A DNA stretch of 64,000 nucleotides from Steroidobacter sp. (GTDB taxonomy: Bacteria; Pseudomonadota; Gammaproteobacteria; Steroidobacterales; Steroidobacteraceae), in the NCBI GenBank assembly GCA_025929585.1, contig JAICPY010000001.1, forward strand, positions 29,802 through 93,801. The letters run 5' to 3'. Below the pieces are notes generated by a model. It was not told the DNA's origin. It made no database searches and saw only the letters and a list, made by a program, of their open reading frames with translations. A program made the translations under genes and the position numbers. Below, one piece after another: positions 1 through 64,000 of this stretch. How positions within the stretch are numbered: the stretch's first letter is position 1; each line of letters begins with the position of its first letter.

Positions 1-370
1 AGAGCCATCGGGGCAGTGTCACCCGGCATGGGGATGGACCGGGTTAACCGTCCACTCAGGGAGGTCAGCGGACGGGAGCATCCTGGCCGACGCTCGATAG
101 TTCAGACGTCTCAATCCCCGGAAAGTTCCGCTACTTTTGAACGCCGAAATTGTGAAGAAAATTTCAGAATTTCAGTCGCTTATAGGCGACGTCGGTGATC
201 GGAAAAGGTCGTGCTCGTACGACGAGCTGTAGTGCCGAAAAAGGGCCTTTCGTTGCCGAAAAGCCACAAAGAGGTTTGCGAGTCAGGGGGTGACGCAGTG
301 ATAACGACAGATGCGGTTTCAGATCTTCTGTCCTCGCTCACCGTGTCCACCACATCACCCAATGACTCGT

Positions 371-892
371 TCACAGGAACGTAAAGGTAAACCCGACAGA
401 GAGCATGTTCAGCTCGTCGATATCATCCACATCGAAGATCTCGTATTCCGCACGCAGGCTCATGCTCCAAATCCGGAATTGCGCGCCGACGCCATAGGCG
501 AGGTCGGTCCCGTCTTCCTTGACTAAGTCGCCGAAGCCGGCGGCTGAGAGCGTTCCCTCCCAACTGACCAATCCGCCTTTCGCGAACAAATCGACGGGAC
601 CCACCGCGAGAAAGCCGACCGCAAATGCCGAGATGCCGTCGGCGTCGAGCTCGAACCCGCTATCTTCCGCCTCGCCGAAATTCACGTAATTTGCTTCAAC
701 CGCCAGCCAATCAAGCGGGCGAATTCCAGCGATGACCTTGAATCCGGTGTCATCGCCGTCCAGGCTGAAATTGCCTTGCTCCAATTCGGCCCGCGCCTGG
801 CCAATGCTGCCGCCGACATAGATGCCGTTGTCTGCCGCCAGAGCCGTAGAGCCGCAGCTCAATAGCACGGCGAGTAGTAATACCTTACGCAT
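371..892 (-). CDS. Outer-membrane beta-barrel protein (OmpA-like/porin family)
   Basis: Signal peptide MRKVLLLAVLLSCGSTALA, alternating beta-strand pattern, C-terminal aromatic (FTFTFL). Start moved to the ATG at 892 from the ORF-track start at 958. Confidence 0.85.
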   Translation of the reverse strand: MRKVLLLAVLLSCGSTALAADNGIYVGGSIGQARAELEQGNFSLDGDDTGFKVIAGIRPLDWLAVEANYVNFGEAEDSGFELDADGISAFAVGFLAVGPVDLFAKGGLVSWEGTLSAAGFGDLVKEDGTDLAYGVGAQFRIWSMSLRAEYEIFDVDDIDELNMLSVGFTFTFL

Positions 893-971
893 GTCTTCTC
901 CATTAGTAGCTCGTCCAAGATCCTGTTCAAGAATGCATTGCTGAGCTGAAGGTTGCATGAATAGGAGGGAA

Positions 972-1045
972 GGCGATAGGCGATAGGGGATAGGGGATAG
1001 ATAAAATAGGAGGGACCGTATGCACGGCGCCTATCCCCTATCCCC
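972..1045. repeat. Inverted 7-mer tandem array, GG(C/G)GATA type
   Basis: Four units at 973-1000; two complementary CTATCCC units at 1031-1044. Confidence 0.9.
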
Positions 1046-1051
1046 TTCTTC

Positions 1052-3775
1052 TTAATGCGCATCGTCCCAGTTCTTTCCAGAACCGGCGTCGACACGTAAT
1101 GGCGTGCGCAGATCTGCAGCATCGCACATCAATTTGCGCACCTGTGGGATGAGCTCCTCGACGAGGTCTTCGCGAACCTCGAATACCAACTCATCGTGAA
1201 CCTGCATGATCAAGTGCGCATCGATCTTCGATGCTTGCAACCAACGATCCACTTCGATCATCGCGCGCTTGATGATGTCCGCGGCTGTGCCTTGCATCGG
1301 CGCATTAATTGCGGCGCGCTCGGCTCCTTGCCGCAGATTGTTGTTGCGCGAGTTGATTTCATTCAGATATAGGCGCCTGCCGAAAACCGTTTCGACGTAA
1401 CCGCCTTCGCGCGCCTGTTGGCGAGTTTGATCCATATAGCGGCGCACGCCGGGATAGCGTTGGAAATACAGATCCACATAATGCTGCGCTTCGGTGCGGC
1501 TGATGCCGAGACGACTGGCGAGTCCGAACGCCGACATGCCATAGATGAGTCCGAAGTTGATCGCCTTGGCGGAGCGACGCTGATCCGCGCTGACTTGATC
1601 GAGCGGGATGCCGAATACTTCTGCTGCCGTTGCTTGATGGATGTCGCGGTCCTCGCTGAAGGCATTCAGCAAACCGGCGTCTCCCGATAAGTGCGCCATG
1701 ATGCGAAGCTCGATCTGCGAATAGTCCGCCGCGACGATCAGCCATCCTGGAGGGGCGATGAAAGCTTTGCGTATGCGTCGTCCTTCGGTCGTTCTTATCG
1801 GAATGTTTTGCAGGTTGGGATCGGCGGAAGACAAACGTCCGGTGGCAGCAACCGCTTGCTGGTAGGTCGTGTGCACGCGGCCAGTCTTTGGATTGATCTG
1901 TAGCGGCAGCTTGTCGGTGTACGTCGATTTCAGTTTCGTGCAGCCTCGATATTCCAGGATCGTGCGCGGCAGCTCATAGCTTGCAGCGAGCTCTTCGAGC
2001 ACGTCTTCGGCGGTGGAGGGCTGACCGGTCGGCGTTTTTCGCAACACAGGCAAGCCAAGCTTGCCGAACAAGACCTCTTGGAGTTGCTTCGGCGATTCGA
2101 GCGCGAATGGGCCACCGCCGGACTGATGTGCTTGAGATTCCAATTCGCGCATGCGAGCAGCTAACTCACCGCTTTGCTGCTTCAGTAACGTGCCGTCGAT
2201 CAACACGCCGCGTTGTTCCATTCGGAACAGCACGGGTTCCAGGGGCTGTTCGATCTCCTCATAAAGCTTCTTGACGCCAGGAGCACTCTCGATCTGCGGC
2301 CACAGAACATGATGAAGCTGTAGCGAGACATCGGCTTCTTGCGCGCAGTGCGAGGTGGCAGTGTCGATTGCAATCTGGTTCACCCCGAGCTGCTTGGCTC
2401 CTCTGCCCGCGATGTCCTCGTAACCGATCGTCTCGAATCCAAGGTACTTACGCGCGAGTGACGGCACGTCGTGCTTGACCGCGGTGCTGTTCCAGACGTA
2501 CGACTCCAGCATCGCATCGAAGCGCACGCCCGCAAGCTCGATACCCAATCGTTTGAAGATGTGCGAGTCGAGTTTCAGGTTGTGTCCGGTCTTGATCACA
2601 TTCGGATCTTCCAGCAAGGGCTTCAATTCATTCAGCGCTTCGGATTCCGGCAACTGTGAAGGGGCGCCCGGATAGTCATGGGCGAGCGGCAGGTATGCGG
2701 CTTTTCCAGATCCAATGCAAAAGGAGAGCCCCACTAGCTGCGCTTGCATGTAGTCCATCGAAGTCGTCTTCGTATGGATCGAGATCAACGGCGCTGAACG
2801 CATGCGTCCGATCCATTCGCGCAGCGCATCCATCGTCGTGATCGTTTCATAAGCTTGAATCGGCGGCGCGCTCGAGCTCGGCGCCACAGTCGGCATCGTT
2901 GATCCTTGCTCTCCAGGAGCCGCGGCGTCGAGCTGCCGCAAGTGCGAGCGCAACTCCAAGCGGGTGTAGAGCTCGCGCAGACGATCGCGGTCTGGATCTC
3001 GATGAATGAGCGAGTCATAGGACTGTTCGAGCTCCAGATCACAGTGCAAGGTCGCGAGCTTGCGCGAGAGCTCGAGCTCCGTGAGGCTCGCGCGCAAGCT
3101 TTCGCCGACTTTGCCGGCAATCGCGCCGGCATTCTCGATGAGCTTATCGAGCGTGCCGTACTCGTTGAGCCATTTCGCCGCGGTCTTCGGTCCAACTTTC
3201 GGAACGCCGGGAATGTTGTCCGATGTGTCGCCGACGAGGGCCAAGTAGTCGATGATCTGCTCCGGGTAGACCTCGAACTTGTTCTTCACGCCTTCCCGAT
3301 CCAGGCGCGAGCCCGTCATCGTGTTCACCAAGGTGATCCGATCTCGCACGAGCTGCGCCATATCCTTATCGCCAGTAGAGATCAGAACATCTACATCCTC
3401 GCGCGCTGCACGCACTGCTAGGGTTCCGATCACATCGTCCGCTTCCACGCCTTCGATCCGAATCAACGGCAAACCCATAGCAACCACGCAATCGAGCAGC
3501 GGTTGCAGCTGCGAACGCAAATCATCCGGCATCGGCGAGCGCTGTGCTTTGTACGCCTCGAACAAATCGTCGCGGAACGTGCGGCCGGGTGCGTCGAACA
3601 CCACGCCGATCAGCTGCGGTGATTCCTCCTTGCAGAGTTTCTGCAGCATGTTGAGCACACCGAGCACAGCACCGGTCGGCTCGCCTTTCGAGTTCGACAA
3701 GGGCGGCAGCGCGTGAAAGGCGCGATACAAATACGAGGAACCGTCGACGAGAACGAGCTTGCGTCGAGTGCTCAT
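1052..3775 (-). CDS. polA: DNA polymerase I
   Basis: 907 aa. 5'-3' exonuclease N-terminus (LVDGSSYLYRAFHA, EADDVIGTL), motif A (ADYSQIELR), motif B (RRSAKAINFGLIYG), motif C (QVHDEL). Confidence 0.99.
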   Translation of the reverse strand: MSTRRKLVLVDGSSYLYRAFHALPPLSNSKGEPTGAVLGVLNMLQKLCKEESPQLIGVVFDAPGRTFRDDLFEAYKAQRSPMPDDLRSQLQPLLDCVVAMGLPLIRIEGVEADDVIGTLAVRAAREDVDVLISTGDKDMAQLVRDRITLVNTMTGSRLDREGVKNKFEVYPEQIIDYLALVGDTSDNIPGVPKVGPKTAAKWLNEYGTLDKLIENAGAIAGKVGESLRASLTELELSRKLATLHCDLELEQSYDSLIHRDPDRDRLRELYTRLELRSHLRQLDAAAPGEQGSTMPTVAPSSSAPPIQAYETITTMDALREWIGRMRSAPLISIHTKTTSMDYMQAQLVGLSFCIGSGKAAYLPLAHDYPGAPSQLPESEALNELKPLLEDPNVIKTGHNLKLDSHIFKRLGIELAGVRFDAMLESYVWNSTAVKHDVPSLARKYLGFETIGYEDIAGRGAKQLGVNQIAIDTATSHCAQEADVSLQLHHVLWPQIESAPGVKKLYEEIEQPLEPVLFRMEQRGVLIDGTLLKQQSGELAARMRELESQAHQSGGGPFALESPKQLQEVLFGKLGLPVLRKTPTGQPSTAEDVLEELAASYELPRTILEYRGCTKLKSTYTDKLPLQINPKTGRVHTTYQQAVAATGRLSSADPNLQNIPIRTTEGRRIRKAFIAPPGWLIVAADYSQIELRIMAHLSGDAGLLNAFSEDRDIHQATAAEVFGIPLDQVSADQRRSAKAINFGLIYGMSAFGLASRLGISRTEAQHYVDLYFQRYPGVRRYMDQTRQQAREGGYVETVFGRRLYLNEINSRNNNLRQGAERAAINAPMQGTAADIIKRAMIEVDRWLQASKIDAHLIMQVHDELVFEVREDLVEELIPQVRKLMCDAADLRTPLRVDAGSGKNWDDAH

Positions 3776-4035
3776 CGATCGCTCGGCTGGGTAGGTGGGC
3801 TTGCAGGATCCGCAGGAGATGTAGGCGCGTGAGTGTCCGTAGCGGGCGCGTCTTGCGTTCCCGGTTTGGTCTTCCGATCTCGCTGAGACTCGGGTGTTGG
3901 ATTGCTCGGCACTTGCTCCGGCTGCGCAACTTCTTGCGCCGCTCGATCAGGCAAGTACAACGGACCAGTTTGGCCGCAGGCGCTTAAGCAGAGGCAAGCG
4001 GCTGCAACGAGCGTGAGTACGTAGGGCACCTTCAT
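3772..4035 (-). CDS. lptM: Small lipoprotein, LptM/YifL (LppL) family
   Basis: Lipobox LSAC followed by the family motif CGQTGPLYLP; low-complexity tail; overlaps the polA start by 4 nt. Confidence 0.8.
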   Translation of the reverse strand: MKVPYVLTLVAAACLCLSACGQTGPLYLPDRAAQEVAQPEQVPSNPTPESQRDRKTKPGTQDAPATDTHAPTSPADPASPPTQPSDR

Positions 4036-4058
4036 GGTGGAAGTATAGCGCTGAGAGC

Positions 4059-4158
4059 GTGATGGAAGTGATGGAGGTGATGAAGGCCAGAATAGAGCGT
4101 CGATGCCACTTACCTACATCACCTACATCACTTCCATCACCTTCGTCACCTTCATCAC
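4059..4158. repeat. Inverted 9-mer tandem array, GTGATGGAA type
   Basis: Three units at 4059-4085; five complementary-type units at 4114-4158. Confidence 0.9.
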
Positions 4159-4163
4159 TGTCG

Positions 4164-4589
4164 TCACGTTACTTCCAACACCGCCATTGTGATCCGGGAA
4201 ATGCACACGAGGCGTTCCTGCTCATCGACGATGCGGATCTCCCAAACGTGGCTGCGCTTACCGATGTGAATCGGACGTGCCGTGCCGATCACGAATCCCT
4301 TTGCGATCGCACGCACGTGATTAGCGTTGATCTCTTGCCCAACCGCGCGATACTTACTCGGATCGATAACCAAGCCTGCCGCTACGCTGCCCAGAGTCTC
4401 TGCAAGCGCCACCGATGCGCCGCCATGCAAGATGCCGAACGGCTGACGCGTTCGTTCATCCACCGGCATGCGACCTTTCAAGTAGCCATCACCGAGCTCG
4501 ATGAACTCGATACCTAATTGACTCGCTAGCGTCTGACAGCGAAAGTGAATTTGGTCCAGAGAGTAGGGGTGGAACCAGAGCTGAGTCAT
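4164..4589 (-). CDS. Hotdog-fold thioesterase (PaaI/MenI-YdiI-like)
   Basis: Motif QPFGILHGGASVALAET, then EINANHVR; 141 aa. Confidence 0.92.
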   Translation of the reverse strand: MTQLWFHPYSLDQIHFRCQTLASQLGIEFIELGDGYLKGRMPVDERTRQPFGILHGGASVALAETLGSVAAGLVIDPSKYRAVGQEINANHVRAIAKGFVIGTARPIHIGKRSHVWEIRIVDEQERLVCISRITMAVLEVT

Positions 4590-4590
4590 G

Positions 4591-4713
4591 GTGACGGGTG
4601 ACCGGTGACGAGTGACGAGTGACGAGCAAGATGGTGAGCTGGACTATTCAGATCTTACTAGTACGTGATGATTCTGGTATTCACATGCTTGCTCGTCACT
4701 CGTCACCCGTCAC
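4591..4713. repeat. Inverted 7-mer tandem array, GTGACGA type
   Basis: Five units at 4591-4625; three (T/C)CGTCAC units at 4693-4713 containing the argH stop. Confidence 0.92.
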
Positions 4714-5899
4714 TCTCCTTCTTTAATGCTTTCCCCACCCGTCGATACGCATCCCGGAACGGAATGCCTTCCTTCACGACCATTTCGTTCGCTTGGGCGG
4801 CGGCGTGGATCGAGGGATCGAGTTTGATTCGGTCGGTGCGGAATTTCACGCCTTCGAGCGCCGCGGGCAGAATATTCAGAGTGTCTAAGCACAAATCGAT
4901 GCTGCGGAAGAGCGGGGCTTTGATCAGTTGAAGATCGCGCTGATAGCCCGAAGGGAGTTTCGCGGTGATGGCCATGACTTCAAACAAGCACGCCTGTGCA
5001 GTGGCGGTGCGGCCCCGGATCAGCTCGAATACATCCGGATTACGCTTCTGCGGCATGATCGATGAGCCGGTCGTGAAGGCATCCGGCAAGCTCACGAACG
5101 AGAATTCTTGCGTGTAGAACAAAAGCAGGTCCGAGGAGAGGCGACCGACGTCCTGCATGACGAGCGCGATTTCGAAACCGAGTTGCGCCTCTGCCTTGCC
5201 TCGCGAAAGCTGTACGGCAGTCAGCGGCTCGTGAACCGAATCGAAACCCAATCGACGGCGAGTCTCTTCACGATCGATCGGCAAATTCGGCGAGCCGTAG
5301 CCCGCTGCAGAGCCGAGCGGACTTTTGCCGACGCGGCGCTGCACTTGCTTGAGACCTTCCGCATCATCGCGCAGCTCCGCGGCGAAACCGCCCGCCCACA
5401 GAGCAACCGAGCTCGGCATTGCCTGCTGCATGTGAGTGTAGCCAGGAATGGCTATGGCGCCATCGCGGCTTGCGAGATCATCCAGTGCTGCGGCAACGGT
5501 GAGCACCCGCTCGGCCAACGCGTCCACTGCATCGCGCAGGTACAAGCGCACCGCGGTGAGCACCTGATCATTACGCGAGCGTCCCAAGTGCACCCGTTTG
5601 CCTGCATCACCGATCCGCGCGGTGAGTAGTGTCTCCAGTGCGGTCTGGCCGTCTTCGTGCTGCAACGAAACGTGCCATTCACCGCGGCTGTGCTCTTCGG
5701 CGATCTGCGTCAGTCCACGCCGAATCGCTTCCAGGTCTTCGCTCGACAACAGGCCATTCGCATTCAGCATTTCGGCGTGCGCGATCGACGCTCGCACGTC
5801 ATACGCAACCAAACGATTGTCGAGGCCGTGATCTTCACCGGCCGTATAGCGCAGCACTCGCTCGTCGAGCGGCGCACCTTTGTCCCAAAGACGACTCAT
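4703..5899 (-). CDS. argH: Argininosuccinate lyase (short, 398 aa)
   Basis: RLWDKG N-terminus, GRSRNDQV, GYTHMQQA, fumarate-lyase signature GSSIMPQKRNPD; last gene of the arg operon. Confidence 0.96.
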   Translation of the reverse strand: MSRLWDKGAPLDERVLRYTAGEDHGLDNRLVAYDVRASIAHAEMLNANGLLSSEDLEAIRRGLTQIAEEHSRGEWHVSLQHEDGQTALETLLTARIGDAGKRVHLGRSRNDQVLTAVRLYLRDAVDALAERVLTVAAALDDLASRDGAIAIPGYTHMQQAMPSSVALWAGGFAAELRDDAEGLKQVQRRVGKSPLGSAAGYGSPNLPIDREETRRRLGFDSVHEPLTAVQLSRGKAEAQLGFEIALVMQDVGRLSSDLLLFYTQEFSFVSLPDAFTTGSSIMPQKRNPDVFELIRGRTATAQACLFEVMAITAKLPSGYQRDLQLIKAPLFRSIDLCLDTLNILPAALEGVKFRTDRIKLDPSIHAAAQANEMVVKEGIPFRDAYRRVGKALKKESDG

Positions 5900-5908
5900 A
5901 GGAATGAA

Positions 5909-6054
5909 GCGGTTAGCGGTTAGCGGTTAGCGGTTGGTTTAGACGCGGAGTACGAGCCGGCTTACCGCGGGCAAAGCGACGTGCACCTGGGGCAACGCTG
6001 TGTATCTCGAAGCATGACGCATTCATTCTGTTCTCCGAACTAACCGCTAACCGT
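5909..6054. repeat. Inverted 7-mer tandem array, GCGGTTA type
   Basis: Four units at 5909-5936; two TAACCG(C/T) units at 6041-6054. Confidence 0.9.
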
Positions 6055-6065
6055 TTCCCTCTTAT

Positions 6066-6992
6066 TTATACCGCTTGTTGCTCCGCTGCGCTCAGCACGC
6101 TGACGTTCTCGACGACCAGCGTGCCGGTGCCTTCGTTGGTGAACACTTCGGCGAGGATGCTGTCGTGTGATTTGTAGGAGATCACATGCACGCGCCGCAC
6201 ACCGCCGCGGATCGCTTCTTCGATGGCTTTGGCTTTTGGCAGCATGCCATCTTTCAGGCTGCCTTGCGCTTTGAGTCTTTGAAGGCCGGCCAAATCGGTG
6301 TACGAGATAATCGAGCGCGTATCTTCCACGGACTCGAGAATGCCGGGTGCGCCGGTGCACAGCATCAGCTTCTCTGCTTTCAGCGCCGCACCGATGCCGG
6401 CTGCAACGGTATCTGCATTGATGTTGAGCAACGTGCCTTTGTCGTCGGCCGAGACGGGGCTCACCACCGGCATGAGGCCGTCATCGAGCAATTGCGACAG
6501 AACCTTTGCATCGATCAAATCTATGTCGCCGACCAAGCCGTAGTCCACGACTTCACCTTCGACATTGACCGGAGGACGCTTGTGCGCGCGCACGAGTCCC
6601 GCGTCCACGCCGCTCACGCCGACCGCCGCGATATCGAGCTCCCGGCAAATGCCGAGGATTTGCGTGTTCACGAGGCCGTTGAGCACCATGCTGGTGACTT
6701 CCATCGACTTCTCATCGGTGACACGACGGCCCGCGACGACTCGGGGCGTGATCCCTAAGGATTCTTGGATCTTAGTGAGCTGAGGACCCCCGCCGTGTAC
6801 GAGTACGACGCGAATGCCAACTTGGTGAAGGATCGCGACTTGCTCGATCAGCGCGCGTGTCGAGGCAAGATCGCCGAACACGCCGCCGCTCGCCTTGATG
6901 ACGAACACCTTGCCTTTGTACATGCGGATGTACGGTGCGGCACTGCGTAGTGCGCGAACGGCAACGGAAGGATCGGTGCGAAGCAAAGACAT
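6066..6992 (-). CDS. argB: N-acylglutamate kinase (no C-terminal acetyltransferase domain)
   Basis: LVHGGGPQ, GRRVTD, LLNINADTVA, GMLPK motifs. Start set to MSLLRT at 6992; the upstream in-frame extension is repeat-derived. Confidence 0.95.
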   Translation of the reverse strand: MSLLRTDPSVAVRALRSAAPYIRMYKGKVFVIKASGGVFGDLASTRALIEQVAILHQVGIRVVLVHGGGPQLTKIQESLGITPRVVAGRRVTDEKSMEVTSMVLNGLVNTQILGICRELDIAAVGVSGVDAGLVRAHKRPPVNVEGEVVDYGLVGDIDLIDAKVLSQLLDDGLMPVVSPVSADDKGTLLNINADTVAAGIGAALKAEKLMLCTGAPGILESVEDTRSIISYTDLAGLQRLKAQGSLKDGMLPKAKAIEEAIRGGVRRVHVISYKSHDSILAEVFTNEGTGTLVVENVSVLSAAEQQAV

Positions 6993-7014
6993 TTCGTAAT
7001 CTCGCTGAAGGTGG

Positions 7015-7146
7015 GTTGAGGGTTGACGGTTGACAGTTGGCGGCCAGAAGCACAGTGAGTGAATTGAGTGTTGGCGGTTAGGAGTTGGCAAATAACGAGC
7101 AGAGTCCGATCTTTTTTCCTGCCGTCAACTGTCAACCGTCAACCTC
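7015..7146. repeat. Inverted 7-mer tandem array, GTTGAC(A/G) type
   Basis: Units at 7015-7042; three (C/T)GTCAAC units at 7123-7143 containing the argF' stop. Confidence 0.9.
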
Positions 7147-8137
7147 GCAACAAGCGGTACAGCACTGCCATCTGCACGACCATTCGATTGAATGCCTCGC
7201 GGATGACGACGCTGCGCGGTCCATCCAATACTTCGTCGGCGACGGCGACATTACGGCGCACCGGTAGGCAATGCATGAAGTGACATTTGCGATCCGCGTT
7301 CTTGAACCAAGTGTCCTTTACACACCAGTCGCTCAGGTATTCGCGCAGGCGTGCATCCGCTTCGTTGTCGCCGTAATGCTGAGGTGAACCCCATTCTTTC
7401 GCATACAACACATGAGCGCCATCTAGTGCTTCAGTGCGATCTGTCGTTTCCCGAACCGAGCCGCCGGAGGCACGTGCCGCTTGATGCGCCTTCTCCATGA
7501 CTTGTTCAGGCAACGCAAATCCATCGGGCCGTAGCACGACGACTTCCATGCCGCGCATCGCGGCCATATGCACGGTCGCGGAGGGAACAGCCAGCGGTAG
7601 CGCGCGTGGGTGATTCGCCCAGCTCAAGACAAACTTGCCTCGGTCCGGCACGCGCAATTCATCCATGGTGTGCCAATCGGCGAGCGCTTGGCAGGGATGG
7701 TTGACGGCGGATTCCATGTTCACGAGCGGCTTGTCACACAGGTCTGCCATCATTCGAAATCCGGTTTCCGCCAGATCGGTCGCCAGATTGCGACCTTCGG
7801 CGAACATGCGAATGCCGAGTGCATCGCAGTAAGAAGCAAGCACCGGCACAGCTTCGCGTACATGTTCCGCGGCCGCGCCATTCATGATCGCCCCCGAGCG
7901 CGTTTCCATCTGCCACGTTCCTTGCCCTGGCGTGATCACGACCGCCGTACCGCCCAAGCGCATCATCGCGCTCTGAAATGAAGCGAGTGTTCTGAGCGAA
8001 GGGTTCAAGAACAATAAACCCAACACTTTCCCCGCCAACGCCTGCGGCTGCGGATGCTGCTGCAAGCGCGCAGCCAACCCCAGCAGGTCCTTGACGTTTT
8101 CACGCGGAAAATCGGCGAGATCTAGGAAGCGGTTCAT
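7139..8137 (-). CDS. argF: N-acylornithine carbamoyltransferase, ArgF' family (predicted succinyl-specific, see findings)
   Basis: SLRT carbamoyl-phosphate motif (AOTC/SOTC type, not STRT), HPCQALAD, HPRALP, FMHCLPVRR. Start at 8137. Confidence 0.93.
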   Translation of the reverse strand: MNRFLDLADFPRENVKDLLGLAARLQQHPQPQALAGKVLGLLFLNPSLRTLASFQSAMMRLGGTAVVITPGQGTWQMETRSGAIMNGAAAEHVREAVPVLASYCDALGIRMFAEGRNLATDLAETGFRMMADLCDKPLVNMESAVNHPCQALADWHTMDELRVPDRGKFVLSWANHPRALPLAVPSATVHMAAMRGMEVVVLRPDGFALPEQVMEKAHQAARASGGSVRETTDRTEALDGAHVLYAKEWGSPQHYGDNEADARLREYLSDWCVKDTWFKNADRKCHFMHCLPVRRNVAVADEVLDGPRSVVIREAFNRMVVQMAVLYRLLRG

Positions 8138-8143
8138 AAGTTG

Positions 8144-8284
8144 GTGACGAGTGACAAGTGACGGGTGACGGGCAAGAGGTATATGACGACGACTGGCCGC
8201 CATCCCGGATCGATACGTTGATGCAGCAAGGTTCTCACTGAGGCCATCTCCGTAATTTCTTTCCCGTCACTCGTCACTCGTCAC
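8144..8284. repeat. Inverted 7-mer tandem array, GTGACGA type
   Basis: Four units at 8144-8171; three complementary units at 8264-8284 containing the argD stop. Confidence 0.92.
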
Positions 8285-9453
8285 TTCGGGATGCGCACTA
8301 GCGCATCCCGAAGCTGATCCACATGCTCCCGCTCCAGCACGAAGGGCGCGAGGATTCGCAGCACGTTCGGATCGGCGCTGGTGCCGGTGAGAATGCCTTG
8401 GCGTAGCAGCTCGGCCTGGATGTCTTTCGCTGGGCGTGTCGTGCGAAGTCCGAGCAAGAAACCCGCACCTTGCGTTGCGACCACGGGGCCGACCACACAG
8501 CTCTGGCGAATTTCGTTCGAACGCTGACGAACGTTCTCGAGCAGGTTCTCCGATTCGATGATATCGATCACGGCTTCGACGATCGCACAAGCCATGGGGC
8601 CGCCGCCGAACGTCGTACCGAGGGAATCCATCTTGAGGTACGGCGCGATCATGTCCGAGACCAGCATTGCGGAAACCGGGAATCCCGCACCGAGCGCTTT
8701 CGCCGTCGTGAGGATGTCTGGTGTTACGCCGTACATGTTCGCTGCGAATGGATAGCCAGTCCGGCCGACACCGGATTGGACTTCATCGAAAATAAGTATC
8801 GAGCCGTTTTCTGAGCAACGGAATCGCAGCGCTTCGAGGAATGCCTTCGGCAGGTCGACTGCGCCAGCAACACCTTGCACGGGCTCGACGATGACTGCTG
8901 CGGTCTGATCGTCGATCAGCGTCGCGAGCTTGTCGATGTCGCTTGGCTTGATGAAGGCAACATCGAACGGCTTCTTGGGAAAGCCATACCATTTCTTCTC
9001 CGCGCCCCAGGTGACGGCTCCCGCGGCTGCGGTGCGTCCATGGAAACTTCCCTCGACCGCGAGCACCTTAGTACCGCCCGTCATCTTGCACGCGAGCTTC
9101 AGAGCGTTCTCGTTCGCTTCCGCACCAGAGTTCACGAAAAAAATCGTGTCCAAGCCCAGCCCGCAGAATTGTGCGAGCTTCGTGGCGGCACGACGCCGAA
9201 CGTCCATCGGCACTGCATTGCTTTGAAAACAAAGCGAGGTTGCTTGCTTGGTGAGTGCCTCAACCCAGCGCGGATGGCCATAGCCCAGCGCGGCAACCGC
9301 ATGCCCGCCGTAGAGATCGAGCACGCGACGGCCACCAGGCGTATGCAGGTAGACACCTTGCGCATCCACGACTTCCAGCGGAAATTGCGCAAACACAGGT
9401 GCGAGATGATCGGGTAGCGCGCGATTGATCGATGTCACGTTATCTGGGGTCAT
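8281..9453 (-). CDS. argD: N-acylornithine aminotransferase (class III PLP)
   Basis: DLYGGHAV, NSGAEANENALK, FHGRT, FDEVQSGVGRTG, AKALGAG (PLP lysine). Confidence 0.95.
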   Translation of the reverse strand: MTPDNVTSINRALPDHLAPVFAQFPLEVVDAQGVYLHTPGGRRVLDLYGGHAVAALGYGHPRWVEALTKQATSLCFQSNAVPMDVRRRAATKLAQFCGLGLDTIFFVNSGAEANENALKLACKMTGGTKVLAVEGSFHGRTAAAGAVTWGAEKKWYGFPKKPFDVAFIKPSDIDKLATLIDDQTAAVIVEPVQGVAGAVDLPKAFLEALRFRCSENGSILIFDEVQSGVGRTGYPFAANMYGVTPDILTTAKALGAGFPVSAMLVSDMIAPYLKMDSLGTTFGGGPMACAIVEAVIDIIESENLLENVRQRSNEIRQSCVVGPVVATQGAGFLLGLRTTRPAKDIQAELLRQGILTGTSADPNVLRILAPFVLEREHVDQLRDALVRIPK

Positions 9454-9463
9454 TGCTGCGGGT

Positions 9464-9600
9464 GAGAGTTAGGGGGTAATGATTAGGGGGTAGGGGGTAG
9501 TAAGAAGCTAGGTCGATGGTTTTACGGGTTAGGCATTAGCAGCAGCAGTTGCCTACTCTTAATTCTGACTATCCCCTACCCCTAATCATTACTCCCTCTC
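9464..9600. repeat. Inverted array, GGGGTAG type
   Basis: GTAATGATTAGGGG in the left arm pairs perfectly with CCCCTAATCATTAC in the right arm; TCTGAC at 9564. Confidence 0.85.
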
Positions 9601-9601
9601 C

Positions 9602-10672
9602 TCACGTCCATCCTGCCGCAGGTGCGCTGAGGCCGGTTGTTTCTCCGAAACCGTAGGCACGATTCAACCATTGCAACGCGCCGCCGGCTGCGCCTTTTAC
9701 TAGATTATCAACCACGCAGACGACCGCGAGCGACTTGCCTGATGCGGCGCCGCTAATAAAGGAGTAGTTGCTTCCCGCAACATCTTTTACGTGCGGCATC
9801 GAGCTCGTCACTCGGATAAACGGTTTGTTCCGATAGAACTCGCTCAATCCCTCGAGCAGTTCCGCTGTCTTGATAGATTTCTTCGCGTACGCCTGCACCG
9901 TTACATGAATGCCGCGCGCGAAAGGACCGGAATGGGGCACGAAGTTGAACTCCGCCTCCACATCCGCAGCGATGCGAGTCAGGGCAACGATTTCCGGCGT
10001 GTGCCGATGCGAAAGCGGGTTATACGCGTACAGATCGCTATGGCGCTGCGGATGATGGGTGCCAGCAGAAGGTGTTCGGCCTGAACCTGTGCTTCCAGTG
10101 ATGCCCGATACGAATAGTCGTGGCTCGGCATAACCGAGCTTCAGGATCGGCACGCTGGCCAGCAAGACGGCGGTTGCGAAACAGCCTGGATGCGCCACGT
10201 GTTGCGTCTCGAGCGTGTCGAGATGCTCGGGCACGGCACAAGAGAACTGGCCGATTCGCGCCGGCGCGCCATGGCTGTGTTTGTACACGGCTTCATACTC
10301 ACCGGCGGTCGGATACCGATAGTCAGCAGAGATGTCGAACGCTCGAACACGCGTTCCCTTCTGCTCGGCTGCCTTCAGTAACCCATCGATCAACTGCGCT
10401 GCAACCCCGTGAGGAGCCGCGGACACGATTGCGGATTCCGGCAGTTCGCCGACGAGCTTGGTGATCTCTTCAAGACTGGAGAACGTGAGCTGCGGATAGA
10501 TCGGAGCAAGATGGCTAAAGGATTTTGCAACCGCCTCGCCCGGCTGGCTATCCGAGAGCACGGCTTTGAGCTCCAGTCGAGGATGACCTGCGATCAAGCG
10601 CAGCAACTCGCCGGCAACATAGCCGGTGCCGCCCAGAACGATGATTGGGAGTTTGTGAGGTTGGATATTCAT
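9602..10672 (-). CDS. argC: N-acyl-gamma-glutamyl-phosphate reductase
   Basis: GGTGYVAGEL Rossmann motif, HPGCFATA catalytic Cys, DNLVKGAAG. Start at 10672. Confidence 0.96.
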   Translation of the reverse strand: MNIQPHKLPIIVLGGTGYVAGELLRLIAGHPRLELKAVLSDSQPGEAVAKSFSHLAPIYPQLTFSSLEEITKLVGELPESAIVSAAPHGVAAQLIDGLLKAAEQKGTRVRAFDISADYRYPTAGEYEAVYKHSHGAPARIGQFSCAVPEHLDTLETQHVAHPGCFATAVLLASVPILKLGYAEPRLFVSGITGSTGSGRTPSAGTHHPQRHSDLYAYNPLSHRHTPEIVALTRIAADVEAEFNFVPHSGPFARGIHVTVQAYAKKSIKTAELLEGLSEFYRNKPFIRVTSSMPHVKDVAGSNYSFISGAASGKSLAVVCVVDNLVKGAAGGALQWLNRAYGFGETTGLSAPAAGWT

Positions 10673-10784
10673 GCTTGATGCTGGGCTCAACTGGCGTGCG
10701 ACGTCCGGCGTGCGTGTATGGGTAAGAAAACAGCAGGACAGGCTGCTTGCCTGTCCCACGCTAGCCGCAAGCCACGGAAAATCG

Positions 10785-11864
10785 TCATTCGACCGCGTCC
10801 ACGGCGAGCTTCGCGCTCAGCCCGATCGACTCGATCACACGGTCGGCAAGCGCAGCGCCGTCGGTGATTGCGTTGAAGGCCGGCACGCCGAACTGATCAC
10901 GAATGATATTCACGCCGACCGCATTGTCCGTCGCAGGTCCGGTCACCACCGAAGGTTCGATGCCGAACTTCTCGCGTAACAGCTTGACTCCGCCCCAAGC
11001 GGCGACTGGATCGTTCGCGGACAGGACGACTGAAGTCAATGCGGTGCGAATGTCGGGAGAAGAAAGAATCGCTTCCACCCCATAGGCTCCGAGGATTCCA
11101 TCGCCCAACTCGAACACGATGACATCGGGTTCGCCTTGTGACATCTCGCTGAGCAACGCGCGCGTAATCGCCGCGCCGTTCTTCGCAGTCGTCGTGACGA
11201 CACCGAGGTCCGTGAAGATCATGCTGCGTCGCGCGCCGGCATCTTCCATCGCGAGAATGTCACGTCGCAGCGAAACGCCGGTTGCCTTGAACGCATGCAC
11301 GTTCAAGCCGCGATGACGCATCCGGGAGACGATTGCGCACGCGGCCGCGGTCTTGCCGGCTTCCATGCAAGTGCCCGCCAACGCTACGACCGGTACACCT
11401 CTGGTGTTCAGCGTCGCGTTGAAGTCCAACCGCTGATAACCGACGCGGGCAGGAACCCCGATGCGTTCGCCGAGATAGGGAAACTGCAACACGACACCAA
11501 TGACGCGTGCGTCGAAAGGACGGCCTTTTTCCGGGTTCACCGAATCGACGATCCCGAGCACCCCGCCGATGTTGAGGACTTGAATGATGTCGCCTTCCTT
11601 CACCGACTCGGGAAGGTGACCCGAATAGCCGAAGAGCGCCTGACGATGTCCCAATGCGCCGACGATGATGTCTCCTTTGGACACTTTCGCCATCCGCCCG
11701 CTGGTCAGCTCGAGTGTGTTGTACGTGGACTTGTTGTTTAGAACCTCGGCAACGAGCACCACGCCCTCTTCGCACGGAATATCCGTGGTGGCGACGCGTA
11801 ATTCTCGGCTCAGGTTCAACGCCTGAGTGATGGACGCGACTTTGTCGACAACGACGGTTTTCAT
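10785..11864 (-). CDS. DUF1611-family P-loop-like protein (DgcN N-acyltransferase-related), function unassigned
   Basis: 359 aa from MKTVVVDK, motif AGTCMEAGKT, FKATG, ELGDGILG; sits between argG and argC. Family assignment by motif recognition. Confidence 0.75.
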   Translation of the reverse strand: MKTVVVDKVASITQALNLSRELRVATTDIPCEEGVVLVAEVLNNKSTYNTLELTSGRMAKVSKGDIIVGALGHRQALFGYSGHLPESVKEGDIIQVLNIGGVLGIVDSVNPEKGRPFDARVIGVVLQFPYLGERIGVPARVGYQRLDFNATLNTRGVPVVALAGTCMEAGKTAAACAIVSRMRHRGLNVHAFKATGVSLRRDILAMEDAGARRSMIFTDLGVVTTTAKNGAAITRALLSEMSQGEPDVIVFELGDGILGAYGVEAILSSPDIRTALTSVVLSANDPVAAWGGVKLLREKFGIEPSVVTGPATDNAVGVNIIRDQFGVPAFNAITDGAALADRVIESIGLSAKLAVDAVE

Positions 11865-11872
11865 GATGGCGA

Positions 11873-11908
11873 GTGATGAACGTGATGCAAGTGATGAAGG
11901 TGATGGCG
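11873..11908. repeat. Single-arm 9-mer array GTGATG-NNN
   Basis: Four units between the argG stop and the DUF1611 start. Confidence 0.85.
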
Positions 11909-11917
11909 GAAAGGCAC

Positions 11918-13138
11918 TTAGTTCTTTCCTGCGCGTGTCCAGAACATGCTGGGCAAGCTGACCATCTTGGAAAAGCCGAGCGCATCGGCGGCGGTCCATT
12001 CTCCGGCCGCTTCGCCGTAAACGCCTTTGGATGCAGCCATGATCGAGAAAGGCGAGGTGACCCCTTCGACGAACGCATTGCCTGGCCGGTAGAGCACCTT
12101 CACTTCTCCGGTAACGCGCGATTGCGAAGCGACAAACAGCGCCTCGATGTCACGGCACACTGGATCCAAGTGCTGACCTTCATGAACGAGATCGCCGTAA
12201 GGACCTGCGAGCATCTCCTTGATTCGCTGCTGCCGGCCCGTCATGACGAGCTTTTCCAATTCACGGTGAGCGTTGATCAGCACCTCCGCCGCTGGTGCCT
12301 CGAAGGCGACGCGGCCTTTCGTGCCGATGATCGTATCGCCCAAGTGAATTCCGCGGCCGACGCCGAATTTTGCACCGATCGCTTCGATCTGCTCGATCAG
12401 CGTCACCGTATCGAGCTTCGTTCCATCCAAACTGACGGGCACGCCGTCCTGAAACCCGATAGTGTGCGACTCGGGCGCTTGCGGCTTGGTGAATGCATCT
12501 TTGGACAGTACCCACGCGTGTTCGGGAATGCTGCCATCGGAGGTCAGCGTTTCCTTTCCACCGATCGTCACGCCCCACAGTCCTCGATTTACTGAATATG
12601 CGGCGCCATACGGCGGAATCGGCAGCTTGCGCTCTTCCAGATAGTTGAGCTGCTCGGGTCGCTTGAATGCTCTGTCGCGCACCGGCGCAAGAATCGTGAG
12701 CTCGGGCGCGAGTGTCCGAAGCGCAACCTCGAATCGCACTTGGTCGTTGCCGGCCGCGGTGCAGCCATGTGCGACGACCTTTGTGCCAATCTTGCGCGCG
12801 TATTCCGCGATCGTCTGGGCTTGCATGACCCGTTCGGCACCCACGCACAAAGGATACATCTGACCGCGTTTGACGTTACCGATGATGAGGTACTTGATGA
12901 CCTGATCGAAGTACGCCTTTCGTGCGTCGATCTGCACATGATCCTTCGCGCCCAGCTCGCGTGCGCGCTGTGCCAATACGCGCGTAGCTTCTTCATCGAT
13001 ACCGCCGGTGTCGACTGTCACAGTGATGATGGGCCGGCCGTAATTCGCACTTAGCCATGGAACGAGGAACGAGGTATCGAGCCCGCCCGAAAAGGCCAAG
13101 AGAATGGGTTCGTTGCCGGCGGGAAGTTGGTCGGTCAT
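11918..13138 (-). CDS. argG: Argininosuccinate synthase
   Basis: AFSGGLDTS, AHGCTAAGNDQVRFE, GIKG-like IIGTKGRVAFEAPAA. Confidence 0.97.
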   Translation of the reverse strand: MTDQLPAGNEPILLAFSGGLDTSFLVPWLSANYGRPIITVTVDTGGIDEEATRVLAQRARELGAKDHVQIDARKAYFDQVIKYLIIGNVKRGQMYPLCVGAERVMQAQTIAEYARKIGTKVVAHGCTAAGNDQVRFEVALRTLAPELTILAPVRDRAFKRPEQLNYLEERKLPIPPYGAAYSVNRGLWGVTIGGKETLTSDGSIPEHAWVLSKDAFTKPQAPESHTIGFQDGVPVSLDGTKLDTVTLIEQIEAIGAKFGVGRGIHLGDTIIGTKGRVAFEAPAAEVLINAHRELEKLVMTGRQQRIKEMLAGPYGDLVHEGQHLDPVCRDIEALFVASQSRVTGEVKVLYRPGNAFVEGVTSPFSIMAASKGVYGEAAGEWTAADALGFSKMVSLPSMFWTRAGKN

Positions 13139-13151
13139 TTGTAGGATAGAA

Positions 13152-13256
13152 GCGGTTAGCGGTTAGCGGTTAGCGGATAGTCGGAAGACGGAGCGGAAGA
13201 CGTGCGAGGCGGCGCGTTCTTTCCGAACCCATCCGCCATCCGCTATCGGCTATCCG
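13152..13256. repeat. Inverted 7-mer array, GCGGTTA/GCGGATA type
   Basis: Four units at 13152-13179 then GTCGGA; four C(C/T)ATC(C/G)G units at 13229-13256 containing the argR stop. Confidence 0.88.
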
Positions 13257-13729
13257 TTTCTCGGTTCCGTCTCCAGTTTGGGGAAGACTTCGCGCAAGCG
13301 AGCCGTGAGCTTGCGTTGTTCGCGACCGTCCTCGGTCGCGATGAAAATGGTGTCGTCACCCGAGATCGTGCCGACGACCTCCGGCCAATTCGATCGATCG
13401 ATGGCGACCGCCACGCTCTGCGCCGTGCCGGTGGTCGTCTTGACGACGGTCAACGACGGCCCGGCCGTGCGCACTGCCACGACGAAGTTCGCAATCGCCG
13501 CGAAATGATGGGTCGCCAACGCATCTTCGCTAGCGGGGACGATGTAGTGGTCACCCGCTTTTGCGACACCTAATTCGCGCAGGTCGCGGCTGACGCTGGA
13601 CTGCGTGGCATCGAACCCGTGCTTGTGCAGCACCTTCACCAACTCGTCCTGATTGCGCACGGTCGATTCGCGAAGGATTCGCAAGATCGCTGCCCGGCGC
13701 GAGACTGATTGGTGAATTTCGGCGGCCAT
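13250..13729 (-). CDS. argR: Arginine repressor
   Basis: NQDELV, ATQSSVSRDLREL winged HTH, VVGTISGDDTIF arginine-binding motif. Start at 13729. Confidence 0.97.
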   Translation of the reverse strand: MAAEIHQSVSRRAAILRILRESTVRNQDELVKVLHKHGFDATQSSVSRDLRELGVAKAGDHYIVPASEDALATHHFAAIANFVVAVRTAGPSLTVVKTTTGTAQSVAVAIDRSNWPEVVGTISGDDTIFIATEDGREQRKLTARLREVFPKLETEPRNG

Positions 13730-13739
13730 TGCTATTGGC

Positions 13740-13772
13740 GTTGAGGGTTGACGGTTCGCAGTTACGGTCAAA
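13740..13772. repeat. Single-arm 7-mer array, GTTGACG type
   Basis: gttgagg gttgacg gttcgca gttacgg in the argR leader. Confidence 0.7.
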
Positions 13773-13778
13773 TAGTGG

Positions 13779-13817
13779 ATTGCATAAAAACGCGCGTATG
13801 GTGCATAAATATGCAAA
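13779..13817 (-). promoter_or_regulatory. Tandem ARG boxes (ArgR operator) upstream of the arg operon
   Basis: TGCATAAAAACGCG at 13781 and the palindrome TGCATAAATATGCA at 13802 are 21 bp apart, matching the 18+3 bp ARG-box pair geometry. Confidence 0.85.
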
Positions 13818-13913
13818 AGGTGTCAATAGGGTAAGCGAGCCGTGATTAGCAGGTCGCGAGTAGTGAGTGAAGAAGTGGGGACGCTCTTCGTCTTCGAGGA
13901 GTGTCCCCGAGAA

Positions 13914-14828
13914 CTACAGCGCCGCACGCCGTGATCGCCACACGCCATCGGCGGCGTAGATTGCCAGCGCGGTCCAGATCAGACTGAAGCCGACCACTCG
14001 AGGGCCGGCGAAAGGCTCGTGGAATACGAGCACGGCCAGCAACAATTGAATCGTCGGACCGATGTATTGCAGTAGGCCGATGGTCGAATAGGGAATGCGT
14101 CTGGCGCCGAACGCGAACAGGACGAGGGGAATTGCGGTGAGCGGCCCGCCGAGGGCGAGCAATGCGTCGGTCGTGAGGCTCACGTGGCCTAAGCTGGCTG
14201 TGCCTACGAGCTGACACCAGATCAGATAGCCGACGCCAATCGGTAGTAACAAGAGCGTTTCGCTTGCGAAGCCTGCAAGGGCATCGACACGCACGACTTT
14301 TCGTACCAGGCCGTACAAACCGAAGGAGAAGGCAAGGGTCAGAGCAATCCAAGGGGGATGTCCCGCGCTCCAGGTCAAGTAACCGACGCCACCGGCGGCG
14401 AGGGCCACTGCGGTCCATTGGATGGCGTTCAACCGTTCCGAGAGGACGACGACGCCGAGCACGACGTTCAATAACGGATTGATGAAATAGCCGAGACTAG
14501 TCTCCACTACACGGTTGGCTGCGATTCCGAAGATGTACGTCGTCCAGTTCGCCGTGATGAGGGCTGCACTGGCGATTAAACGCCAACGCACCCCTGGATT
14601 CGACAGCGCTTCTCGAACCCCGGAAAGTTCCTTGCGAATCGCAAGCCAAGCAAGCGCAAACAAACAACCCCAAACGAGTCGGTGCGCAGTCACTTGCAAA
14701 ATTGGGACATGCTGAAGCTGCTTCAGATAAAGAGGCAGCAGTCCCCAAATGAAAAAGGCACCCGCAGCCGCAGTCAGGCCGCGTGGGTCCATACGGTCGG
14801 ACGGTAGATTCATCGCAGGGGAGCTCAT
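13914..14828 (-). CDS. rarD: EamA/DMT family transporter RarD
   Basis: WGLLPLY, ETSLGYFINPL, GLLQYIGPT motifs; about 10 hydrophobic segments. Confidence 0.93.
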   Translation of the reverse strand: MSSPAMNLPSDRMDPRGLTAAAGAFFIWGLLPLYLKQLQHVPILQVTAHRLVWGCLFALAWLAIRKELSGVREALSNPGVRWRLIASAALITANWTTYIFGIAANRVVETSLGYFINPLLNVVLGVVVLSERLNAIQWTAVALAAGGVGYLTWSAGHPPWIALTLAFSFGLYGLVRKVVRVDALAGFASETLLLLPIGVGYLIWCQLVGTASLGHVSLTTDALLALGGPLTAIPLVLFAFGARRIPYSTIGLLQYIGPTIQLLLAVLVFHEPFAGPRVVGFSLIWTALAIYAADGVWRSRRAAL

Positions 14829-15147
14829 ACGTGAGCGTGTAGCGTAGCGAATCTTTCAGCCAGTGCACGATCAATCTAAGTTCGTATCCTGGTGCCATGC
14901 CGATCCACCACCGAATCTAACTGACACAGCGGCGCGGCGGCGGAGCGGTCCATGAAGAAAGCCCGGGTGTGTAGCGGTAACCCGCGCGCATCAATTAGTT
15001 GTTGCTCCCGCTGCGAGCAATTCTCGATGTCTGTACAAATACTGCTCGCCGATCCTTCGCGATTCGCAGCTCGGGCGAGGGGGCATTCGACCCAGCGCGG
15101 AAGCGTTATGCTTGGATCTCAAACCATTGGCTTTCGAAGACCGCATC

Positions 15148-15762
15148 ATGTCCTCCACACTCGATCTCGCTCGACGCTTGTTAGCCTTGTCGCAGACCGG
15201 TTTGCACTTCTGTCAGGAACAATACGATCGTGAGCGATATGAGGAGATAGGCGAGATCGCGGCGCAGCTGCTGGCTCTCGATTCCAACCGCGACGTGCAA
15301 AAACTACGCGAGTTGTGGGTCGCCGAAAAAGGTTATGCGACGCCGAAGATCGACGTGCGCGGCGCGATCTTTCGCGCCCAGACGGTTTTATTGGTTCGCG
15401 AACGTGTGGATGGCAAGTGGACGCTGCCCGGTGGCTGGGCAGATGTGAATGACTCGCCGGCGTACGCAGTCGAAAAAGAGATCGAGCAAGAATCCGGATT
15501 CACCGCCAAAGCGATCAAGCTCGCTGCTGTCCTGGATCGCAACAAGCACAATCACCCAGCCTTTCTATTTCACATCTGGAAGATATTCTTTATCTGCGAG
15601 ATCACCGGCGGCGAACCACGCGAAAGCTACGAAACCACCGGCGTCGATTTTTTTCCCCTCGATGCATTGCCCGAGCTCTCCACAGGCCGCACCACTGCAG
15701 CGCAGATTCTCCGCATGTACGAGCATCATCTGAAGAGAGAGATGGCGACGGAGTTTGATTGA
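15148..15762 (+). CDS. Nudix hydrolase with N-terminal helical domain (ADP-ribose pyrophosphatase-like)
   Basis: GYATPKIDVRG, Nudix box WTLPGGWADVNDSPAYAVEKEIEQESG. Start at the ATG at 15148. Confidence 0.9.
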   Translation: MSSTLDLARRLLALSQTGLHFCQEQYDRERYEEIGEIAAQLLALDSNRDVQKLRELWVAEKGYATPKIDVRGAIFRAQTVLLVRERVDGKWTLPGGWADVNDSPAYAVEKEIEQESGFTAKAIKLAAVLDRNKHNHPAFLFHIWKIFFICEITGGEPRESYETTGVDFFPLDALPELSTGRTTAAQILRMYEHHLKREMATEFD

Positions 15763-15786
15763 TACTCCGCTTCGCGGCGTGTGCAC

Positions 15787-15870
15787 GTGCAGAAGGGTGC
15801 ATAGGTGCAGAGGTCAGAAGTGCCCGGTACTTTCCGACGTTACACCTCTACACGTCTACACTTGTACACC
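15787..15870. repeat. Inverted 8-mer array, GGTGCAGA type
   Basis: Left arm ends in GTCAGA; right arm TTCCGAC then CTACAC units; convergent Nudix/tamB junction. Confidence 0.7.
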
Positions 15871-15891
15871 GCGATGACGTCGCGCGCGACC

Positions 15892-18800
15892 TCATCGCTC
15901 AATCATATATTCCAAATCCGCACTCTGCGCTTCGCCGGATTCGGTTCGAAGGATCCAGCGATCGCTGATCGTGTAGCGCAGCTTCAAAGTATTGATGGAT
16001 TCCGTCAAAGAAATGCCATAGCTGATGAACAGGCGTGGCGAAAGGAATTTGCCTAATACCAGCGAGGGGTTCGCTTCACCCGCGCTGTTGATGTAGTTCT
16101 CGACGCCCACTTCTTCGAGGCCGAGCCTTCTGCCGAGTTGAGACGCAAGAAATCCGCCGCCTTGCAGCGCTAGCGTGTCGCTCGCGGCGGTCATGTTTTC
16201 GCTATCGGCGGCCGCGGTTGCGTTCAGCGGCTTTCCGATCAGCAAATAAGAGACGATCTGTGTCTGGGGCATCGATGGATCGGAGAAGAACGTGAGCCGA
16301 GGCGCTTGCAGCGTGCCGCGGACGTTCAAGCCCACGGTCACAGTCTCAACACGCCGACGCGCTTCGATGTCTAGGCCCGGGTCATCCAGAGGCGCGTTAT
16401 CGAAGATCAGCTGCCCGCGGTTGATCTCGAGCTCCTGACCGTATGCCTCGTACCGGCCTTCGGCAACGCGCAATTCGCCGTGCCCTGTCGTCACCTCGCC
16501 GGTGCGTACGTTCGTCGTCACGGCGCCTTCGATTCTGCCGTGCAATCCGAACGCGTCGACTCGTACATCCTCGCCCATGTGCACGCGGACCTCGCTGTGC
16601 ACTTTCAGCCTTCCTTCTTGTTCGGCTGCGTGTTCGCCGACATAGCGCGCATCGTTTGAAGGACCCACCGCGCCGCTGAGCTTGGCAGGCTGTACCAAGG
16701 CGCTGGGAATAGTCACATCGCCCTGCACGCGTACTTGGGTCGCATCGATTTCGAATTGCAGATCGGGCGATGCGACGATTCGATATTCAGGCAGATCCGC
16801 GACCAGCAGATCGGTGCCTCGCAATTGCATCCTGCCGCGCGGCTCGGCGTTGTTCCATCTGAGGTCTCCGGTTACCTCCAGACGGCCTTCACCGGCATTG
16901 CCGTTGCCCCGAAACTCCAGACGGTTGCTCGCGATCTCGGCGATGAGATCCAAATCGCGCAACGCAAAGTTCGCGCGATAAGAATCGAGCTCGCCATTCG
17001 CAAGCTCGATGCGCCCGTCGATCTCGGGTTGCGACAGAGTGCCGCCGATGTTCGCGGATCCACTGAGCACGCCCGCCGCATGGTCCACCTCGGGGAATAG
17101 GAGCGGTAGAAGATTGGCATCGGCTGCGCGAGCTCGGATTTCACCGCGTAACGGTAGGCGCAGTACGTTCGCTTCTCCACTACGAGTTAGCTGCGCGTTC
17201 GTATGTAGATAAGTATCTGTGAACGCCTGCACGCCGAACGAGAAGTCGATTTGCTCAGGCTTTGCGACCAGATGCATACCTCCGGTGCCCAAATTCAAGG
17301 TCTCCGGTTCGGAGCCTTGCGGTCGATAGATAATCGCGGCATCGCTGATCTTCATACCCGCTTCGCCTTGCCACACAGCGGAATCTGAACCGAAGAAACG
17401 CGCGCTGCCTTCGATGCGACCTGCGTACTCGACGTCCTCCTCGCTCTCGGGCAGCACGGTCGCAAGTGGAATCTCGTATCCGGATACTTCAGCTTCCCAA
17501 CTGCCATCGCGCTGCCATCGACCCTCGGCACACAGGCGTCCCGCTGCGATGACTAGGCAGAAGTTGTCGAGCATCGCCCGTTCGCGAGAGAGCGTGGCAC
17601 TCGCAGGCTCGGCAATCTTCACTTCTTGTGGCGGATTACCGCGTGAGAACTGAGTCGTCGCGATGCTTGCCGTCCAGACTTCCTCTTCGAGCTTGCCCGA
17701 GACTTCCAGACGCGCACGCGGCGCCGCGCTCGCATCTTCCGACATCCCCACGACGTTCACTCCGATGCGATGATCAAGAGCAGTGCCGTGCCCGCTGGCA
17801 TCCACGCTCTCTGCCAAGCGTGCTCCGTAACCTGCACGTCGGGCGGATACCGTGAGCCGCGAAGGTTGAGCATTAGAGGAATCGACATCGCCTTCGATAG
17901 CGAGAGATTGCGCGGACCACTCGCGATACGACAGACGTTCACCCGCTAAATGGGCCGTGACGCGCGGAGTATCGCGCTTGCCTTGGGCGCTGCCGGAGAA
18001 ATCGATCGAGCCGCTCGCATTCGGAATCAGCTTATCCAGCGCAGGCGTATTGAGCGACCAGGTCAACTCGATCGTGTCATGCAGCTTCGCATCGAGCGCC
18101 AAGCGCGCCGCTCCCCACTCGAGCTCGGCATCGCGCACTTGCCAGCGGCGCGCTGAACGCTCGATCTCTCCGGAGCCGCGCACGGTTTGTTCGCGCAGCG
18201 TGCCGTGCAAATTGTGGGCGGCCACGCGGAAATCCGCGTTCTTATCGATTCCTTTGCCTGCGCCGATTGCATTGAACGTAATACGGCCTGGGAGCGAAGC
18301 GTGCAGTTCGACAGGATTGATCTGCTTCGCGTTGGCGGTGAGGCTCCAGATCCTCGGTTGCTCGAACTCTATGCGGCCGCTGCCCGCGATCGAGCCCTCG
18401 AGCGTGTTCAAGTCGTACGAGTGCAGAACAACGTCTTCTTTGCTAAGGACGCCTTGCGCGACACCGACTGCATTCGGAATATCGGGGCCATCGATCTGCG
18501 CATTCATATCGAAGGTATAAGGCAGTGTGCCTCGGAGCGTCGCCTGTCCGACACGACTATAGATGACTGCGTCTTGCCGCAATGGCCATTGCAGATCGGT
18601 CCAGCGAGTCGCCAACTCGAGGTTCGGCGGACCGCCTGCAAAGGTCAATGTGCCATTGGCGTGCACACGGCTCGGGGATCCAGGCACTGTGAACTCGCTG
18701 TCCTGCACGTACAGCACTCGGTCCGAAAACCGGCCCCTTGCATCGATGCCGATTTGGGAGAGGTTGTATTCCGGTATTGTGAAGTTGCCGCGAGCGTGAA

Positions 18801-19644
18801 TCTGTTCGCGCGTTACTTCGACATCCAAAGCGATGTTGCGGAACGAAAACGGTGGCTGCTCGAGCCAGGGTTCAAGTGCAAACGTCGGTGAAGAGAGCTT
18901 GCCTACGATTCGCCAGCCTTGAAGGTCACGCGTGAACAAACCCTCTGCGCTAATCGGGCTGGGCTCGCGAATATCGGCAGAGATCGTCATTCGTTCGATG
19001 TCCCCGCCCAATTTTGCCCCCAGCGTGACCATCAAATCGGGCTGCAGCAACACGCTGCCTTCGGTGTTCAGCTCGATCTTCAGCGGACGTGCCGCAACCA
19101 GCGTGAGGTTTCCACCGGCATCGAAGCGGTCCGCATCGACGTTGAACCCGTTCACCCGCAATCGATGATGCGAAATGTTGATGGCACCTTCGATGCGATG
19201 CGCCTCGATCGTGCGTCCATCCAGATGCTCATAGCGCACTCGATCCAACTGAGCGTTCGCAATGGCGATACGCAAGAAAGAGGGAAGAAACCGAGGAGGG
19301 CGATCGGGTGGCGGCATGTCGGCATCGCGCACTTGGACTTCCACATTGCTTGCTGAAAACGATCTAGCGGAGAGCGTCTGTACCAGCAGAGCTCGCAGCT
19401 TCGGCTCGATGCGGATGTCGTGTGCGACAACGTGCACGCGCGGGTGGTTGAGCTCGAAGCGTTCGACGAAGACGTGTTCGGAGAATTGACCTGAGAGCCC
19501 CTCGATGAGGATTCCCGATTTCTCGAACCGATAAAGCTGACCCGCAACGAGCGAGACTCCGAGTGGCGTGTAAATGAACACCGCCAGTATCGCCACCGGC
19601 ACGAGCAGTATCAGCGCGACGATGACGAGGAGGCTTTTACGCAT
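15892..19644 (-). CDS. tamB: Translocation and assembly module TamB
   Basis: 1250 aa, N-terminal membrane anchor, beta-taco repeats, C-terminal DUF490-like end (LGKFLSPRLFISYG); TAATG overlap with tamA. Confidence 0.9.
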   Translation of the reverse strand: MRKSLLVIVALILLVPVAILAVFIYTPLGVSLVAGQLYRFEKSGILIEGLSGQFSEHVFVERFELNHPRVHVVAHDIRIEPKLRALLVQTLSARSFSASNVEVQVRDADMPPPDRPPRFLPSFLRIAIANAQLDRVRYEHLDGRTIEAHRIEGAINISHHRLRVNGFNVDADRFDAGGNLTLVAARPLKIELNTEGSVLLQPDLMVTLGAKLGGDIERMTISADIREPSPISAEGLFTRDLQGWRIVGKLSSPTFALEPWLEQPPFSFRNIALDVEVTREQIHARGNFTIPEYNLSQIGIDARGRFSDRVLYVQDSEFTVPGSPSRVHANGTLTFAGGPPNLELATRWTDLQWPLRQDAVIYSRVGQATLRGTLPYTFDMNAQIDGPDIPNAVGVAQGVLSKEDVVLHSYDLNTLEGSIAGSGRIEFEQPRIWSLTANAKQINPVELHASLPGRITFNAIGAGKGIDKNADFRVAAHNLHGTLREQTVRGSGEIERSARRWQVRDAELEWGAARLALDAKLHDTIELTWSLNTPALDKLIPNASGSIDFSGSAQGKRDTPRVTAHLAGERLSYREWSAQSLAIEGDVDSSNAQPSRLTVSARRAGYGARLAESVDASGHGTALDHRIGVNVVGMSEDASAAPRARLEVSGKLEEEVWTASIATTQFSRGNPPQEVKIAEPASATLSRERAMLDNFCLVIAAGRLCAEGRWQRDGSWEAEVSGYEIPLATVLPESEEDVEYAGRIEGSARFFGSDSAVWQGEAGMKISDAAIIYRPQGSEPETLNLGTGGMHLVAKPEQIDFSFGVQAFTDTYLHTNAQLTRSGEANVLRLPLRGEIRARAADANLLPLLFPEVDHAAGVLSGSANIGGTLSQPEIDGRIELANGELDSYRANFALRDLDLIAEIASNRLEFRGNGNAGEGRLEVTGDLRWNNAEPRGRMQLRGTDLLVADLPEYRIVASPDLQFEIDATQVRVQGDVTIPSALVQPAKLSGAVGPSNDARYVGEHAAEQEGRLKVHSEVRVHMGEDVRVDAFGLHGRIEGAVTTNVRTGEVTTGHGELRVAEGRYEAYGQELEINRGQLIFDNAPLDDPGLDIEARRRVETVTVGLNVRGTLQAPRLTFFSDPSMPQTQIVSYLLIGKPLNATAAADSENMTAASDTLALQGGGFLASQLGRRLGLEEVGVENYINSAGEANPSLVLGKFLSPRLFISYGISLTESINTLKLRYTISDRWILRTESGEAQSADLEYMIER

Positions 19645-21464
19645 TAAAACTGCGTGGATATATACAAGTGAAACCGCGGACTGCGACCCGACTGCGACAG
19701 CGCCTGCGCGACGTCTACACCGAAGCTCGCGACCGCGATGCGGTAGCGCGCACCGATGCCAACGGAGTATTCCAATCCGGGGTCCGAGAAATCATCGAAC
19801 GCGTTGCCGATGTCGTAGAACACCGCAGCGCCGAAGTTGCGGGGCAGGTCACGGACCAACTCCACTGTCCCGGTTGCCAGATGCCGGCCGCCCACCGTCC
19901 TGCGTTGGATCTCGCCTTCGGCGTTTCTTTGCTCGACCACTGGGGACAACTCGTTCAAGCCGAAACCGCGAACGCTACGCTCGCCGCCTGCGAAGAATCG
20001 CTGCGATGCTGGCAATTCCGAGAAATCGGCCACTCGGCTCGCACCTAGCTCGGTGCGAAGGTGCAGATGCCAGCGCTCTGCGAAGTCGAATACTCTCTCG
20101 CCTTGAATGCGTAGCTGCAAGAACGACGCGTCGGATCCCAGAGTGCTTGGCGAGCCGCGCAACTCCGCATAGAAGTACCAAGGTCGAATGCGATCCCCGA
20201 CGATATAGCTGGGCAGGGTGGAATAACTGATTCCGGGGATCAGATAAAAATCTTCTTTCGTAATCGACTCGACGGGTGCGATCCCAGTAACTGGGTCGAG
20301 AGCCGCAGGCTCGGTGGTCGTCTCGTTCGACAACCGCAGGAACAAAACACGCTGCCAACGTCCCATCACCTCGGTCAGCGCGGAACCGATCTCCTGACGT
20401 TCGCTGAAGGTATCGCCGAGCTCTTCGTCCGCGAGCGTCGCCGTGAACTCCAACTTCTCCAACGCAACATCCATTACCGGGATGACGTAACGTCCCGAGA
20501 GTTGTTTGATCACTGAGGATCCGAGCAATTCGACTTTGGCACGATGCCCGTTTTTGTTGACGCGGCGATCGTCCCAAGTGAAGCGTCCGCGGACCTTCGT
20601 GTCGGTGCCGTAGCCCAAACTCGTCGCGAAACGATGGCGCCGATTGGCGCGCGCCGTAACCGTGATCGGTACAGTGCGATTCTCGCGGTCGAGCTCGCCG
20701 CTTTCGATGTCGACGCCTGAGAAGTACAAGCTGTCATCCAAAACGTATTGCGTGCGAAGCAGCGAATCCAATGTGTAGGGATCGCCCGTTTCCATTCGCA
20801 GCATCCGGCGCATCGCCGCATCGTTGATTACATCTTGCGCGATCGTGATCTCGCCGTAGTGATATCGCTCGCCAGTTTGCAGCTCGATCATCGCCGTCGC
20901 ACGCCGCTCGACACGATCGATCAGCAGGTCGCTTCTTGTCAGCTGTGCATCCAGATATCCGGCATTCTTCGCCGCACGCAGCAGCTCGCCTTTGACGCGT
21001 TCGTACGTGCCGTGATTCAAACGAAGCCCCGGCTTGAGAACCTGAGCATCGATGATCTCGTTCAACGCGCGCAGATCCTTGCCCGGACCTTCGATATCGA
21101 TCTGCACTTCGGACAACCGCACCGGTCGGCCCGGCCGCACGTTCACTGTGGCGTGCCAGCCATTGTCACGAGGCGTCACGTCGTAGGTGACTTCCGGTTC
21201 GTAGTAACCCAGAGGCTGCAATGCTTCGCGCACCTCTCCTACGATGCGCCGCTGCAATCGCGACATCGTCTCCGGCGTGACGTCATCGCGCTCCGCGTAA
21301 CGCGTCAAACTCAAATACGCGCGAACATTCGCTTCGAGCTGTGGTGTCAGCCCGGGCACCTCGATTTCGATGCCAGCGCGCGCGACCGAGCAGAGCGCGA
21401 AGGAGATCCAGAGTGCCAGCGAGGTGTGTAGCACAAAACGTCGAGGTCGAATCCGACGCAACAA
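19644..21464 (-). CDS. tamA: TamA, Omp85-family outer-membrane protein
   Basis: POTRA-like N-terminus, FFAGGERSVRGF lid-lock motif, C-terminal Phe. Start uncertain (TTG at 21464 or 21461); the ORF-track extension to 21722 runs through a palindromic element and is unlikely to be coding. Confidence 0.88.
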   Translation of the reverse strand: MLRRIRPRRFVLHTSLALWISFALCSVARAGIEIEVPGLTPQLEANVRAYLSLTRYAERDDVTPETMSRLQRRIVGEVREALQPLGYYEPEVTYDVTPRDNGWHATVNVRPGRPVRLSEVQIDIEGPGKDLRALNEIIDAQVLKPGLRLNHGTYERVKGELLRAAKNAGYLDAQLTRSDLLIDRVERRATAMIELQTGERYHYGEITIAQDVINDAAMRRMLRMETGDPYTLDSLLRTQYVLDDSLYFSGVDIESGELDRENRTVPITVTARANRRHRFATSLGYGTDTKVRGRFTWDDRRVNKNGHRAKVELLGSSVIKQLSGRYVIPVMDVALEKLEFTATLADEELGDTFSERQEIGSALTEVMGRWQRVLFLRLSNETTTEPAALDPVTGIAPVESITKEDFYLIPGISYSTLPSYIVGDRIRPWYFYAELRGSPSTLGSDASFLQLRIQGERVFDFAERWHLHLRTELGASRVADFSELPASQRFFAGGERSVRGFGLNELSPVVEQRNAEGEIQRRTVGGRHLATGTVELVRDLPRNFGAAVFYDIGNAFDDFSDPGLEYSVGIGARYRIAVASFGVDVAQALSQSGRSPRFHLYISTQF

Positions 21465-21652
21465 AGATCTCTCGCAGCGGCGTGGCGGCGCAGCGGATTC
21501 GATAGAAGCTAATGCGGGGTAGCCTCCTTCTTCGCATGTCTCAGTCTTCTTAGTTGACTTCCTATCGTCAAAGACCGTTCTACCAAAAACGCGACGCAGG
21601 CTAACGGAATCACTGTCTCCCGCCGCGCCGCCGCGCCGCTGCGAGAAATCTT
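21464..21652. repeat. 189-bp palindromic element with 33-bp imperfect terminal inverted repeats
   Basis: 21464-21496 versus the reverse complement of 21620-21652 match at 30/33; nested inner stems (GATTC/GAATC, TAGCCT/AGGCTA, TTGAC/GTCAA). Confidence 0.75.
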
Positions 21653-21728
21653 GAGCGCGCTTGGCGAGACCCACCAGGAGTGGATCGCGGTCTGGCGCTG
21701 GTGGGCGAGCCGCGCGCCGCAAGCTGGG

Positions 21729-22577
21729 TTACTCCGGAGAGGAGTCGAACGACGTGTCGGTCGCAACCGTTTCGTCAGGATCCTCGGCCTCGAACCAGAC
21801 TTCCGGTACCTCGGTACTGGTGAACTCAAAGCGCGACGTGCCGGTTTGCACGCCTGCCGAATCGAATCGACGCTCCTGAAGCACGGTGCGTCCATTGCGT
21901 TCGACTAAGAGCACGCCCGAGCAGCGCGTCCCATAGCGTTCGTTCAGAATGAATGGCGCCGAGACGATGCGCTCCCATTCTTCCGGCAATCCGGTCGACG
22001 GCAATTGGTCCACGGGTGCTTGCTCTCGATCGCCAAGCATCGCGAACAACGATTCCGCAGACATCTCGCTTTCGCGCAGTAGGGACTCGAATCGCTCACG
22101 TGTTCGCTTGAGCTTCGGCCAGGGTGTATCCAATTCGTGGTTGCTCAACCCATAGATTCCTGGCGGCAAGTTCCGCGGCACATTCGGGCCGCGATTAGAA
22201 AAATAGTACAAAGCGCGCGACCCACCGACGAGCAAGTTGAAGCCTGAATACCGTGGGGCGGCCCCTCGCAGATCGTCGAGAAATTCCTTCGGCGAAGTCG
22301 CACCGGTCAAGAACCGGGGCACGAGATTGCCGCGCGAAGGGGCACCCTCGACAGGTGCTTGCAGATCTCGGTAGTTCGTAACGATGCCAAATCGTCCCGA
22401 GCGGGCGACGCCCAACCATGTTCCTCCCGCCTTCAAGTCTCGGCCCGCGAGGATGCGCGCATCGTCTTGCCACCAACCCAGGGGCGCGGCGGGACGGTCA
22501 TGGAACTCGTCGCGATTGCCGGCGAGAATCATTCGATAGCGCGGATGGGATTTCCAGGCAAGGACGAGAAGGCACAT
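21729..22577 (-). CDS. NRDE/TANGO2 family protein
   Basis: MCLL N-terminus, NRDE motif (GNRDEF), GGTWLG, YGTRCS. Confidence 0.93.
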   Translation of the reverse strand: MCLLVLAWKSHPRYRMILAGNRDEFHDRPAAPLGWWQDDARILAGRDLKAGGTWLGVARSGRFGIVTNYRDLQAPVEGAPSRGNLVPRFLTGATSPKEFLDDLRGAAPRYSGFNLLVGGSRALYYFSNRGPNVPRNLPPGIYGLSNHELDTPWPKLKRTRERFESLLRESEMSAESLFAMLGDREQAPVDQLPSTGLPEEWERIVSAPFILNERYGTRCSGVLLVERNGRTVLQERRFDSAGVQTGTSRFEFTSTEVPEVWFEAEDPDETVATDTSFDSSPE

Positions 22578-22591
22578 GATCTAGGAGTGAA

Positions 22592-22722
22592 GGCAATAGG
22601 GAATAGGGGAAAGGGGATGGTCAGAGAAGAATGAGATCTCGAGGCTGAACGGAACGTGAGCAGCAAGGTGAATCCTCGAGAGTCTGACGACCCGCGAGTC
22701 ACTAGTCACGAGCCGCGATCCT
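22592..22722. repeat. Array pair with non-matching arms
   Basis: GG(G/C)(A/G)A(T/A)A x4 then GTCAGA; TCTGAC then GACCCGC/GAGTCAC-type units. Confidence 0.75.
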
Positions 22723-23680
22723 ATCTCTTCGGCGCGCGCCACAGCTTCACTCCGGGCTCCTCGCGCAGCGGCACACGAGCCCCTTCGTTGTACCAATCCT
22801 CGATCAGCCGGAACGAAATCGAATGGGTGATGGGCAGTGCGACATTGCCGGCGGCAATCTGTTCGCGCGTCAACCAGCGTGCGTCTTCGAGCTCCGCATC
22901 GGCGAGTGTGATCTCGACGCTGCTCGCACGAGCGGTAAAGCCCAACATCAGCGACGAGGGGAACGGCCACGGCTGAGAGGAGTGATAGTCGACAAAGTCG
23001 ACATCAACCCCGGTTTCTTCCGCAACTTCTCGAATAACGGCGTCTTCGAGACTTTCACCCGGCTCGACGAACCCCGCAATCGTCGAATATCTACCCGCCG
23101 GCCAACTAGCCTGTCGGCCCAGAAGCACTCGCTCGCCATCCGTGATCAACACGATGATTGCCGGATCGATGCGCGGAAACACCTGTTCACCGCAGACTGG
23201 ATTGGTACATTGGCGAACGTGACCGCCTTGCATGGCGCGCGTGGGCGTGCCGCATCGGCCGCAGAATCGGTGCCGATCCCGCCAATGAAGCATGGCGCGC
23301 GCATAGGCAAGAAGCCCGGCTTCCTCTGTCGGAAGTTCCCCAGCGATGCCGCGCAAGTCATGCGCTTCCACGGCTTCCTCGAAGCCAGGCAGCTCGGGTG
23401 TGGTGAATGCCACCGCAAAGCAGGTGTGTCGATGGAATTCGCCCAACAGCACGACTTCCTCGGCTTCAACTGGCATGAATCTGCGCACGTCCGAGACCAA
23501 CAGGGCTTGCAGCGACTCGCCCACATTTCTCACGAGGCTCTGATTACGCCATACCGGTACGAATAGCGTATTCGGATCCTCCAACGCTGTCCGCCACAAG
23601 GCCTCGTCTTTGCGCCAGTGCGCTAAACGATCGATGTAGTTCCCGGCGAGCAGATTTCCATGCGAGCGGAGCCTTGTCAT
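22721..23680 (-). CDS. nudC: NAD(+)/NADH diphosphatase
   Basis: Zinc finger (FCGRCG...CTNPVC), FPRIDPAIIV, Nudix box GFVEPGESLEDAVIREVAEETG, SQPWPFPSSLM. Confidence 0.96.
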   Translation of the reverse strand: MTRLRSHGNLLAGNYIDRLAHWRKDEALWRTALEDPNTLFVPVWRNQSLVRNVGESLQALLVSDVRRFMPVEAEEVVLLGEFHRHTCFAVAFTTPELPGFEEAVEAHDLRGIAGELPTEEAGLLAYARAMLHWRDRHRFCGRCGTPTRAMQGGHVRQCTNPVCGEQVFPRIDPAIIVLITDGERVLLGRQASWPAGRYSTIAGFVEPGESLEDAVIREVAEETGVDVDFVDYHSSQPWPFPSSLMLGFTARASSVEITLADAELEDARWLTREQIAAGNVALPITHSISFRLIEDWYNEGARVPLREEPGVKLWRAPKR

Positions 23681-23711
23681 GCCCGCAGTTTAGGGCCTGC
23701 ACACACATATT

Positions 23712-24362
23712 TCATGAGCAGGTCCCAACTACGGGAATGGGTGAGTGCATCCGAATCTCTCTGACACGACTCAGCGTCGAGCGGCGAGGGGCGTTTTTGG
23801 TTTGGCGGCGGCGGCCTATTTTACCCGCAGCCACACTCTTCAGATGGCAGGCGGGGCAAGGCCGCTGCAGCACGGTGCTGCGGTCGTACAAAAAGTGACC
23901 TTCGCATTGCCGACAGCGCAAGGTGCGCAAGCCGGTCTTGCGACACAAAATATGTAACAAGAACCACGCGTGTTCGAAGGTCAATACGCTAGGCCGTAGA
24001 AGCTGGATGTGGGTCTCGTACGCATCGCAGAACCGATCGCCGTAATGAATGGACCCGGGCGTCGTCGCTGCGCCGTCGAGCAAACCTAGTGCCGCGAACA
24101 CGCTCGCGAGTAAGGAAGCCTCGAATTGCACCTTGGCGTTGCGCGTAAAGAACGACACTTGCCTAGGCGACTTGCCCCGATGGCGGCGCATCGGAATCGC
24201 GGGCATGTGGCTGGCATATGTTTGATACAACCGCCGGATGCGATCGTCCGTCAGGCCAGTGCACGCCCGGATCGTGCAGGTGCGCGCCTCGTGGCGAATC
24301 ATTCGCAGCGCTAAGTCGTGGCGCTGGCGATCGTCGAAATAGCGTTCGTTGCTGATGTGCAT
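23712..24362 (-). CDS. FlhC-like transcriptional activator
   Basis: LALRMIRHEAR...TGLTDDRIRRLY, AYETH, FEHAWFLL and C4 zinc site CRQC...CPAC align by eye with FlhC; RBS AAGGAG. Confidence 0.75.
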   Translation of the reverse strand: MHISNERYFDDRQRHDLALRMIRHEARTCTIRACTGLTDDRIRRLYQTYASHMPAIPMRRHRGKSPRQVSFFTRNAKVQFEASLLASVFAALGLLDGAATTPGSIHYGDRFCDAYETHIQLLRPSVLTFEHAWFLLHILCRKTGLRTLRCRQCEGHFLYDRSTVLQRPCPACHLKSVAAGKIGRRRQTKNAPRRSTLSRVREIRMHSPIPVVGTCS

Positions 24363-24561
24363 GGACTACTCCTTGTCCGTTGTGGTTGGTCCGTTGTGGC
24401 CCTGTCTGTTGTAATTTGGCTGCCGTGCTCACGCGCTCCGTGCGTGGGATTCGAAGCTCGTTCCGAAGGACCGAGCGCCGAAGCGCAGTGTGCTGGAAAT
24501 TGACGGCGGCGTGAAGCCCCGGATAAGCTCACCGGGCGTTATCGTTGCAAGGAAGCAGCTC

Positions 24562-25272
24562 ATGACCAGCAGAATCACGGACGATTCTCGTCCCTCGCTC
24601 GCGCCCGTTCTTCGCCTCGACCTGCTCGATTGTCTACATGGCTTGAATGCAGACTATCTCGAGCTATTGGCGGCAGAGTACAAGTTCGGTACTTGTGCGG
24701 CCCAACTCCAATATTTTCCGCAGAGATTACACGCCACTATCGCCAGCTTGACCGGAGAGGAGCGGTTGCGTATCGCGCGTACGCCGTATTCGCTCTTCTC
24801 GTTGCGCTTCGTTGATGTGCGATTCTGGAGCACAGTTTGCCGCCCGACCAACGTGCCACTGGATGTGCGCTATTCGCCTCGCTGCAGCCATTCGTTGGAA
24901 GGGCCATTCTGTGAGATGGCATTGATCCAGGCGTGGCAAACCGCGCGAGCATTCCCCTTGGCAGCGCGGCTGATGTACTCGATGGGCGAGCAGGTTCGCG
25001 ACTGTTTTCAAGCAATGCCGCTGTGGCAGGTCAGGCGTTTGGCAATCGATCATCCCTCGCTCCTGATGCCGCGCTGGCCAACGAACGCCGGATTCTGGCC
25101 CGATTTGCTCGCCTTCTCGCTCAAGAAAGATCTCGCGCGCTTGACCGCGGTGCAACTGTTGGGAACTCAGCTCGTCGCGGCGGAGATCACTCGCGGAAAT
25201 GAGGTTGGCGCGAATGGCCAGAAAGCTTCAGTGAGTCAGGGCAGGCCCTCGGTGAAGGAGTGTGGAGGATGA
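24562..25272 (+). CDS. Protein with two FlhD-like helical repeats
   Basis: LHGLNADYLELLA...LTGEERLRIARTPYSLFSLRF and ALIQAWQTAR...AARLMYSM...MPLWQVRRLA...LLMPRW both resemble FlhD; divergent from the FlhC-like gene; RBS AAGGAAG. Confidence 0.6.
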   Translation: MTSRITDDSRPSLAPVLRLDLLDCLHGLNADYLELLAAEYKFGTCAAQLQYFPQRLHATIASLTGEERLRIARTPYSLFSLRFVDVRFWSTVCRPTNVPLDVRYSPRCSHSLEGPFCEMALIQAWQTARAFPLAARLMYSMGEQVRDCFQAMPLWQVRRLAIDHPSLLMPRWPTNAGFWPDLLAFSLKKDLARLTAVQLLGTQLVAAEITRGNEVGANGQKASVSQGRPSVKECGG

Positions 25273-25302
25273 GACGTGCGGAGGTGCAGAGGGTGGCATG
25301 CG

Positions 25303-26493
25303 CTATTTGTTATGGCGCTGCGAGCTACGCGAGCGCAGTGTGCTTCCGCGTGCGAGTGCGTCCTTGCCGAATTTCGCTCGGATGCCATCAATCGTTGCAT
25401 CCAGATGCCGGTCTCGCTGCGCTTCGGGTGAGGGGAAGAGCTCCAGCTGAGGGAGCAGATTCAAGTCGCGAGCTGCTACTCCCAAGAGCCGAACTGCAGC
25501 ACGCGGCTGTTCCCTGCGCCATTCATCCAGTAATCGAGCTGCGGCATCGGCGATCGGTCGAGTTTGTTGAGTAACGGGCTGAAGACGAGATTGTCGCGTG
25601 TAGGTCTTGAAGTCCTTGCGCCGGATCTTCACGACGATGAGTCCCGCGAGCCATCCTTGCGATCTCAAGCGCGTCGCGGTGCGTTCGGCAAGTCGCATCA
25701 GTTCATCGTGCAATTGCGCCTCGCCGATGATGTCTTCATCGAAGGTTTCTTCGGAGGAGATCTGCTTTTCGTCCCATTCCGCGATCACGGGGCGATCATC
25801 GATTCCCGCGGCGCGCGCTTTGATCTGGCTAACGTAACGACCGAAGACGGGCCGAAGCATGGCATCGGAGGCGGTGCGTAAATCTTTGAGCGTACGGATT
25901 CCGATCCGCTCGAGTTGTGGCGCGGTCTTGTTGCCGATGCCGAACAATTTTCGGATCGTCAGCGGATCGAGCAGCGCGCTGACCTCGGAGGCAGGCACGA
26001 TGACCAAACCATCCGGTTTGCGCAGATCGGAAGCGATCTTCGCGACCAGTTTATTGGGCGCGACGCCCACCGATGCGGTGACGCCGGTGCGCTCGCGAAT
26101 CCGCGCTTTGATGGATCTTGCGATCGACTCCGCGCTGCCCAAGGCTCGTTCGCTTTGCGTGACATCCAAGAACGCCTCGTCCAGCGACAGCCCTTCGACG
26201 ATCGGTGTGAACTCGTGAAAGATCGTAAAGACGATGCTGGATATGGCTTTATAGCGATCGAACCGCGGAGCTACACATACCGCATGCGGACACCGCTGTA
26301 GCGCCTCTCGCATCGGCATCGCCGAATGCACGCCGAAACGCCGCACCTCGTAGCTTGCCGCGGCGACGACACCCCGCCCGCCCAATCCACCGACGATCAA
26401 AGGTTTGCCCTTCAACTCCGGATTGTCGAGCGCCTCGACCGACGCGTAGAAGGCGTCCATGTCGACGTGGAGGATCGAGCGGTTATTCATCAA
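25303..26493 (-). CDS. dinB: DNA polymerase IV (Y family)
   Basis: ILHVDMDAFYASVE, SYEVRRFGVHSAMP, SLDEAFLD, SDLRKPDG. Confidence 0.97.
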   Translation of the reverse strand: MMNNRSILHVDMDAFYASVEALDNPELKGKPLIVGGLGGRGVVAAASYEVRRFGVHSAMPMREALQRCPHAVCVAPRFDRYKAISSIVFTIFHEFTPIVEGLSLDEAFLDVTQSERALGSAESIARSIKARIRERTGVTASVGVAPNKLVAKIASDLRKPDGLVIVPASEVSALLDPLTIRKLFGIGNKTAPQLERIGIRTLKDLRTASDAMLRPVFGRYVSQIKARAAGIDDRPVIAEWDEKQISSEETFDEDIIGEAQLHDELMRLAERTATRLRSQGWLAGLIVVKIRRKDFKTYTRQSRLQPVTQQTRPIADAAARLLDEWRREQPRAAVRLLGVAARDLNLLPQLELFPSPEAQRDRHLDATIDGIRAKFGKDALARGSTLRSRSSQRHNK

Positions 26494-26495
26494 AA

Positions 26496-26585
26496 AGTCA
26501 CGAGTCCACAGTCCGCAGTCTGTAGTCCGTGGCCAGAATCTCGTCCCCTCTTGCTGTGGACTGCAGACTGCGGACTAAGGACTGA
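26496..26585. repeat. Inverted 7-mer array, AGTCCGC type
   Basis: Five AGTC-NNN units at 26496-26530; four CT-NNN-GA units at 26554-26581. Confidence 0.85.
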
Positions 26586-26586
26586 T

Positions 26587-29064
26587 CTAAGCGTTTCCAA
26601 CCCTCTGCGCTCGAACTTCCGGCTCCGCGTGCTCGGCGGCGAGCTCTTCGGAGTCGAAGTCATCGACGTGGATGAGATCCATGACTCGACGATCGTAGTT
26701 CAAGAGCGTTGCAGCTTCGGTTTCCGACAGGATGCCGAGTGCGAGTGCTTGTTGGATCTGTCCTGGTAGGTCCAACGCGGTAATGCGGCCGGTTTTCACA
26801 CCGTCGACGCGCACGCGCTTCTCCAACGGCTCGGCTGCTTCCGCCAGCACCATGGCTTCGTGCAATAGACCCAGCGAGTTCGTGGCTTCGACCGTGCGAT
26901 AGATGCCGTTCGTTAGACGATCTCGCGTCATCGTCGAACGAAGGATTTGGTCGACGATGTCATGGCTGATTCGATCGCTCGGCGCGTGATAGGTCTGACC
27001 GCGCGGAAAAATGAACACTCGCATGAATCCCGCCAAGAAGCCGTTCGGGAAATTGCGCAAGAACGTATGCAGCTGCTCTTGGGCCTTATACAGAAGGCTT
27101 CGGCAAGCCCATTCGACCAGCGGTAAGTCCTCTTCGGGACGGCCTTGGTTCTCATAGTGTTTGAGCACCATCGAGGACAGATACATGCACGAAAGCACAT
27201 CGCCGAGACGCGCCGATAAGCTTTCCTTTTTCTTGAGATAGCCGCCGAGCGTCAGCATTGCGACGTCGGTGGCGAATGCGAACGAGGCGCTGAAGCGATT
27301 GATGTGTTGATAGAAGCGCTGCGTCGATCCGGTATCCGGCACGCGCGAGAAGCGCGCCAAGGTGAATGCCATGATCAAGGAACGTACCGCGTTGCTGATC
27401 GTGAATCCAATGTGTCCAAACAATGCTCGATCGAAGTCCTTCAAACCTTTGTGCTTATCCTTCTCGCGAGCGGCGTTCATCTCGCGCAGCACGAAAGGGT
27501 GACAACGAATCGCACCCTGACCAAAAATGATGAGCGAGCGAGTCAGGAGATTCGCACCTTCCACCGTAATCGCGACCGGCACGACTTGATAACCGCGAGC
27601 CAGATAGTTCTTTGGACCCAGGCAGATGCCTTTGCCGCCGTGCACGTCCATTGCGTCGTTCGCAACCATGCGTCCGAATTCGGTGAGGTGATACTTCAGC
27701 ATTGCTGAAGGCACGGAAGGCTTCTCGCCCCCATCGATCGCGCCGGCGGTAACCGAGCGGGCCGCGTCCATGATGTACGTGTGCCCTGCCATTCGCGCCA
27801 GCACTTCCGCAACGCCTTCGAATTGCCCGACCGGCACGTTGAATTGACGCCGGATGCGCGTGTAGGCACCGGACGCGAATACTGCAGCTTTTGCCCCTCC
27901 GGTCGCGCTCGAAGGCAGGGAGATGCAACGCCCGACTGAAAGTTGTTCGACCAACATGCGCCAGCCTTGGCCAGCCATCTTCGCCCCACCGATGACGAAA
28001 TCCAGCGGCACGAATACGTCCTTGCCTTGGATCGGCCCATTTTGAAACGGCACGTTCAACGGGAAATGCCGGCGTCCGATCGTAATGCCGGGTGTCGCTC
28101 GCGGAATCAGCGCGCATGTGATTCCGTAATCTATCTGCTCTGCTCCCAGCAGACGGTCCGGATCGTAGAGCTTGAACGCAAGACCGATCACGGTCGCGAT
28201 CGGTGCGAGCGTGATGTAGCGCTTGGAGAAATTCAGTCGAAGACCGATGACTTCGCGGCCTTCATACATGCCTTTGCAGACGATGCCGGTATCTGGAATC
28301 GATGCAGCATCGGAACCTGCGCGTGGCCCGGTCAAAGCAAAACAAGGGACTTCCTCGCCGCGCGCGAGTCTGGGCAAGTAATGATTGCGCTGTTCTTCCG
28401 TGCCGTAATGCAGGAGCAACTCCGCAGGCCCGAGTGAGTTCGGCACCGCGACGGTCGAGCTGACGACGCTCGATCGACTCGCGAGTTTCACCAACACGCA
28501 GGAATGCGCATAGGCCGAAAATTCCAATCCGCCGTACTTCTTCGGGATGATCATCGCGAAGAAGCCCTTCGTCTTTAAGTAGTCCCATACATGGGGCGGC
28601 AGATCGGCGCGCCGATGAGTGATTTCCCAGTCATCGATCATGCGGCAAAGCTCTTCGCATGGACCATCGATGAAAGCCTGTTCCTCGGCGGTCAGCTTCG
28701 GGGTGGCGGCGGATAAAAGCTTTTCCCAATCGGGTCCGCCCGTGAACAGCTCGCCATCCCACCAAACGGTGCCCGCTTCGAGCGCATCCTTTTCTGTTTG
28801 AGACATCGAGGGCAGGAGTCGACGATAGGTGCGCAGGAAGGGTCGACTGATGAAGCGGATCCGGATCGCATCGATGTTGAGTAGCACTAATCCCGCAAGG
28901 ATCAGCCAAAGCACGACCATCGACGGCAGACTCCCGTTGCCCGCCAGCGCATAGACAAAGAGCGCAGCTCCATAGGTAATCGTCGCAGTCAGGAGCGAGA
29001 CGCGCTGATAAGCAAGTACCAACGCACCGGCGAGAAAGATGAAGAACCAGACAACACTGCTCAC
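26587..29064 (-). CDS. fadE: Acyl-CoA dehydrogenase, long FadE type
   Basis: N-terminal TM segments, EAGTVWWDGELF, CFALTGPRAGSDA, ITVEGANLLTR, C-terminal DUF1974-like region. GTG start at 29064 with RBS GAGG. Confidence 0.94.
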   Translation of the reverse strand: MSSVVWFFIFLAGALVLAYQRVSLLTATITYGAALFVYALAGNGSLPSMVVLWLILAGLVLLNIDAIRIRFISRPFLRTYRRLLPSMSQTEKDALEAGTVWWDGELFTGGPDWEKLLSAATPKLTAEEQAFIDGPCEELCRMIDDWEITHRRADLPPHVWDYLKTKGFFAMIIPKKYGGLEFSAYAHSCVLVKLASRSSVVSSTVAVPNSLGPAELLLHYGTEEQRNHYLPRLARGEEVPCFALTGPRAGSDAASIPDTGIVCKGMYEGREVIGLRLNFSKRYITLAPIATVIGLAFKLYDPDRLLGAEQIDYGITCALIPRATPGITIGRRHFPLNVPFQNGPIQGKDVFVPLDFVIGGAKMAGQGWRMLVEQLSVGRCISLPSSATGGAKAAVFASGAYTRIRRQFNVPVGQFEGVAEVLARMAGHTYIMDAARSVTAGAIDGGEKPSVPSAMLKYHLTEFGRMVANDAMDVHGGKGICLGPKNYLARGYQVVPVAITVEGANLLTRSLIIFGQGAIRCHPFVLREMNAAREKDKHKGLKDFDRALFGHIGFTISNAVRSLIMAFTLARFSRVPDTGSTQRFYQHINRFSASFAFATDVAMLTLGGYLKKKESLSARLGDVLSCMYLSSMVLKHYENQGRPEEDLPLVEWACRSLLYKAQEQLHTFLRNFPNGFLAGFMRVFIFPRGQTYHAPSDRISHDIVDQILRSTMTRDRLTNGIYRTVEATNSLGLLHEAMVLAEAAEPLEKRVRVDGVKTGRITALDLPGQIQQALALGILSETEAATLLNYDRRVMDLIHVDDFDSEELAAEHAEPEVRAQRVGNA

Positions 29065-29188
29065 GGCGTGGACCTCAGGATTCAAGGATTCGCCTCATGC
29101 GAACCGGGAGCCGGCGTCAACAACGCCGGACTTTGAGGCAGGCGATCACACTAGCTCGCCGTGTTGGTGGCAGCAAGCTCGATGCGGC

Positions 29189-29203
29189 GATTGTCGGACA
29201 ATC
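29189..29203. promoter_or_regulatory. Perfect 15-bp palindrome, candidate operator upstream of fadE
   Basis: GATTGTC-G-GACAATC. Confidence 0.4.
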
Positions 29204-29232
29204 CTGCGGCGAGCGGCGGACGGCGGAAGTGT

Positions 29233-29362
29233 GTCGTGATTCGTGACCCGGCCGCCTGCAGGTGCAAGTGTCTCGTGATCCGTGACTCGCGGGTAGTCAG
29301 AAGGGGGCGCGAGGATTTCGTCGAGCATTCTTGCTACCCGCGACCCGCTAGTCACGACCCGC
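29233..29362. repeat. Inverted 7-mer array, TCGTGA/TCACGA type
   Basis: Duplicated AAGTGT...CGTGAT.CGTGAC block, GTCAGA at 29296, right arm CCGCGAC/TCACGAC. Confidence 0.7.
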
Positions 29363-29396
29363 TTTCGCGGCCGAAGCTCGCGCGCCGCCATCGCGG

Positions 29397-30374
29397 CTAG
29401 ATCAGCTCCTTCACGCCATCGCGCTCTTCGAGCAATTCTTTATGAGTCGCATCGATGCGTTGACGGCTGAAGTCATTGATCGCAAGCCCCTGCACGATTT
29501 GGTATTGACCATTCTTGCAGGTGACCGGATAACCGAAGATCACTCCGGCAGCCACACCATAGCTGCCATCCGAAGGCACTCCCATGCTCACCCAGTCGCC
29601 ATCGGCAGTGCCCTTGACCCAATCGCGCACGTGGTCGATGGCAGCGGAAGCAGCGGAGGCAGCTGACGATGCCCCTCTTGCTTTGATGATGGCTGCTCCG
29701 CGCTGCTGCACGACAGGGATAAAGGTACCGGCGTACCAGTCCTGGTCGATCAGCGACAATGCTGGACGGCCATCGACGAGAGTGTGGTGCAAGTCGGGGT
29801 ACTGGGTGGAGGAATGATTACCCCAGATCGTGACGCGCTGAATCTTCGTCACATGTTGAGCGGTCTTCTCCGCAAGTTGCGCCGCAGCGCGGTTGTGATC
29901 CAAGCGCACCATCGCGGTGAAGTTTGCAGGGTTCAAGCTCGGAGCATTGCGCTGCGCGATCAGCGAGTTCGTGTTGGCCGGATTGCCGACCACTAGCACT
30001 CGCACGTCGCGGCTTGCGACGGCGTCCAGCGCCTTGCCTTGCGCGGAGAAGATCTGCGCATTCGCGAGCAGCAGATCTTTGCGTTCCATGCCCGGGCCAC
30101 GCGGACGAGCACCGACCAACAGCGCGACATCGCAATCTTTGAAGGCCACTTTGGCATCGTCGGTCGCGACAATCTTGTTCAGCGTCGGGAAAGCGCAATC
30201 GCTCAGTTCCATCACCACGCCTTGCAAAGCGCCAAGGGCTGGGGTGATTTCCAGCAAGTGCAGATTGATCGGCTGATCGGCACCCAACATCTGCCCGGAC
30301 GCGACTCGGAACGCAAGGGCATAGCCAATCTGACCGGCGGCTCCGGTGATCGCGACATTAACAGGCTTCTTCAT
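29397..30374 (-). CDS. mdh: Malate dehydrogenase (type 2 family)
   Basis: [41 protein letters not shown]. Start MKKPV at 30374. Confidence 0.97.
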
Positions 30375-30651
30375 AGATACTGCTCCAATTATGCTGGGTG
30401 CTCGCCAGCTGCGATGGCTCGGTACGGATCTGCACGCGAGCACTCGATCGAACTCAAAAAGCCGATTGCACTTCTGGCAGAGCCGCGACAGATTGCCCTG
30501 CAATCCGGCGGGCGCGGATTCTAGCAATCGTGATGCTCAGCCGCCACGAGGGGCGCCAAGACATTCACGCCGGCGTTCCTGCCGGAACAATAGCGCGGGC
30601 ATGTCGATTAATTCCGACGACATGCGTTATTTCGCATAGTTGGGAGTACGC

Positions 30652-32061
30652 GTGGGCCGACTCGTTTGTGTTTCCAATCGTATCTCGCTGCCACGCAAGT
30701 CCGCGGCGCCAGGCGGCCTAGCCGTCGGAATCTTGAGTGCGTTGAAGCGCACCGGGGGCGTTTGGTTTGGGTGGGGCGGGGACACCACCGAGCAAGATCC
30801 TCCTACCGAACCCGACATTCATATCCGAGACGGTGTCACCTACGCGACGATCGAGCTGCGTCAGAGCGAATACGAGCTGTACTACAACGGCTATTCGAAT
30901 GACCTGTTGTGGCCGCTGTTCCATTATTTCCTGCGCGGCATGCGCTATTCCAACGAAGAGCGAGATGCCTATGAAAGCGTCAACCGCTCCTTTGCACAGA
31001 AGCTCAGCCCGCTCCTGCAGCCTCAGGACTTGATTTGGGTCCATGACTATCACCTGATTCCGCTCGGCCGGTTGCTGCGCGAGGCAGGGGTCAAGCGCCC
31101 GCTAGGTTTTTTCTTGCACATCCCTTTTCCGAACATCGAGATGTTGAGGGTGCTGCCCACGTATGCAGAGCTGCTGCGCGATCTGACGCATTACGACGTG
31201 ATCGGCTTTCAAACCGAAAACGACCTCAAAGGCTTTCATTCCGGCATCGAGCATCTATTCGGAGCAGAAGCCATCCGTTCCGATGGGCGCATTCGCGTCG
31301 GCGATCGAGTGCTGCGGGCCGAAGTATTTCCGATCGGTGTCGATGTCGATTCCATGCAAGCGGAGGCGATCGCGGCCATGGAAACGGATGTCGTCAAGCG
31401 AATGATCGATAGCTTGATGTCGCGCTCACTGATGATCGGAGTCGACCGGCTCGACTACAGCAAGGGATTGGTCGAACGTTTCTCCGCCTATCAGCAGTTC
31501 CTAGAAACTTATCCGGATAACATTGGCCGCATCACCTATATCCAGATCGCACCTCTATCGCGTACCGACGTGCGTGCCTATGCGGATATTCGCAAGGCGT
31601 TGGAGCAGGCTGCGGGGCGCACGAACGGACGGTTTGCGGATACCGATTGGACGCCGATTCGTTATCTGAACCGAAATTTTCCGCACGGGACCTTATCCGG
31701 GTTCTTGCGCGCAGCGAACGTGGGCGTCGTCACGCCTCTTCGTGATGGCATGAATCTGGTGGCGAAGGAATTCGTTGCGGCGCAAGACATAGATAATCCC
31801 GGCGTGTTGATCTTGTCGACACTGGCGGGCGCTGCGCGCGAGCTGGGATCCGCGTTACTCGTAAATCCATATGACACTCGAGCAGTGAGCCACGCGATGC
31901 AAACCGCGCTTTCTATGCCCTTGGCCGAACGCCGCGAACGACACATGGCTATGCTGGAAGTCGTCAAACGCAACGATATTTCGAGCTGGACAAACCGGTT
32001 CGTAGAGGCGCTCGAAGCGTCTCAGAGGGATCAGTCGCGTCCGCGCGTCTTGGCTAGCTAG
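30652..32061 (+). CDS. otsA: Trehalose-6-phosphate synthase (GT20)
   Basis: VSNR, LWPLFHY, WVHDYHL, GVDRLDYSKG, DGMNLVAKEF. GTG start at 30652 with RBS GGAG. Confidence 0.96.
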   Translation: MGRLVCVSNRISLPRKSAAPGGLAVGILSALKRTGGVWFGWGGDTTEQDPPTEPDIHIRDGVTYATIELRQSEYELYYNGYSNDLLWPLFHYFLRGMRYSNEERDAYESVNRSFAQKLSPLLQPQDLIWVHDYHLIPLGRLLREAGVKRPLGFFLHIPFPNIEMLRVLPTYAELLRDLTHYDVIGFQTENDLKGFHSGIEHLFGAEAIRSDGRIRVGDRVLRAEVFPIGVDVDSMQAEAIAAMETDVVKRMIDSLMSRSLMIGVDRLDYSKGLVERFSAYQQFLETYPDNIGRITYIQIAPLSRTDVRAYADIRKALEQAAGRTNGRFADTDWTPIRYLNRNFPHGTLSGFLRAANVGVVTPLRDGMNLVAKEFVAAQDIDNPGVLILSTLAGAARELGSALLVNPYDTRAVSHAMQTALSMPLAERRERHMAMLEVVKRNDISSWTNRFVEALEASQRDQSRPRVLAS

Positions 32062-32160
32062 TGGGGAAGTGACGAAGTGACGAGGTGACGGGGTGACGAC
32101 GTCAGATAGAGCGCGCACACATTCTGGCTTCGTCACCCCGTCACTTCGTCACCTCGTCAC
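32061..32160. repeat. Inverted 8-mer array, GTGACGAA type
   Basis: Five units then GTCAGA; TCTGGC then four NNCGTCAC units; convergent otsA/mscS junction. Confidence 0.92.
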
Positions 32161-33256
32161 TTGGGCTTTCCTCAATCATCTCCGTCTGCACAGCGACTGG
32201 CCGCTCGACTTTCAAACGCTGCACGTTCTGCGCGAGCGATACGCCTTCATTCTCCAGCATCTCCAATAGTTTCAGCTGCAGGTCCTGCAGGATATCCATG
32301 TGCCGATTGAAGTCAGCGGACTTCACGATGTAGATCGTTTCGAAGTCGAAGGACGATACGCTGATCTTCGCGAAATGAGATCGATCGAATTGCGTGTCAG
32401 GGTACGCTTCGATGAGCTTGCGCAGCGCGTTCGGAATCGCCGCAAGCTTCTCGCGGGAAGTATCTTGGGTCACGCCGAAGGTGAGCACTACTCTGCGTTG
32501 CTGCATTCGTGCGAAGTTGCGTACACGGCTGCTGAGCAGATTGGAGTTCGGCATGATGATTTGCTCACCATCCGGACTGCGCAAGCGAGTGCTCTTCACG
32601 CCGATGTACTCAACTGTGCCTGCGATTCCATCGACCGAGAGCGCGTCGCCGACCACGAAGGGCTTATCGAGAGTGATCGACAGCGAGGCGAACAGATCGC
32701 TCAACACGTTCTGGACCGCCAGGGCGACGGCGATACCACCGATGCCGAGACCGGCAAGTAATGGCTTGATCTCAATGCCTAGATTGTCGAGCGTGAGCAG
32801 CACTACCAGCGACCAAATCGTCGCGCGCGCGATAAAACCGATGATGCCGATCGTGCCGGCGGCTGCGCGGTCCGTAGTTAGGGCTGCTCGCTGCTTGCGC
32901 TCCAGAGCTGCGAGAACGGCAGTCGTCGCCCAAGCGCCAGCCTGCCAAAACGCGTTGATGGTGAAAATCGTGAACATCAGTGTGTCGATCTTCGAAGGCA
33001 GATCCAACGACTGCGACGCTGCGAACAGTGCGGCAATGAAGATGAACAGCAGCGCGGTGCGACTGACGACCATGAGTGGAAGCTCGATCAACTCTTCCTT
33101 CGGTGTGGCCATCAACTTCGCATGCTGAGCTCGGACCAAACGGCGAACGAGCAGCAGGCTCAGGAGCACGCCCACAAAGACCGCAACCGCCGTCAACCAT
33201 TGCGACGGGGTATTGCCGAGGTAGCGCGTATCCAGTAGGTGAGTAATGTCAGTCAT
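32141..33256 (-). CDS. Small-conductance mechanosensitive channel (MscS family)
   Basis: GIGGIAVALAVQNVLSDLFAS, DKPFVVGD, GTVEYIGVKSTRLR. Confidence 0.92.
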   Translation of the reverse strand: MTDITHLLDTRYLGNTPSQWLTAVAVFVGVLLSLLLVRRLVRAQHAKLMATPKEELIELPLMVVSRTALLFIFIAALFAASQSLDLPSKIDTLMFTIFTINAFWQAGAWATTAVLAALERKQRAALTTDRAAAGTIGIIGFIARATIWSLVVLLTLDNLGIEIKPLLAGLGIGGIAVALAVQNVLSDLFASLSITLDKPFVVGDALSVDGIAGTVEYIGVKSTRLRSPDGEQIIMPNSNLLSSRVRNFARMQQRRVVLTFGVTQDTSREKLAAIPNALRKLIEAYPDTQFDRSHFAKISVSSFDFETIYIVKSADFNRHMDILQDLQLKLLEMLENEGVSLAQNVQRLKVERPVAVQTEMIEESPSDEVTK

Positions 33257-33305
33257 TGGTGAAGGCTGAGACGTGAAAAAGCGATTCTAGCCGCTGAATG
33301 CTGCC

Positions 33306-33425
33306 GTAATGAAGGTGACCAAAGTGACGCAGGTTCCCGAACGGGAGGTGCCGGCGCCTTTCAGATGCTGGGGAATGCTTGTTCCGACGTCTATCACTTA
33401 CATCGCTTTTCGCCGGCTCCATCAC
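33306..33425. repeat. Degenerate inverted 9-mer array
   Basis: gtaatgaag gtgaccaaa gtgacgcag; right arm TTCCGAC, gtctatcac, ttacatcgc, ctccatcac. Confidence 0.6.
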
Positions 33426-33480
33426 TTGCCTTGTTCCATTTGCTACCATCCCCCGTCTCTTTACGGACGCTGTTTTGCAC

Positions 33481-34593
33481 GTGTTACTGGAAGCGAAAAG
33501 AACCGACGATGCGCTCGTGCTGCACTTAAAGGGAGCATGGCGGATCGATAACATCGCTTCGATCGAGGAAGCGCTGCGAGCTTTGCCGCAAACCTCGGAG
33601 CCGCGCGTCACCGTGCATTTCGACCAGCTCGACTACATCGATCTATCAGGCGCCTGGCTGCTGCACCGCTGGTTGGGTCAGTCGGGCGGACAAGTCGAGC
33701 TCAAAGGCGATCCACCGCAGCATTTCGACTTCATCGAAGACGTTTTGCATCAGCAGCCGAAGGAAAGTGTCGAGCCCCCCGAGGGACGGCTTTCGCTTCA
33801 TGAGGCGCTGATATGGATCGGCCGCAATTCGGTGGCCTGGTTGCGCAGGATCCAGCAAACAGTCAGCTATCTCGGCCGTGTAGCCGTAAACGCAGTGGGC
33901 GCGCTCGGTAGTGTGCATCGCTTGCGCGTGCCTTCGATCGCTCGTCACATATATGAAACCGGAATTCAGGCGATTCCGATCGTTTCGCTGATCGCATTCT
34001 TGATCAGCGTCATCGTTGCCTATCTCGGCGCACAACAGCTGCAGCAGTTCGGCGCGGAGATCTTCACCGTCGATCTGGTGTCGATTGCCGTTTTGCGCGA
34101 AATGGCACCGCTGTTGACCGCCATTATCGTCGCGGGACGTTCGGGTAGCGCCTTTGCCGCCGAGATCGGCGTGATGCGCTTGAACGATGAGATCGATGCG
34201 CTGCAGTCCATGGGCGTCAATCATTTCGAAGTGCTGGTGTTGCCTCGGTTGCTTGGGCTGGTCGTCGCCTTACCGTTGCTCACTGTCATTGCCGATGCGA
34301 TGGGGCTCGCAGGCGGTGCGCTCTTGTCTTCCGTTCTGCTCGATATCTCACTCGCTCAATTTCTACCGCGTATGCAGGATGCGTTGGCTCCGACAACCTT
34401 CTGGGCTGGAATCGTCAAGACCCCTGTCTTCGCGCTGGTCATCGCGCTGGTCGGCACGTATCGCGGATTGCAGGTTCGCGAATCATCTCGCGAGCTCGGC
34501 CGACTCACCACCGTCGCTGTCGTGCAATCCATCTTCCTCGTAATCTTCGCCGACGCAATATTCGCTGTCGTGTTCGTGGAATTGGATTTTTAG
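33481..34593 (+). CDS. MlaE-family ABC permease with N-terminal STAS-like domain
   Basis: DYIDLSGAWLL STAS-like segment, LREMAPLLTAIIVAGRSGSAFAAEIG. Probable GTG start at 33481. Confidence 0.9.
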   Translation: MLLEAKRTDDALVLHLKGAWRIDNIASIEEALRALPQTSEPRVTVHFDQLDYIDLSGAWLLHRWLGQSGGQVELKGDPPQHFDFIEDVLHQQPKESVEPPEGRLSLHEALIWIGRNSVAWLRRIQQTVSYLGRVAVNAVGALGSVHRLRVPSIARHIYETGIQAIPIVSLIAFLISVIVAYLGAQQLQQFGAEIFTVDLVSIAVLREMAPLLTAIIVAGRSGSAFAAEIGVMRLNDEIDALQSMGVNHFEVLVLPRLLGLVVALPLLTVIADAMGLAGGALLSSVLLDISLAQFLPRMQDALAPTTFWAGIVKTPVFALVIALVGTYRGLQVRESSRELGRLTTVAVVQSIFLVIFADAIFAVVFVELDF

Positions 34594-34601
34594 ATGCAGA
34601 A

Positions 34602-34697
34602 GGCGATAGGCGATAGCGGATGGGCGATAGTCAGATGCCGGCTAGTTGTTGACATGCACGTTCTGACTATCCCCTATCCCCTATCCCCTATCCCCTT
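34602..34697. repeat. Inverted 7-mer array, GGCGATA type
   Basis: Four units then GTCAGA (34630); TCTGAC (34662) then TATCCCC x4. Confidence 0.92.
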
Positions 34698-34709
34698 CGC
34701 GGACGTGTA

Positions 34710-35483
34710 ATGAGCGCTCCTCCCATCATCTCCGTTCGAGGTGTCACCAATCGGTTCGGCCAACAGGTCGTCCACGATGCGGTTGATCTAGATGTTCGCC
34801 CGGGCGAGGTATTGGGCATTGTCGGTGGCTCGGGAAGCGGTAAATCCGTGCTCTTGCGGACGATGCTCGGGCTGCATCGACCGAACGCCGGGGAGGTGAG
34901 AATTCAAGACAAGGACATCACTCGGATGAGCGATTCGGAATTGCTCGCGGTGAAGCGCAACTATGGCGTTACTTTTCAGCACGGCGCGCTATTCAGCTCG
35001 CTGAGTGTTGCGGAAAACATTCAGCTGCCGATTCGCGAATACTTCGCTGCTTCGGAAAGCGCGCTCGAGGCGTTGACCGAGCTACGGTTGCGAATGGTGG
35101 GGCTGCCAGTGGAAGCCGGTGCAAAACTGCCTTCGCAGCTCTCCGGCGGCATGGTGAAGCGCGCGGCGCTCGCGCGGGCATTGGCACTGGATCCGACGCT
35201 GCTCTTTCTCGACGAACCGACCGCGGGATTGGACCCGATTTCGGCTGCCAGTTTCGATGACTTGGTCTCTTATCTGCATCGTAGTTTGAAGCTCACGGTC
35301 GTGATGATCACTCATGATCTGGATACACTGATCGCCACCTGTAACCGCGTTGCCGTTCTGGTTGACAGAAAGATTGTGGTCGATACGCTCGAAGCCATCA
35401 TGAATCACCCGCACCCGTGGATACGGGAATACTTTCACGGGCCGCGCGCGCGTGCTGCTCAAACTGCCGTGGACGGTCGCTGA
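34710..35483 (+). CDS. MlaF-like ABC ATP-binding protein
   Basis: Walker A GGSGSGKS, LSGGM signature, Walker B LFLDEPT. Confidence 0.93.
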   Translation: MSAPPIISVRGVTNRFGQQVVHDAVDLDVRPGEVLGIVGGSGSGKSVLLRTMLGLHRPNAGEVRIQDKDITRMSDSELLAVKRNYGVTFQHGALFSSLSVAENIQLPIREYFAASESALEALTELRLRMVGLPVEAGAKLPSQLSGGMVKRAALARALALDPTLLFLDEPTAGLDPISAASFDDLVSYLHRSLKLTVVMITHDLDTLIATCNRVAVLVDRKIVVDTLEAIMNHPHPWIREYFHGPRARAAQTAVDGR

Positions 35484-35487
35484 ACGC

Positions 35488-36423
35488 ATGGAACGAGACG
35501 CGAAATACCTGGCGGTCGGCACCTTCATCTTACTGGCAGCAGCCATGGCAGTGCTGTTCATCGTCTGGTACACCGATGCGAACGATGGGCGCGAATACAA
35601 TCTTTATGAGATTTACTACGCCGGCAGCGTGAGCGGCTTGGATCGAGGCAGTCCGGTCCGGTACTTGGGCGTAGACGTCGGGCGCGTTAGGCGTCTGGCC
35701 ATCGATCGTAGCGATGCGAGTCGAGTCGTCGTCGTCGCCGAGATCGACACGAGCGCTCCGATTTCTTCCGCAACCCGCGCGAGTCTGGGCATTCAAGGTG
35801 TCACCGGCTTGCTGTACGTCAATCTCAAGGAACAGCCGGGCGTCACGAAGGATGCGCAGCTTCGCCAAGGCACGCAGTATCCGATCATCGAATCGGTCGC
35901 TTCCGACTTCGATGTTTTCTTGGCCAGCCTTCCGGAATTGATGGGCCGCGCAACCTCGATACTGGAGCGCCTCGGGCGCGTTCTGTCGGATGAAAATCTA
36001 GAAGGCTTGGCGCAGACGATCGATAGCGTACGCACTGCCACCGCAACGTTACCGCAAACCTCCAAGGATGTGGCCGGGCTGGTCGCGGAAGTGCGCGGCA
36101 CGGTCACTGAGATACACGCCGCTGCCGAGTCTTTGCGCGCCATGACGGACGAGGTGCGCCCCGGGGTACAAGACGCAGTAGCGCGTATGAACGAGATTGC
36201 GGATAACCTCGCTGAGGCCTCGGCGCGCGTCGACACATTCACTCGCAAGAGCGAGATTCAGCTCGGGCACTTCACCGAACAGGGTCTATTCGAGCTAGAA
36301 CGGCTGGTGCGTGAAGCGCGCTCGGCCGCGCGCGAGTTCCGCGATCTATCACGCAACTTGCAGGAGAATCCCTCGCAGATCATCTATGAGCCGCAGGAAA
36401 GCGGAGTGGAGATCGAGGAGTGA
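35488..36423 (+). CDS. MlaD/MCE-domain protein with helical C-terminus
   Basis: N-terminal TM, SVSGLDRGSPVRYLGVDVGRV MCE motif, QGVTG. Confidence 0.92.
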   Translation: MERDAKYLAVGTFILLAAAMAVLFIVWYTDANDGREYNLYEIYYAGSVSGLDRGSPVRYLGVDVGRVRRLAIDRSDASRVVVVAEIDTSAPISSATRASLGIQGVTGLLYVNLKEQPGVTKDAQLRQGTQYPIIESVASDFDVFLASLPELMGRATSILERLGRVLSDENLEGLAQTIDSVRTATATLPQTSKDVAGLVAEVRGTVTEIHAAAESLRAMTDEVRPGVQDAVARMNEIADNLAEASARVDTFTRKSEIQLGHFTEQGLFELERLVREARSAAREFRDLSRNLQENPSQIIYEPQESGVEIEE

Positions 36424-36446
36424 TGGAAGCAATGAAGGCGATGGAG
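36420..36446. repeat. Single-arm 9-mer array
   Basis: gtgatggaa gcaatgaag gcgatggag, starting at the MlaD-like stop. Confidence 0.65.
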
Positions 36447-36454
36447 GAAATAAA

Positions 36455-37183
36455 GTGAGTGTCGTCCTGAAGCGCAAGCGAGCGAGGCGATGTGCTCCGA
36501 GGCATGCCACCTCTATCGCGATCAAGGCGATGCCATTCATCGTTGCTACATTCGTATCTATCTCCGGTTGCAGCACTGGATCGTTGTTCGACAGTGATAC
36601 GCCCGTACCGAGGAGCTATGTGCTCGCACCTGCTCCGCCTGCTGTGAATGCAGCACCCGCGCCCGTGGACGTGTCGGTCAGTCGACCCGATCTCGGCTCC
36701 GGCTTGGACACCGATAGGATTGCCGTGCTCAAAGGACGACACCTCGATTACTACCGAGGTGTCCGCTGGGGAAGCCGTGCGCTCGAGCTGATTCAGAATC
36801 TGGTCGTGGATTCTCTGCAAGATCAGCATCTGTTTCGCAGCGTGACGCCGGAACAGGCCCGAGTTGCGGGTGACTATGTGCTCGATCTACAGGTTCGCGA
36901 TTTTCAATCTCAGTATTCTGACAGAGCCGACGTTCCGACGGTTCGCGTCGCCATGGTGGGGAGATTGATACGCATCGTCGATCGCGAGTTGGTCGCAATC
37001 GTTACCTCCGAGGCGAACGTCGAGGCGCAAGACGATCGCCTGAGCGCGGTTATGGCGGCGTTCGAGTCGGCCTCGCACCGCGCCATCCTGGATTTGGGCG
37101 CGAAGCTGTCTTCTGTCGTTGCGAACGATGCGAATACCTTGCGAGCGGCACGCGCAGAAGGCGAGCCGGCAACCGTGCAGTAA
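36455..37183 (+). CDS. PqiC-like ABC auxiliary lipoprotein
   Basis: Lipobox ISGC, DTDRIAV, YRGVRW; last gene of the MCE operon. Start GTG 36455 (RBS GGAGG) or ATG 36530. Confidence 0.82.
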   Translation: MSVVLKRKRARRCAPRHATSIAIKAMPFIVATFVSISGCSTGSLFDSDTPVPRSYVLAPAPPAVNAAPAPVDVSVSRPDLGSGLDTDRIAVLKGRHLDYYRGVRWGSRALELIQNLVVDSLQDQHLFRSVTPEQARVAGDYVLDLQVRDFQSQYSDRADVPTVRVAMVGRLIRIVDRELVAIVTSEANVEAQDDRLSAVMAAFESASHRAILDLGAKLSSVVANDANTLRAARAEGEPATVQ

Positions 37184-37207
37184 CCGAAGACACAACCTGT
37201 TTATTCA

Positions 37208-38707
37208 TCAGAACGTGCTCAGTCCCGTTGCTTCCATGAGCCGATAGCGCCAGTAGCGGGTTCGATCTTGATCTTCGAAAGCGCCGAACGGGGCTGTGTA
37301 CTGCGTTCCGGTCGGTCCTTCGTTGTTCCATAAGCGATCGAAGTACGTTTGCATTTGCTTCGCAATATCGGAACTCAGTGGCGCACTGAGCGCAACATTC
37401 GCCTCGAGATTGTAGTTACCTAAATTTCGTCGAGTCAGATTCGCCGAGCCGATCGATGCGACGATGCGTTCGGCTCGTGTAATCAGCGCGAGCTTCGTGT
37501 GGAACTGCTCGCCGTGAGTCCGGTACCAGCGCACTTCTATATTCTCATCCGCCTGTGTCATCAATTCATTCGCCACCGGGCGATTGGGAACCCCGTCTTT
37601 CTGCCGACCGAACGCATCGCGATTCGGATCCAAGATGAGCCGAATCCGCACATTGCGTGTAGCGGCACGCAGCAGCGCATCGATTACGGATCGATCGGAT
37701 AAATAGAAAGTCGCAATCGAGATGTCATCCCCATTGCGAGTGACATTGATTTCGCCGAGCAGATGGTCGCGAATGGCTTCTTCAGTGAGGAAACTCATCT
37801 GAACCCCGGAGTCGGCTGTAGCATCTTGCTCAATGTCGAGGTTCTCGACATAAATATGCCCGCGCCATCCGGAAAAGCGAGCGATGGCCATTTCGCTGCT
37901 GAGAATGTCTTGTGCGATCGGGCCGCTGAATGCAAGCGCAACGTTGGAATGGGCACTACTCGCATCATGTGGGTTTGCGGAAGTGACCAGTGCGGCCAGC
38001 GTATCGTCGCTTCGGTCCGCGACGATGAGCTTGCGATGGTTGGCTTTGAAGTTGAGCAACGCGAGCCAGCTGCGCAAGGTGATCTGCGAGTCTTGAGCGA
38101 AAGGATTCGGCATCCAACCGCCTGTCGTGGAGTTGCCCGACCACTGCACGAATGTGCGCCAAAAAGCGGAGTACAACGGGTTGGAATCTCGCAGTGCTTC
38201 CAAGTCCGTGATGATGACTTCGATACCCGCTGCACGCATCGCCTCGATGAGAGGCGAGCTCACTCCACCATAGACCTCGTTGATCGGATCGGTGATGAAT
38301 AGCACCGACAAGCCGGGCTTCTGCTCCTTACGAGCAATTAACCGATCGACGATTTGCCGACTCAGCGGCCGATGAATCTCATTCTCGGCGCCCATAAGAT
38401 CGTTCACCAGAAAAAAATCGGCCACTACGAAGGTTTCTGCTTCATCGATGATGCGAAACACCTCATCGAAGATGCGCTGCTCGTACAAGGGTTGACCGAA
38501 AGAATCGGCGTAAGTGAGATCGTAAAGGAAGCGAACACGCTCGGCGGGCAACTGCGTGGATGGAGATTGGATGTCTGTGCCTGGGGGCATTGGCTTATGT
38601 GTTTGCCAAGCGGCCGTGCCCAGCCACCACGCGAGAAGCGCGCTCCAGATCCATCGTTTGCGCAGACGGCGCCGACGCAATGATTGTTCTTCGAGGTATG
38701 AGAGCAT
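37208..38707 (-). CDS. Phospholipase D superfamily protein (cardiolipin synthase-like)
   Basis: HKD motif NHRKLIVAD, second degenerate motif FHTKLALIT...GSANL; N-terminal TM. Confidence 0.87.
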   Translation of the reverse strand: MLSYLEEQSLRRRRLRKRWIWSALLAWWLGTAAWQTHKPMPPGTDIQSPSTQLPAERVRFLYDLTYADSFGQPLYEQRIFDEVFRIIDEAETFVVADFFLVNDLMGAENEIHRPLSRQIVDRLIARKEQKPGLSVLFITDPINEVYGGVSSPLIEAMRAAGIEVIITDLEALRDSNPLYSAFWRTFVQWSGNSTTGGWMPNPFAQDSQITLRSWLALLNFKANHRKLIVADRSDDTLAALVTSANPHDASSAHSNVALAFSGPIAQDILSSEMAIARFSGWRGHIYVENLDIEQDATADSGVQMSFLTEEAIRDHLLGEINVTRNGDDISIATFYLSDRSVIDALLRAATRNVRIRLILDPNRDAFGRQKDGVPNRPVANELMTQADENIEVRWYRTHGEQFHTKLALITRAERIVASIGSANLTRRNLGNYNLEANVALSAPLSSDIAKQMQTYFDRLWNNEGPTGTQYTAPFGAFEDQDRTRYWRYRLMEATGLSTF

Positions 38708-38834
38708 GTTAAGGAGCGGGGCGTTGCGCGATGAGCGACTCTACCGGAAGATCCGTGTCGCTCGCGACTCACTCGCCCGGGAAACGTGATGCTATTCTTG
38801 CGTGAGGGTAATGGCGAAAGCCATTCGCGAAAGG

Positions 38835-38905
38835 GTTGACTGTTGACTATTGACAGTTGACGGTCAGAGAAAGACGCCGATTCCGGCTGTCAACCGTCAA
38901 CTGAC
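38835..38905. repeat. Inverted 7-mer array, GTTGAC type
   Basis: Four units then GTCAGA (38863); TTCCGGC then two (T/C)GTCAAC units. Confidence 0.88.
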
Positions 38906-38941
38906 GCTTAAGTAAGCGTCATTGAGACTTGGGGGGTAGTA

Positions 38942-40369
38942 ATGACGACGATCGATCGACGCACGCTGATCAAATCTGCGGGAGGACTGGCCCTAGGCCT
39001 TGCAACGTTAGGGCATGCCGCACAGGCGCGGAAGCGCTTTGCGATCGTTGGCATGGGCTCGCGGGCCCGCATGTATCAAGAAGCGATCACGGGCAAATAT
39101 CGAGAGGGCAACGAGCTGGTTGCGTTGTGCGATACCAATCCGGGTCGACTTGCGCTGGCGGCCAAGACGGCAACGCAAGCTGGCTCGAGCCCGAAAACGT
39201 ATTCGGCCGCTCAATTCGATCGACTGCTAAGCGAAAGCAAGCCGGATGTCGTAATCGTTACGACGCCCGACGCCACGCATGATGACTACATCGTGCGGGC
39301 ACTCGATGGCGGCTGCGATGCGATCACCGAGAAGCCGATGACGACGACGTCCGAGAAAGCGCAGCGCATTCTCGATGCCTGCAAGCGCAACAATCGGCAC
39401 GTTCGCGTGACGTTCAACTATCGCTATTCGCCACCTCGCACGCAGGTCAAGGATCTGCTGATGAACAACGCGATCGGCGATGTGCTTTCGGTGGATTTCA
39501 ATTGGCTGTTGAACACGGTGCATGGCGCGGACTACTTCAGACGCTGGCACAGCCAGAAGAAAATTTCCGGGGGGTTGATGGTGCACAAAGCGACGCACCA
39601 CTTCGACTTGGTCAACTGGTGGCTCGGGGCGCAGCCTGAGCTCGTGCTCGCATACGGCAAGCGAGAGTTCTATACGCCGGCGACAGCAAAGCGAATGGGA
39701 TTGAAGAGCCATCACCAACGCTGCCGCACGTGTCCCGAGAAAACCGATTGCTCCTTCTACTTCGATCTGTCAGCGGATCCCGGCTTGAAGGCGCTGTATT
39801 GGGATAACGAACATCACGACGGCTATTTCCGCGATCAGTGCGTTTGGCGGCCGGAGATCGACATCGAAGACACGATGAATGTCATCGTGAAGTACAACAC
39901 CGGCGCTACCTTGAGCTACTCGTTGAACGCCTGCAATTCGTGGGAGGGATATCAGATTGCGTTCAACGGTACCAAAGGCCGCATCGAGCATCAGATCGTG
40001 GAACAAGCGTACGTTGCCGGCGCCACCATGACCCAAGGCGGCATCGAAGATGAAGGTGTGCGAACTCGCGTCATTCCTTTGCGTGGCGTACCCGAGGAGC
40101 TCAAGCCCTGGACCGGCACGGGAGGTCATGGCGGCGGTGATGATGTCATGCTCAACGAGATCTTCGGGACTGCGCAGCCCGATAAATACAAGCGCGCTTC
40201 GGATCAGCGCGGAGGTGCGTACTCGATCCTAGTCGGCGCCGCTGCGAATCGCTGCTTCGAAACCGGGCAGGCAGTGAAAATCGCCGACATGGTTACAGGT
40301 TTGACGCCGCCCGACGGCGCGCCAATGCCGACGCGTGAAACGCGGATTCCAATGCCCAAACGTGTCTAA
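38942..40369 (+). CDS. Gfo/Idh/MocA family oxidoreductase with Tat signal
   Basis: DRRTLIK twin-Arg leader, IVGMGSRA, EKPM motif, HKATHHFD, GHGGGD. Confidence 0.9.
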   Translation: MTTIDRRTLIKSAGGLALGLATLGHAAQARKRFAIVGMGSRARMYQEAITGKYREGNELVALCDTNPGRLALAAKTATQAGSSPKTYSAAQFDRLLSESKPDVVIVTTPDATHDDYIVRALDGGCDAITEKPMTTTSEKAQRILDACKRNNRHVRVTFNYRYSPPRTQVKDLLMNNAIGDVLSVDFNWLLNTVHGADYFRRWHSQKKISGGLMVHKATHHFDLVNWWLGAQPELVLAYGKREFYTPATAKRMGLKSHHQRCRTCPEKTDCSFYFDLSADPGLKALYWDNEHHDGYFRDQCVWRPEIDIEDTMNVIVKYNTGATLSYSLNACNSWEGYQIAFNGTKGRIEHQIVEQAYVAGATMTQGGIEDEGVRTRVIPLRGVPEELKPWTGTGGHGGGDDVMLNEIFGTAQPDKYKRASDQRGGAYSILVGAAANRCFETGQAVKIADMVTGLTPPDGAPMPTRETRIPMPKRV

Positions 40370-40483
40370 TTGGCGTGTCTGAAATTGGACACATCAGCGA
40401 GCCGTCGCCGGCGGCTCGCTTCGAAGCTGCGCTGCACAACGAACGACTTGACTAAACTAGTTTGGAAATGAGCGCCGGAATGT

Positions 40484-40512
40484 TTGACAACGCGCATCGA
40501 TGATCGCGTAAT
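40484..40512 (+). promoter_or_regulatory. Candidate sigma70 promoter for the small lipoprotein gene
   Basis: TTGACA (40484) - 17 bp - CGTAAT (40507). Confidence 0.35.
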
Positions 40513-40571
40513 GATCGGGCCAAGGCTCGATCAATTAATCTTCCACCGATGTCTGTCAATGGAGACGGCCA

Positions 40572-40778
40572 ATGAAGATGAATGCACAGCTCATCCTTGC
40601 CGCGCTGATCGCCGGTCTTTGTTTATCCGGGTGTAACAAGCAATCGGAAGAAGCTGAGAGCGCGGCGAATACACAAGCCACTGCGCCCGCTGCTGGAAAC
40701 GAAACGGCCGCAAATGCATCAGGAACCACGACCTACTTCGGAACGGAAGAAGAGCAGACACAGCCAGCGCAGAACTAA
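40572..40778 (+). CDS. Small lipoprotein, unknown function (68 aa)
   Basis: Signal peptide with lipobox LSGC, Ala/Thr/Glu-rich tail, RBS GGAG. Confidence 0.65.
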   Translation: MKMNAQLILAALIAGLCLSGCNKQSEEAESAANTQATAPAAGNETAANASGTTTYFGTEEEQTQPAQN

Positions 40779-40796
40779 AGGGCGGTGTCGCCGCTC

Positions 40797-41924
40797 TCAT
40801 CTCGATTTCAGTGCCTGATCGAGATCCGCGATCAGATCGTCGCTGTGTTCGAGGCCCACGGAAACTCGCAGCAAGTTGGGTGGCGTAACTGTATGAGGAC
40901 CTTCGACTGATTGGCGGTGCTCGATCAAGGATTCGACGCCGCCAAGGCTGGTTGCGCGCGAGAAAATCTTGAGGCGGGCCGCGACGGCAAACGCTCGCTG
41001 GCGGTCGCCGCGCACGCAGAATGACAACATCGCGCCAAAGCCGCCCTTCATCTGCTTGCGAGCGATTGCATGGTTTTTATGCGAGCTCAAACCAGGATAG
41101 AACACCTGCTCGATAGCATCGTGCTTCGCTAAGTGCTCCGCGAGCTTGAGCGCGTTGTCGGTCTGTGCTCGGACGCGGCAAGGAAGTGTCGTGAGACTGC
41201 GGCGAATAAGCCAGCAGTCGAACGGCGAGGGCACAGCTCCAGCGACGGCTTGATACGCGCGCAACTTGTCGGCGATCTCGCCGCACTCGCGCACGATAAC
41301 GGCACCACCCATCACATCACTATGTCCGCCGAAGTATTTTGTGCTCGAGTGCATGATGAGGTCGGCCCCAAGCTCGAAAGGACGCTGCCAAACCGGCGTC
41401 GCAAACGTATTGTCACAGCAGACCAACGCGCCATGTTCATGAGCTAACGCGGCGAGCGCCGCTATGTCCGTGATGTTGAGCATGGGATTGGACGGCGTTT
41501 CGATCCAAACCATTCGCGCACCGGAGCTCAAGGCTTCGCGGGCTTTGTTCAAGTCCGTCAGATCGACGAATGAAGTGCGCACTCCCATGGGTGCCAGCAA
41601 ATCGCGTAACTGCTGAGCCGTGCCGTGATACGCCTCGATTGGCGCCACAACGTGCTCGCCGGGTCGAAGAAGGCTGAAAACCGCTAAAGACGCTGCCGAG
41701 CCGCTCGCATACGTCGTTGCATCCACGCCGCCTTCCAAGGCAGCCAAACATTGCTCCAACGCTCTTCGGCCGGGGTTCTCCGCACGCGCATACGTATAGC
41801 CGCGAGAGAATGCTCCATCGGCGTCCCGCTCGAACGTCGTGGTCATATGAATTGCCGGCGCGATGTCACCGGCATCGCGCTCGATCTCACGACCGATGCG
41901 GATGGAGAGGGTTTCGAGTTTCAT
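40797..41924 (-). CDS. Cys/Met metabolism PLP enzyme (cystathionine gamma-synthase/lyase family)
   Basis: YARAENP, ETPSNP, DNTFATP, HSSTKYFGGHSD (PLP lysine), SLGGVESL, RVSVGLE. Start at 41924. Confidence 0.93.
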   Translation of the reverse strand: MKLETLSIRIGREIERDAGDIAPAIHMTTTFERDADGAFSRGYTYARAENPGRRALEQCLAALEGGVDATTYASGSAASLAVFSLLRPGEHVVAPIEAYHGTAQQLRDLLAPMGVRTSFVDLTDLNKAREALSSGARMVWIETPSNPMLNITDIAALAALAHEHGALVCCDNTFATPVWQRPFELGADLIMHSSTKYFGGHSDVMGGAVIVRECGEIADKLRAYQAVAGAVPSPFDCWLIRRSLTTLPCRVRAQTDNALKLAEHLAKHDAIEQVFYPGLSSHKNHAIARKQMKGGFGAMLSFCVRGDRQRAFAVAARLKIFSRATSLGGVESLIEHRQSVEGPHTVTPPNLLRVSVGLEHSDDLIADLDQALKSR

Positions 41925-41933
41925 GGAGTTTTG

Positions 41934-42155
41934 GTGACGGAGTGACGAGTGACGGGTGACGGGCAAGAGAAGAGGAATCGCGATGCGAACTTACAACGTA
42001 GGGTATTTCGTGTCGACTCGCAGCAGCACGAGGAGTGAGTTGACGGTTGACAGTTGGCTGTTGACAGCAAGATAAAGAATACACACGCTTCGCCGTCACC
42101 CGTCACCCGTCACCCGTCACCCGTCACCCGTCACCCGTCACCCGTCACCCGTCAC
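41934..42155. repeat. Composite array locus
   Basis: GTGACG(A/G) x4 (41934-41962), GTTGAC-type x4 (42039-42066), CCGTCAC x9 perfect (42093-42155). Confidence 0.95.
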
Positions 42156-42190
42156 CCGCCGATCTCCCTGAGCGCGTCGAAGGGCCGTCA

Positions 42191-45100
42191 CTATCCCGCG
42201 GCTGGCGAAGGCTCTACGGCAATAGATCGGCCACCATCTTCAGTCACCTGTGCGCGCTCAACAGCAGGCGGCATCAGTTTGTACATCACCGGCGTGACGA
42301 GCCGCGACAGAAGAGTTGAGGAGATGAGTCCACCGATGATCACCCATGCCATCGGCGAATATAGACCGATGTTCTGCACGGCCAACGGAAGCAGACCGCC
42401 GATCGCGGTCGCGGAGGTCAGCAAGATGGGTAAGAACCGGATCTCACCTGCTTGCTCGATCGCTTCGTCCAGTGGCACGCCTTCGCGTCGCAGCTGATTC
42501 GTGAAATCCACCATCAGGATCGAGTTCTTGATCTCGATGCCGATCAGCGCGATGAAGCCGATGCTGGCCGTAAACGACATCGAGTTGCCTGTGACAAGGA
42601 GCATCAAAAACCCGCCCAGCACACCGAGTGGAACGACTGTGAGCACGATCAGCGTAGATTTGAAGTTGCCGAACTCCAATACGAGCACGGCGAAGATGCC
42701 GAACAGCGCGACGATAATCGCCGTGCCGATGCCGCCGAAGGATTCTGCGCTGGATTGCGCTTCACCGCCCAGTACGTAGCGATAGCCGCGCGGCCATTGC
42801 ATTTCATCCAGGCGCTCGATGACTTCGCTCGTGACCTTCGCTGTATTGAAGTCGCGCTGCACGTCTGCGTCGATCGTTACCGCGCGTTCGCGGTTGTAGC
42901 GCTGGATCTGCGTAGGAGCCTTCTCGAACTCCAGACGCGCGAGTTGCGAGATCGGTAATGTCGCTCCGGAGAGCGTCGGCACGCGCACTTCACTCAATGC
43001 ATCCAGATCGGCCCGCACTCCCACGGGAGTGCGCACGACGATGTCGTATTGCTCACCGCTGGGATCCTTGAACGTCCCGGCCGGGATGCCTGCTACCGAA
43101 AGCCGCACCGCGCGATCGAACTCCACGGTCGGTACACCCAGCAAACTGGCTTTCTGCGGGTCGATGGCTAGGCGCAAGTTGGTACGCGCGACCTTGAGCG
43201 GATTGAGTACATCGCGCGTGCCGGGCGTCTGCTCGATGAGCGTCTCGACTTTCCGCGCCAGATCTTCGATCACTTCCAAATCGCGACCGATCACTCTGAC
43301 TGCGATGGGTGCGGTGATCGGTGGACCGTTCACAAACTCTTTGACGTAGATGCGCGCGTTCGGATAGCCATCGAGCTTTGCCCTCAAGTCATCCAGACGC
43401 TGCGGCGTCTTACGGGTGTCGTAATCCTGCAGTTGCACGAACACTTCCGCATAGTTCGATGCGTCATTGCGCACGATGTGGTTGTAGTAGATCTGCGGAT
43501 TGCCGTGCCCGAGGTTCGAGAACCAGCTCTTCACCTCGGTCATCTTTGCAAGTTCGCTCTCCACGAAGCGCAGCGCGTTATCCGTTTCGTTCAAGCTTGT
43601 GCCATTCGGCGCTTCGATCGAGATCAGAAACTGCGGCGTGTCGGCCTTGGGAAATAAGCTGCTGCCGACGATGGGCACGAGAATCGCCGAGACCAGTAGT
43701 GAGCCACCGATAGCGACGATGACAGTTCGTTTCGGTCGCGCAAGACAGTAGTGCAGGGCGGGTCGGTAGTATCGATGGATCGCACCCATCACTCGCTGCA
43801 GGATGCGATTGCCGTGAGGATCCTGATTCTCCTTCAATACTCGGCTCGCCAAGAACGGGATGATGAACAGCGCAATCAGAAGCGATCCTACGATGGTTGC
43901 GACGACGGTCATGGGCAGAACTCGAATGAACTTTCCCGGCGTGCCAGGCAGCGCAAGCAAGGGTAAGAACGCGAAAATGAGCGTCGCCGTACAACCAATG
44001 ATTGCAACGAAAATTTGCCGCGTCCCGGCGAGTGCGGCTTGAACGCGAGAGACACCGCTTCGAAGATGCCGGGCAATGTTCTCGGTCACGACGATGGAAT
44101 CATCGACCAGCAGCCCGAGCGCGACCACGAACCCGGCGATCGATAGCTGGTTCAACGAGTAGCCGAGCGAGTACAGAACGGTGAGCCCAAAGGCGAGCGA
44201 CAACGGAATGGATATCATGACGATTCCGGCGGCTCGCCAGCCGAGCGGTAGCAGCGTCAGCATCACGAGGCTGATGGCGATGCCAAAGTCCGTGTACAGG
44301 CGGGAAAGACGCGAGCCGACATTGCGCGATTGATCGAAGCCTCGTTCGAGCTTGATGCGCTTGGGAAGCCCTGCTTCGAAGCGTTGCAGCGCCTCGTCTA
44401 CGCGCTCGCGCACGTCGAGGATGTTGTAGCCCTCCTTTTGATTCGCCGTGACGAATACCGCGCGTTGGCCGTTGAAGCGCCCGACATAGCTCCAGGGCTG
44501 CGATTCCCATTGCACGTCCGCGATATCGCGAATGCGAACGATGCGACCCTGGTACGAAGCGACGACCGTGTCTCTTACCTGATCGAGTGATGTGTAACTG
44601 CCGGATGTCTTCAGACTGAAGCTCCGCGGGCCCAAATCGACCACGCCGGCCGGTACGTTAGCGTTCTCGCTCTCGATCGCTTGGATAACGCGGCCCGGCG
44701 TCAGGCCAAGCTCGGACATGCGCTTGAGGTCAACCTCGACCCGCAACTCTCGCTTCGGATAGGCCCACATCTCGGAGGTGCGGATTCCATCGACAGTTTT
44801 CAGCGTGTCTTTGAGCTCGCGTGCATAATCTTCCATCTCTCGATACGAAGCGTCGTCTGAGACGAGCGCCAATTGCACGATGTTCACGAGCCCCGGGCTG
44901 AGCTTGCGAATTTCGATCATTGCAATATCTTGCGGCAGCTCCGGACGCAGGGCGTTGATCTCGCGCGTTACCTCGTCATATTTCTTCTCCGCGTCGGTCG
45001 AGGCGAGGAACTCGATTGCAACGAACGCGACGCCATCGGTAATCGTCGTTTCGATCGTTTTGACGTCGTCGAGCTCCGCTAGCCGGTCCTCGATCGGCTT

Positions 45101-45292
45101 CGCAACCAGCCTCTCCAAGTCCTTGGGATCCGCGCCTGGGTAAATTGTCGAGATGAAGAAGCCCGAGATCTTGAAGAACGGATCTTCTTCACGCGGCACA
45201 CTGGCAAATGCAAACCAACCCATGACGATGAGGCATAGGAAGGTCACTAGAGTGAACTGATAACGACGAACCGGAAATTCTAGGAAACGCAT
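42191..45292 (-). CDS. RND efflux permease (AcrB/AcrD/AcrF family)
   Basis: 1033 aa, YPGADP, GLLVDDSIVVTEN, KNSILMVDF, RFLPILLTS. Confidence 0.95.
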   Translation of the reverse strand: MRFLEFPVRRYQFTLVTFLCLIVMGWFAFASVPREEDPFFKISGFFISTIYPGADPKDLERLVAKPIEDRLAELDDVKTIETTITDGVAFVAIEFLASTDAEKKYDEVTREINALRPELPQDIAMIEIRKLSPGLVNIVQLALVSDDASYREMEDYARELKDTLKTVDGIRTSEMWAYPKRELRVEVDLKRMSELGLTPGRVIQAIESENANVPAGVVDLGPRSFSLKTSGSYTSLDQVRDTVVASYQGRIVRIRDIADVQWESQPWSYVGRFNGQRAVFVTANQKEGYNILDVRERVDEALQRFEAGLPKRIKLERGFDQSRNVGSRLSRLYTDFGIAISLVMLTLLPLGWRAAGIVMISIPLSLAFGLTVLYSLGYSLNQLSIAGFVVALGLLVDDSIVVTENIARHLRSGVSRVQAALAGTRQIFVAIIGCTATLIFAFLPLLALPGTPGKFIRVLPMTVVATIVGSLLIALFIIPFLASRVLKENQDPHGNRILQRVMGAIHRYYRPALHYCLARPKRTVIVAIGGSLLVSAILVPIVGSSLFPKADTPQFLISIEAPNGTSLNETDNALRFVESELAKMTEVKSWFSNLGHGNPQIYYNHIVRNDASNYAEVFVQLQDYDTRKTPQRLDDLRAKLDGYPNARIYVKEFVNGPPITAPIAVRVIGRDLEVIEDLARKVETLIEQTPGTRDVLNPLKVARTNLRLAIDPQKASLLGVPTVEFDRAVRLSVAGIPAGTFKDPSGEQYDIVVRTPVGVRADLDALSEVRVPTLSGATLPISQLARLEFEKAPTQIQRYNRERAVTIDADVQRDFNTAKVTSEVIERLDEMQWPRGYRYVLGGEAQSSAESFGGIGTAIIVALFGIFAVLVLEFGNFKSTLIVLTVVPLGVLGGFLMLLVTGNSMSFTASIGFIALIGIEIKNSILMVDFTNQLRREGVPLDEAIEQAGEIRFLPILLTSATAIGGLLPLAVQNIGLYSPMAWVIIGGLISSTLLSRLVTPVMYKLMPPAVERAQVTEDGGRSIAVEPSPAAG

Positions 45293-45353
45293 GATTCGGC
45301 ACCGATGAAATGTGGGTGTGAAGGGCGTTAGGTCGAAAGAGTTGACGCAACTA

Positions 45354-45369
45354 CTAACCGCTAACCGCT
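45354..45369. repeat. Short CTAACCG x2 arm at the MFP stop
   Basis: Complement of the GCGGTTA unit; contains the stop codon of the adaptor gene. Confidence 0.55.
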
Positions 45370-46409
45370 TCCTTCACGATGCTGATCTCCTCGCCGTCCT
45401 CGAGGTACAGGGCGCCATCGGTGATCACTTGCTCTCCGGCTTCGATACCGGCTTGCAATGCGACGTGGTCCTGCTCGATGAACGCGACATTCACATCGCG
45501 GCGGCGTGCATGGCCTTTTTCGAGCACGAAGACGCTCGCGCGATCTCCCTCACCTTCGACGATCGCCGCAATCGGTACGTACACCCGAGACCCCCAGCTC
45601 GCGGCTGAAGGGGCAATGGTGAGTTTCGCGACGAGTCCGCTCTTGAGTGCAACGTCCGGCGCGGTGAGTCCAACTTCCACGGTAAACAAGCCACTCGATG
45701 GGTCCGCGGCGCTCGCCACTTCTGTCACCGTGCCTTCGAGAGTGCGATCAGGCAAAGCATCCAGTCGAACCTCGGCGCGATCGCCCACCTTCACCTGCAC
45801 GATTTCGCGATCCGCGAGTCCCGCACGCACGACGAAACCCTCGTCCTTCGCGCCCAACTCAAGAATGGGAGCACCAGGGGCGATGAGCTCACGTTCTTCC
45901 GCCAGGCGCCGTAAGACAGTCCCATCGTGAAGGGCAACGATCGTGGCGTAGTTGCGATTGAACTGCGCTGCCCGAAGCGCAGCTTCAGTCACTGCAGTCT
46001 GGGTCTTTAAATCTTGCAGTTGCTCCAGACTGATGACTTGGTCCGCGTACAGCCGCTCGCCTCGCTGCAGATCGCGCTGGGCTTTCTCGTGAGCCTGGCG
46101 CGCTTGCTCGACCTGCGCATCGATCTCGGTTTGCTCGATCTCCGCGAGTATCTGGCCTGCACGCACCGAGTCACCCTCGTTGACCGAGATGCGCCGAATG
46201 ACGCCACCGACTTTGAACGAGAGCCGAAACTCGTCTTTGTTGGCAAGCATGCCGTTGGTGCGAATCGGTGGCGCCCCCGGTCCTGCTTGGGCCTTGGCTA
46301 CTCGTACCGGCGTGGCTGGTGTGTCCAGTTCTCCGTTCGACTCCGCGCACGCTTGCAGCACGAGAATGCTTAGAAGCGGGAGAGACAAGAAAAGCGCGCG
46401 CATGTTCAA
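45354..46409 (-). CDS. RND periplasmic adaptor (MFP)
   Basis: LSFKVGGVI, lipoyl half-motifs, helical hairpin, ITDGALYL; overlaps the TolC-family stop. Confidence 0.93.
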   Translation of the reverse strand: MNMRALFLSLPLLSILVLQACAESNGELDTPATPVRVAKAQAGPGAPPIRTNGMLANKDEFRLSFKVGGVIRRISVNEGDSVRAGQILAEIEQTEIDAQVEQARQAHEKAQRDLQRGERLYADQVISLEQLQDLKTQTAVTEAALRAAQFNRNYATIVALHDGTVLRRLAEERELIAPGAPILELGAKDEGFVVRAGLADREIVQVKVGDRAEVRLDALPDRTLEGTVTEVASAADPSSGLFTVEVGLTAPDVALKSGLVAKLTIAPSAASWGSRVYVPIAAIVEGEGDRASVFVLEKGHARRRDVNVAFIEQDHVALQAGIEAGEQVITDGALYLEDGEEISIVKEAVSG

Positions 46410-47836
46410 ACTCCTGTCTCGAGCGGAAGATCTCCCGCCGACGTTGCATATTCCAATTCAGCTCGGCGTGCCAGAACGTCGAACTGCGTGATGACATGGT
46501 TAAGCTCGGCACCGGTGAGTGTGCTGCGAGCATCGATGAACTCCACTTGATTGATTACACCTTCATCGCGTTTGCGGCTGGCAATGTGAAATGCCGCGCG
46601 CGCGGCTTCGGCACGTGCTTGCGCGGTCGCGAGTGAAGCTCGCGCGGTTACCAGGCGGTCATACGCTTGCTGAACTTCCAAGCGAATCTGCTGAGCAATC
46701 TCTTCTTCTTGCAAAACCAGCTGCCGCTGGGTTGCTCGCGCTTGTGCAATACGTGCGGCATCGCTCCCGCCATCGAATAGGCGCCAGGTGAACACGAGCG
46801 ATGCAACGCCGAAGTTGTAGCCATCGCCGACTCCGTAGTCCTCTCCTTGCGTGCCTGCATCGACGCCGATGGAAAGCGTCGGCCATTTTCGATGTCGAGC
46901 AATCCGCACTTGCTCTTCACTCGCTCGCCTGAGCTGTTCCACCTGCGAGACTTCCGGTCTGCGGTTTAAAGCGTTGGCCCAGAGTTGCTCGAGCGCAGCG
47001 TCACGTTCGCTCAGCAAAGTCGGCGCATTTGTCACCTCGAGCGCAGATCGCAAGTCCTGGTTGAGTAAAAAATTGAGATAGCTTTGCGCCTGGGTGGTGA
47101 GATTCTCGATCTCGCGCTTCTGTTGTTCCACGGCCAGGAGCTCCGCTCGAGCACGTAGAACCTGGTCTTCGGTAACCTTGCCGTTGTCGAACAGCGATTG
47201 ATTGACGCGCAGATTTTCCGTCAACAACACCTCGCTGGCGCTTACGATCTCTCCCGACTTGCGAGCCTTCAACCAATCCACATAGGCGATCGTGATGTCG
47301 CGCCTTAGTGCGCGTGCTATCGCCATGCGGCGATAGCTGCTGGCATCGAGCAGTGCGCGTTGCGCTCGGACCGCAGCCGGAATGGCCGGGGCGAATACTG
47401 GCTGGCGTAAAACCAGACGCGTATCTTGTTCGCGCTCGCGCAAGAAATTGACCGTCTCGTCTTGCACCATGGGGAATCTCGGTTCCTGACCTTGTGCAAC
47501 GAGCATCTCGTTCAAGGTCGAGTACACCGGGTTGAGCGCCGTCCCGAGCGGCAACGCGAACTCTCGGCCGCCTTCGGCGCGCGAGTACCGAGCCTCGAAC
47601 GTGAGCTCAGGGAAGAAGCGAGCACGTGCTTCGGCGAGTGCTTGCGTCGCCTTCTCGACTTCGAGGGTCTCGCTTTGTAGCGCGAGATTCCGATTCAGCC
47701 CTTCAGCGATATAACGATCGACTACAACATCGAAAGGCTGGGTTTGTCCGACGACCGCTGAGCTCGCTGCGAACAAAGCAATGCCGAGTGCGCAACGAAA
47801 GCGCCGCATCGCCGCCGGCTCCGACTGGCTCGTCAT
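46406..47836 (-). CDS. TolC-family outer-membrane efflux protein
   Basis: Signal peptide, two OEP repeats (ARARFFPEL, WPTLSIG), in operon with MFP and RND. Start at 47836. Confidence 0.9.
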   Translation of the reverse strand: MTSQSEPAAMRRFRCALGIALFAASSAVVGQTQPFDVVVDRYIAEGLNRNLALQSETLEVEKATQALAEARARFFPELTFEARYSRAEGGREFALPLGTALNPVYSTLNEMLVAQGQEPRFPMVQDETVNFLREREQDTRLVLRQPVFAPAIPAAVRAQRALLDASSYRRMAIARALRRDITIAYVDWLKARKSGEIVSASEVLLTENLRVNQSLFDNGKVTEDQVLRARAELLAVEQQKREIENLTTQAQSYLNFLLNQDLRSALEVTNAPTLLSERDAALEQLWANALNRRPEVSQVEQLRRASEEQVRIARHRKWPTLSIGVDAGTQGEDYGVGDGYNFGVASLVFTWRLFDGGSDAARIAQARATQRQLVLQEEEIAQQIRLEVQQAYDRLVTARASLATAQARAEAARAAFHIASRKRDEGVINQVEFIDARSTLTGAELNHVITQFDVLARRAELEYATSAGDLPLETGV

Positions 47837-47904
47837 TAGTTCGTCCTTCTTCAGTTGTCGACTAATTAGACGCGTGTCAAAAATTGCGCGAAAAAATCCG
47901 CCCT

Positions 47905-48558
47905 TCAATCCTGCGCAGCCGGTCCCGCGAGCCCAGCTCGGATCAATGAAACCGCGTGCTGCGTCAGCTGCTGGATGCTGATACCCACTTGTGCGAGAGG
48001 CGCACCTTTGGTCATCGCGATCTGAATGATCCCGTGCATGAAGCCCCACAGCACCCGAGACATCACGGCGACATCACCCAGCTCCGTACGGATCGTGCCG
48101 TCTCGTTGTCCTAACAGGAGTGCATCGACCACGACCGCGTGAACGCGCTTGCCTGACTCGAAACAAGCAAGTTCTTGCGCGCCAGGGTCGGAAGTATCCG
48201 GCGCGTGCAGCTCCAGGCGTGCACATGCATCGAAGTAATACGGGAATTCGTGGCTGTACGCCATATAGGCCCGCCCGATGGAAATGATCTTCTCCAGACC
48301 ATTCTTACTGCGCGCGCTCGCTTCTTCGAAGCGCTTCTGCAGCATCTCCATCGCACGGGCTGCGATTGCGAAGTGCAAATCTTGCTTGTCCCTGAAATAG
48401 ACATATACAAGCGCCCGGCTCAATCGAGCGCGCTTCGCGACGCTATCCATGGTGACGGCATCCCAGCCGAGCTCCTTATAGAGTTCCTCGGCTGCCTCCA
48501 CGATCTCTGTGCGTCGGCGGTCTTTCTCTTCCTGACGGCGTTCGGCGATATAGGACAT
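47905..48558 (-). CDS. TetR/AcrR family transcriptional regulator
   Basis: HTH VTMDSVAKRARLSRALVYVYFRDK. Start MSYIAERR at 48558. Confidence 0.93.
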   Translation of the reverse strand: MSYIAERRQEEKDRRRTEIVEAAEELYKELGWDAVTMDSVAKRARLSRALVYVYFRDKQDLHFAIAARAMEMLQKRFEEASARSKNGLEKIISIGRAYMAYSHEFPYYFDACARLELHAPDTSDPGAQELACFESGKRVHAVVVDALLLGQRDGTIRTELGDVAVMSRVLWGFMHGIIQIAMTKGAPLAQVGISIQQLTQHAVSLIRAGLAGPAAQD

Positions 48559-48566
48559 GGGGCGCA

Positions 48567-48596
48567 AGACTAAACCCGTCGTTGACACAGTGTCAA
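48567..48596 (-). promoter_or_regulatory. Promoter with overlapping palindromic operator for tetR
   Basis: Perfect palindrome TTGACAC-A-GTGTCAA (48582-48596) contains the minus-strand -35 TTGACA; TAGTCT -10 lies 18 bp downstream. Confidence 0.65.
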
Positions 48597-48825
48597 TAGA
48601 TGAACGGCAGTCTAAATCTGAAGGCGTTAGGAAGATCCGCGTCTGCGGCCAGAGAGGGATCGCATCTCCGTCCGGATTTTGGCTGCGGACCGCGGACCCT
48701 CAGCCGGCTACATTCCCGGCCGATATCCACCGATGTCGCCATGCATCCTCTGCCCGCATTGAGCATTGGTCGGATTTCCTTACTGCGCGGCAGGGGTACA
48801 GTCGGAACTAAACGGTTGTAGACCC

Positions 48826-50628
48826 ATGAGCTCAGAGCCTTCGTACATCGAAGTCGAACGTGAAGATCCGCGCGACCCGCAGGCGCTCGTGAGGCTTGTG
48901 CCGTTGTTCTCCTCCTTAGAACCGGCGCTTCTGGATGCGATCGTCGCCCGCATTCGATGGTTTGCCTTGCCGGGCGGTACGACGTTGTTCGAGGCGGGCG
49001 ATGAGCCTGATGCGCTTTATTTCGTCGCAAGCGGCAGCTTGGGTGCGTTCATCGTGACCTCGGCAGGTCACCGACGCTCCATCGGGCGCATCGCGGCCGG
49101 CGAAACAGTTGGTGAGATGGCCTTGATTTCGGGAAAGAGCCGCAACGCGACAGTGATCGCGTTGCGCGATACCGAGCTCGGACGTTTGTCACGCGAAGAT
49201 TTCGAAGAGCTCATGCTGTCGCACCCGGCAGGGCTCCTGCGTCTAGCGCAGTTGATGGTGCAACGGCTGGAATCTTCTCAGCAACAGACTCGAGGAACTC
49301 GCACGGTACCGCGCACGATTGCAGTCGTGCCCCATTCGTTGGCCGATGGTGCGACTGAATTCGCCGAGCGTCTGGTTCAAGAGTTGCGCAAGCTTGGACG
49401 CACCGAGCTTGTATGGAACCGTCGAGGCGCGGATCAGACGAGCGACTGGTTCCATACGCTCGAGCGCGCCAACGACTTTGTCGTGTACGTCTGTGACGTC
49501 GAGCCGAGCAAGTGGAGCAAGCTGTGTCTGAGGCAGGCCGATGCGGTTTTGCTGCTTGCAAGCGCGGATGCCGCGCCCAATCAGTGGTCCGCACTCGGAG
49601 TGCAATCCGAACGCGCGATGATCGCGCAACGCATGGAGTTGGTGCTGGTGCACGGCCGAAAGATCACGCGCGGTGCCGCTGCGCGCTGGCTAAACATCAA
49701 GCCGAACCTTCCGCATCATCATGTACGCACCATTCACGACGTTGCACGTCTCGCCCGATCGATCACGGGCAATGCTTTAGGTGTCGTTCTGTCTGGAGGT
49801 GGCGCCAGAGGCTTTGCTCACCTCGGTGTGCTGAAAGCATTGCGCGAATCGGGAATTCAAGTCGATGCGATCGGCGGAACCAGTATCGGCGCCGTGATCG
49901 CCGCGGGATTTGCGTCCGAATGGGATCACGATGAGCTCGTCTCGCGGGTGCGACGCAGTTTCGTCGACACCAATCCCGTTGATGACTACACGTTGCCGTT
50001 GGTTGCGCTCGCTTCGGGTCGCAAGGTCAGCGGATTACTGCGTCGCGAGTTCGAAGATGCAGCGATAGAAGATTTGCCGTTACCGTTCTTCTGCGTCTCG
50101 GCCAACTTGACCTCGGGGCAGCTCGCAGTACATCGCCGCGGCGAATTGTGGCGCTGGCTACGTGCCAGTGTCGCGATACCCGGAGTGTTGCCGCCCGTCG
50201 TGCACAACGCGGAACTGTTCGTCGATGGCGCCACCATGAATAACCTGCCAGTCGACGTCATGCGCGAGGCCGGCATCGGCAAGATCATCGGTGTGGACGT
50301 CGGCGCGGATCGAGCATTCACTACCGACTGTGTGGACTCGGACGCGCCGCCCTTTTGGAAGCTGCTTAAATGGTTTCGCGGCCGCAAGCAGCGGATCAAC
50401 ATTCTGCAGATCCTCTGGCGTGCCGGAATGGTGAACAGCGCGGCGAATACGCTGGCGCGGCGCGAGCTGTCGGATCTGCTGCTGCAGCCGCCCCTCGAAC
50501 AAATAGACATGCTGAACTGGCGCGCATTCGATCGTGCGATAGAAGCCGGCTATGTGTATGCCAGCTCGAGGTTGGAGATCGCACATTCATGGTCGCGATC
50601 GGACCGCAAGGCATCAGCCGAGATGTGA
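48826..50628 (+). CDS. Patatin-like phospholipase with N-terminal cNMP-binding domain (NTE-like)
   Basis: GETVGEMAL...RNATV cNMP motif, GGGARG, GTSIG nucleophile elbow, DGA. Start at 48826. Confidence 0.92.
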   Translation: MSSEPSYIEVEREDPRDPQALVRLVPLFSSLEPALLDAIVARIRWFALPGGTTLFEAGDEPDALYFVASGSLGAFIVTSAGHRRSIGRIAAGETVGEMALISGKSRNATVIALRDTELGRLSREDFEELMLSHPAGLLRLAQLMVQRLESSQQQTRGTRTVPRTIAVVPHSLADGATEFAERLVQELRKLGRTELVWNRRGADQTSDWFHTLERANDFVVYVCDVEPSKWSKLCLRQADAVLLLASADAAPNQWSALGVQSERAMIAQRMELVLVHGRKITRGAAARWLNIKPNLPHHHVRTIHDVARLARSITGNALGVVLSGGGARGFAHLGVLKALRESGIQVDAIGGTSIGAVIAAGFASEWDHDELVSRVRRSFVDTNPVDDYTLPLVALASGRKVSGLLRREFEDAAIEDLPLPFFCVSANLTSGQLAVHRRGELWRWLRASVAIPGVLPPVVHNAELFVDGATMNNLPVDVMREAGIGKIIGVDVGADRAFTTDCVDSDAPPFWKLLKWFRGRKQRINILQILWRAGMVNSAANTLARRELSDLLLQPPLEQIDMLNWRAFDRAIEAGYVYASSRLEIAHSWSRSDRKASAEM

Positions 50629-50690
50629 AATGCCGTGCGGCCTGCGGCACGCGTTCGGAAGAGACTATTTCTTACGCGCGAGCCGCTTCG

Positions 50691-51452
50691 TCACTGTCTC
50701 GGAAGTAAGAACCTCAATCCGCGGTGATCCAGCACGACGCCGTCAGCGGTGATCCGTTCCACCACTGGACCTTCGCTGAGCGCTTGTCCTTCGATGTACT
50801 TGCGCATGTTCACGAACACGAATCGTTCGGCTGCATTCGGCGAATGGACGTGAATGTCCAGATGCAGGTCTGGCAAATTTCCACTGGTGCCACCCAGCTC
50901 GCGATAGGTCGGGAGTACCTCCTCGGGTTCTGGTTGCGTAGTTTGAACCTGGGCACGCCTATCGCTCGGCGCAACTGTCGGTGCTTGGATAGGCCTGACG
51001 ATTGCCGAGCGTTCCGGCACTTCGGCGGCTATAGCTAGATTTGGATTCTCCGGCGGGTAGGAAGTCGGATCGCCATCCACCGTGGCCTCATCGGCCAGCG
51101 ATCGAACTGAGGGATCGGCTGTCACGGCGGCCATCTCTGCAGGTTGTCGCTCCATCTGCAGCGGCGCGCGGCGGGCCGGCGGCGGCGTCGTGATGACTGA
51201 ATTGGTTGCGGGCGCGACACGCGGCGATTCATTCACTTCGAGCGACTGCGCGGGTGCGACAGGTGGATCCTCATCGCGGAGCAGAACGACTAGCAGCACG
51301 GTCAAATTGACTAGCAACAAAGCGCCTACGGCAAACGCCCACCAAGGTTTCTCGTCTGGGCGTGCTCGAACTTGCACGTCGGCGAGCGATGGTCCGATCT
51401 TTCGCTGCCGCTCGTTCTCCGACTTCTTCAGTGCTTCGAGAATGAAGCTCAT
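50691..51452 (-). CDS. gspB: GspB/ExeB-like protein
   Basis: MSFILEALKKSE N-terminus, one TM, Pro-rich linker, C-terminal LHLDIHVHS...RFVFVNM; overlaps exeA. Confidence 0.85.
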   Translation of the reverse strand: MSFILEALKKSENERQRKIGPSLADVQVRARPDEKPWWAFAVGALLLVNLTVLLVVLLRDEDPPVAPAQSLEVNESPRVAPATNSVITTPPPARRAPLQMERQPAEMAAVTADPSVRSLADEATVDGDPTSYPPENPNLAIAAEVPERSAIVRPIQAPTVAPSDRRAQVQTTQPEPEEVLPTYRELGGTSGNLPDLHLDIHVHSPNAAERFVFVNMRKYIEGQALSEGPVVERITADGVVLDHRGLRFLLPRQ

Positions 51453-53119
51453 CCCGATGCTCCCAAGCTTCCGGCATCTTGCGCGATCAATTGAGGTGCG
51501 CCCGAAGAGTTGGCCAGTGCATCGAGCACTATCTGAGTCTGCACCCCTGCAATGCCATCGACTCTCAGGCGATGTCTACGTTGAAAATCCTCGACCATTT
51601 GCACTAGCTCGTCATCATAAAAGTCACTCGGTGTCTCCTCGTTCTGCCGGCCGTGCACCGAGTTCAACGTACGACGTAGCCACCGCACGCCGTCGCCTTG
51701 CATGCCTGCAGACAAGGCGCGAGGGGCCGCGACCTGCGGACGCCATAGCACGAGATAATCGCCATACCAGAGTCGTGAGATCGAAGCGATCGGCACATCG
51801 AGCGGCGCGTCCGGTAATTTGATCTGCGCGTCCGCCGCATTCAAACCTGCAACTACGACTTGATGCGCGTTACCGCTGTCGTCGATGAGTGTCAGGATGG
51901 CAGGACGATTGAGCGTTCGCAGTTGACCCCATGAGCCTTGGCTATATACGCACTCCAGCCCCTGCTGCAGCGCCTGATCGCAGGGGCGTCCATTCGCGGG
52001 ATCGAACTTGCCGCCCCAGAGCGCAAACAGCTGCCCGAAAGCCGTCTCGGTATTCGTCTGGCCCGCATGTGCCTGCAAAACAGTCGCGATATCGAGTGGC
52101 TCAGCTTCAGGCTGCACCGTGGCATGCACCGCAGGTTGCGCAGCAGCGGGCGCTGGATTTACTGAGGCAGCCTCGGGTGCGGCAGCGACAGGTTGAGTTG
52201 CTGGCACTTCGTTGAAGCCGACAAGCAGCCAAATACCCAAACCCAGAACAATCAATCCAATCGTTGCGGACGCACCGATCAATAACCTCATCCACGGTGG
52301 ACTAAACGTACGACCATAAACCTCGCTCGCCGCGGCTCGTACGAGCGCGGGACCGATACGATGTTGCTCCTGAGTAAAGGCGCCGAGCAGCGCTCGATCG
52401 CAGATGACGTTGATGATGCGAGGTACGCCATCACTCAAGCGATGGATCTCGCGCAGTGCGGGAGAGCTGAAGATCTCGCCGTTCGCACCCGCTACCTTGA
52501 GTCGATGGTTGACGTACGCCACGGTTTCGGACTTCGTGAGCGGTGCGAGGTGATACCGACCGGTGATGCGCTGCGCGAGCTGGCGCAGTTCCACGCGCGA
52601 TAGCACTTCGCGCAGCTCCGGCTGACCGATCAGGATGATCTGCAGCAGCTTCTGCGAGGCGGTTTCCAAATTCGTCAGCAGGCGGACCTGCTCGAGTGTT
52701 TCCGGCGACAGGTTCTGAGCTTCGTCGACAATTACGACTACCCGCCTGCCTTTCGCGTGAGCTTCGAGCAGGCGCTTGTTCAGGATGTCGACCAGATCTT
52801 TGATGCTGCTCGTATCTTCATCGCGGACGAAAATGCCCAGCTCTTCGCAAATCGTGAGTACGAACTGGAGCGGCGTGAGCTGAGGATTCAGGATAACGGC
52901 AACATCGGCATGACCTGGCATGCGTTCGAGGAGCGAGCGCACCACGGTCGTTTTGCCGGTGCCTACCTCGCCCGTTAGCTGGATGAAACCACCGGCCTCG
53001 TTGATGCCATACAGAAGATGGGCAAGCGCCTCCGCATGCCGCTCGCTCATATAGAGATAGCGGGGATCCGGGGTAATGGCGAAAGGCTTTTCGCCCAGGC
53101 CGAAGAAGCTCGTGTACAT
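51449..53119 (-). CDS. exeA: ExeA/GspA AAA ATPase with C-terminal peptidoglycan-binding domain
   Basis: FAITPDPRYLY, TGEVGTGKTT, IVDEAQNL, RLLTNLET, FQRRHRLRVDGIAG. Confidence 0.92.
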   Translation of the reverse strand: MYTSFFGLGEKPFAITPDPRYLYMSERHAEALAHLLYGINEAGGFIQLTGEVGTGKTTVVRSLLERMPGHADVAVILNPQLTPLQFVLTICEELGIFVRDEDTSSIKDLVDILNKRLLEAHAKGRRVVVIVDEAQNLSPETLEQVRLLTNLETASQKLLQIILIGQPELREVLSRVELRQLAQRITGRYHLAPLTKSETVAYVNHRLKVAGANGEIFSSPALREIHRLSDGVPRIINVICDRALLGAFTQEQHRIGPALVRAAASEVYGRTFSPPWMRLLIGASATIGLIVLGLGIWLLVGFNEVPATQPVAAAPEAASVNPAPAAAQPAVHATVQPEAEPLDIATVLQAHAGQTNTETAFGQLFALWGGKFDPANGRPCDQALQQGLECVYSQGSWGQLRTLNRPAILTLIDDSGNAHQVVVAGLNAADAQIKLPDAPLDVPIASISRLWYGDYLVLWRPQVAAPRALSAGMQGDGVRWLRRTLNSVHGRQNEETPSDFYDDELVQMVEDFQRRHRLRVDGIAGVQTQIVLDALANSSGAPQLIAQDAGSLGASG

Positions 53120-53385
53120 ATCGACTTAAAGGATGTCGCCGAGCTTGGAACGAATGCTCGACGCCATGATGCCCGCTCACGTAGTCAGGTGCAAAGGGGC
53201 TCGCGCGGCCACCGCCCGCATCGAAGAACGTTCAGATCGAGATCCTTGGCGTTAGTTCACTTATATAGTGCTTCAATGCGCCTTGCCGCTGTGCACACGG
53301 CTCGTTAGGCTGCGCCCGCGTTCCGGCATTATCGGCCGGCGCCGCTTGCCGCTGCTGAAAAATCCTGACGACCCGACGGTATCTT

Positions 53386-54321
53386 ATGAAAGCGCTCGCC
53401 TTTCGCCAACTGACGAAGACTTACAAGAATGGCGTCCGTGCGCTCAAGGGCATCGATCTGGACGTCGAGGAGGGGGATTTCTTTGCGCTGCTCGGTCCGA
53501 ACGGCGCCGGAAAAACCACTGCAATCGGTATCGTGACCTCGCTGGTTAATAAGAGTGGCGGCAAGGTAGAAGTCTTTGGGCATGACATCGACACGCAGCT
53601 CGCGCTGGCGAAATCATGCATCGGTCTGGTCCCGCAGGAAATCAATTTCAATCAGTTCGAGACAGTCACGACGATTCTCGTGAATCAGGCAGGGTTTTAT
53701 GGTCTGCCGCGGCGTGTTGCTCACGATCGGCTCGAGAAGTATCTGACAGCGTTGCAGCTCTGGGACAAGCGCAACAGCATCTCTCGCAGCCTGTCCGGCG
53801 GCATGAAGCGCCGCTTGATGATCGCACGCGCTTTGATGCATGAACCCAGGTTGCTGATCTTGGATGAACCGACCGCGGGCGTGGACATCGAAGTACGCCG
53901 CTCGATGTGGACATTCATGCGCGATATCAACGTCGCCGGCACAACGATCATCCTGACCACCCACTATCTGGAAGAGGCAGAGAGCCTGTGCCGCCATGTG
54001 GCCATCATCGACAAAGGGCAGATCATCGAGAACGACAGAATGAGCCGGGTTCTTCGCAAGCTGCAAACCGAGGTATTCGTTTTCAATCTGCGAAACCCCA
54101 TCGCAGCGCTGCCGGATTTGCCTGGCTACCGGACCACGCTACCCGACGATCATACGATCGAGATCGAGATGTCAAAGGACCAAAATCTCAACGACATCTT
54201 CTCGCGGCTGAGTGCGAGCGGCATCGAAGTGCTATCGATGCGCAACAAGACGAACCGGCTGGAAGAGCTGTTCATGAGATTGGTGAATAAAGAAGAGAAG
54301 GCGATAGGGGATGGGCGATAG
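53386..54321 (+). CDS. yadG: ABC transporter ATP-binding protein, YadG-like
   Basis: GPNGAGKTT, LSGGMKRR, LILDEPT, NRLEELF. Confidence 0.9.
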   Translation: MKALAFRQLTKTYKNGVRALKGIDLDVEEGDFFALLGPNGAGKTTAIGIVTSLVNKSGGKVEVFGHDIDTQLALAKSCIGLVPQEINFNQFETVTTILVNQAGFYGLPRRVAHDRLEKYLTALQLWDKRNSISRSLSGGMKRRLMIARALMHEPRLLILDEPTAGVDIEVRRSMWTFMRDINVAGTTIILTTHYLEEAESLCRHVAIIDKGQIIENDRMSRVLRKLQTEVFVFNLRNPIAALPDLPGYRTTLPDDHTIEIEMSKDQNLNDIFSRLSASGIEVLSMRNKTNRLEELFMRLVNKEEKAIGDGR

Positions 54322-54476
54322 GGGATAGTCAGAATCAGCAGCTAGACTCATCGGTTCGTTTCTACAAATGTTCCTCAAGCTCGACATTGCCAACTTCAAT
54401 ATCATGATCATTCGCGAGCTCAATCGTTAGCGAGTCACTTCCGATACCTATCGCCTATCCGCTATCCCCTATCGCC
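54300..54476. repeat. Inverted 7-mer array, GGCGATA type
   Basis: Four units then GTCAGA (54328), containing the yadG stop; four CTATC-NN units at 54448-54475. Confidence 0.9.
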
Positions 54477-54490
54477 TTCACTCGGCCCCC

Positions 54491-55264
54491 ATGCTTCTCA
54501 AAACCAATATCGTCGGCTTCAACACGATCGTCATTCGCGAGTTCAATCGGATTCTGCGTATTTGGGGACAGACGATCGTACCGCCGGCGATCACGGCGAC
54601 GCTCTACTTCATCATCTTCGGCAGCCTGATCGGCCGGCGCATCGGCGACATGGGCGGGTACTCTTATATCCAGTACATCGCTCCTGGCCTGATCATGATG
54701 TCGGTAGTCACGAACTCTTACGGCAACGTGGTCTCATCGTTCTTCGGCGCCAAGTTCGGCAAGCACATCGAAGAGTTGCTGGTCGCGCCGCTTCCGAACT
54801 GGCTAATCGTGATCGGTTACATGATGGGCGGCATTGCGCGCGGATTGCTGGTCGGACTCGTCGTTACGATCATCACGTTGATCTTTACGCGACTGCACAT
54901 CCACAACATCGCTATCGTGATTTCAGCTGTGGTGCTGAGCTCGATCGTGTTCTCGTTGGCGGGGATGATCAACGCCGTCTTCGCAAAGAACTTCGATCAA
55001 ATCTCCTTTATTCCGACGTTCGTGTTGACGCCGCTTACCTATCTTGGCGGCGTGTTTTATACGATCACGCTGCTGCCTGAATGGGCGCAGCACATCTCGC
55101 ACGCAAATCCGATTCTGTATATGGTCAACGCCTTCCGATTCGGATTCCTCGGCGTATCCGACGTCGACCTCGGTTTTGCCTATCTGATCATGATTGGCTC
55201 TGCGCTCGTTCTCTTCACCGCATGCGTGTGGCTGATGTATCGCGGGGTGGGGACGAGAGAATGA
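54491..55264 (+). CDS. yadH: ABC-2 permease, YadH-like
   Basis: IWGQTIVPP, IAPGLIMMSV, PLTYLGGVFY, NPILYMVNAFR. Confidence 0.9.
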   Translation: MLLKTNIVGFNTIVIREFNRILRIWGQTIVPPAITATLYFIIFGSLIGRRIGDMGGYSYIQYIAPGLIMMSVVTNSYGNVVSSFFGAKFGKHIEELLVAPLPNWLIVIGYMMGGIARGLLVGLVVTIITLIFTRLHIHNIAIVISAVVLSSIVFSLAGMINAVFAKNFDQISFIPTFVLTPLTYLGGVFYTITLLPEWAQHISHANPILYMVNAFRFGFLGVSDVDLGFAYLIMIGSALVLFTACVWLMYRGVGTRE

Positions 55265-55270
55265 AGCATA

Positions 55271-55390
55271 GTGACGGGTGACCGGTGACGAGTGACGAGT
55301 CAGAAAACAATGGTGACGGGATGGCGACGACGCAAGGTAAGCGTGTGCTTTCCGCTCTCACCCGTCACCCCGTCACCCGTCACTTGTCAC
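55271..55390. repeat. Inverted 7-mer array, GTGACGA type
   Basis: Four units then GTCAGA (55299); complementary units at 55362-55390; convergent yadH/PQQ dehydrogenase junction. Confidence 0.92.
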
Positions 55391-55398
55391 CGCGTCCG

Positions 55399-56532
55399 CT
55401 AAGGCGCTAACGGCTCCAACCGCAACACCTTTCCTTTCGGCATATCGGTGATTAGATAGATCGATCCATCTTGCGCCTGCTGAATGTCGCGAATGCGTTG
55501 TTTGAGCTCGCCCAGATACCGGGTTTCTTTGACGACTTTGCCGCCTTGCATCTCGAGGCGAACCAGCGCCCCGGGGGTCATCGAGCCCACTAGCAGATCG
55601 CCTTGCCAGTCTTTGAACGCCTCCCCGGTATAGAAGATCGCACCGGACGGAGCGATGACCGGATCCCAGTAGTAGACCGGCTGTTCCATCCCGGCTTTCG
55701 CCGTGCCTTCTCCGATCTTTTCGCCGGAATAGTCGATGCCGTAGGTAATCACGGGCCAACCGTAATTTTTGCCGCGCTGCGGGTTGTTCAATTCATCGCC
55801 GCCGCGAGCCCCGTGCTCGATCGTCCATAGCTGCTGGGTTTGCGGATGGAGCGCTGCTGCTTGGATATTACGATGACCGTACGACCAGATTTCCGCCTTC
55901 GCGCCGTCACGCTTCGTGAACGGATTATCCGCAGGCACGCTGCCATCGCTCTTCAAGCGGATGACTTTGCCTATCGTGGTGGACAGGTCTTGCACTTTCG
56001 GTCGTTGGTTGTAGCGATCGCCGGTCGTGATGAACATCGTGTCGTTTGGCCCGAATACGATGCGCGAGCCGAAATGCAAATTGCTGTCCACCTTGGGGCT
56101 TTGGCGCCAGATCACTTCCACGTTCTCCAGTGCGTTTGTTCCCAGCTTGCCGCGCGCTACCGCGGTGCCACTGCCGCCTTGGCCCGGTTCGGAAAAGGAG
56201 AAGTAAACCAGCGAGTCACTCGCGAACTTCGGACTCAGCGTCAAATCGAGCAATCCGCCTTGACTCGCCGCCGCGATCTTCGGCAATCCTTGCAGTGGAG
56301 CAGACGCCTTGCCGTTCTTATCTATCAAACGCAAGCGGCCCGCGCGCTCGGTAATCAACATCCGCCCGTCAGGAAGCAATGCGAGACCCCATGGATGCTC
56401 GAATCCCTCGGCGACTGTCGTGACGTTGAAAGGGCCCGCTTCCGATGCAGGTTGCGGCGAGCTAGGTGCTGCCGCATGCGCGACACCGACGGCGAGACTG
56501 GCAAAGAATGTGACGCACGGGACTGCTGACAT
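55399..56532 (-). CDS. PQQ-dependent soluble sugar (aldose) dehydrogenase, GSDH family
   Basis: Signal peptide, QGGLLD, HFGSRI, YGHRNIQ, EHGARGGDELN, NYGWP. Confidence 0.92.
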   Translation of the reverse strand: MSAVPCVTFFASLAVGVAHAAAPSSPQPASEAGPFNVTTVAEGFEHPWGLALLPDGRMLITERAGRLRLIDKNGKASAPLQGLPKIAAASQGGLLDLTLSPKFASDSLVYFSFSEPGQGGSGTAVARGKLGTNALENVEVIWRQSPKVDSNLHFGSRIVFGPNDTMFITTGDRYNQRPKVQDLSTTIGKVIRLKSDGSVPADNPFTKRDGAKAEIWSYGHRNIQAAALHPQTQQLWTIEHGARGGDELNNPQRGKNYGWPVITYGIDYSGEKIGEGTAKAGMEQPVYYWDPVIAPSGAIFYTGEAFKDWQGDLLVGSMTPGALVRLEMQGGKVVKETRYLGELKQRIRDIQQAQDGSIYLITDMPKGKVLRLEPLAP

Positions 56533-56608
56533 GAACGCTCCTGGGAAACTGCGGTTTGTATTGAAGATGAGTATCGGAAATCTGAGTAAGCGGCGACGTT
56601 AAGTTCCG

Positions 56609-57274
56609 TCAGTTCACGATCGCAAGAGTGAGCCCATCGTAGCCTTTGACGCCGACCGTCTGCAGTGTCGTCGCACTGACGCGCTGGTCGTTGGCAAGCG
56701 CTTCGTGCAATCGACGCACGCCGACCACATTCTCATCGCCGGAATGCGCATCGATCAGCGCGCCCTTACGCACGACGTTATCTACGACGATCATCGCGCC
56801 CGGACGCGAGAGTTTGACTGCCCAGTCGAAGTATTCAGGGATGTTGGCTTTGTCGGCGTCGATGAAGGTGAAACAAAACGGCGCCTCGAGTTCCTTCTGC
56901 AACAACGGCAGCGTGTCCAGTGCGGCACCGAGGCGGATTTGCACACGCTCGCTAAGAGCGGCTCTTTCGATATTGGATCGCGCGACCTCGGCATGTCTTG
57001 CATCGAGCTCTAGACTGATGAGATGTCCGTCAGCGGGCAGGGCACGCGCGAGCCAGATCGTGCTGTAGCCTCCCAGCGTGCCAATCTCCAGGATCCGACG
57101 TGCGCCCACGCACCGGGCAAGAAGCTGAAGAAGCTTTCCTTGGTTGGGGGCGACGCTCAGTGCGGGAAGCCCGGCGGCATTGCTCGCCGCCACTGCGGCC
57201 CCCAATACCGGGTCATCGCCCGAAATGTGCTCTGATATGTATGCATCGACGGCCGTCCAGAGTGTCTGACCCAT
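56609..57274 (-). CDS. SAM-dependent O-methyltransferase (caffeoyl-CoA OMT-like)
   Basis: ILEIGTLGGYS, FIDADK, VVDNVVR. Start at 57274. Confidence 0.92.
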   Translation of the reverse strand: MGQTLWTAVDAYISEHISGDDPVLGAAVAASNAAGLPALSVAPNQGKLLQLLARCVGARRILEIGTLGGYSTIWLARALPADGHLISLELDARHAEVARSNIERAALSERVQIRLGAALDTLPLLQKELEAPFCFTFIDADKANIPEYFDWAVKLSRPGAMIVVDNVVRKGALIDAHSGDENVVGVRRLHEALANDQRVSATTLQTVGVKGYDGLTLAIVN

Positions 57275-57904
57275 GAATTTGGACCTTTGGGAGTGATTTG
57301 GGAGATGCTCGCCGGACAATCGGCTCAACTATGTATCGTCCGCGCAACGAATTAGTGCAATACCCTGTAGGGAAACGGCGTGCACACGCGGAACCACGTC
57401 AAAAACAAGGCCCCGCGACCCTTGTACATCGCTGTCATGCGCTTGACAACGTTGCTAGAACGCGCCACATTCCACGCGCGTTCAAGCGTCGCCGCCACAA
57501 AGGTGCGCTGGATGGGGGATGACTTCATTGGGAAACACGCCACAAATCGGACCAAACCAAGGATCCGCTGCCGGTGTGCAGGCCCTCCCATCGAGCTCAT
57601 TGTTGTGTCGGACGCACGAAGCAATTGCGTCGCTTTATACACACTCGAAATCTGGCATTAACAGTGAAATGACTCTCCGCGGGCGCGCCTGAAGGCGCTC
57701 AGCCTGATAGCGCGCGTAAAGAGGTCTCTCATTTCTTTAAGGGGTAGGTTGAAGATGCTGATCCGAAGAGAGCATTCACACCTCGCACTGACAACCGGTG
57801 CGGTGCTTTGCACCGTGTTGGCTTAGGCGCGACACCCAGTCATTAGTTCCAGAAAAAAAGAACAAAAGAAGTACGAATCTACAGTGCTGAGGAGAACTCA
57901 CTCT

Positions 57905-60900
57905 ATGAAATCGAAATTTAATCGAAAGGTCCTGTTCACCATCGTGGGTGGCGCGGTCCTGATCAATCCGGTGTACGGCCAAGAAGCCGCAACGGAAGAA
58001 CTGGAAGAAATCGTCGTTACCGGTCTGCGAGGCTCACTGAAAGCCTCCATGGAGACCAAGCGCGATGCGGTCGGCGTCGTCGACGCGATCAATGCCGAGG
58101 ACATCGGTAAATTCCCGGACACCAACCTGGCCGAATCGCTGCAACGTATTACGGGCGTGTCGATCGACCGTCGTAACGGCGAAGGCGCGTTGGTCACGGC
58201 TCGCGGCTTCGGTCCTCAATTCAACCTGGTGACCTTGAACGGCCGTCAGATGCCTGGTGCAGAAGGCTTCGGCAGCGGTGACGTGATCACCGGTGGCCAA
58301 AACTCCGGCAGCCGCTCCTTCAACTTCGCTCAGCTCGCGGCTGAGAGCATCAACGCGGTGGAGGTCTACAAGACCGGCCGTGCTGACATCGCAACGGGCG
58401 GCATCGGCGCCACCGTCAACATCAAGACGGCGCGTCCTTTCGACAATGATGGCACTGTCATCAACGTCGGCGCGAAAGCAGTGAGCGACACGACGAACCG
58501 CGTTGGCAGCGATGTGACGCCGGAAGTGTCGGGTCTCTTCAGCTATGCGAACGACGACAAGACCTTCGGTGCCAGCTTGAGCGCGAGCTACCAGAAGCGC
58601 GATTCGGGCTCGATCCAGTCGACGGTCAACCAGTGGAACATTCAGGCATGGGATGACGATCCGGAAACGAACCGCGGTCGCGGTCCTTTCGCCGAAAATG
58701 CAGTCATCGAAAACCCACTGCAAGACGGCCAGCTGTTCGGCATTCCGAACGATATCCGTTACGCGTTCTCGGATTTCGAACGTGAACGTATCAACGCACA
58801 AGCAGTCCTGCAGTTCGCGCCATCCGACACGATGACGTTGACCCTTGACTACACCTTTGCGCAGAACGACATCACTGAAGATCGCGGCGAGCAGACGGTA
58901 TGGATGCAGCGCAATGGCTTCACTCACGTGATCTTCGATACCGATGAGGAAGTTGCGACGCCTGTGTTCCTCCAAGAGATGACCGGCGCGGGCAAAGACT
59001 TCGGTTACGAGCAGCAGCACAACGAGCAGCGCAATGAGCTGAACTCACTCGGCTTCAATGCCGATTGGGCCGTCAGCGACCGCCTGACCGTGGGGTTGGA
59101 CTATCACACCTCCAAAGCCGAGAGCACGCCGAATGACGGACTCACCGGTGGCAGCCAGACGGCGTTCAGCCTTGCAGGCAAAGTGCCCTCGACTGGTAAC
59201 TGCGCTGAAGGCGAGTGCACGAACTTCTGGACGCAAGAGTTCCAGTTCAACAATGGCTTGCCAATCGCAGGTCGCACGCTCTATCCGACGAACACGGCCG
59301 CGCTTGCAGGCACGGGCGGCAACTCGCAGTTCGTGTTCGATGCCGCCACGCTCGGCTCGCAGGTTCTGCGCCTGAACTATCAGGAGCAGGAAACCGAAGT
59401 CGATCAGCTGCGCCTTGACGGCGCTCTGGAATTCGACGAAGGCCGACTGCAATTCGGTGTGGAAACGCGCGAGATGGACATGACCCAGCGCACCTCGACC
59501 GGCTACATGGGCCTGGGCGACTGGGGCGTGGGCGACTTGGGTACCGTTCCGGACATGGTCGCTTTACTCACGCCGTTCAGCCTCACTGGCGAGTTCGACG
59601 ACTTCAATTCAACCGGCGCACCGTCGGCAGGTTGGAAGGGCAATGCCAACGCGTTGGCGCTCTGGGGTGTTGCGAACTACGGCAATTGGAACGAAGGCGC
59701 GGCGCCGGACGGCGAGTTGCGCTACAACCCCGGTTTTGCCAACTACAACATCGTCGGCGAAGATACGACGTCGTTCTACGCGCAATTCGCGTTCTCGGCC
59801 GACGTGGGCACGATGCCTGCGAACTTGGTCGTCGGCGCGCGCTACGAGCGGACGGACGTTACCTCCACGTCGAACATGTTGCCCGTACAGCATCTGCTGT
59901 GGCAGGACGACAATGACTTCCAGGTCAGCCGTTCAGACTCGATAGCGGATACGGTCACGGTCACTGAGAACCACACCTACGACAACATCCTGCCGAGCTT
60001 GAACTTCGACATCAGCCCGCTGGATTCGTTGAAGGCGCGTTTCTCGTACAGCAAGACGATTGCGCGTGCGAACTACCCGCAATTGACGGCGGCTGTCAAT
60101 CCGAACGGTCCAGGCGGCTCGACGCTCAACGGCTTCCAGGCATCGGGTACGGCGAACAACCCCGGGTTGTTGCCGCTCGAATCCACGAACATGGACCTGT
60201 CCTTGGAGTGGTACTTCTCGGATAACGGCTATATCTCGGTCGGCTATTGGGATAAGGACATCAGGAACTTCATCGGTAACGAGAACTTCCAGCAGCCCAT
60301 CGTCGGCTTAGGTGGCGCGAACATCAAGGATCAGACGGGTGGTCCGCGTGCGGCGGCGGCACTGGCTGCCCTGCAGCAGGGCGGCTTCGGCACGGATGAC
60401 TCCGCGTTGTTCACGATGATGGCGATGATGGAGAACGCCGATGAAGATCCATTCTGGTACGACGTCGACAGCGACACAGTCCAGGATGCGGACGAAATCT
60501 TCGTTGGTGGTGCGGAGAACTACGACGGCTCGAACAACCAGCACGTGGCCTTCGCGACGCAATACGATCTGATCCCGAATGCAGAGGATCCGGATTACGT
60601 CTTCTCCGTAGCGCGGCCTATCAACAACAGGGAGGCGAGCATCGACGGTTGGGAATTCGGCGGTCAGTACTTCTTCGGCGAGAGCGGCATCGGCATCTTG
60701 GCGAACTACACGATCGTCGAAGGCGACGTCAATTTCGAGAACGGCGCACCTCCGGGAGACTCGCAGTTCGCGCTGGTCGGCTTGAGCGACTCGGCGAACC
60801 TTGTGCTGATGTACGAGAACTTCGGACTATCGGTCCGTCTCGCGTACAACTGGCGTGACGAGTTCCTGTCGAACGTCAACTTCGGACAGTTCAACAATCC

Positions 60901-61093
60901 GATCTACGTCGAAGAGTACGACCAGATCGACCTCAGCATCGGGTATGACATCAACGAGAATCTCGCGATCTCGTTCGAAGGCATCAACCTGACCGAGGAA
61001 GATGTCCGTTGGCACGGCCGCTCCAGCAAGCAGCTGTGGAGACTCGAAGACCAGGGTGCACGTTATGCCCTGGGCGCCCGTTATAAGTTCTAA
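57905..61093 (+). CDS. TonB-dependent receptor
   Basis: Signal peptide, TonB box EEIVVTG, plug (DIGKFPDTNLAESLQRITGV), NPGLLP, C-terminal RYKF; RBS GAGGAG. Confidence 0.97.
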   Translation: MKSKFNRKVLFTIVGGAVLINPVYGQEAATEELEEIVVTGLRGSLKASMETKRDAVGVVDAINAEDIGKFPDTNLAESLQRITGVSIDRRNGEGALVTARGFGPQFNLVTLNGRQMPGAEGFGSGDVITGGQNSGSRSFNFAQLAAESINAVEVYKTGRADIATGGIGATVNIKTARPFDNDGTVINVGAKAVSDTTNRVGSDVTPEVSGLFSYANDDKTFGASLSASYQKRDSGSIQSTVNQWNIQAWDDDPETNRGRGPFAENAVIENPLQDGQLFGIPNDIRYAFSDFERERINAQAVLQFAPSDTMTLTLDYTFAQNDITEDRGEQTVWMQRNGFTHVIFDTDEEVATPVFLQEMTGAGKDFGYEQQHNEQRNELNSLGFNADWAVSDRLTVGLDYHTSKAESTPNDGLTGGSQTAFSLAGKVPSTGNCAEGECTNFWTQEFQFNNGLPIAGRTLYPTNTAALAGTGGNSQFVFDAATLGSQVLRLNYQEQETEVDQLRLDGALEFDEGRLQFGVETREMDMTQRTSTGYMGLGDWGVGDLGTVPDMVALLTPFSLTGEFDDFNSTGAPSAGWKGNANALALWGVANYGNWNEGAAPDGELRYNPGFANYNIVGEDTTSFYAQFAFSADVGTMPANLVVGARYERTDVTSTSNMLPVQHLLWQDDNDFQVSRSDSIADTVTVTENHTYDNILPSLNFDISPLDSLKARFSYSKTIARANYPQLTAAVNPNGPGGSTLNGFQASGTANNPGLLPLESTNMDLSLEWYFSDNGYISVGYWDKDIRNFIGNENFQQPIVGLGGANIKDQTGGPRAAAALAALQQGGFGTDDSALFTMMAMMENADEDPFWYDVDSDTVQDADEIFVGGAENYDGSNNQHVAFATQYDLIPNAEDPDYVFSVARPINNREASIDGWEFGGQYFFGESGIGILANYTIVEGDVNFENGAPPGDSQFALVGLSDSANLVLMYENFGLSVRLAYNWRDEFLSNVNFGQFNNPIYVEEYDQIDLSIGYDINENLAISFEGINLTEEDVRWHGRSSKQLWRLEDQGARYALGARYKF

Positions 61094-61151
61094 TGACTGC
61101 ACTTAGGTGCAGCACCGTTAGAATCTGATAACTGGTGATGTTCGAATGAAG

Positions 61152-61184
61152 AAGGCCGCTGTTCATCAGCGGCCTTTTTCTTTT
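61152..61184 (+). terminator. Intrinsic terminator after the TonB receptor
   Basis: Stem AAGGCCGCTG/CAGCGGCCTT, 5-nt loop, followed by TTTCTTTT. Confidence 0.85.
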
Positions 61185-61301
61185 CTGATTTCGTCTTAAG
61201 ATCGCTCTGTGTAGTTGACCGACTTCCCGGTCGGTGACTCGAACTGCTAGATCGCAGACCGAGCGATCCGGCCTGACGCTCCGGTGTTAACAGGATTCAA
61301 G

Positions 61302-62054
61302 ATGACCAAACACGTCATGCTCAACAACATCGCCCACAAGGATCTGCGGGTGATTACTCGGTACGGTGCCGAATTTGGCGACAATGTCAGCACGGTGCTG
61401 ACATTTCCCACCGAGTACCAGGATATGCAGCGCGAGTACCCGATTTTCTTTCGCAAGGATTCAGCAACCGGCGAGTATCAGTCCGTTGCGTTGCTGGGCT
61501 TCGAGAAAGATGAAAACTTGTTCCTCGATGCGAATCGTTGGACGGCTTCATATGTCCCTGGAGTCCTCGTGCGAGGGCCGTTTCTGATCGGGTTCCAGGA
61601 GCAGGACGTCGAGGGCGAATTGCGCAAGGAACCAGTCATTCACATCGATCTGGATCATCCCAGAGTAAGTCGCACCGAAGGTGAGCCGGTATTCTTACCC
61701 CAGGGGGGCAATAGCCCTTACCTGGACCACATAGCCAAGGTACTGCGCGGCATCCGCGATGGCTTAGGCATTCAGAAAGCAATGTTTGCTGCGTTCTCGG
61801 CGTTGGATCTCATCGAGCCCGTCAAACTCGAAATCAAGCTCAGCGCGGAGGAGGCATATAACGTAGTCGGTTTGCACACCATCAATCGAGAGAAACTCGC
61901 AGCGCTCGACGGTGAATCGCTCGAGAAACTGAACAGAGCTGGATTTCTGCAGGGAGCTTTTCTGGTGATCTCCTCGCTCAGCAACGTGAACAGACTGATG
62001 GCGCTCAAGCAGCGCAAGCGCATGCAGATGGGACGCAGCTCGGGAGCAGCGTAG
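61302..62054 (+). CDS. SapC family protein
   Basis: LNNIAHKDLRV, EYQDMQREYPIFF, LLGFEKDENLF, YVPGVLVRGPF. Confidence 0.88.
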   Translation: MTKHVMLNNIAHKDLRVITRYGAEFGDNVSTVLTFPTEYQDMQREYPIFFRKDSATGEYQSVALLGFEKDENLFLDANRWTASYVPGVLVRGPFLIGFQEQDVEGELRKEPVIHIDLDHPRVSRTEGEPVFLPQGGNSPYLDHIAKVLRGIRDGLGIQKAMFAAFSALDLIEPVKLEIKLSAEEAYNVVGLHTINREKLAALDGESLEKLNRAGFLQGAFLVISSLSNVNRLMALKQRKRMQMGRSSGAA

Positions 62055-62076
62055 CCGCGCGGTCGCGGGAGTCAAC

Positions 62077-62757
62077 GTGCAATCTCGTGTCGACTATATC
62101 GGTAACGACCATGCACCCGTGATCGTGATCGAGGATGCGTGGCCGAATGCGCATGCTTTGGTCGAGGCGGCCGCGCAGCGGCAAGACTACGATCTAAGAT
62201 CGCTGTACTACCCCGGACTTCGGTCTCCGGCGCCGCAGGAGTACGCGAGGGGCATCGTCGCCGAGCTTTCCAGCCTCATTCGATCGACATTCGATGTGTC
62301 CGACGATCTGCTGATCACCGATTCGACGTTTTCGCTCGTCGTGACTCCGCCCGAGAAGCTCGTCCCGTTTCAGCGGGTTCCTCACTTCGACTCTGTGGAC
62401 CAAAATCGGATTGCCCTGCTCCATTATCTGTGCGACTTGGGTGGCACTTCGTTCTATCGTCACCGCAGCAGCGGAAGAGAGACCGTGACCGCAGAGGCCC
62501 AGTCGGAGTACATCCGGCAGGTTAACGCGGAAGTGAAAACCCATGGCTTGCCGCCGCCGCAATACGTCGATGGCGATACGGAATTGTTCGAGCGTATCGC
62601 GAGATACGATGCGGCATTCAATCGAGCCTTGATCTACCGCGGCAGCATGCTGCATTCGGTCAACGTCCCACCGGACTTCGCGCCAGACACAAACCCGCGC
62701 ACGGGCCGCCTCACGATCAATACGTTTCTCACCGTAACGCCTAAGAAGAATCGCTGA
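62077..62757 (+). CDS. DUF6445-like putative 2OG-Fe(II)-type oxygenase
   Basis: YYPGLR, QRVPHFD (HxD), GGTSFYRH, FNRALIY...LHS, GRLTINTF. Confidence 0.75.
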   Translation: MQSRVDYIGNDHAPVIVIEDAWPNAHALVEAAAQRQDYDLRSLYYPGLRSPAPQEYARGIVAELSSLIRSTFDVSDDLLITDSTFSLVVTPPEKLVPFQRVPHFDSVDQNRIALLHYLCDLGGTSFYRHRSSGRETVTAEAQSEYIRQVNAEVKTHGLPPPQYVDGDTELFERIARYDAAFNRALIYRGSMLHSVNVPPDFAPDTNPRTGRLTINTFLTVTPKKNR

Positions 62758-62760
62758 ATG

Positions 62761-63210
62761 CTATTCCGGCGGCACCCAGTAAATTGCGTCCTGTTTGCAG
62801 ATGTAAGCTTGATAGGAGTAGTGAACTGCGAGGCGAGTAGGCACCAAATTTGACACTTCGTAGCGTCCTCCGATGCTGGGCGGAATCTTGAAGCCGTAAC
62901 ACTCGTGTGCGCTGAGATTCATACCCGCCCGACGACACGCATCGACCAACTCGATCCGGAGCCACTGGTTAGCGTTGTCGGCACTATCCAATAACGTTGC
63001 GAAATGCTCACGATCGGCGGCGACTTCAACGCATGTTCCCAGGCCGACATCCAGTCGCAACACTGCGCCGTTCTCGGCGAGGACAAAGGCATCACCGAGA
63101 CGGTTCACCAGCCACAGCTTGAAACGAGGTGGCAGCGGCGGTATCCAGAAACTGAGAAGCGCGGTCCAGTCCTTTCCCGTCTGTGCGATCAGATAGTCGT
63201 GGATGTTCAT
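62761..63210 (-). CDS. Tdi1/DUF1851-like (T6SS DNase immunity-type) protein
   Basis: NRLGDAFV and ECYGFKIPPSIGGRYEVSNL motifs. Start MNIHDY at 63210. Confidence 0.65.
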   Translation of the reverse strand: MNIHDYLIAQTGKDWTALLSFWIPPLPPRFKLWLVNRLGDAFVLAENGAVLRLDVGLGTCVEVAADREHFATLLDSADNANQWLRIELVDACRRAGMNLSAHECYGFKIPPSIGGRYEVSNLVPTRLAVHYSYQAYICKQDAIYWVPPE

Positions 63211-63324
63211 GAGTGCAAAATAGTACACGCGAGCCGAGTGCACGAGCGTCGCTCTTGCCTCAACACGTGCGCTCGAAGAATTGGCCTTATACTGATTCAG
63301 CCCCTGCAAAGGTAGCGATGACTC

Positions 63325-64000
63325 ATGGTTCAAGTCGCGGGAAAGATTCGGGTTTTGGAAGGTTGTCAGCGAGACAATCTTCTCCTCACTGAGTTAGTCG
63401 CCTCGGGCCAGCCGGCAGTGCTGAAGGGCTTGGTCAGGGATTGGGGCATCGTGCGTGCCGGGCTCGATTCCGATCAGGCTGCAATGCAGTACCTGAAATC
63501 CTTCTACAACGGCAAACCCGTCGGCTATTCGTATGGCGAACCGCAGATCGCGGGGCGCCCTTTCTACACGGAAGACTTTTCGGCGCTGAACTGCGTCGTC
63601 AAACGCGATCGCCTCGCGGAGGTGCTCGATCAGATCGAGACGCACTTACTCGACGAGCATCCGCCTACTTACTATGTAGCCTCGCTTTTGGTCGATTCGT
63701 GCCTGCCTGGGTTCAGAGAGAAAAACGACATCGATCTGAACGTACAGGGCATCGAATCGCCTCCGACGATATGGATCGGTAATCGCACGATCGCATCGTG
63801 CCACTATGACGCCCCCAACAACATCGCCTGCTGCGTGGTTGGGAGGCGCCGATTCACGCTGTTTCCGCCCGATCAAATCTTCAATCTCTATCCCGGTCCG
63901 CTCGAACCTACGCCGGGCGGCCAAGCGGTCAGCGTAGTGGATTTCGCGCAGCCGGATTTCGGGAAGTATCCGCAGTTCCGCGAAGCGCTCGCTGCCGGTC
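63325..64000 (+). CDS. Cupin-like (Cupin_8/JmjC) protein, truncated by the window end
   Basis: Open frame from the ATG at 63325 to the end (not in the ORF track): PAVLKGLVRDW, IWIGNRT...HYD...NNIAC...RRFTLFPP...LYPGP. Confidence 0.85.
   Translation, partial: MVQVAGKIRVLEGCQRDNLLLTELVASGQPAVLKGLVRDWGIVRAGLDSDQAAMQYLKSFYNGKPVGYSYGEPQIAGRPFYTEDFSALNCVVKRDRLAEVLDQIETHLLDEHPPTYYVASLLVDSCLPGFREKNDIDLNVQGIESPPTIWIGNRTIASCHYDAPNNIACCVVGRRRFTLFPPDQIFNLYPGPLEPTPGGQAVSVVDFAQPDFGKYPQFREALAAG

Follow-up and report, generated by a model that had tools for sequence, protein, structure and literature searches.

The stretch of Steroidobacter sp. DNA analysed here (64,000 nucleotides, referred to as the window) contains the arg genes from argR to argH together with, among others, polA, lptM, tamA, tamB, dinB, mdh, mlaE and mlaF, and short tandem repeats lie at many of the junctions between its genes (Table 1). 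TRF detected 42 arrays with periods of 7, 8 or 9 nt after merging, which cover 1150 nt, against 6.0 ± 2.7 arrays and 113 nt in 30 dinucleotide-preserving shuffles of the window. The tandem arrays reported in a preliminary description of the window were recovered by TRF at the same sites and with the same units. The non-coding 9% of the window holds at least 67% of the array bases, which bears out the intergenic enrichment that was to be checked; most of the apparent overlap with coding sequence arises because the ORF starts of argB, argF', the metC-like gene and tamA were called too long. An 81-codon ORF (29146–29391) made mostly of the element at 29266..29364 is probably spurious. By hand curation, 22 junctions of the window carry an element, so the earlier count of more than 20 stands. 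From argR to argH, where six of the seven arg junctions had been said to carry one, we found six paired elements and one half-element, the only empty junction being x10785→argC. The units do differ between neighbouring arg junctions, as had also been claimed, but this switching is not significant because the observed family frequencies would give it by chance in about 14% of cases (an estimate). The elements match base for base in a second MAG of this species, which was assembled independently, and the isolate genome of Povalibacter uvarum DSM 26723 likewise has them. The pattern of arrays and palindromes is confirmed as genuine and very dense.

Table 1 Repeat elements at gene junctions of the window (arrow, same direction; slash, convergent or divergent as stated; fold, predicted RNA free energy in kcal/mol and z score)
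Junction	Type	Position	Units or arms	Inner boxes	Fold; z	Remarks
polA→OmpA-like gene	paired	964..1048	GGCGATA/GGGGATA		−36; −4.4	spacer 29 nt
thioesterase→lptM	paired	4059..4167	9-nt GTGATGGAA	GCCAGAA	−48.6; −5.5	arm overlaps thioesterase stop codon
argH→thioesterase	paired	4590..4716	GTGACGR	GCAAGA/GCAAGC	−58.3; −7.2	one arm contains argH stop TGA, other adjoins thioesterase ATG
argB→argH	paired	5906..6062	GCGGTTA		weak; −1.9	spacer 105 nt; same unit at argB→argH in Povalibacter uvarum L003
argF'→argB	paired	7014..7146	GGTTGAC	GCCAGAA/GGCAGGAA	−51.5; −6.4	arm overlaps argF' stop
argD→argF'	paired	8142..8286	GTGACGR	GCAAGAG/GGAAAGAA	−69.4; −7.0	one arm starts at argD stop (AAGTGA), other stops 6 nt short of argF' ATG
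argC→argD	paired	9470..9600	composite GGGGGTA-ATGATTA-GGGGGTA-GGGGGTA, mirrored	GTAAGAA/GTCAGAA	−57; −7.7	homologous module in L001 and L017
argG→x10785	single half-module	11872..11914	four 9-nt GTGATGNNN	GGCGGAAAGG		no partner arm; array pyrimidine-rich on mRNA, ends 7 nt 5' of ATG
argR→argG	paired	13149..13256	GCGGTTA vs GCGGATR	GTCGGAAGA/TTCGGAAAGA	−48.3; −4.3	arm contains argR stop TAG
Nudix gene/tamB, convergent	weak paired	15787..15869	8-nt GGTGCAKA	GTCAGAAG/GTCGGAAAG	not significant; −0.9	
TANGO2-like gene→tamA	paired	21464..21652	8-nt CGCGGCGG			spacer 123 nt; intergenic if tamA start set near 21460
nudC-like→TANGO2-like gene	heterologous pair	22592..22725	GGGGAWA-type + GTGACTN-type	GTCAGA in both arms	; −1.7	arms not complementary
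acyl-CoA dehydrogenase→dinB	paired	26497..26584	AGTCCGC	GCCAGAA/GCAAGAG	−47.5; −6.2	
mdh→acyl-CoA dehydrogenase	degenerate paired	29266..29364		GTCAGAA/GCAAGAA	−41.4; −3.1	
otsA-like/mscS-like genes, convergent	paired	32060..32162	8-nt GTGACGAN	GTCAGA/GCCAGAA	−70.3; −10.7	40-nt arms
mlaE→mlaF	paired	34599..34698	5' arm GGCGATA-type; 3' arm (TATCCCC)x4	GTCAGA both sides	−54; −7.8	second assembly identical
PLD-like gene/GFO-IDH-MocA oxidoreductase, divergent	paired	38833..38903	GTTGACN	GGTCAGAG/GCCGGAAT	; −2.8	
acrB-like→metC-like gene	composite	41933..42158	outer pair (GTGACGR)x4 + (CCGTCAC)x9.4			additional half-module (GTTGACR)x4 + GCAAGA within spacer, 42038–42073
acrA-like→acrB-like gene	minimal	45323..45368	one GGCGTTA facing (CTAACCG)x2	GTCGAAAGAG		(CTAACCG)x2 overlaps upstream stop
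tetR/patatin-like gene, divergent	minimal paired	48637..48699	GTCCGCR	GCCAGAG		
ABC ATPase→ABC-2 permease	paired	54294..54482	GGCGATA/GGGGATA	GTCAGAA/ATCGGAAG		spacer 118 nt; array encodes final ATPase codons (AIGDGR*)
ABC-2 permease/glucose/sorbosone dehydrogenase, convergent	paired	55270..55396	GTGACGR	GTCAGAA/GCGGAAAG	−61.4; −4.2	left arm has 30 identical nt in common with element at 4590

The elements are built from half-modules some 35 nt long. In a half-module, units of 7 nt, or in some cases of 8 or 9 nt, are repeated in tandem about four times, and a conserved inner box, GYMRGAR, comes after them (variants GTCAGAA, GCCAGAA, GCAAGA and TCGGAA). When half-sites were delimited automatically, 67 of 140 had the box, against a background of 12%, and so had about 33 of the 42 delimited by hand in the window; CAGAA was enriched 10-fold and GATAGTCAGA occurred 4 times (0.08 expected). 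Two half-modules normally face each other, their complementary arms lying 13–135 nt apart, and therefore either strand reads 5'-purine-rich array, box, spacer, box', pyrimidine-rich array-3'. The purine-rich arm was the 5' arm in 82 of 96 pairs. The spacers are unique and non-conserved, with nothing in common except the box. Nearly all of the longest local inverted repeats of the window are array arms, and 12 of the 16 strong inverted repeats found in a separate scan were periodic, two further ones being degenerate members of the family. Among neighbouring arrays of the window and of 80 related loci, at most 250 nt from each other, the consensus units were complementary in 35 of 57, as compared with 1.9% of random array pairs. 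These counts confirm the proposed pairing into two complementary arms and, together with the predicted folds, support the description of the arrays as STRR-like tandem heptamers arranged in hairpin-forming inverted pairs; their unlikeness to GTAG-type REPs was upheld as well. Heterologous pairs (22592–22725) and lone half-modules (at 11872, and at argG→x10785 in most relatives) also occur. Slippage alone does not account for the conserved box or for the tendency towards about four units, and both features may point to recognition by a protein or to a templated process.

Repeats very like these elements were known before from Xanthomonas and cyanobacteria. The heptamer arrays of Xanthomonas and Nostoc form convergent inverted pairs of about four units each, lie beside stop codons and are rare between divergent genes (Rehm et al. 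2015, PMC4692102). The Steroidobacteraceae elements are of the same kind as the Xanthomonas GGGAATC inverted pairs and agree with them in distribution, but differ by having many non-G4 units. The statement that no description was known thus holds for Steroidobacteraceae only, similar arrays having been reported for Xanthomonas and Nostoc in that study.

On the upstream side the arms adjoin the stop codon or overlap it, and on the downstream side they finish 0–27 nt short of the next start. Of 73 5' arms, 36 overlap the upstream stop or lie ≤6 nt from it, as do 12 of the 16 in the window, and one ORF of the window terminates within an array. The location of the elements in transcribed operon junctions is supported. 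Stable RNA hairpins of 15–40 bp were predicted for 12 of the 17 folded elements, with ΔG from −36 to −70 kcal/mol and z from −3.1 to −10.7; no U-tract, promoter or Rfam match was found at any of them.

The relatives were sampled at one genomic neighbourhood only. There, the same junctions carry other unit families, half-modules or nothing. A given unit family turns up at several junctions and in more than one genome, as does the composite module GGGGRTA-RTGAYYA-GGGGRTA-GGGGRTA. A unit order common to loci within the window is suggestive only (permutation P about 0.1). A single arm can become perfectly homogeneous independently of the other, as was seen in L043, L028 and the element at 34599–34698, where the perfect (TATCCCC)x4 array faces GGCGATA-type units and one C·C mismatch per unit results. 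No change in copy number was found among strains at least 99.5% identical; slippage is therefore not fast.

The explanation that we prefer, with a probability of about one half, is that the elements are REP/STRR-like dispersed extragenic palindromes, present throughout the lineage, which are produced and kept uniform by DNA-level processes and are tolerated where genes meet, with putative effects on RNA stability, processing and coupling. The absence of a G·U bias (see below), the independent homogenisation of one arm, the heterologous pairs and the lone half-modules all support an origin at the DNA level. Dispersal and turnover are supported by the empty and differently filled junctions, the recurring unit families, the composite module and the 30-nt arm common to two loci. 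Replication slippage would homogenise the units within an arm, the limited unit families may spread by occasional copying between arms and between loci, and the elements would persist in short intergenic gaps, where the harm they do is small.

It is possible, though on balance unlikely, that the pairs exist because the mRNA hairpin is useful, whether it stabilises segments of the message, allows RNase III-type processing or decouples cistrons, so that the arms co-evolve under selection for pairing. The very stable predicted hairpins, the location in transcribed junctions with few elements between divergent genes and the conservation of arms and box next to unalignable spacers in homologous elements from the window, L001 and L017 are all in agreement with this. 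At argB→argH, the same altered unit is present in both arms in different genomes (GGCTGGA, GGCTGTA or GGCTACA), and the arms stay complementary; the retention of complementary arms in many old elements despite the change of unit could equally reflect selection for pairing. However, selection at the RNA level was not supported by the stem mismatches, in which G·U was not favoured over A·C when read on the sense strand (32 vs 27), a comparison of modest power with its 59 informative mismatches. Lone half-modules and non-complementary pairs persist, one arm can homogenise apart from its partner, and many relatives have overlapping or 5–30-nt junctions free of any element.

An active foldback or REPIN-type mobile element, whose half-modules or palindromes would be moved by a dedicated enzyme encoded elsewhere (e.g. 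a hairpin-recognising HUH/Y1 transposase), is improbable. Such an enzyme would recognise the inner box and the hairpin rather than the unit sequence, in agreement with the conserved box and the fixed polarity. The few unit families and the composite four-unit module at varied junctions in varied genomes, the patchy abundance among lineages, the independent presence or absence at the same junction and three direct copies of a repeat of about 105 nt containing the module in L002 also fit mobility. Nevertheless, no HUH, RAYT, reverse transcriptase or transposase gene was found in the 64-kb window, comparison of filled and empty junctions showed no target-site duplication and strains at least 99.5% identical showed no insertion/deletion polymorphism. 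Moreover, the units often merge into the local stop-codon context, and the unique spacers leave no master copy.

We consider it still more doubtful that the elements serve as translation boundaries, the purine array ensuring termination in all frames, the pyrimidine array acting as a Shine-Dalgarno-independent leader (e.g. for protein S1) and the hairpin clamping the stop beside the start, so that coupling would outlive an insertion of 100–150 nt. The arms do adjoin stop and start codons, in relatives the same junctions are ATGA overlaps or very short, and lone 3' half-modules precede x10785 in most genomes. Several starts (thioesterase, argH, argF', argD, argG and the OmpA-like gene) lacked a Shine-Dalgarno sequence by eye, without scoring, and ATG/GTG was depleted in the 3' arms (9 of 96, as compared with 21% of shuffled arms). 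A comparable proposal was made for TAACTGA repeats (MacGregor 2015). On the other hand, at least one stop was present in 67% of the 5' arms, no higher than the 60% of shuffled arms, a period of 7 or 8 nt by itself brings stops into all three frames, and elements are also found between convergent and divergent genes.

G-quadruplex formation, which has been suggested for the repeats of Xanthomonas and Nostoc, is very improbable as the basis of the family: arrays of about four GGGGATA or GGGGGTA units, a number in agreement with Rehm et al. (PMC4692102), could form G4, but G-tracts are present in only about 5 of the 22 elements, and GTGACGR, GTTGACR, GCGGTTA, AGTCCGC and GTGATGNN arrays, which cannot form G4, have the same architecture and about four units. 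The unit repertoire rules out G4 as a general explanation, and G4 may still hold for the G-rich subfamily. Equally remote are intrinsic terminators or phase-variable contingency repeats, although the hairpins lie 3' of ORFs and tandem repeats are capable of slipping. Close strains do not differ in copy number, and the genes on either side have housekeeping functions. No element of the window has a U-tract or was called terminator-like, unlike the canonical terminator at ~61150–61185, and the elements lie within a conserved biosynthetic operon. The termination suggested in the preliminary description was therefore not borne out, and the element is not a terminator.

In the reading that we favour, with dispersed palindromes of DNA-level origin, the fixed polarity would place a stop-rich array immediately 3' of the upstream ORF and a start-codon-poor, Shine-Dalgarno-less pyrimidine array immediately 5' of the next one. 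When transcribed within an operon, a complementary pair would fold into a hairpin of 15–40 bp that lacks a U-tract and whose stem base would bring the stop of one gene close to the start of the next. The likeliest effects on RNA would be REP-like: the hairpin would act as a barrier to 3' exonucleases, offer an extended duplex to RNase III-type processing and mask the downstream start region until opened by a terminating ribosome. Since no G·U bias was found, a role in segmental mRNA stability or processing is to be taken as a plausible suggestion. In this soil gammaproteobacterium of the Steroidobacteraceae, the majority of gaps between genes of the same direction carry a small palindrome.

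The TRF arrays lie where the preliminary description had placed tandem and inverted repeats and are made of the units that it had named. Merging leaves the window with 42 period-7-9 arrays that span 1150 nt, compared with 6.0 ± 2.7 arrays and 113 nt in 30 dinucleotide-preserving shuffles. At least 67% of the array bases fall in non-coding DNA, which makes up 9% of the window, and the overlap with coding sequence mostly vanishes when over-long ORF starts (those of argB, argF', the metC-like gene and tamA, whose signal peptide begins near 21460) are corrected. The intergenic position of the arrays has thus been confirmed. The longest local inverted repeats of the window are almost all element arms, and a separate scan returned 16 strong inverted repeats, 12 of them periodic and two more degenerate members of the family. 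Hand curation found elements at 22 junctions, in agreement with the figure of more than 20 proposed before: they occupy 17 of the 22 co-directional junctions of at least 25 nt (about three quarters), 3/7 convergent and 2/8 divergent junctions. Six of the seven arg-operon junctions are occupied, as had been stated; x10785->argC (x10785 being the ORF at window position 10785) is the sole empty one in the arg region, and at argG->x10785 only one arm is present. The change of unit type between adjacent junctions was also found to be true, although by our estimate chance alone would produce it in about 14% of cases.

A common anatomy was derived by aligning every arm at its inner end. The arms are about four units long (3.9-4.4 copies in most heptamer and octamer arrays), and next to each arm stands a box GYMRGAR, which occurs in the variants GTCAGAA, GCCAGAA, GCAAGA(G), GTAAGAA, (G)TCGGAA(A)G and GGCAGGAA. 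The box was found at about 33 of the 42 hand-delimited half-sites of the window. In the window and 80 relatives, a loose form ([CA]AGA or CGGA) is present at 67 of 140 automatically delimited half-sites versus 12% of random intergenic windows, and CAGAA is enriched 10-fold; GATAGTCAGA occurs four times against 0.08 expected. Since the box stands on both sides, its copies pair and make the top of the stem. The purine-rich unit forms the 5' arm on either strand in 32 of 35 complementary neighbouring arrays, and when 144 non-redundant sequences (1.87 Mb) were examined, 82/96 periodic inverted pairs had the same polarity. The spacers measure 13-135 nt, with 40-65% GC. Terminal inverted repeats are present as in MITEs; a MITE with a conserved body was ruled out, because in an all-against-all comparison the spacers have only the box (7-10 nt) in common. 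We treat the half-module, i.e. one array plus its box, as the building block. Lone half-modules, a heterologous pair and an element with an additional half-module in its spacer exist (see table).

Features of the window and of related loci (positions refer to the window unless a locus is named; L numbers designate related loci or contigs compared with it)
Feature	Position	Strand	Description
arg operon		minus	argR-argG-x10785-argC-argD-argF'-argB-argH
x10785	10785-11864	minus	359-aa ORF between argG and argC; 85-94% identity across Steroidobacteraceae; without Pfam, NCBIfam or PDB sequence match; a strongly conserved arginine-operon member
Lone half-module	11872-11914		argG->x10785; single arm also there in most relatives
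Heterologous pair	22592-22725		arms of different families, both ending in GTCAGA
Composite element	41933-42158		additional half-module within spacer
Longest array	42093-42158		9.4 copies
Diverged arms	34599-34698		perfect (TATCCCC)x4 3' arm and GGCGATA-type 5' arm; one C·C mismatch per unit
Short ORF	29146-29391		81 codons, mostly element sequence; probably spurious
Over-long starts	7091, 8203, 21722, 41966		longest-ORF starts that run through arrays; the over-long tamA start was also chosen by the gene caller of a public MAG
Other direct repeats	24363-24489		divergent region upstream of FlhC-like gene; three direct ~14-nt repeats (GTCCGTTGTGGTTG / GTCCGTTGTGGCCC / GTCTGTTGTAATTT), not of the heptad family; may be an operator
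Intrinsic terminator	61150-61185		canonical, GAAGGCCGCTG...CAGCGGCCTTTTTCTTTT
Units at argD->argF'			GTGACGA (window), GTGACGAN (L045), GTGATGAA (L017), GTGATGACG (L011), GTGATNGAA (L028), GTGAGNAA (L061)
Units at argB->argH			GGCTGGA (L001, L061); GGCTGTA (L045, L013, L012); GGCTACA (L002)
Repeated composite module	L002 1-300	minus	contig end; three direct copies of a ~105-nt repeat, each with half-module GGGGATA-GTGAYTA-GGGGGTA-GGGGATC-GTCAGAG, then a small GC hairpin (GGCGCAC...GTGCGCC)
Contig end	L081 (= 9497-9600)		short-read MAG contig stops inside argC->argD element; 7 of its 43 differences from the window fall in the last 100 nt
Identity drop	L106 974-1102, L118 1778-1842		metagenome contigs; 97% identity across argF', ~76% from argF'->argB onward; recombination breakpoint or chimeric assembly, located at an element-bearing junction

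In transcription orientation, the purine arm begins at or within the upstream stop codon; among the co-directional cases of the window, 12 of 16 show an overlap or a gap of at most 6 nt, and over all arm-to-stop adjacencies the count is 36 of 73. The stops of argH, argF', argD, argR and of the thioesterase, acrA-like and ABC ATPase genes lie within arrays, and the ABC ATPase C-terminus, ...KAIGDGR followed by the stop, has its final codons encoded by the array. Truncation of argH by the array was ruled out, as about 398 aa is the normal ArgH length in all relatives. The idea that units are seeded from the local stop-codon context is weakened by the recurrence of the unit families at other junctions and in other genomes; the overlap is therefore more likely to reflect arrays that supply or replace the end of the ORF. 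Stop triplets in all three frames occur in 24/96 5' arms versus 1.7% of shuffled arms. They give no sign of selection and are a by-product of the 7-/8-nt period, since the share of 5' arms with any stop (67%) is no different from that in shuffles (60%). The pyrimidine arm ends 0-27 nt 5' of the next start (median about 8-11 nt by our reading), and ATG/GTG is rarer in the 3' arms (9/96 versus 21% in shuffled ones). No Shine-Dalgarno sequence is visible by eye upstream of the starts of the thioesterase gene, argH, argF', argD, argG and the OmpA-like gene. In the final ~35 nt ahead of argH, the related loci L012, L017, L045, L002 and L001 carry a small conserved hairpin, absent from the window, whose 5' half contains a GGAG and whose 3' half contains the argH start codon (e.g. 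CCATGGAG-TTG-CTCCATGA), which looks like a translation-control stem.

The host of the window belongs to the Steroidobacteraceae (Gammaproteobacteria, Steroidobacterales) and is not cyanobacterial. Its ArgF' shares 94-95% identity with that of MAGs labelled 'Lysobacterales bacterium' and about 90% with those of Povalibacter uvarum, Steroidobacter spp. and Peristeroidobacter soli. Exact-protein look-ups gave no hit. The window has a GC content of ~58% and an ordinary housekeeping gene content (polA, lptM, a hot-dog thioesterase gene, the arg operon, tamAB, dinB, mdh and mla), together with genes for acrAB-like efflux, ABC transporters and a TonB-dependent receptor. Within the 64 kb, there is no gene for a transposase, an HUH nuclease or a reverse transcriptase, no RAYT (Y1 HUH transposase) and no tRNA or tmRNA. 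Two contigs of the MAG GCA_025937305.1 match window positions 9497-23139 and 33261-36229 at 99.7% and 99.97% identity. The elements are not assembly artefacts, because they are base for base identical in an independent MAG assembly and are also borne by the isolate genome of P. uvarum (L003). Short-read assemblies seem to be broken or blurred by them.

Across ~160 loci the gene order polA-lptM-thioesterase-arg operon is kept, and one and the same junction has an ATGA overlap or a 5-30-nt gap in some genomes and elements with very different units in others. At argC->argD, the composite arm GGGGRTA-RTGAYYA-GGGGRTA-GGGGRTA plus box is common to the window, L001 and L017, and the spacers of the three are unalignable and of unequal length; some elements, e.g. 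this one, are clearly old. The composite module is also found at argH->thioesterase in L017. Units of the GGCTNNA type occupy argB->argH in about a dozen genomes, where both arms are usually altered together. The unit repertoire is limited and shared, with GCGGTTR, GTTGACR, GTGACGR, GGGGRTA, GGCTGTA and GTGATGNN occurring at varied junctions and in varied genomes. Whole-arm copying between loci inside the window is at most suggested: despite the 30 identical nt, rare variant unit included, that the arms at 4590 and 55270 have in common, a unit-order permutation test within the window gave a P of only about 0.1. At argB->argH of L029 and L027, two MAGs, an insertion of ~200 nt with long complementary segments (CCTCTCCTTGGGGAGAGG ... 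CCTCTCCCCAAGGAGAGG, TGCGCACGAAGTGTGCA) lies between the arms and is probably a different, nested repeat element common to both.

The elements are unevenly distributed: they abound in the window lineage, in Povalibacter-like genomes and in several MAGs, and their number is near zero at the loci of Steroidobacter and Peristeroidobacter isolates (L007, L019, L021), L007 and L019 having only a 3' half-module at argF'->argB. The lineages of L036, L045 and L027 count among the element-rich ones, and Steroidobacter agaridevorans, S. flavus and Peristeroidobacter soli among the element-poor. A comparison of filled with empty relatives (75-95% protein identity, with inexact boundaries) shows no target-site duplication at argD->argF' and argF'->argB. 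In the 99.7%-identical strain, copy numbers are equal at six elements, and the additional differences are concentrated beside the contig end, in the spacer of element 9470-9600; the metagenome scan yielded no further strains of the window species. Neither unit-sized indels in intergenic arrays nor gain or loss of a whole element was found in locus pairs at least 99.5% identical (~100 kb compared, among 160 loci). The elements are therefore not contingency loci of the phase-variation type, copy numbers being equal in close strains and the neighbours being housekeeping genes.

The preliminary description had proposed a system of hairpins for segmental mRNA stability, processing or termination. 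The hairpins themselves are supported by RNA folding: 12 of 17 elements form, as sense RNA, one long predicted hairpin of 15-40 bp (ΔG -36 to -70 kcal/mol, z -3.1 to -10.7), and no shuffle was equally stable. Five elements fell short of this: 15796 (a weak pair), 22590 (the heterologous pair), 42038/42158 (a mis-paired combination of arms), 5908 (spacer of 105 nt) and 38833 (a pair in a divergent region; z -2.8; 3/200 shuffles as stable). A role in termination did not hold. No T-run follows the arms at any element, and a consensus scan gave neither terminator-like nor promoter-like calls at elements or spacers, which speaks against both an identity as intrinsic terminators and promoters in the spacers. 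The window has no Rfam match at gathering thresholds. The host uses ordinary terminators, distinct from the heptad elements, since a canonical one is located 3' of the TonB-dependent receptor gene (see table).

If the pairing had been selected in RNA, G·U should exceed A·C among the sense-strand stem mismatches. At co-directional periodic pairs, the counts were 26 versus 23 in the window and 80 loci and 32 versus 27 in the 144 sequences, so this comparison, which is of modest power, shows no sense-strand G·U bias and lends no support to selection of the pairing at the RNA level. One mismatch per unit distinguishes the two arms at 34599-34698 (see table) and in the related locus L043, and the arms at argB->argH of L028, L029 and L027 are non-complementary. 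Because arms drift apart as blocks, homogenisation within an arm takes place at the DNA level and independently of the partner arm.

We favour reading the elements as a REP/STRR-like palindromic repeat family that arises and is kept uniform at the DNA level, with compatibility with ORF boundaries acting as the filter; to this reading we assign a probability of about one half. It is favoured by the non-G4 units, the box, the polarity, the half-module as unit, the shared repertoire, the independent homogenisation of arms and the lack of a wobble signature. At the RNA level, as far as the structure and the known biology of REPs suggest, the hairpin might act as an exonuclease barrier, the long double-stranded RNA might be a substrate of RNase III, and masking of the start site might be relieved by the terminating ribosome. 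REP elements stabilise mRNA, and Liang, Rudd and Deutscher reportedly observed in 2015 that ribosomes stall if a REP lies within about 15 nt of the stop codon; by analogy, both effects could apply to the window elements.

That an active, enzyme-driven mechanism generates the elements seems unlikely to us; we keep it in play because slippage does not explain the box and the four-unit rule. Still less probable is the more specific proposal that the half-module is the footprint of an as yet unknown machinery, in which a hairpin-specific nuclease, a transposase or a templated polymerase would write or copy modules at gene boundaries. We rate as equally doubtful a second reading, in which the hairpins are stop-start clamps: each would hold the upstream stop beside a start devoid of a Shine-Dalgarno sequence and so keep translational coupling across insertions of 100-150 nt. 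G-quadruplex formation as the general cause was ruled out, since the same architecture and four-unit preference hold for units unable to form G4.

Tandem heptamers have been known since 1990 from the cyanobacterial STRRs. As Mazel and co-workers are said to have described in that year, the STRR of heterocystous cyanobacteria comprise several dispersed tandem heptanucleotide families, mainly extragenic, and Elhai reportedly dealt with small dispersed repeats of Nostoc in 2008. The STRR-like character attributed to the window elements is well founded, as they too are dispersed tandem heptanucleotide families outside genes; unlike in STRR, the units are different ones and the host is of another phylum. 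For STRR, an inverted-pair hairpin bearing an inner box is not known to be the defining trait. Eukaryotic foldback (FB) transposons have inverted terminal arms of tandem short units, and the sequence between the arms varies or is missing. They differ from the window elements in being eukaryotic, kilobase-scale and transposase-associated, and no such enzyme was found in the window.

Arrays of GGGAATC in Xanthomonas and of GGGGA(C/T)T in Nostoc were reported by Rehm et al. (2015, PLoS One; PMC4692102). Xanthomonas has 70-75 convergent inverted pairs per genome, and the G-rich strand, where it is the coding one, is located 0-50 nt from the stop or overlaps it, and where it is the non-coding one, immediately 5' of starts. 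These arrays are transcribed, lie mostly between same-direction and rarely between divergent ORFs, keep their position between species with variable length and show no link to surface genes or mobile elements; their four-unit preference was ascribed to G-quadruplex formation (PMC4692102). The window elements are of the same kind as the Xanthomonas repeats, since their geometry is the same: strongly intergenic tandem heptamer arrays, mostly of ~4 units, frequently in convergent inverted pairs adjoining the stop on the coding strand or the start, and few between divergent ORFs. In contrast to those repeats, the window genome, from Steroidobacterales, mixes many unrelated families of 7-, 8- and 9-nt units, most of them not G4-capable. 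The nearest to the G4-capable type (GGGNATC / GGGGAYT) are GGGGATA and GGGGGTA in ~5/22 elements, and the other families are without G-tracts. The density is roughly ten times that in Xanthomonas (about 20 elements per 64 kb versus about 186 arrays per ~5 Mb), and the inner box GYMRGAR, compared by description, is not reported for Xanthomonas in PMC4692102. The statement that no description was known stands for the Steroidobacteraceae, for which full-text literature searches found no publication; the kind as such has been described for Xanthomonas and Nostoc (PMC4692102).

REP/BIME/REPIN of enterobacteria and pseudomonads are ~35-nt extragenic repeats, often hairpin-forming inverted doublets, which form lineage-specific families of hundreds of copies and are located at 3' ends and transcribed junctions; each REP unit is imperfectly palindromic, carries a conserved GTAG-type tetranucleotide at its 5' side and is moved by a cognate RAYT, which the repeats usually flank (PMC3116915, PMC2817692). 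The window elements are likewise short (~35 nt), extragenic, often inverted hairpin doublets and high-copy, as counted in the window and related loci. Unlike in REP, the half-module is a tandem array and not a palindrome, and the motif GYMRGAR stands on the loop side, at the top of the stem, which upholds the distinction from GTAG-type REP made earlier. Heptanucleotide arrays have been known since 2007 as the most over-represented class of long simple sequence repeats (LSSR) of several bacterial genomes, large and GC-rich ones, and polymerase slippage was proposed as their cause (Mrazek et al. 2007, as summarised in PMC4679880 and PMC4692102). There the arrays are dealt with as simple repeats, and inverted pairing, a conserved flanking box and shared unit families do not figure among their features. 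The TAACTGA direct repeats of marine Beggiatoaceae are intergenic, have 2-6 copies and lie directly upstream of starts without canonical ribosome-binding sites, and a post-transcriptional role was proposed for them (MacGregor 2015; PMC4679880). The window arrays similarly stand just 5' of starts without a visible Shine-Dalgarno sequence, whereas TAACTGA is a single unit, almost always direct (one inverted case) and of another lineage.

The conserved inner box, the half-module as the basic unit and the shared unit repertoire were not taken into account in earlier work. In practice, the elements seem to break short-read assemblies, and they mislead annotation by producing spurious ORFs and over-long gene starts. 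The occurrence of non-G4 unit families in a Xanthomonas-like architecture removes the sole functional hypothesis tied to the Xanthomonas repeats. If the half-module were indeed the footprint of a dedicated machinery, the elements would represent a bacterial foldback-type class of mobile element, and that machinery would also account for the GGGAATC pairs of Xanthomonas and the cyanobacterial STRRs. Since the density of the elements is very high and a cultured carrier, Povalibacter uvarum DSM 26723, exists, the question is experimentally approachable.

Follow-up and report, generated by a model that had tools for sequence, protein, structure and literature searches.

The arginine operon encoded in a 64,000-nucleotide stretch of Steroidobacter DNA (hereafter the window) raises the question of which acyl group its biosynthetic intermediates carry and, in particular, whether its carbamoyltransferase, ArgF', acts on N-acetylornithine or on N-succinylornithine. 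The argument that one switch residue tells these two activities apart has reportedly been in print since Shi et al. 2007. In the N-acetylornithine carbamoyltransferase (AOTCase) of Xanthomonas campestris, replacement of Glu92 by Ala, Pro, Ser or Val turns the enzyme toward N-succinylornithine (PMC4581275; 10.1101/2024.10.14.618325). A 2015 review by the authors of the mutagenesis gives the rule for three positions in X. campestris numbering, with Glu92, Asn185 and Lys302 in an AOTCase and Ala, Ser, Pro, Val or Gln at 92, Pro at 185 and Val, Ile or Glu at 302 in an N-succinylornithine carbamoyltransferase (SOTCase), and describes how H176, R178 and R278 anchor the succinyl group in the SOTCase of Bacteroides fragilis (PMC4581275). 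In 2020, the GapMind study found that the switch position confirmed succinylated intermediates in 69 Bacteroidetes (PMC7311316).

For the lineage considered here, a relative has already been treated in the same terms. As described in Appendix 2 of the GapMind 2026 preprint, Steroidobacter denitrificans DSM 18526 grows on minimal medium and has no recognisable ArgA or ArgE, nor is any desuccinylase reported for it (10.1101/2024.10.14.618325). Its arg cluster contains a hypothetical protein, ACG33_RS14135 (A0A127FCT3), whose homologues are almost always encoded within arg operons and never together with ArgA, and 90% of the 70 ArgF' proteins encoded beside such homologues have Ala, Pro, Ser or Val at position 92 (10.1101/2024.10.14.618325). 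The preprint predicts N-succinylated intermediates, with ACG33_RS14135 as an alternative N-succinylglutamate synthase (10.1101/2024.10.14.618325). Both the switch rule and the succinyl reading of a Steroidobacter ArgF' have thus been published, the latter as a prediction for S. denitrificans. The present analysis adds the agreement of residues 181, 298 and 178, the invariance of the signature in orthologues from 80 loci, the rarity of the acetyl-type signature in the family at large, and the behaviour of the NF003384 cutoff.

The genes of the operon lie on the minus strand in the order argR-argG-X-argC-argD-argF'-argB-argH. The arginine repressor gene argR (13250-13729; Pfam Arg_repressor and Arg_repressor_C) stands upstream of argG, for argininosuccinate synthase (11918-13138; TIGR00032 and NF001770), and between argG and argC (9602-10672; TIGR01850) there is a DUF1611-like gene of 359 codons, here called X (10785-11864). 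They are followed by argD (8281-9453), for an N-acylornithine aminotransferase whose best match is TIGR00707, the acetylornithine/succinylornithine transaminase family, at 323 bits and below the cutoff of 410; by argF' itself (7139-8137); by argB (6066-6992; TIGR00761), for an N-acylglutamate kinase made of the kinase domain only, without a fused GNAT domain; and by argH, for argininosuccinate lyase (4703-5899; TIGR00838). With such an operon, the route to arginine would run by way of N-acylated compounds as far as N-acylcitrulline. ArgB, ArgC and ArgD have no signature by which acetyl and succinyl could be told apart.

A genome scan seeded with X returned at least 574 genome stretches encoding a relative of this protein, the best 80 of which, all with at least 76% identity, were taken as related loci. 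These 80 loci all come from Steroidobacteraceae-like Gammaproteobacteria, including Steroidobacter, Peristeroidobacter and Povalibacter, and keep the order argG-X-argC-argD-argF'-argB-argH wherever the contig is long enough; an argR homologue is found in 73 of them. The window itself (58% G+C) represents a species of its own, to which the nearest locus is about 80% identical at the nucleotide level.

The open reading frame of argF' spans 7139-8203 on the minus strand and has a second in-frame ATG upstream at 8203. Because the homologues of ArgF' are nearly all 332 aa long, the start was placed at the ATG at 8137, which gives a protein of exactly this length. The 22-codon upstream extension lies inside an intergenic repeat element (8144-8285) that fills the region between argD and argF' and is the source of the spurious longer frame. 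Three further copies of this element are found at 4591-4713, where it overlaps the stop codon of argH, at 41942-42155 and at 55271-55390, together with a single partial match at 22697. Each is made up of three to nine heptamers (GTGACNN)n facing an inverted array (NNGTCAC)n, and the spacer of about 70-130 nt that lies in between differs from copy to copy. A 13-mer of the array has 27 matches compared with 3.1 expected, a number reached in none of 100 shuffles. As only one single array was seen among the 80 related loci, the element looks lineage-specific; it could be a REP-like or an RNA-hairpin element.

Other genes of the window deserve a brief mention. Directly downstream of argH there is a gene for a 4HBT/PaaI-type hotdog thioesterase (4164-4589, minus strand). 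With a homologue in just 23 of the 80 related loci, it was rejected as a member of the pathway and probably has no part in making arginine. Next come a gene for a small LptM-like lipoprotein (3772-4035, minus strand) and polA (1052-3775). Farther away, an open reading frame of 216 aa (23712-24362, minus strand) matches the flagellar activator FlhC at a modest 34 bits, for a cutoff of 27; it is flanked by a NUDIX NADH pyrophosphatase gene and an unassigned 260-aa open reading frame (24490-25272), and no flhD-like frame was noticed next to it.

A phmmer search of the PDB places ArgF' beside the two solved enzymes of known specificity, the X. campestris AOTCase (206-208 bits) and the B. fragilis SOTCase (1JS1 and 2FG6; 196 bits), with ordinary ornithine and aspartate carbamoyltransferases scoring far lower. 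The top match is 3L02, the E92A mutant of the X. campestris enzyme, which has the loop MDGDTAEH. In a three-way MAFFT alignment the identity of ArgF' is 36.6% to the X. campestris AOTCase and 36.5% to the B. fragilis SOTCase, with residue numbers that coincide with those of the latter from about 36 to 160. Read on the minus strand, positions 7885-7862 (ATG AAT GGC GCG GCC GCG GAA CAT) encode M85-N-G-A-A-A90-E-H92; the segment MNGAAAEHV and the position of its Ala90 codon (GCG, 7868-7870) are exactly as given in the initial annotation. In both the phmmer and the MAFFT alignments, and without gaps in the surrounding 80s loop, Ala90 falls opposite Glu92 of X. campestris (MDGDTEEH) and Pro90 of B. 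fragilis (MDGDKPEH). The correspondence that the annotation had drawn between these residues therefore holds, with Ala and not Glu at the switch, and its account of the switch itself is borne out by the E92A, E92S and E92V mutants of X. campestris in the PDB (3L02, 3L05 and 3L06) and by the agreement of two papers.

The remaining pocket positions point in the same direction. Pro181 (codon 7595-7597, minus strand) aligns with Asn185 of X. campestris and Pro181 of B. fragilis, and Ala298 (7244-7246, minus strand) with Lys302 and Ile282, respectively. Two of the three SOTCase positions are thus matched exactly, whereas Ala298 is neither Lys nor one of the published Val, Ile and Glu; with Ala90, Pro181 and Ala298 in place, Glu92, Asn185 and Lys302 of the AOTCase are all missing. 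Moreover, every B. fragilis succinyl anchor has its equivalent in the alignment: the stretch His176-Pro-Arg178 (7604-7612, minus strand) matches H176 and R178, the latter standing opposite Lys182 of X. campestris, and Arg294 (7256-7258, minus strand) corresponds to R278, a residue conserved in the X. campestris enzyme too.

The catalytic residues common to the family are conserved as well. The carbamoyl-phosphate motifs SxRT, HPxQ and HxLP (PMC4581275) are present as S47-L-R49-T50, H147-P-C-Q150 and H289-C-L-P292, the proline-rich loop reads HPRALPLAVP, and the extended 80s loop carries W75. This tryptophan, E142 and K247 align with W75, E142 and K236 of B. fragilis and with W77, E144 and K252 of X. 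campestris, and F112 is also conserved. An AlphaFold2 model of ArgF', built with 22 homologues of at least 80% identity, reached a mean pLDDT of 55 and fell below 50 in the N-terminal domain and the 80s loop; because this model is too poor, the comparison with the solved structures was made through gap-free sequence alignments. Judging from its homology to knotted structures in the PDB, the C-terminal domain would contain the trefoil knot.

These traits also leave almost no room for reading ArgF' as an ordinary carbamoyltransferase of free ornithine (ArgF/ArgI), even if a few JGI records call its orthologues ornithine carbamoyltransferases: its proline-rich loop, its extended 80s loop bearing Trp75 and its Lys247/Glu142 pair are those of the knotted acylornithine enzymes, its scores on the ornithine carbamoyltransferase models lie far under the cutoffs (TIGR00658, 150 bits compared with 281), and neither ArgE nor ArgJ, the makers of free ornithine, was found in the operon.

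How unusual is such a pocket? A search of 1.84 billion cluster representatives with ArgF' led to an alignment of 60 full-length family sequences, comprising representatives of 50%-identity clusters and reference proteins. At the switch position, 19 of them have Ala, 12 Val, eight Pro, five Ser, five Thr, four Gln and three Glu. At position 181, Pro occurs in 50 of the 60, and at position 298 Lys and Ala are found in three and four sequences, respectively, along with Glu, Val and Ile in others. The full signature of Glu, Asn and Lys is restricted to X. campestris and one other cluster (P0300), which a rough neighbour-joining tree of the 60 sequences joins in one small clade. From these counts, Ala is the commonest state of the switch and the acetyl-type pocket is the exception. 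At closer range, the ArgF' orthologues of the 80 related loci all have A90, H176, R178, P181 and A298 wherever the tblastn match covers these residues, while positions 86-88 vary; Ala90 is no chance residue in its lineage.

This distribution bears on the names given to these proteins. The NCBIfam model NF003384, an equivalog called 'N-acetylornithine carbamoyltransferase', gives 344 bits for the ArgF' of the window, above its cutoff of 288, and the proven SOTCase of B. fragilis scores 279 bits, just below it. This model gauges overall similarity and not the acyl pocket. Orthologues of ArgF' are labelled N-acetylornithine carbamoyltransferase by NCBI, UniProt and JGI, just as the initial annotation had anticipated when it warned that an automated name would be misleading. 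The mis-naming is probably systematic in the knotted acylornithine carbamoyltransferase family, to judge from its residues, because Glu, Asn and Lys come together in one small clade, Pro is found in 50 of 60 sequences, and NF003384 still names such members AOTCase. If the succinyl reading is right, the AOTCase label would, by pocket residues, be wrong for most members of the ArgF' family (the 50 of 60 clusters with Pro), and a wrong label would affect metabolic reconstructions and auxotrophy predictions.

Altogether, Ala90, Pro181 and Ala298 and the three anchors suggest that ArgF' most likely converts N-succinyl-L-ornithine into N-succinyl-L-citrulline (EC 2.1.3.11). We estimate the chance of a preference for the succinylated substrate at about three in four. 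The prediction is drawn from sequence and carries over switch experiments performed on the enzymes of X. campestris and B. fragilis, to each of which ArgF' is about 37% identical. In the proposed mechanism, the acyl-pocket Glu that excludes the succinyl carboxylate in X. campestris is replaced by Ala90, Asn185 and Lys302 give way to Pro181 and Ala298, and H176, R178 and R294 may hold the succinyl carboxylate as their counterparts do in B. fragilis. The main competitor, which we regard as unlikely, is that ArgF' works in vivo as an N-acetylornithine carbamoyltransferase, or with dual specificity and a substrate set by the product of X, in a pathway that is acetylated; the name in the databases would then be wholly or half correct. 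The score above the NF003384 cutoff, which the proven SOTCase does not reach, is in line with this alternative, and so is the D-glutamate N-acetyltransferase activity of the sole relative of X to have been characterised (10.1101/2024.10.14.618325); furthermore, the loss of Glu92 lifts the barrier to succinyl and does not by itself exclude acetyl. Against it, none of the three AOTCase residues is left in ArgF', E92A alone makes a SOTCase of the X. campestris enzyme (PMC4581275; 10.1101/2024.10.14.618325), Arg178 corresponds to a succinyl anchor of B. fragilis, and the score of the profile reflects overall similarity rather than the pocket.

A further alternative is that ArgF' takes ornithine bearing some other acyl group, such as another dicarboxylic acyl or a carrier-linked form. 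The family is mostly uncharacterised and its pocket diverse (Ala, Val, Pro, Ser, Thr and Gln at position 90; Glu, Val, Ile and Ala at 298), the combination of Ala298 with Arg178 is a minority one, and both the putative synthase X and the putative deacylase would be non-canonical, all of which would suit such a substrate. No positive evidence speaks for it, while the succinyl-binding residues of B. fragilis are all conserved and succinyl is the simplest reading of the published mutagenesis, so that we deem it improbable, clearly more so than an acetyl-using or dual-specificity enzyme.

If ArgF' is succinyl-specific, the remaining steps of the pathway would carry succinyl groups as well: X probably supplies N-succinylglutamate, and a putative hydrolase would take the succinyl group off N-succinylcitrulline. 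The inference of a succinylated pathway made in the initial annotation gains in this respect from Pro181, the non-Lys residue Ala298 and the three B. fragilis-type succinyl anchors, which lend it support at the level of aligned residues. Its description of the pathway as Bacteroidota-like stands only in part. In Bacteroides the synthase is of the GNAT type (BT3761-like), the desuccinylase is of the M20 type (BT3549-like), and the ArgB of B. fragilis is an N-succinylglutamate kinase (PMC7311316). Among the open reading frames of at least 200 aa and three shorter ones of the 64-kb window, no M20, AstE-like, ArgE, DapE, ArgA, ArgJ or GNAT protein was found. The succinyl-type pocket of ArgF' agrees with the description, but no frame for a GNAT synthase or an M20 desuccinylase was found with it among these frames, and a DUF1611-like gene is found instead. 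The pathway would be succinyl-type by its ArgF' pocket and not simply Bacteroidota-like, because its predicted first enzyme differs and the scanned frames of the window offer no deacylase candidate.

Gene X is the most singular element of the operon. Its product has no Pfam or NCBIfam match above threshold, only a weak one to DUF1611_C (E = 0.0017) below the threshold of Pfam, and a profile search of PDB sequences returned nothing, even with E up to 10. Identities of 79-95% were found across the 120 closest database clusters listed, and the protein is 86% identical to A0A127FCT3 of S. denitrificans (P0167). AlphaFold gave a confident model only from about residue 150 to 350, a C-terminal P-loop domain, with no confident model for the 143 N-terminal residues, which are highly conserved. 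A Foldseek search with the C-terminal domain returned folds of the SIMIBI class (SRP GTPases, HypB, the DUF1611 structures 2OBN and 2G0T, and dethiobiotin synthetase), with DUF1611 structures ranking third and twelfth. The P-loop reads GTCMEAGKT, a spacing that we take to be that of the dethiobiotin-synthetase and DUF1611 type. Our literature search found no paper joining DUF1611 and arginine. The modelled fold agrees with the remote link drawn in the preprint to the DUF1611 D-glutamate acetyltransferase DgcN, and does not indicate the acyl donor; X is a very remote relative of that acetyltransferase, a kinship that says nothing for succinyl-CoA.

Two more speculative roles may be considered for X, both of which we hold to be improbable. 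As a recognisable N-acylglutamate synthase and N-acylcitrulline hydrolase are both lacking and the operon has exactly one extra conserved gene, X might pass the succinyl group of N-succinylcitrulline on to glutamate, on a DUF1611-like P-loop scaffold and in a cyclic pathway like that of ArgJ; and as its P-loop is dethiobiotin-synthetase-like, it might be an ATP-dependent succinate-glutamate ligase and not a transferase that depends on CoA. An argument against the dual role comes from genomes in which homologues of X lie beside argE candidates (10.1101/2024.10.14.618325). We continue to favour X as the probable supplier of N-succinylglutamate, upstream of a succinyl-specific ArgF'. If this is true, arginine would be made through succinylated and not acetylated intermediates in an entire family of Gammaproteobacteria from soils and sediments, and the label 'N-acetylornithine carbamoyltransferase' would be wrong for the Steroidobacteraceae as a whole.

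Among known systems, the SOTCase of B. fragilis, itself an ArgF' (1JS1, 2FG6, 2FG7 and 2G7M), belongs to the same knotted fold family and is likewise encoded in an arginine cluster. It shares with the ArgF' of the window a switch residue other than Glu, Pro181, H176, R178, the arginine at 278 or 294, W75, F112, E142 and the lysine that opens the 240s loop, and differs from it, at 36.5% identity, in having Pro instead of Ala90 at the switch and Ile282 instead of Ala298; in the C-terminal domain, the insertion of the window's ArgF' is longer. The AOTCase of X. campestris aligns over the full length with 36.6% identity, but its wild type has E92, N185 and K302 together with Lys182 where the window has Ala, Pro and Ala together with Arg178, and its E92A mutant is reported to work as a SOTCase. 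Closer at hand, S. denitrificans encodes orthologues of both proteins of interest, its ArgF' (A0A127FEB7, 85% identical to that of the window) and ACG33_RS14135, with the same operon order and the same switch residue; it is a different species from the source of the window, and the preprint that deals with it cites position 92 only. Finally, the D-glutamate N-acetyltransferase DgcN and the DUF1611 family (7XRJ, 2OBN and 2G0T) have a P-loop fold in common with the C-terminal domain of X, from which they differ by a similarity below the Pfam threshold and presumably by the acyl donor and the stereochemistry of the acceptor.

Follow-up and report, generated by a model that had tools for sequence, protein, structure and literature searches.

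An arginine-operon gene of Steroidobacteraceae encoding a predicted non-canonical N-acyl (succinyl)-L-glutamate synthase

The arginine operon of a Steroidobacteraceae gammaproteobacterium contains a single non-Arg gene, hereafter X, whose product is best explained as a replacement for ArgA that would N-acylate L-glutamate, most probably to N-succinyl-L-glutamate, a prediction held here tentatively, with confidence falling a little short of even. The functional idea is well supported by comparative genomics; the reaction and the succinyl group are what we infer, and succinyl-CoA would be the donor by analogy with DgcN and the Bacteroides pathway. The idea is not new, and its value as a discovery claim is limited, since the same prediction is already found in a preprint and in GapMind.

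The DNA analysed, a stretch of 64 kb called the window throughout, carries on the minus strand the gene order argR-argG-X-argC-argD-argF'-argB-argH, as read concordantly from Pfam and NCBIfam models and as claimed in the original prediction together with the presence of one non-Arg gene. The features are as follows.

13802-13815, no strand: ARG-box-like palindrome TGCATAAATATGCA in the argR promoter region, just upstream of argR
13250-13726, minus strand: argR, arginine repressor, first gene of the operon (Pfam Arg_repressor and Arg_repressor_C)
11918-13138, minus strand: argG, argininosuccinate synthase (Pfam/NCBIfam)
10785-11864, minus strand: X, 359 aa, predicted non-canonical N-acyl (succinyl)-L-glutamate synthase (ORF, translation, orthology)
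11409-11864, minus strand: all-beta N-terminal domain of X, residues 1 to about 152 (alignments; AF2 model, pLDDT 94)
10785-11408, minus strand: SIMIBI-class (BioD-like) P-loop domain of X, residues about 153-359 (Foldseek, PDB profile, hhalign)
11346-11372, minus strand: P-loop GTCMEAGKT of X, residues 165-173, BioD-style GTxxxxGKT (translation, alignments)
9602-10672, minus strand: argC (TIGR01850, 273 bits, cut-off 233.6)
8281-9453, minus strand: argD, acetyl/succinylornithine-family transaminase (Pfam/NCBIfam)
7139-8140, minus strand: argF', N-acylornithine carbamoyltransferase (NF003384, 344 bits, cut-off 288)
6066-6992, minus strand: argB, stand-alone N-acylglutamate kinase, 308 aa (Pfam AA_kinase; TIGR00761, 201 bits, cut-off 151)
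4703-5899, minus strand: argH, short argininosuccinate lyase, 398 aa (Pfam Lyase_1 and partial ASL_C2)

A scan of all 47 non-overlapping ORFs with 100 aa or more found no GNAT/ArgA, ArgJ, M20/ArgE or AstE-type protein, which bears out the claim that argA and argJ are missing from the window. ArgB proved to be the stand-alone kinase that had been described, with AA_kinase as its sole Pfam domain and no GNAT/acetyltransferase domain, and argH shows no GNAT fusion in Pfam. Since the window thus encodes no ArgA, ArgJ or GNAT protein and its ArgB lacks a NAT domain, nothing else fits and X stands as the candidate first enzyme. The description of the operon as ArgR-boxed finds modest support at best: one ARG-box-like palindrome, the only one in the window, lies upstream of argR at a position that suits an operator, its statistics being weak (6.3 chance matches expected window-wide at up to 3 mismatches), while the other repeated intergenic motifs were rejected as ArgR operators, being heptamer and nonamer tandem arrays spread over the whole window. 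Besides, a hot-dog thioesterase encoded downstream of argH was considered as a pathway member and rejected, because it is kept after argH in just 23 loci and resembles EntH/MenI-type thioesterases.

The ORF of X has the length and the GTCMEAGKT motif first reported for it, and its N-terminus, MKTVVVDK, coincides with the conserved start of its homologues. With more than 6500 of these in a set of 5.8 billion proteins, forming 1487 clusters at 50% identity, X is a conserved gene and no chance ORF. Its closest matches are Povalibacter-like (91-95% identity) and, judging from its 86% identity to P0047 (UniRef100_A0A127FCT3) over 99% of its length, it is the orthologue of ACG33_RS14135 / A0A127FCT3 from S. 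denitrificans. The AF2 model reaches a pLDDT of 95 and a pTM of 0.91. X matches no GNAT or ArgJ model in Pfam and NCBIfam, and as a single-sequence phmmer query it retrieves nothing from the PDB at E<=10. In automatic annotation, X is named 'hypothetical' or 'DUF1611' and ArgF' is named 'N-acetylornithine carbamoyltransferase'.

The suspicion that the role of X had perhaps been proposed before, in work on pathway gaps, was right: the same function was put forward, as a computational prediction only, for the orthologue from S. denitrificans, which is 86% identical to X (bioRxiv 10.1101/2024.10.14.618325, Appendix 2). According to this preprint, S. denitrificans grows in minimal medium with no ArgA or ArgJ homologue in its genome, X-family and ArgA homologues never occur in one genome, ArgE is missing from S. 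denitrificans as well, and some X homologues adjoin plausible argE genes (bioRxiv 10.1101/2024.10.14.618325). The alternative-ArgA locus of S. denitrificans and the window share the operon position of X and the succinyl-type residue of ArgF', the difference being that the window comes from another species of the Steroidobacteraceae. X also combines homology to A0A127FCT3 with location in an arg cluster, two features of the alternative-ArgA family in the GapMind 2026 preprint. As ArgE is missing too from S. denitrificans, reasoning from pathway gaps cannot by itself tell which of them is closed by X, a point that counts against the main reading.

Regarding genomic context, the complete order argR-argG-X-argC-argD-argF'-argB-argH is kept in most of 80 Steroidobacteraceae loci, the operon being conserved in about 70 species, and X-argC-argB alone, the trio of first-step genes, is retained in 6 loci. 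The contig scan with the single X query reached Steroidobacteraceae only, at 75% identity or above, and so provides depth and no phylogenetic breadth; the latter was taken from cluster representatives and their contigs, where 7 of the 11 distant homologues sampled (28-40% identity) lie in arg clusters of the types argG-X-argF'-argH, argG-X-argC, X-argC-argD, X-argC and argH-X. The tight linkage of X to arg genes belongs, with the gene itself, its domain make-up and its conserved residues, to what the data show directly. Some clusters (L085 and L100) have X placed between argG and argF' and adjacent to neither argB nor argC, which counts against the main reading. An X-ArgB fusion of 626 aa (P0210) occurs identically in 4 metagenome contigs and, together with the X-argC-argB trios, points to a first-step role of X. 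An apparent X-ArgC fusion of 687 aa (P0169) was put down to a frameshift in gene calling, its sequence being low-complexity, Arg/Ser/Ala-rich junk, and shows adjacency only. Likewise, the GNAT genes that lie some 2 kb downstream from X-argC-argB in locus L052 were rejected as ArgA, since they are FR47-like and RimJ/RimL-like (Acetyltransf_3) and not adjacent. In a second clade, the neighbours of X homologues are RimK-family alpha-L-glutamate ligases and an AstE/AspA-type N-acyl-amino-acid deacylase, a setting in keeping with acidic amino acids as substrates.

The nature of the acyl group is suggested by ArgF'. Its Ala91 (codon 7868-7870) aligns with E92 of the acetylornithine carbamoyltransferase of X. 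campestris, the alignment references being the E92 mutants 3L02 and 3L05 of that enzyme, and the equivalent position is Ala in 61 out of 61 related loci and Ile in L085. For a switch of specificity in E92A/P/S/V variants, bioRxiv 10.1101/2024.10.14.618325 cites Shi et al. 2007. The residue in the window is one of the four (A, P, S or V) taken as succinyl-type at the E92 position of a neighbouring ArgF', in line with the original reading of the ArgF' residue, so that N-succinylornithine is the predicted substrate of ArgF'.

Within X, the N-terminal domain comprises invariant G34, P85, G101, G104 and G123 and nearly invariant S11, E52, G56, R74 and D92, as seen in the alignments. It has no Pfam match and, searched against the PDB by Foldseek with the AF2 model, gave no significant match (best E=0.69, TM<=0.26), hence no known structural relative. 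The C-terminal domain is of a more familiar type. Its P-loop has invariant G170 and K171 and T172 conserved in at least 90% of the family alignment, and the Foldseek top 50 for X consists of generic SIMIBI P-loop proteins, including SRP54/FtsY, BioD, HypB and ParF, at E-values of 1e-6 to 4.5e-5. In hhalign, X and the dethiobiotin synthetase BioD of E. coli are related with a probability of 66% (E 5.6e-5, about 20% identity), the K171/T172 region of the P-loop corresponding to K15/T16, K193 to K37 and E252 to E115, and in the HMMER alignment the nearly invariant D202 corresponds to an Asp of M. tuberculosis BioD. K193 and the stretch E252-L-G254-D-G, in which E252 heads an E-x-G-x-G motif, are invariant. 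X thus displays the P-loop GTxxxxGK[ST], the lysine after strand 2 and the acidic residue in an E-G-x-G-G-type motif that are found in BioD and in the N-domains of CobB/CobQ. It differs from BioD in its additional 150-aa N-domain and in its substrates, and the similarity is weak: the matches to the curated models TIGR00347 bioD and CobB/CobQ remain far below the cut-offs and, among 46 family members searched with NCBIfam, bioD is matched weakly by 13 (best E 1.1e-4) and CobB by 15.

X had been called DUF1611/DgcN-like, a label that appears valid at superfamily level only, as family membership does not hold on sequence criteria. PF07755 aligns with just 41 P-loop residues of X (156-196) at 18.2 bits for a cut-off of 25, and CbiA, MobB and DUF1611 each match 30 of the 46 family members, in every case below threshold. 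PF17396 (DUF1611_N) has no match in X or among the 46 diverse family members, and DgcN (7XRJ) is absent from the Foldseek top 50 for X as well as from its PDB profile matches. DgcN, which Yu and colleagues reportedly established in 2023 as a D-glutamate N-acetyltransferase (PDB 7XRJ; ISME J 17:537), is to our knowledge the sole P-loop protein with demonstrated glutamate N-acyltransferase activity. We take it to belong to DUF1611 (PF07755 plus PF17396), whose N-domain is presumably Rossmann-like, unlike the all-beta N-domain of X with no PDB relative. What the two proteins have in common is a C-terminal P-loop domain of the SIMIBI type, about 200 aa long in a protein of about 350 aa, with glutamate as the presumed acyl acceptor; where they would differ is in the substrates (L-Glu and succinyl for X, D-Glu and acetyl for DgcN) and in the role, anabolic for X and catabolic for DgcN. 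For the X family, a weak Foldseek match to 7XRJ has been reported (E 1.4e-7, rmsd 5.6 A; bioRxiv 10.1101/2024.10.14.618325). The link between X and DgcN is thus remote, and this distance counts against the reading of X as an acyltransferase.

In the mechanism proposed for X as an ArgA replacement, the BioD-like P-loop domain would hold the nucleotide diphosphate part of succinyl-CoA, at a site made up of P-loop K171/T172, K193, D202, D219 and E252, while the previously undescribed N-terminal beta domain (R74, E52, D92) would supply the glutamate site, from which the alpha-amino group of glutamate would attack the thioester. The product would be phosphorylated by the stand-alone ArgB and taken onward by ArgC, ArgD and the succinyl-type ArgF'. 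The ArgB-ArgE enzymes of E. coli, by comparison, would be expected to accept acetylated rather than succinylated intermediates. By predicted reaction and pathway position, X would resemble ArgA, ArgJ, S-NAGS, ArgO, C-NAGS, NAGS/K and Bacteroides BT3761 (GNAT), the X-ArgB fusion paralleling the bifunctional NAGS/K enzymes. Unlike these canonical N-acylglutamate synthases, X has neither the GNAT nor the ArgJ (DmpA/OAT) fold and would therefore be a non-homologous isofunctional enzyme.

The same role could be fulfilled by another chemistry, X being an ATP-dependent amide ligase of the BioD/CobB/CobQ type that would convert succinate (or another acid), Glu and ATP into N-succinyl-Glu, ADP and Pi via an acyl phosphate and with no acyl-CoA involved, an explanation we judge unlikely but a serious contender. 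BioD is indeed the best sequence-profile match of X among solved structures (3fgn, E 9.6e-5), the residues aligned with it, i.e. the P-loop, K193, D202 and E252, are invariant or at least 90% conserved over 46 sequences down to 28% identity, and the weak NCBIfam matches, CobB, CobQ and BioD, are all ATP-dependent activators of carboxylates or carbamates. X retains the complete set of Mg-ATP catalytic residues of BioD, which counts against the CoA-binding model and which an ATP-dependent reaction may fit as well or better. As DUF1611/DgcN is said to have similar motifs and yet to use acetyl-CoA, motif conservation cannot discriminate between CoA and ATP. Also opposed to the ligase are the succinyl pathway of Bacteroides, which is assumed to run on succinyl-CoA, and the RimK-adjoining clade of X homologues, already partnered by an ATP-dependent ligase.

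A broader reading, doubtful but by no means far-fetched, would make X an enzyme class of its own, in which the new beta-domain and the BioD-like P-loop would serve either the ATP-dependent ligation of free succinate via an acyl phosphate or the recycling of succinyl from N-succinylcitrulline, the latter closing the ArgA and ArgE gaps together; by the same chemistry, the RimK-linked archaeal relatives may produce N-acyl-glutamyl peptides.

It is improbable that X instead fills the second gap of the pathway or the two together, that is, that it acts as an N-succinylcitrulline deacylase substituting for ArgE or as an ArgJ-like transacylase passing the succinyl group from N-succinylcitrulline to glutamate and closing both gaps. 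Such a role is suggested by the joint lack of ArgA and ArgE in S. denitrificans, by the lack of an M20 or AstE deacylase in the window and by the late-step module argG-X-argF'-argH of L085 and L100, and a recycling transferase would suit this module as well as the early-step module X-argC-argB. A domain of the P-loop NTPase type would, however, hardly be expected to hydrolyse amides or to transfer acyl groups independently of ATP, some X homologues adjoin plausible argE genes according to the preprint, and the X-ArgB fusion and X-argC-argB trios indicate the first step. Least probable of all is a non-enzymatic role, in which X would bind nucleotides and regulate or help assemble arginine enzymes, for example ArgB, with an unrecognised protein elsewhere in the genome as the true synthase: SIMIBI proteins such as MobB, HypB, MeaB and SRP/FtsY, which are among the structural and HMM matches, are often accessory NTPases rather than metabolic enzymes and the ArgB fusion would also suit a regulator, but the ArgA gap would stay unfilled in a prototroph, the X and ArgA families never co-occur (preprint), as expected of an isofunctional replacement, and both K193, a substrate-binding lysine as in BioD, and the conserved pocket residues of the N-domain look enzymatic.

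Should the prediction of X as the enzyme replacing ArgA be confirmed, X would represent a non-homologous replacement of N-acetylglutamate synthase, with a P-loop scaffold in place of the GNAT or ArgJ fold. The automatic names of X and ArgF' would be corrected, a real annotation gap in the arginine pathway would be closed for Steroidobacteraceae and other lineages, and the succinylated route to arginine would reach beyond the Bacteroidota.

Eight same-direction genes, identified with Pfam and NCBIfam, span positions 4703-13726 of the window on the (-) strand:

13250-13726, (-), argR
11918-13138, (-), argG
10785-11864, (-), X, an unnamed ORF of 359 aa
9602-10672, (-), argC
8281-9453, (-), argD
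7139-8140, (-), argF', the N-acylornithine carbamoyltransferase gene
6066-6992, (-), argB, 308 aa
4703-5899, (-), argH

ArgB carries the amino-acid-kinase domain alone, and the domain search found no GNAT fusion in ArgH. All 47 non-overlapping ORFs in the window that reach 100 aa were put through Pfam, and none matched a GNAT/ArgA, ArgJ, M20/ArgE or AstE-type protein. A single ARG-box-like palindrome, TGCATAAATATGCA, lies upstream of argR (13802-13815). As gene order, the GTCMEAGKT motif of X (residues 165-173), the ArgB and ArgH domains and the ORF scan all agree, the observations behind the original prediction are confirmed, namely an argR-argG-X-argC-argD-argF'-argB-argH operon with a stand-alone ArgB kinase, and neither argA nor argJ in the window.

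ArgH is short (398 aa counted from the first ATG, with the ASL_C2 C-terminal model matched over its first third only), and argH tblastn matches of like span, about 1.18 kb, occur throughout the related loci. Downstream of argH on the same strand lies a hot-dog (4HBT) thioesterase gene of EntH/MenI/PaaI type (4164-4589, (-)), a homologue of which follows argH in 23 related loci, in some of them as little as about 12 bp away (e.g. locus L005). The tamA-tamB pair (translocation and assembly module; 15892-21722, (-)) is found about 2 kb upstream of the operon. The window also holds genes for a bacterial TANGO2-family protein (21729-22577, (-)), an FlhC-like protein (23712-24362, (-)), beside which Pfam found no FlhD, and a protein with a T6SS immunity Tdi1 C-terminal domain (62761-63333, (-)). 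Besides, numerous intergenic regions, the majority of those inside the arg operon among them, contain short tandem arrays of 7-9-bp units (e.g. GTGACGA, AGCGGTT, GGTTGAC, AGGCGAT/CCTATCC, and CCGTCAC repeated 9.4 times):

967-1046, 4059-4167, 4591-4715, 5898-6065, 7014-7144, 8143-8285, 9471-9597
11872-11918, 13142-13181, 32066-32162, 34601-34696, 41933-42158, 54300-54477, 55270-55396

In most cases two arrays in inverted orientation are separated by 40-110 bp and could form long hairpins. The arrays resemble the cyanobacterial STRR heptamer repeats; being tandem repeats found across the window, they are ruled out as ARG boxes.

Regarding family membership, X belongs to a family of more than 6500 proteins (1487 clusters at 50% identity), and its N-terminus, MKTVVVDK, is a start conserved among homologues. 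Its closest homologues (91-95% identity) are from Povalibacter, Steroidobacter and Steroidobacteraceae MAGs, which places the window in this gammaproteobacterial family. No curated Pfam or NCBIfam model claims it. The proposed assignment to DUF1611/DgcN was not borne out, as DUF1611 (PF07755), the only Pfam match, scores 18.2 bits, below its cut-off of 25, and covers residues 156-196; from NCBIfam, MobB alone matches, at 17 bits. Among 46 family members, with identity to X down to 28%, sub-threshold matches were to CbiA (30/46), MobB (30/46), DUF1611 (30/46) and AAA_26 (11/46) in Pfam, and to MobB, CobB, BioD and CobQ in NCBIfam. Residues G34, P85, G101, G170, K171, K193, G196, G210, G221, E252, G254, D285 and G309 are invariant. 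The AlphaFold2 model of X (pLDDT 95, pTM 0.91) predicts that residues 1 to about 150 form an all-beta N-terminal domain, with an alpha/beta P-loop domain after it. Foldseek of whole X against the PDB returned generic SIMIBI proteins (SRP54/FtsY, BioD, HypB, ParF, FleN; E 1e-6 to 4.5e-5, TM at most 0.40), and the DgcN structure 7XRJ is not among the best 50 matches; a separate model of the N-domain (pLDDT 94) gave no significant Foldseek match in the PDB (best E 0.69). Since no curated model fits, the Foldseek matches of the whole protein are generic and the N-domain is without PDB relative, X is, judging from profiles and models, a distinct two-domain family, whose common ground with DUF1611/DgcN would be limited to the BioD-like branch of the SIMIBI P-loop superfamily.

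The functional reading, i.e. N-acylation of glutamate by X, is probably right. In this model the P-loop domain would hold a CoA ester by its ADP-3'-phosphate and diphosphate, and the conserved N-domain residues R74, E52 and D92 would help in glutamate binding. The main rival, which we hold possible but rather unlikely, leaves the pathway role unchanged and takes X as an ATP-dependent ligase joining free succinate and glutamate via an acyl phosphate, as in CobB/CobQ, because the complete BioD set of Mg-ATP residues and substrate lysine is conserved. The family profile against all PDB sequences retrieved M. tuberculosis dethiobiotin synthetase 3fgn first (E 9.6e-5), then FtsY/SRP and MobB, with 7XRJ not among the matches. 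Aligned with E. coli BioD by hhalign (probability 66%, E 5.6e-5), K171/T172, K193 and E252 of X correspond to K15/T16, K37 and E115, and the nearly invariant D202 matches an aspartate of M. tuberculosis BioD in the HMMER alignment.

The acyl group is probably succinyl. At the position of E92 in X. campestris acetylornithine carbamoyltransferase, the window ArgF' aligns an Ala, the same substitution as in the crystal-structure mutant E92A (3L02), as do all 61 related loci where it is readable. According to Shi et al. (2007) as cited in bioRxiv 10.1101/2024.10.14.618325, Ala at position 92 predicts N-succinylornithine specificity. With Ala in place of Glu, the protein is therefore probably a succinylornithine carbamoyltransferase; its NCBIfam name, 'N-acetylornithine carbamoyltransferase' (NF003384, above cut-off), is likely a systematic mis-annotation in the family.

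The caveat that a pathway-gap study might already have proposed this function was justified, since the same interpretation is published, as a computational prediction, for the S. denitrificans DSM 18526 protein ACG33_RS14135 (UniProt A0A127FCT3), which shares 86% identity with X across 99% of X and is entered in GapMind as 'predicted ArgA' (bioRxiv 10.1101/2024.10.14.618325). According to that preprint, S. denitrificans is able to grow in minimal medium although none of its proteins resembles a characterised ArgA; homologues of A0A127FCT3 are virtually always in arg operons and never share a genome with P. aeruginosa ArgA homologues; position 92 is occupied by A, P, S or V in 90% of 70 adjacent ArgF' proteins; and DgcN 7XRJ is a weak Foldseek match (E 1.4e-7, rmsd 5.6 A). 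By the same account ArgE, too, is missing from S. denitrificans, and X stands between argG and argF' in some clusters (argG-X-argF'-argH) and ahead of argC and argB in others (X-argC-argB), so that X could instead work at this second gap, or close both, by recycling succinyl in the manner of ArgJ; the P-loop scaffold and the argE candidates that the preprint places near some homologues speak against this, which we consider improbable. A regulatory, non-catalytic X would leave the ArgA gap unexplained and is very improbable.

The operon order is retained in most of 80 Steroidobacteraceae loci. Six (L052, L053, L057, L069, L071, L076) keep X-argC-argB alone, i.e. X with the two enzymes acting directly on N-acylglutamate, and since this trio directly follows tamA-tamB in L052, the tam-arg neighbourhood is old, with other arg genes lost from or inserted into it. 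Of 11 distant representatives (28-40% identity to X) whose genomic context was looked up, 7 lie in arg clusters:

argG-X-argF'-argH: P0226, P0177
argG-X-argC: P0146
X-argC-argD: P0184
X-argC: P0216
argH-X: P0190
X-ArgB fusion: P0210

P0210 (626 aa) is a genuine fusion of an X domain with an amino-acid-kinase (ArgB) domain, encoded identically on four metagenome contigs (L081 8001-9881, and L082-L084; GC 69-70%), next to a divergently oriented arginase gene (rocF model 230 bits, cut-off 227.6).

In the other 4 of the 11 contexts, 3 of them archaeal, X homologues are paired with RimK-family alpha-L-glutamate ligases (ATP-grasp; TIGR00768 150-225 bits, above the 143 cut-off), with one or two RimK genes each:

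L086 7132-10136, with two X paralogues back to back
L089 6984-12316, with a C39-like peptidase gene nearby and, in this locus only, an adjoining AstE/AspA/DoeB-like N-acyl-amino-acid deacylase gene
L098 6001-11260, with a C39-like peptidase gene nearby
L095 267-2378

New relative to the preprint are the joining of X and ArgB in one protein, the loci reduced to the trio X-argC-argB, the BioD-type motif set with BioD, not DgcN, as nearest solved relative by sequence profile, the N-terminal domain without structural relative in the PDB, and this second clade paired with RimK-family ligases. As for the RimK-linked clade, which is mostly archaeal and outside arg operons, its gene set resembles that of N-acetylaspartate/N-acetylaspartylglutamate metabolism (N-acyltransferase, RimK-like ligase, aspartoacylase); by this analogy, these loci may be a system making N-acyl-glutamyl compounds, which would fit a family-wide role of X in N-acylating acidic amino acids.

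Follow-up and report, generated by a model that had tools for sequence, protein, structure and literature searches.

Transcription activators of the FlhDC type are known in two settings, the control of flagella in Beta- and Gammaproteobacteria and the control of transfer in the ICEs and plasmids of enteric and vibrio bacteria. In the flagellar complex FlhD4C2 (E. coli/Salmonella, 2AVU and 1G8E; Cupriavidus necator, 8J56) two subunit types are combined; FlhD is a protein of 116 aa that dimerises, and the E. coli genes form a flhD-flhC operon. The FlhC and FlhD families also include activators without a flagellar role, AcaCD, SetCD and SgaCD, which are carried by IncC plasmids, SXT/R391 ICEs and SGI1, where they are found next to tra genes. 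They are restricted to elements of Enterobacteriaceae and Vibrionaceae, and the known non-flagellar relatives of FlhDC are all located on ICEs, plasmids or genomic islands (PMC4542580). Furthermore, AcaD (22.8 kDa) co-purifies with AcaC, and promoter activation needs both proteins (PMC4207636). No paper on FlhDC-like genes in Steroidobacter, or on chromosomal non-flagellar relatives, was found in the literature searched.

In this work, an FlhC-like gene and an FlhD-like gene were analysed in a 64,000-nucleotide stretch of Steroidobacter sp. DNA (the window, 64 kb in full; Table 1). On balance, we consider it probable that their products are the subunits (C and D) of a heteromeric transcription activator of the FlhDC/AcaCD type, which forms a separate, chromosomally fixed branch. 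The activator reading is based on homology, on the universal adjacency of the two genes and on the precedent of AcaCD. The initial annotation had described the FlhC-like gene on the minus strand and the FlhD-like gene on the plus strand as divergent, 200 bp apart and enclosed by nudC and dinB, and the open reading frames are indeed arranged in this way. The distance of 200 bp between the start codons (24362 and 24562) follows from placing the D start at ATG 24562. The open reading frame of the D gene was listed as 24490-25272(+), but the start conserved among homologues is ATG 24562, and from the alignment this is the true start, as it is preceded by a conserved ribosome-binding site, and the GTG at 24490 falls within a conserved block read as a promoter. 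It was also correctly noted that the divergent arrangement is unusual: the genes of E. coli flhDC, like acaD-acaC of the IncC plasmid pSN254, are co-directional.

Table 1. Features of the flhC-like/flhD-like locus, in positions of the 64 kb window.
Feature	Position	Strand	Description	Basis
nudC	22721..23680	(-)	NADH pyrophosphatase type Nudix hydrolase	Pfam NUDIX-like, Zn_ribbon_NUD, NUDIX
flhC-like gene, C subunit	23712..24362	(-)	216 aa	ORF listing, Pfam, PDB
C4 zinc ribbon of the C subunit	23847-23915	(-)	C150, C153, C169, C172; C-terminal	
Variable part of the divergent intergenic region	24363..24486		flhC-like 5' leader	read from sequence
Conserved putative promoter block of the flhD-like gene	24487..24529	(+)		alignment of 41 intergenic regions
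AGTGTGC box	24487-24493	(+)	part of the promoter block	
Putative -35, TTGACG	24500-24505	(+)	part of the promoter block	
Putative weak -10, TAAGCT	24524-24529	(+)	part of the promoter block	
Conserved ribosome-binding site, AAGGAAG	24549-24555	(+)	downstream of the promoter block	
flhD-like gene, D subunit	24562..25272	(+)	236 aa; double-length single chain	profile, AF2
First FlhD-like domain	24598..24843	(+)	residues about 13-94	hmmsearch alignment to FlhD
Second FlhD-like domain (predicted)	24898..25218	(+)	residues about 113-219; PRWPTNxxFWPDL and long C-terminal helix	
dinB	25303-26493	(-)	IMS domains	Pfam

The surroundings of the pair are those of an ordinary chromosome. The 40 larger open reading frames of the window were annotated with Pfam, and there was no match for two of them, the FlhD-like partner and 10785-11999. 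Among the names assigned were polA, an arginine operon with argR, tamAB, TANGO2, a fadE-like ACAD and mdh, together with otsA, mscS, an mla-like system, RND efflux and others. Flagellar, chemotaxis and conjugation genes were not found among these 40 reading frames, in agreement with the earlier statement that the pair has no flagellar or conjugative context. Pfam annotation of the 64 kb window also gave no integrase, tra or rep genes near the pair, and the GC content across the locus is flat.

The C subunit matched the Pfam family FlhC (PF05280) at 34.3 bits (gathering score 27, E 2.5e-8) over profile positions 9-167 of 173, and in the PDB it matched C. necator FlhC (8j56_C) at E 3e-4 over residues 8-183. 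Its four cysteines C150, C153, C169 and C172 align with the zinc ligands C137/C140/C157/C160 of E. coli FlhC; in an alignment of 120 homologues and two true FlhCs, their conservation is 95% or more. The N-terminal part contains the helical region RHDLALRMIRHEARTCTIRxCTGLTDDRIRRLY, and 2123 homologues of the subunit were found. Judged by its sequence, the C subunit thus belongs to the FlhC family and has kept its C4 zinc ribbon intact, and the FlhC-like assignment with a C4 zinc site made in the initial annotation is borne out by the Pfam score above the gathering score and by the cysteines aligned to E. coli FlhC. The domain span and the C4 zinc site are common to this protein and the C subunit of FlhD4C2. 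On the other hand, the similarity to flagellar FlhC is very low, with 34.4 bits against the NCBIfam FlhC equivalog NF009365, for which the cut-off is 216.

The D protein of the window gave no match in Pfam or NCBIfam when it was searched alone. We found 94 homologues (41-68% identity), of which about a third carry a precomputed PF05247 assignment, and a profile of the full-length D protein (A1) was built from 40 homologues. In the PDB this profile matched FlhD only (8j56_A, E 4.3e-6; 5hxg_B, E 0.0098), in both cases within profile positions 17-110, i.e. in the N-terminal half. Pfam FlhD was matched weakly by six of the 40 homologues, and relatives do not exceed about 16 bits on PF05247 (gathering score 27). 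The protein had been called FlhD-like; this stands at the profile level (PDB FlhD, E 4.3e-6) and does not stand for the single sequence, which is without a Pfam match, and the protein is moreover twice as long as FlhD.

The first FlhD-like domain aligned by hmmsearch to residues 4-98 of 8j56_A and to residues 7-86 of 5hxg_B, and its alignment with FlhD reached E 7.4e-5 in hhalign. In three relatives (P0086, P0094 and P0420) the N half is also matched by Pfam FlhD. In the second domain, the motif PRWPTNxxFWPDL is invariant, and the motif order of the C half (...AAR..YAM....V..RLA..PLWQVRRIA......LLMPRWP...) has a counterpart in FlhD (...AMFRLG...E.A..L..L...Q..KLA....LVC.FRFD...). The N and C halves of the D protein aligned with each other over 55 columns in the same motif register (hhalign E 0.014). 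The C half was also made into a profile of its own (A2; window and 35 loci), and a search of this profile against all 177,635 PDB sequences with E up to 10 again gave FlhD as the sole match (8j56_A, E 0.022; chain residues 21-105 aligned to profile 17-101). A distant member (P0489) matches Pfam FlhD in its C half, at residues 130-210. The alignment of the C half to an FlhD profile by hhalign was not significant (E 0.37), though in register over 86 columns; this FlhD profile is thin, with the E. coli FlhD homologues listed (120 of 411) being all enterobacterial and at least 80% identical.

Structure prediction points in the same direction. The AF2 model of the full-length D protein has a pLDDT of 85.3 and a pTM of 0.79, with pLDDT 86-97 in the C half; when the C half was modelled alone, the overall pLDDT was 65.6 (45-85 over the same residues) and the pTM 0.47. 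This drop fits two domains that pack together as FlhD monomers do in the dimer. By Foldseek, the C-half model (pLDDT 65.6) matched FlhD chains from five PDB entries with probability 0.6-0.9, TM-scores (normalised to target) of 0.42-0.66 and rmsd of 1.4-4.3 A, at E above 1, whereas all non-FlhD matches of this model had an rmsd of about 10-30 A. The full D model matched 1g8e_A (probability 0.92, target-normalised TM-score 0.68, rmsd 2.8 A) and 1g8e_B (TM-score 0.77), in both cases with E above 1. Foldseek gave no significant E-value for this small helical fold, so the consistency of the FlhD matches alone was used. According to these models, the D subunit would share the FlhD fold (Foldseek E above 1), and it also shares the motifs LNxxYLxL ... 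(F/Y)xLxFxD with FlhD. Individually, the tests of the second domain are weak (E 0.022, E 0.042, Foldseek E above 1, half-model pLDDT 65.6), and it is their combination that makes a tandem FlhD-FlhD chain the best reading. The D subunit is therefore best read as a single chain with two predicted tandem FlhD-like domains. The initial annotation did not mention the tandem double-FlhD architecture.

A 236-aa tandem D subunit differs from the dimerising FlhD of the flagellar complex, which is a single domain of about 105-120 aa, and resembles AcaD. AcaD of the IncC plasmid pSN254 (L052:47369-47977, 202 aa) matched Pfam FlhD at 31.6 bits in two stretches, so a double D subunit is common to the locus and the mobile-element branch, in both cases paired with a zinc-ribbon C subunit. 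However, the window pair has no BLAST-level similarity to the AcaD system, and profile A1 aligned with AcaD only at E 0.25 in hhalign. The HMM of the C-subunit family scored 31.3 bits on C. necator FlhC, 17.9 bits on E. coli FlhC, and 11.5 and 10.5 bits on two pieces of AcaC. From these comparisons, the pair appears about equally remote from the flagellar and the mobile-element kinds.

The GTDB species genomes were scanned with profile A1, which gave 40 loci, all in Steroidobacteraceae or relatives. They include S. agaridevorans, S. flavus, S. gossypii, Peristeroidobacter agariperforans and soli, and a MAG of S. denitrificans. In nearly all of the 40 loci, the order TamA-TANGO2-NudC-FlhC(-) <-> D(+)-DinB(-)-ACAD(-) was found by tblastn; it extends as TamB-TamA-TANGO2-NudC-FlhC <-> D-DinB-ACAD and also occurs on two long metagenome contigs. 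The FlhC-like gene adjoins the D gene in 49 of 49 loci and is divergent from it in 48. In the one exception (L039), the D gene has been inverted together with its promoter, so that D precedes C by 52 nt in the canonical flhD-flhC order. Four members with 24-30% identity to the window D protein keep the core nudC <- flhC-like <-> D unchanged, although the right flank differs, an ABC transporter replacing dinB. A fifth distant member is without nudC and retains the divergent FlhC-like gene at 32% identity. The family reaches further still, as the search with the D profile gave 1097 clusters (50% identity) at E up to 1e-3 and 584 at E up to 1e-10; among the best 150 D clusters, 129 have lengths of 195-300 aa.

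The constancy of the pair bears on whether the two proteins are partners at all. The D protein could instead be an unrelated helical protein whose similarity to FlhD is due to chance, the FlhC-like protein acting alone or with another partner. The missing Pfam match of the window D protein and the non-significant Foldseek E-values would fit this explanation. Against it, FlhD is the top or only PDB match of the full-length profile and, independently, of the C-half profile; in addition, adjacency to an FlhC-like gene is universal in the D loci, and the inverted D gene of L039 stands directly upstream of the flhC-like gene in canonical order. We therefore regard a chance resemblance as very improbable.

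The same layout in cultured and uncultured Steroidobacteraceae, and in the members at 24-30% identity, indicates a vertically inherited core locus and not a mobile element. Comparison of sequences showed a core chromosomal locus whose synteny is kept in Steroidobacteraceae as well as in uncultured relatives at a greater distance. In this it differs from AcaCD, SetCD and SgaCD, which belong to mobile elements, and it occurs in another order of bacteria. It is scarcely credible that the pair is the remnant of an integrated mobile element, that is, a transfer activator of the SetCD/AcaCD type left behind or domesticated. The double-FlhD D subunit shared with AcaD would agree with such an origin, as would the exclusive location of the known non-flagellar relatives on ICEs, plasmids or genomic islands (PMC4542580). 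However, the housekeeping flanks recur at loci down to 24-30% identity, the GC content is flat, no integrase, tra or rep gene was found nearby, tblastn with both window proteins gave no match in 72,556 plasmids, viral contigs held no relatives of the pair, and the hhalign comparison with AcaD remained at the E 0.25 given above. A domestication may have taken place long ago, at the root of the order, in which case the pair would now be a core gene pair. The syntenic core status of the locus is an observation that the initial annotation did not contain.

A more serious alternative is that the pair is the flagellar master regulator of this lineage, a highly diverged functional counterpart of FlhD4C2 that turns on the polar-flagellum genes although it is not linked to them. 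In several Betaproteobacteria, polar flagella are under the control of FlhDC, and a flagellar master regulator can be encoded apart from the flagellar genes. Motility by a polar flagellum is found in most cultured Steroidobacter species, among them S. denitrificans, S. flavus and S. cummioxidans, and since no target of the pair was identified, a flagellar role is possible. The homology to FlhC and FlhD is in accordance with it, and so is the HMM of the C subunit, whose highest score (31.3 bits) was for a flagellar FlhC from a betaproteobacterium. Moreover, in a distant member (L047) cheW and an MCP gene lie at a distance of 8 kb, but these represent an isolated insertion and not a flagellar cluster. 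No flagellar genes were found in the 64 kb window or within 6-10 kb on either side in about 50 loci; unlike the flagellar genes, the pair lacks a mot/che/flh neighbourhood, and its flhC-like gene is coupled to nudC instead. The cut-off of the NCBIfam FlhC equivalog is missed by a wide margin. Furthermore, S. agaridevorans SA29-B and agariperforans KA5-B, which are described as non-motile, have intact and highly conserved copies of the two genes; non-motility in the laboratory is no proof of absent flagellar genes. Taking these points together, we consider the flagellar reading doubtful, and we estimate that the regulon would be chromosomal and not purely flagellar.

The preferred reading, a separate chromosomal activator of the FlhDC/AcaCD type, can be given a possible mechanism. 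Within the D chain, the two FlhD-like domains would pack together and mimic the FlhD homodimer. From homology and adjacency, the complex would be C2(D-D)2, equivalent to FlhD4C2, and it would bind DNA through the C subunit and activate sigma-70 promoters. As the subunits would be expressed from two separate promoters, both of which need to be on, their arrangement would amount to AND logic. Tentatively, we hypothesize that the locus represents a third FlhDC branch, a core chromosomal regulator across Steroidobacterales, which are abundant in soil, C2(D-D)2 in composition with a single-chain FlhD pseudo-dimer and with a non-flagellar regulon, in which the link between the C subunit and NudC (NADH hydrolysis, removal of the NAD cap from RNA) is one of function and not of transcription alone. 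If this wider and less certain proposal were true, redox or NAD status would be tied to the activator via the coupling with NudC.

Both protein families are known, as is a double D subunit of the AcaD type; new are the core, order-wide chromosomal locus, the divergent promoters and the coupling of the C subunit with nudC. The locus stands for a large, unstudied and vertically inherited branch of about 1,100 clusters (50% identity), which soil metagenomes commonly contain. It also indicates that the double-FlhD design seen in AcaD extends beyond mobile elements. The D subunit would hard-wire the FlhD dimer in one chain, and the gene layout is unlike that of the known kinds, so the branch offers a natural test of how the geometry of the FlhD dimer and the subunit stoichiometry matter in such regulators. 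In addition, it opens a way to study gene regulation in Steroidobacteraceae, a family with degraders of steroids, agar and rubber. If the regulon were flagellar, the pair would be a new class of polar-flagellum master regulator in a gammaproteobacterial order.

The intergenic region between the two genes consists of two parts of unequal conservation. The part on the flhC-like side (24363..24486) is poorly conserved among loci; in the window, it contains a ribosome-binding site AAGGAG and a direct repeat, TCCGTTGTGG x2 (24377-24400), and no promoter of the flhC-like gene was located. The part on the side of the D gene holds the promoter block, whose consensus in the 41 aligned intergenic regions is tAGTGTGC, 4-6 nt, aATTGAC, about 17 nt with GAAGCC, and a TTTAAT-like hexamer, followed by the ribosome-binding site GCAAGGAAGC and then ATG. 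In more distant members the intergenic sequences differ. The block pattern occurs once in the window, against 0.01 occurrences expected, and once per locus across 33 loci, always at the D promoter and never elsewhere in the flanks. As a possible operator, the AGTGTGC...TTGAC block was thus not found at other sites of the window or in the flanks of the 33 loci, and because it is present only at the D gene's own promoter, it yields no regulon. A generic scan for promoters and terminators returned nothing at its thresholds, so the promoter assignment is one that we infer: the block is read as a putative sigma-70 promoter with an upstream box.

On the other side of the locus, the flhC-like gene is closely followed by nudC. 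In the window, 31 nt separate the stop codon of the flhC-like gene from the start of nudC; the median over 49 loci is 13 nt, and in three loci the two genes overlap by 4 nt. Because of these short gaps and 4-nt overlaps, an operon is likely, and the flhC-like gene and nudC are probably co-transcribed, with nudC as the second gene. The coupling of the two genes was absent from the initial annotation. A contig of run X26, for which the library type is uncertain, spans the flhC-like-nudC junction (23411-24245). The RNA-seq contigs are assembled and therefore show presence, not transcript ends; in two RNA-seq studies, soil metatranscriptome contigs match the D gene at 98-99% identity, starting at 24551 or 24555.

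Two separate stretches of AcaD, encoded on the IncC plasmid pSN254 (L052), match Pfam FlhD, so this mobile-element relative of the D gene (the double-length flhD-like gene) is a tandem double FlhD as well. No mention of this double make-up was found in the papers examined. The acaC region of this pSN254 record does not form a single open frame but reads as two pieces that overlap and lie in different frames; the gene table of the plasmid has no CDS entry across it. In two distant members (L051 and L044), palindromic boxes of the CCATATATGG type are repeated in the intergenic region between the divergent genes; they represent candidate operator sites and are unlike the core group's AGTGTGC block. 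A short direct repeat lies in the window upstream of the flhC-like coding sequence, and an ORF within the arginine operon gave no Pfam match at E values up to 1e-5. The coordinates of all these features are listed below.

One Steroidobacter MAG (L039) has the D gene, together with its promoter block, flipped relative to all the genes around them. The block reads AGTGAGC...ATTGAT, with two mismatches to the consensus, and the flhD-like gene is followed 52 nt on by the flhC-like gene, which is the canonical flhD-flhC order. This arrangement may be either a true inversion or a misassembly. The right flank of the pair tolerates insertions, since in one relative (L003) a toxin-antitoxin pair of the Gp49/HTH_37 (HigBA-like) type is inserted between dinB and the D gene. 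Within 10 kb of the cheW and MCP genes of a distant relative (L047), an isolated pair inserted between ACAD and mdh, there were no further chemotaxis or flagellar genes.

Coordinates of the features described in the window and in related loci
Feature	Locus	Position	Remark
ORF in arginine operon	window	10785-11999	404 aa
Direct repeat TCCGTTGTGG	window	24377-24400	two copies, spacing 4 nt; within flhC-like 5' leader
acaD	L052	47369-47977	
acaC region	L052	47902-48524	
CCATATATGG-type boxes	L051	3668-3971	three copies
CCATATATGG-type boxes	L044	about 5900-6000	
Region with flipped D gene and promoter block	L039	5750-7440	
Toxin-antitoxin pair	L003	10885-11579	
cheW and MCP pair	L047	18214-20556	same stretch as L053:9386-11728
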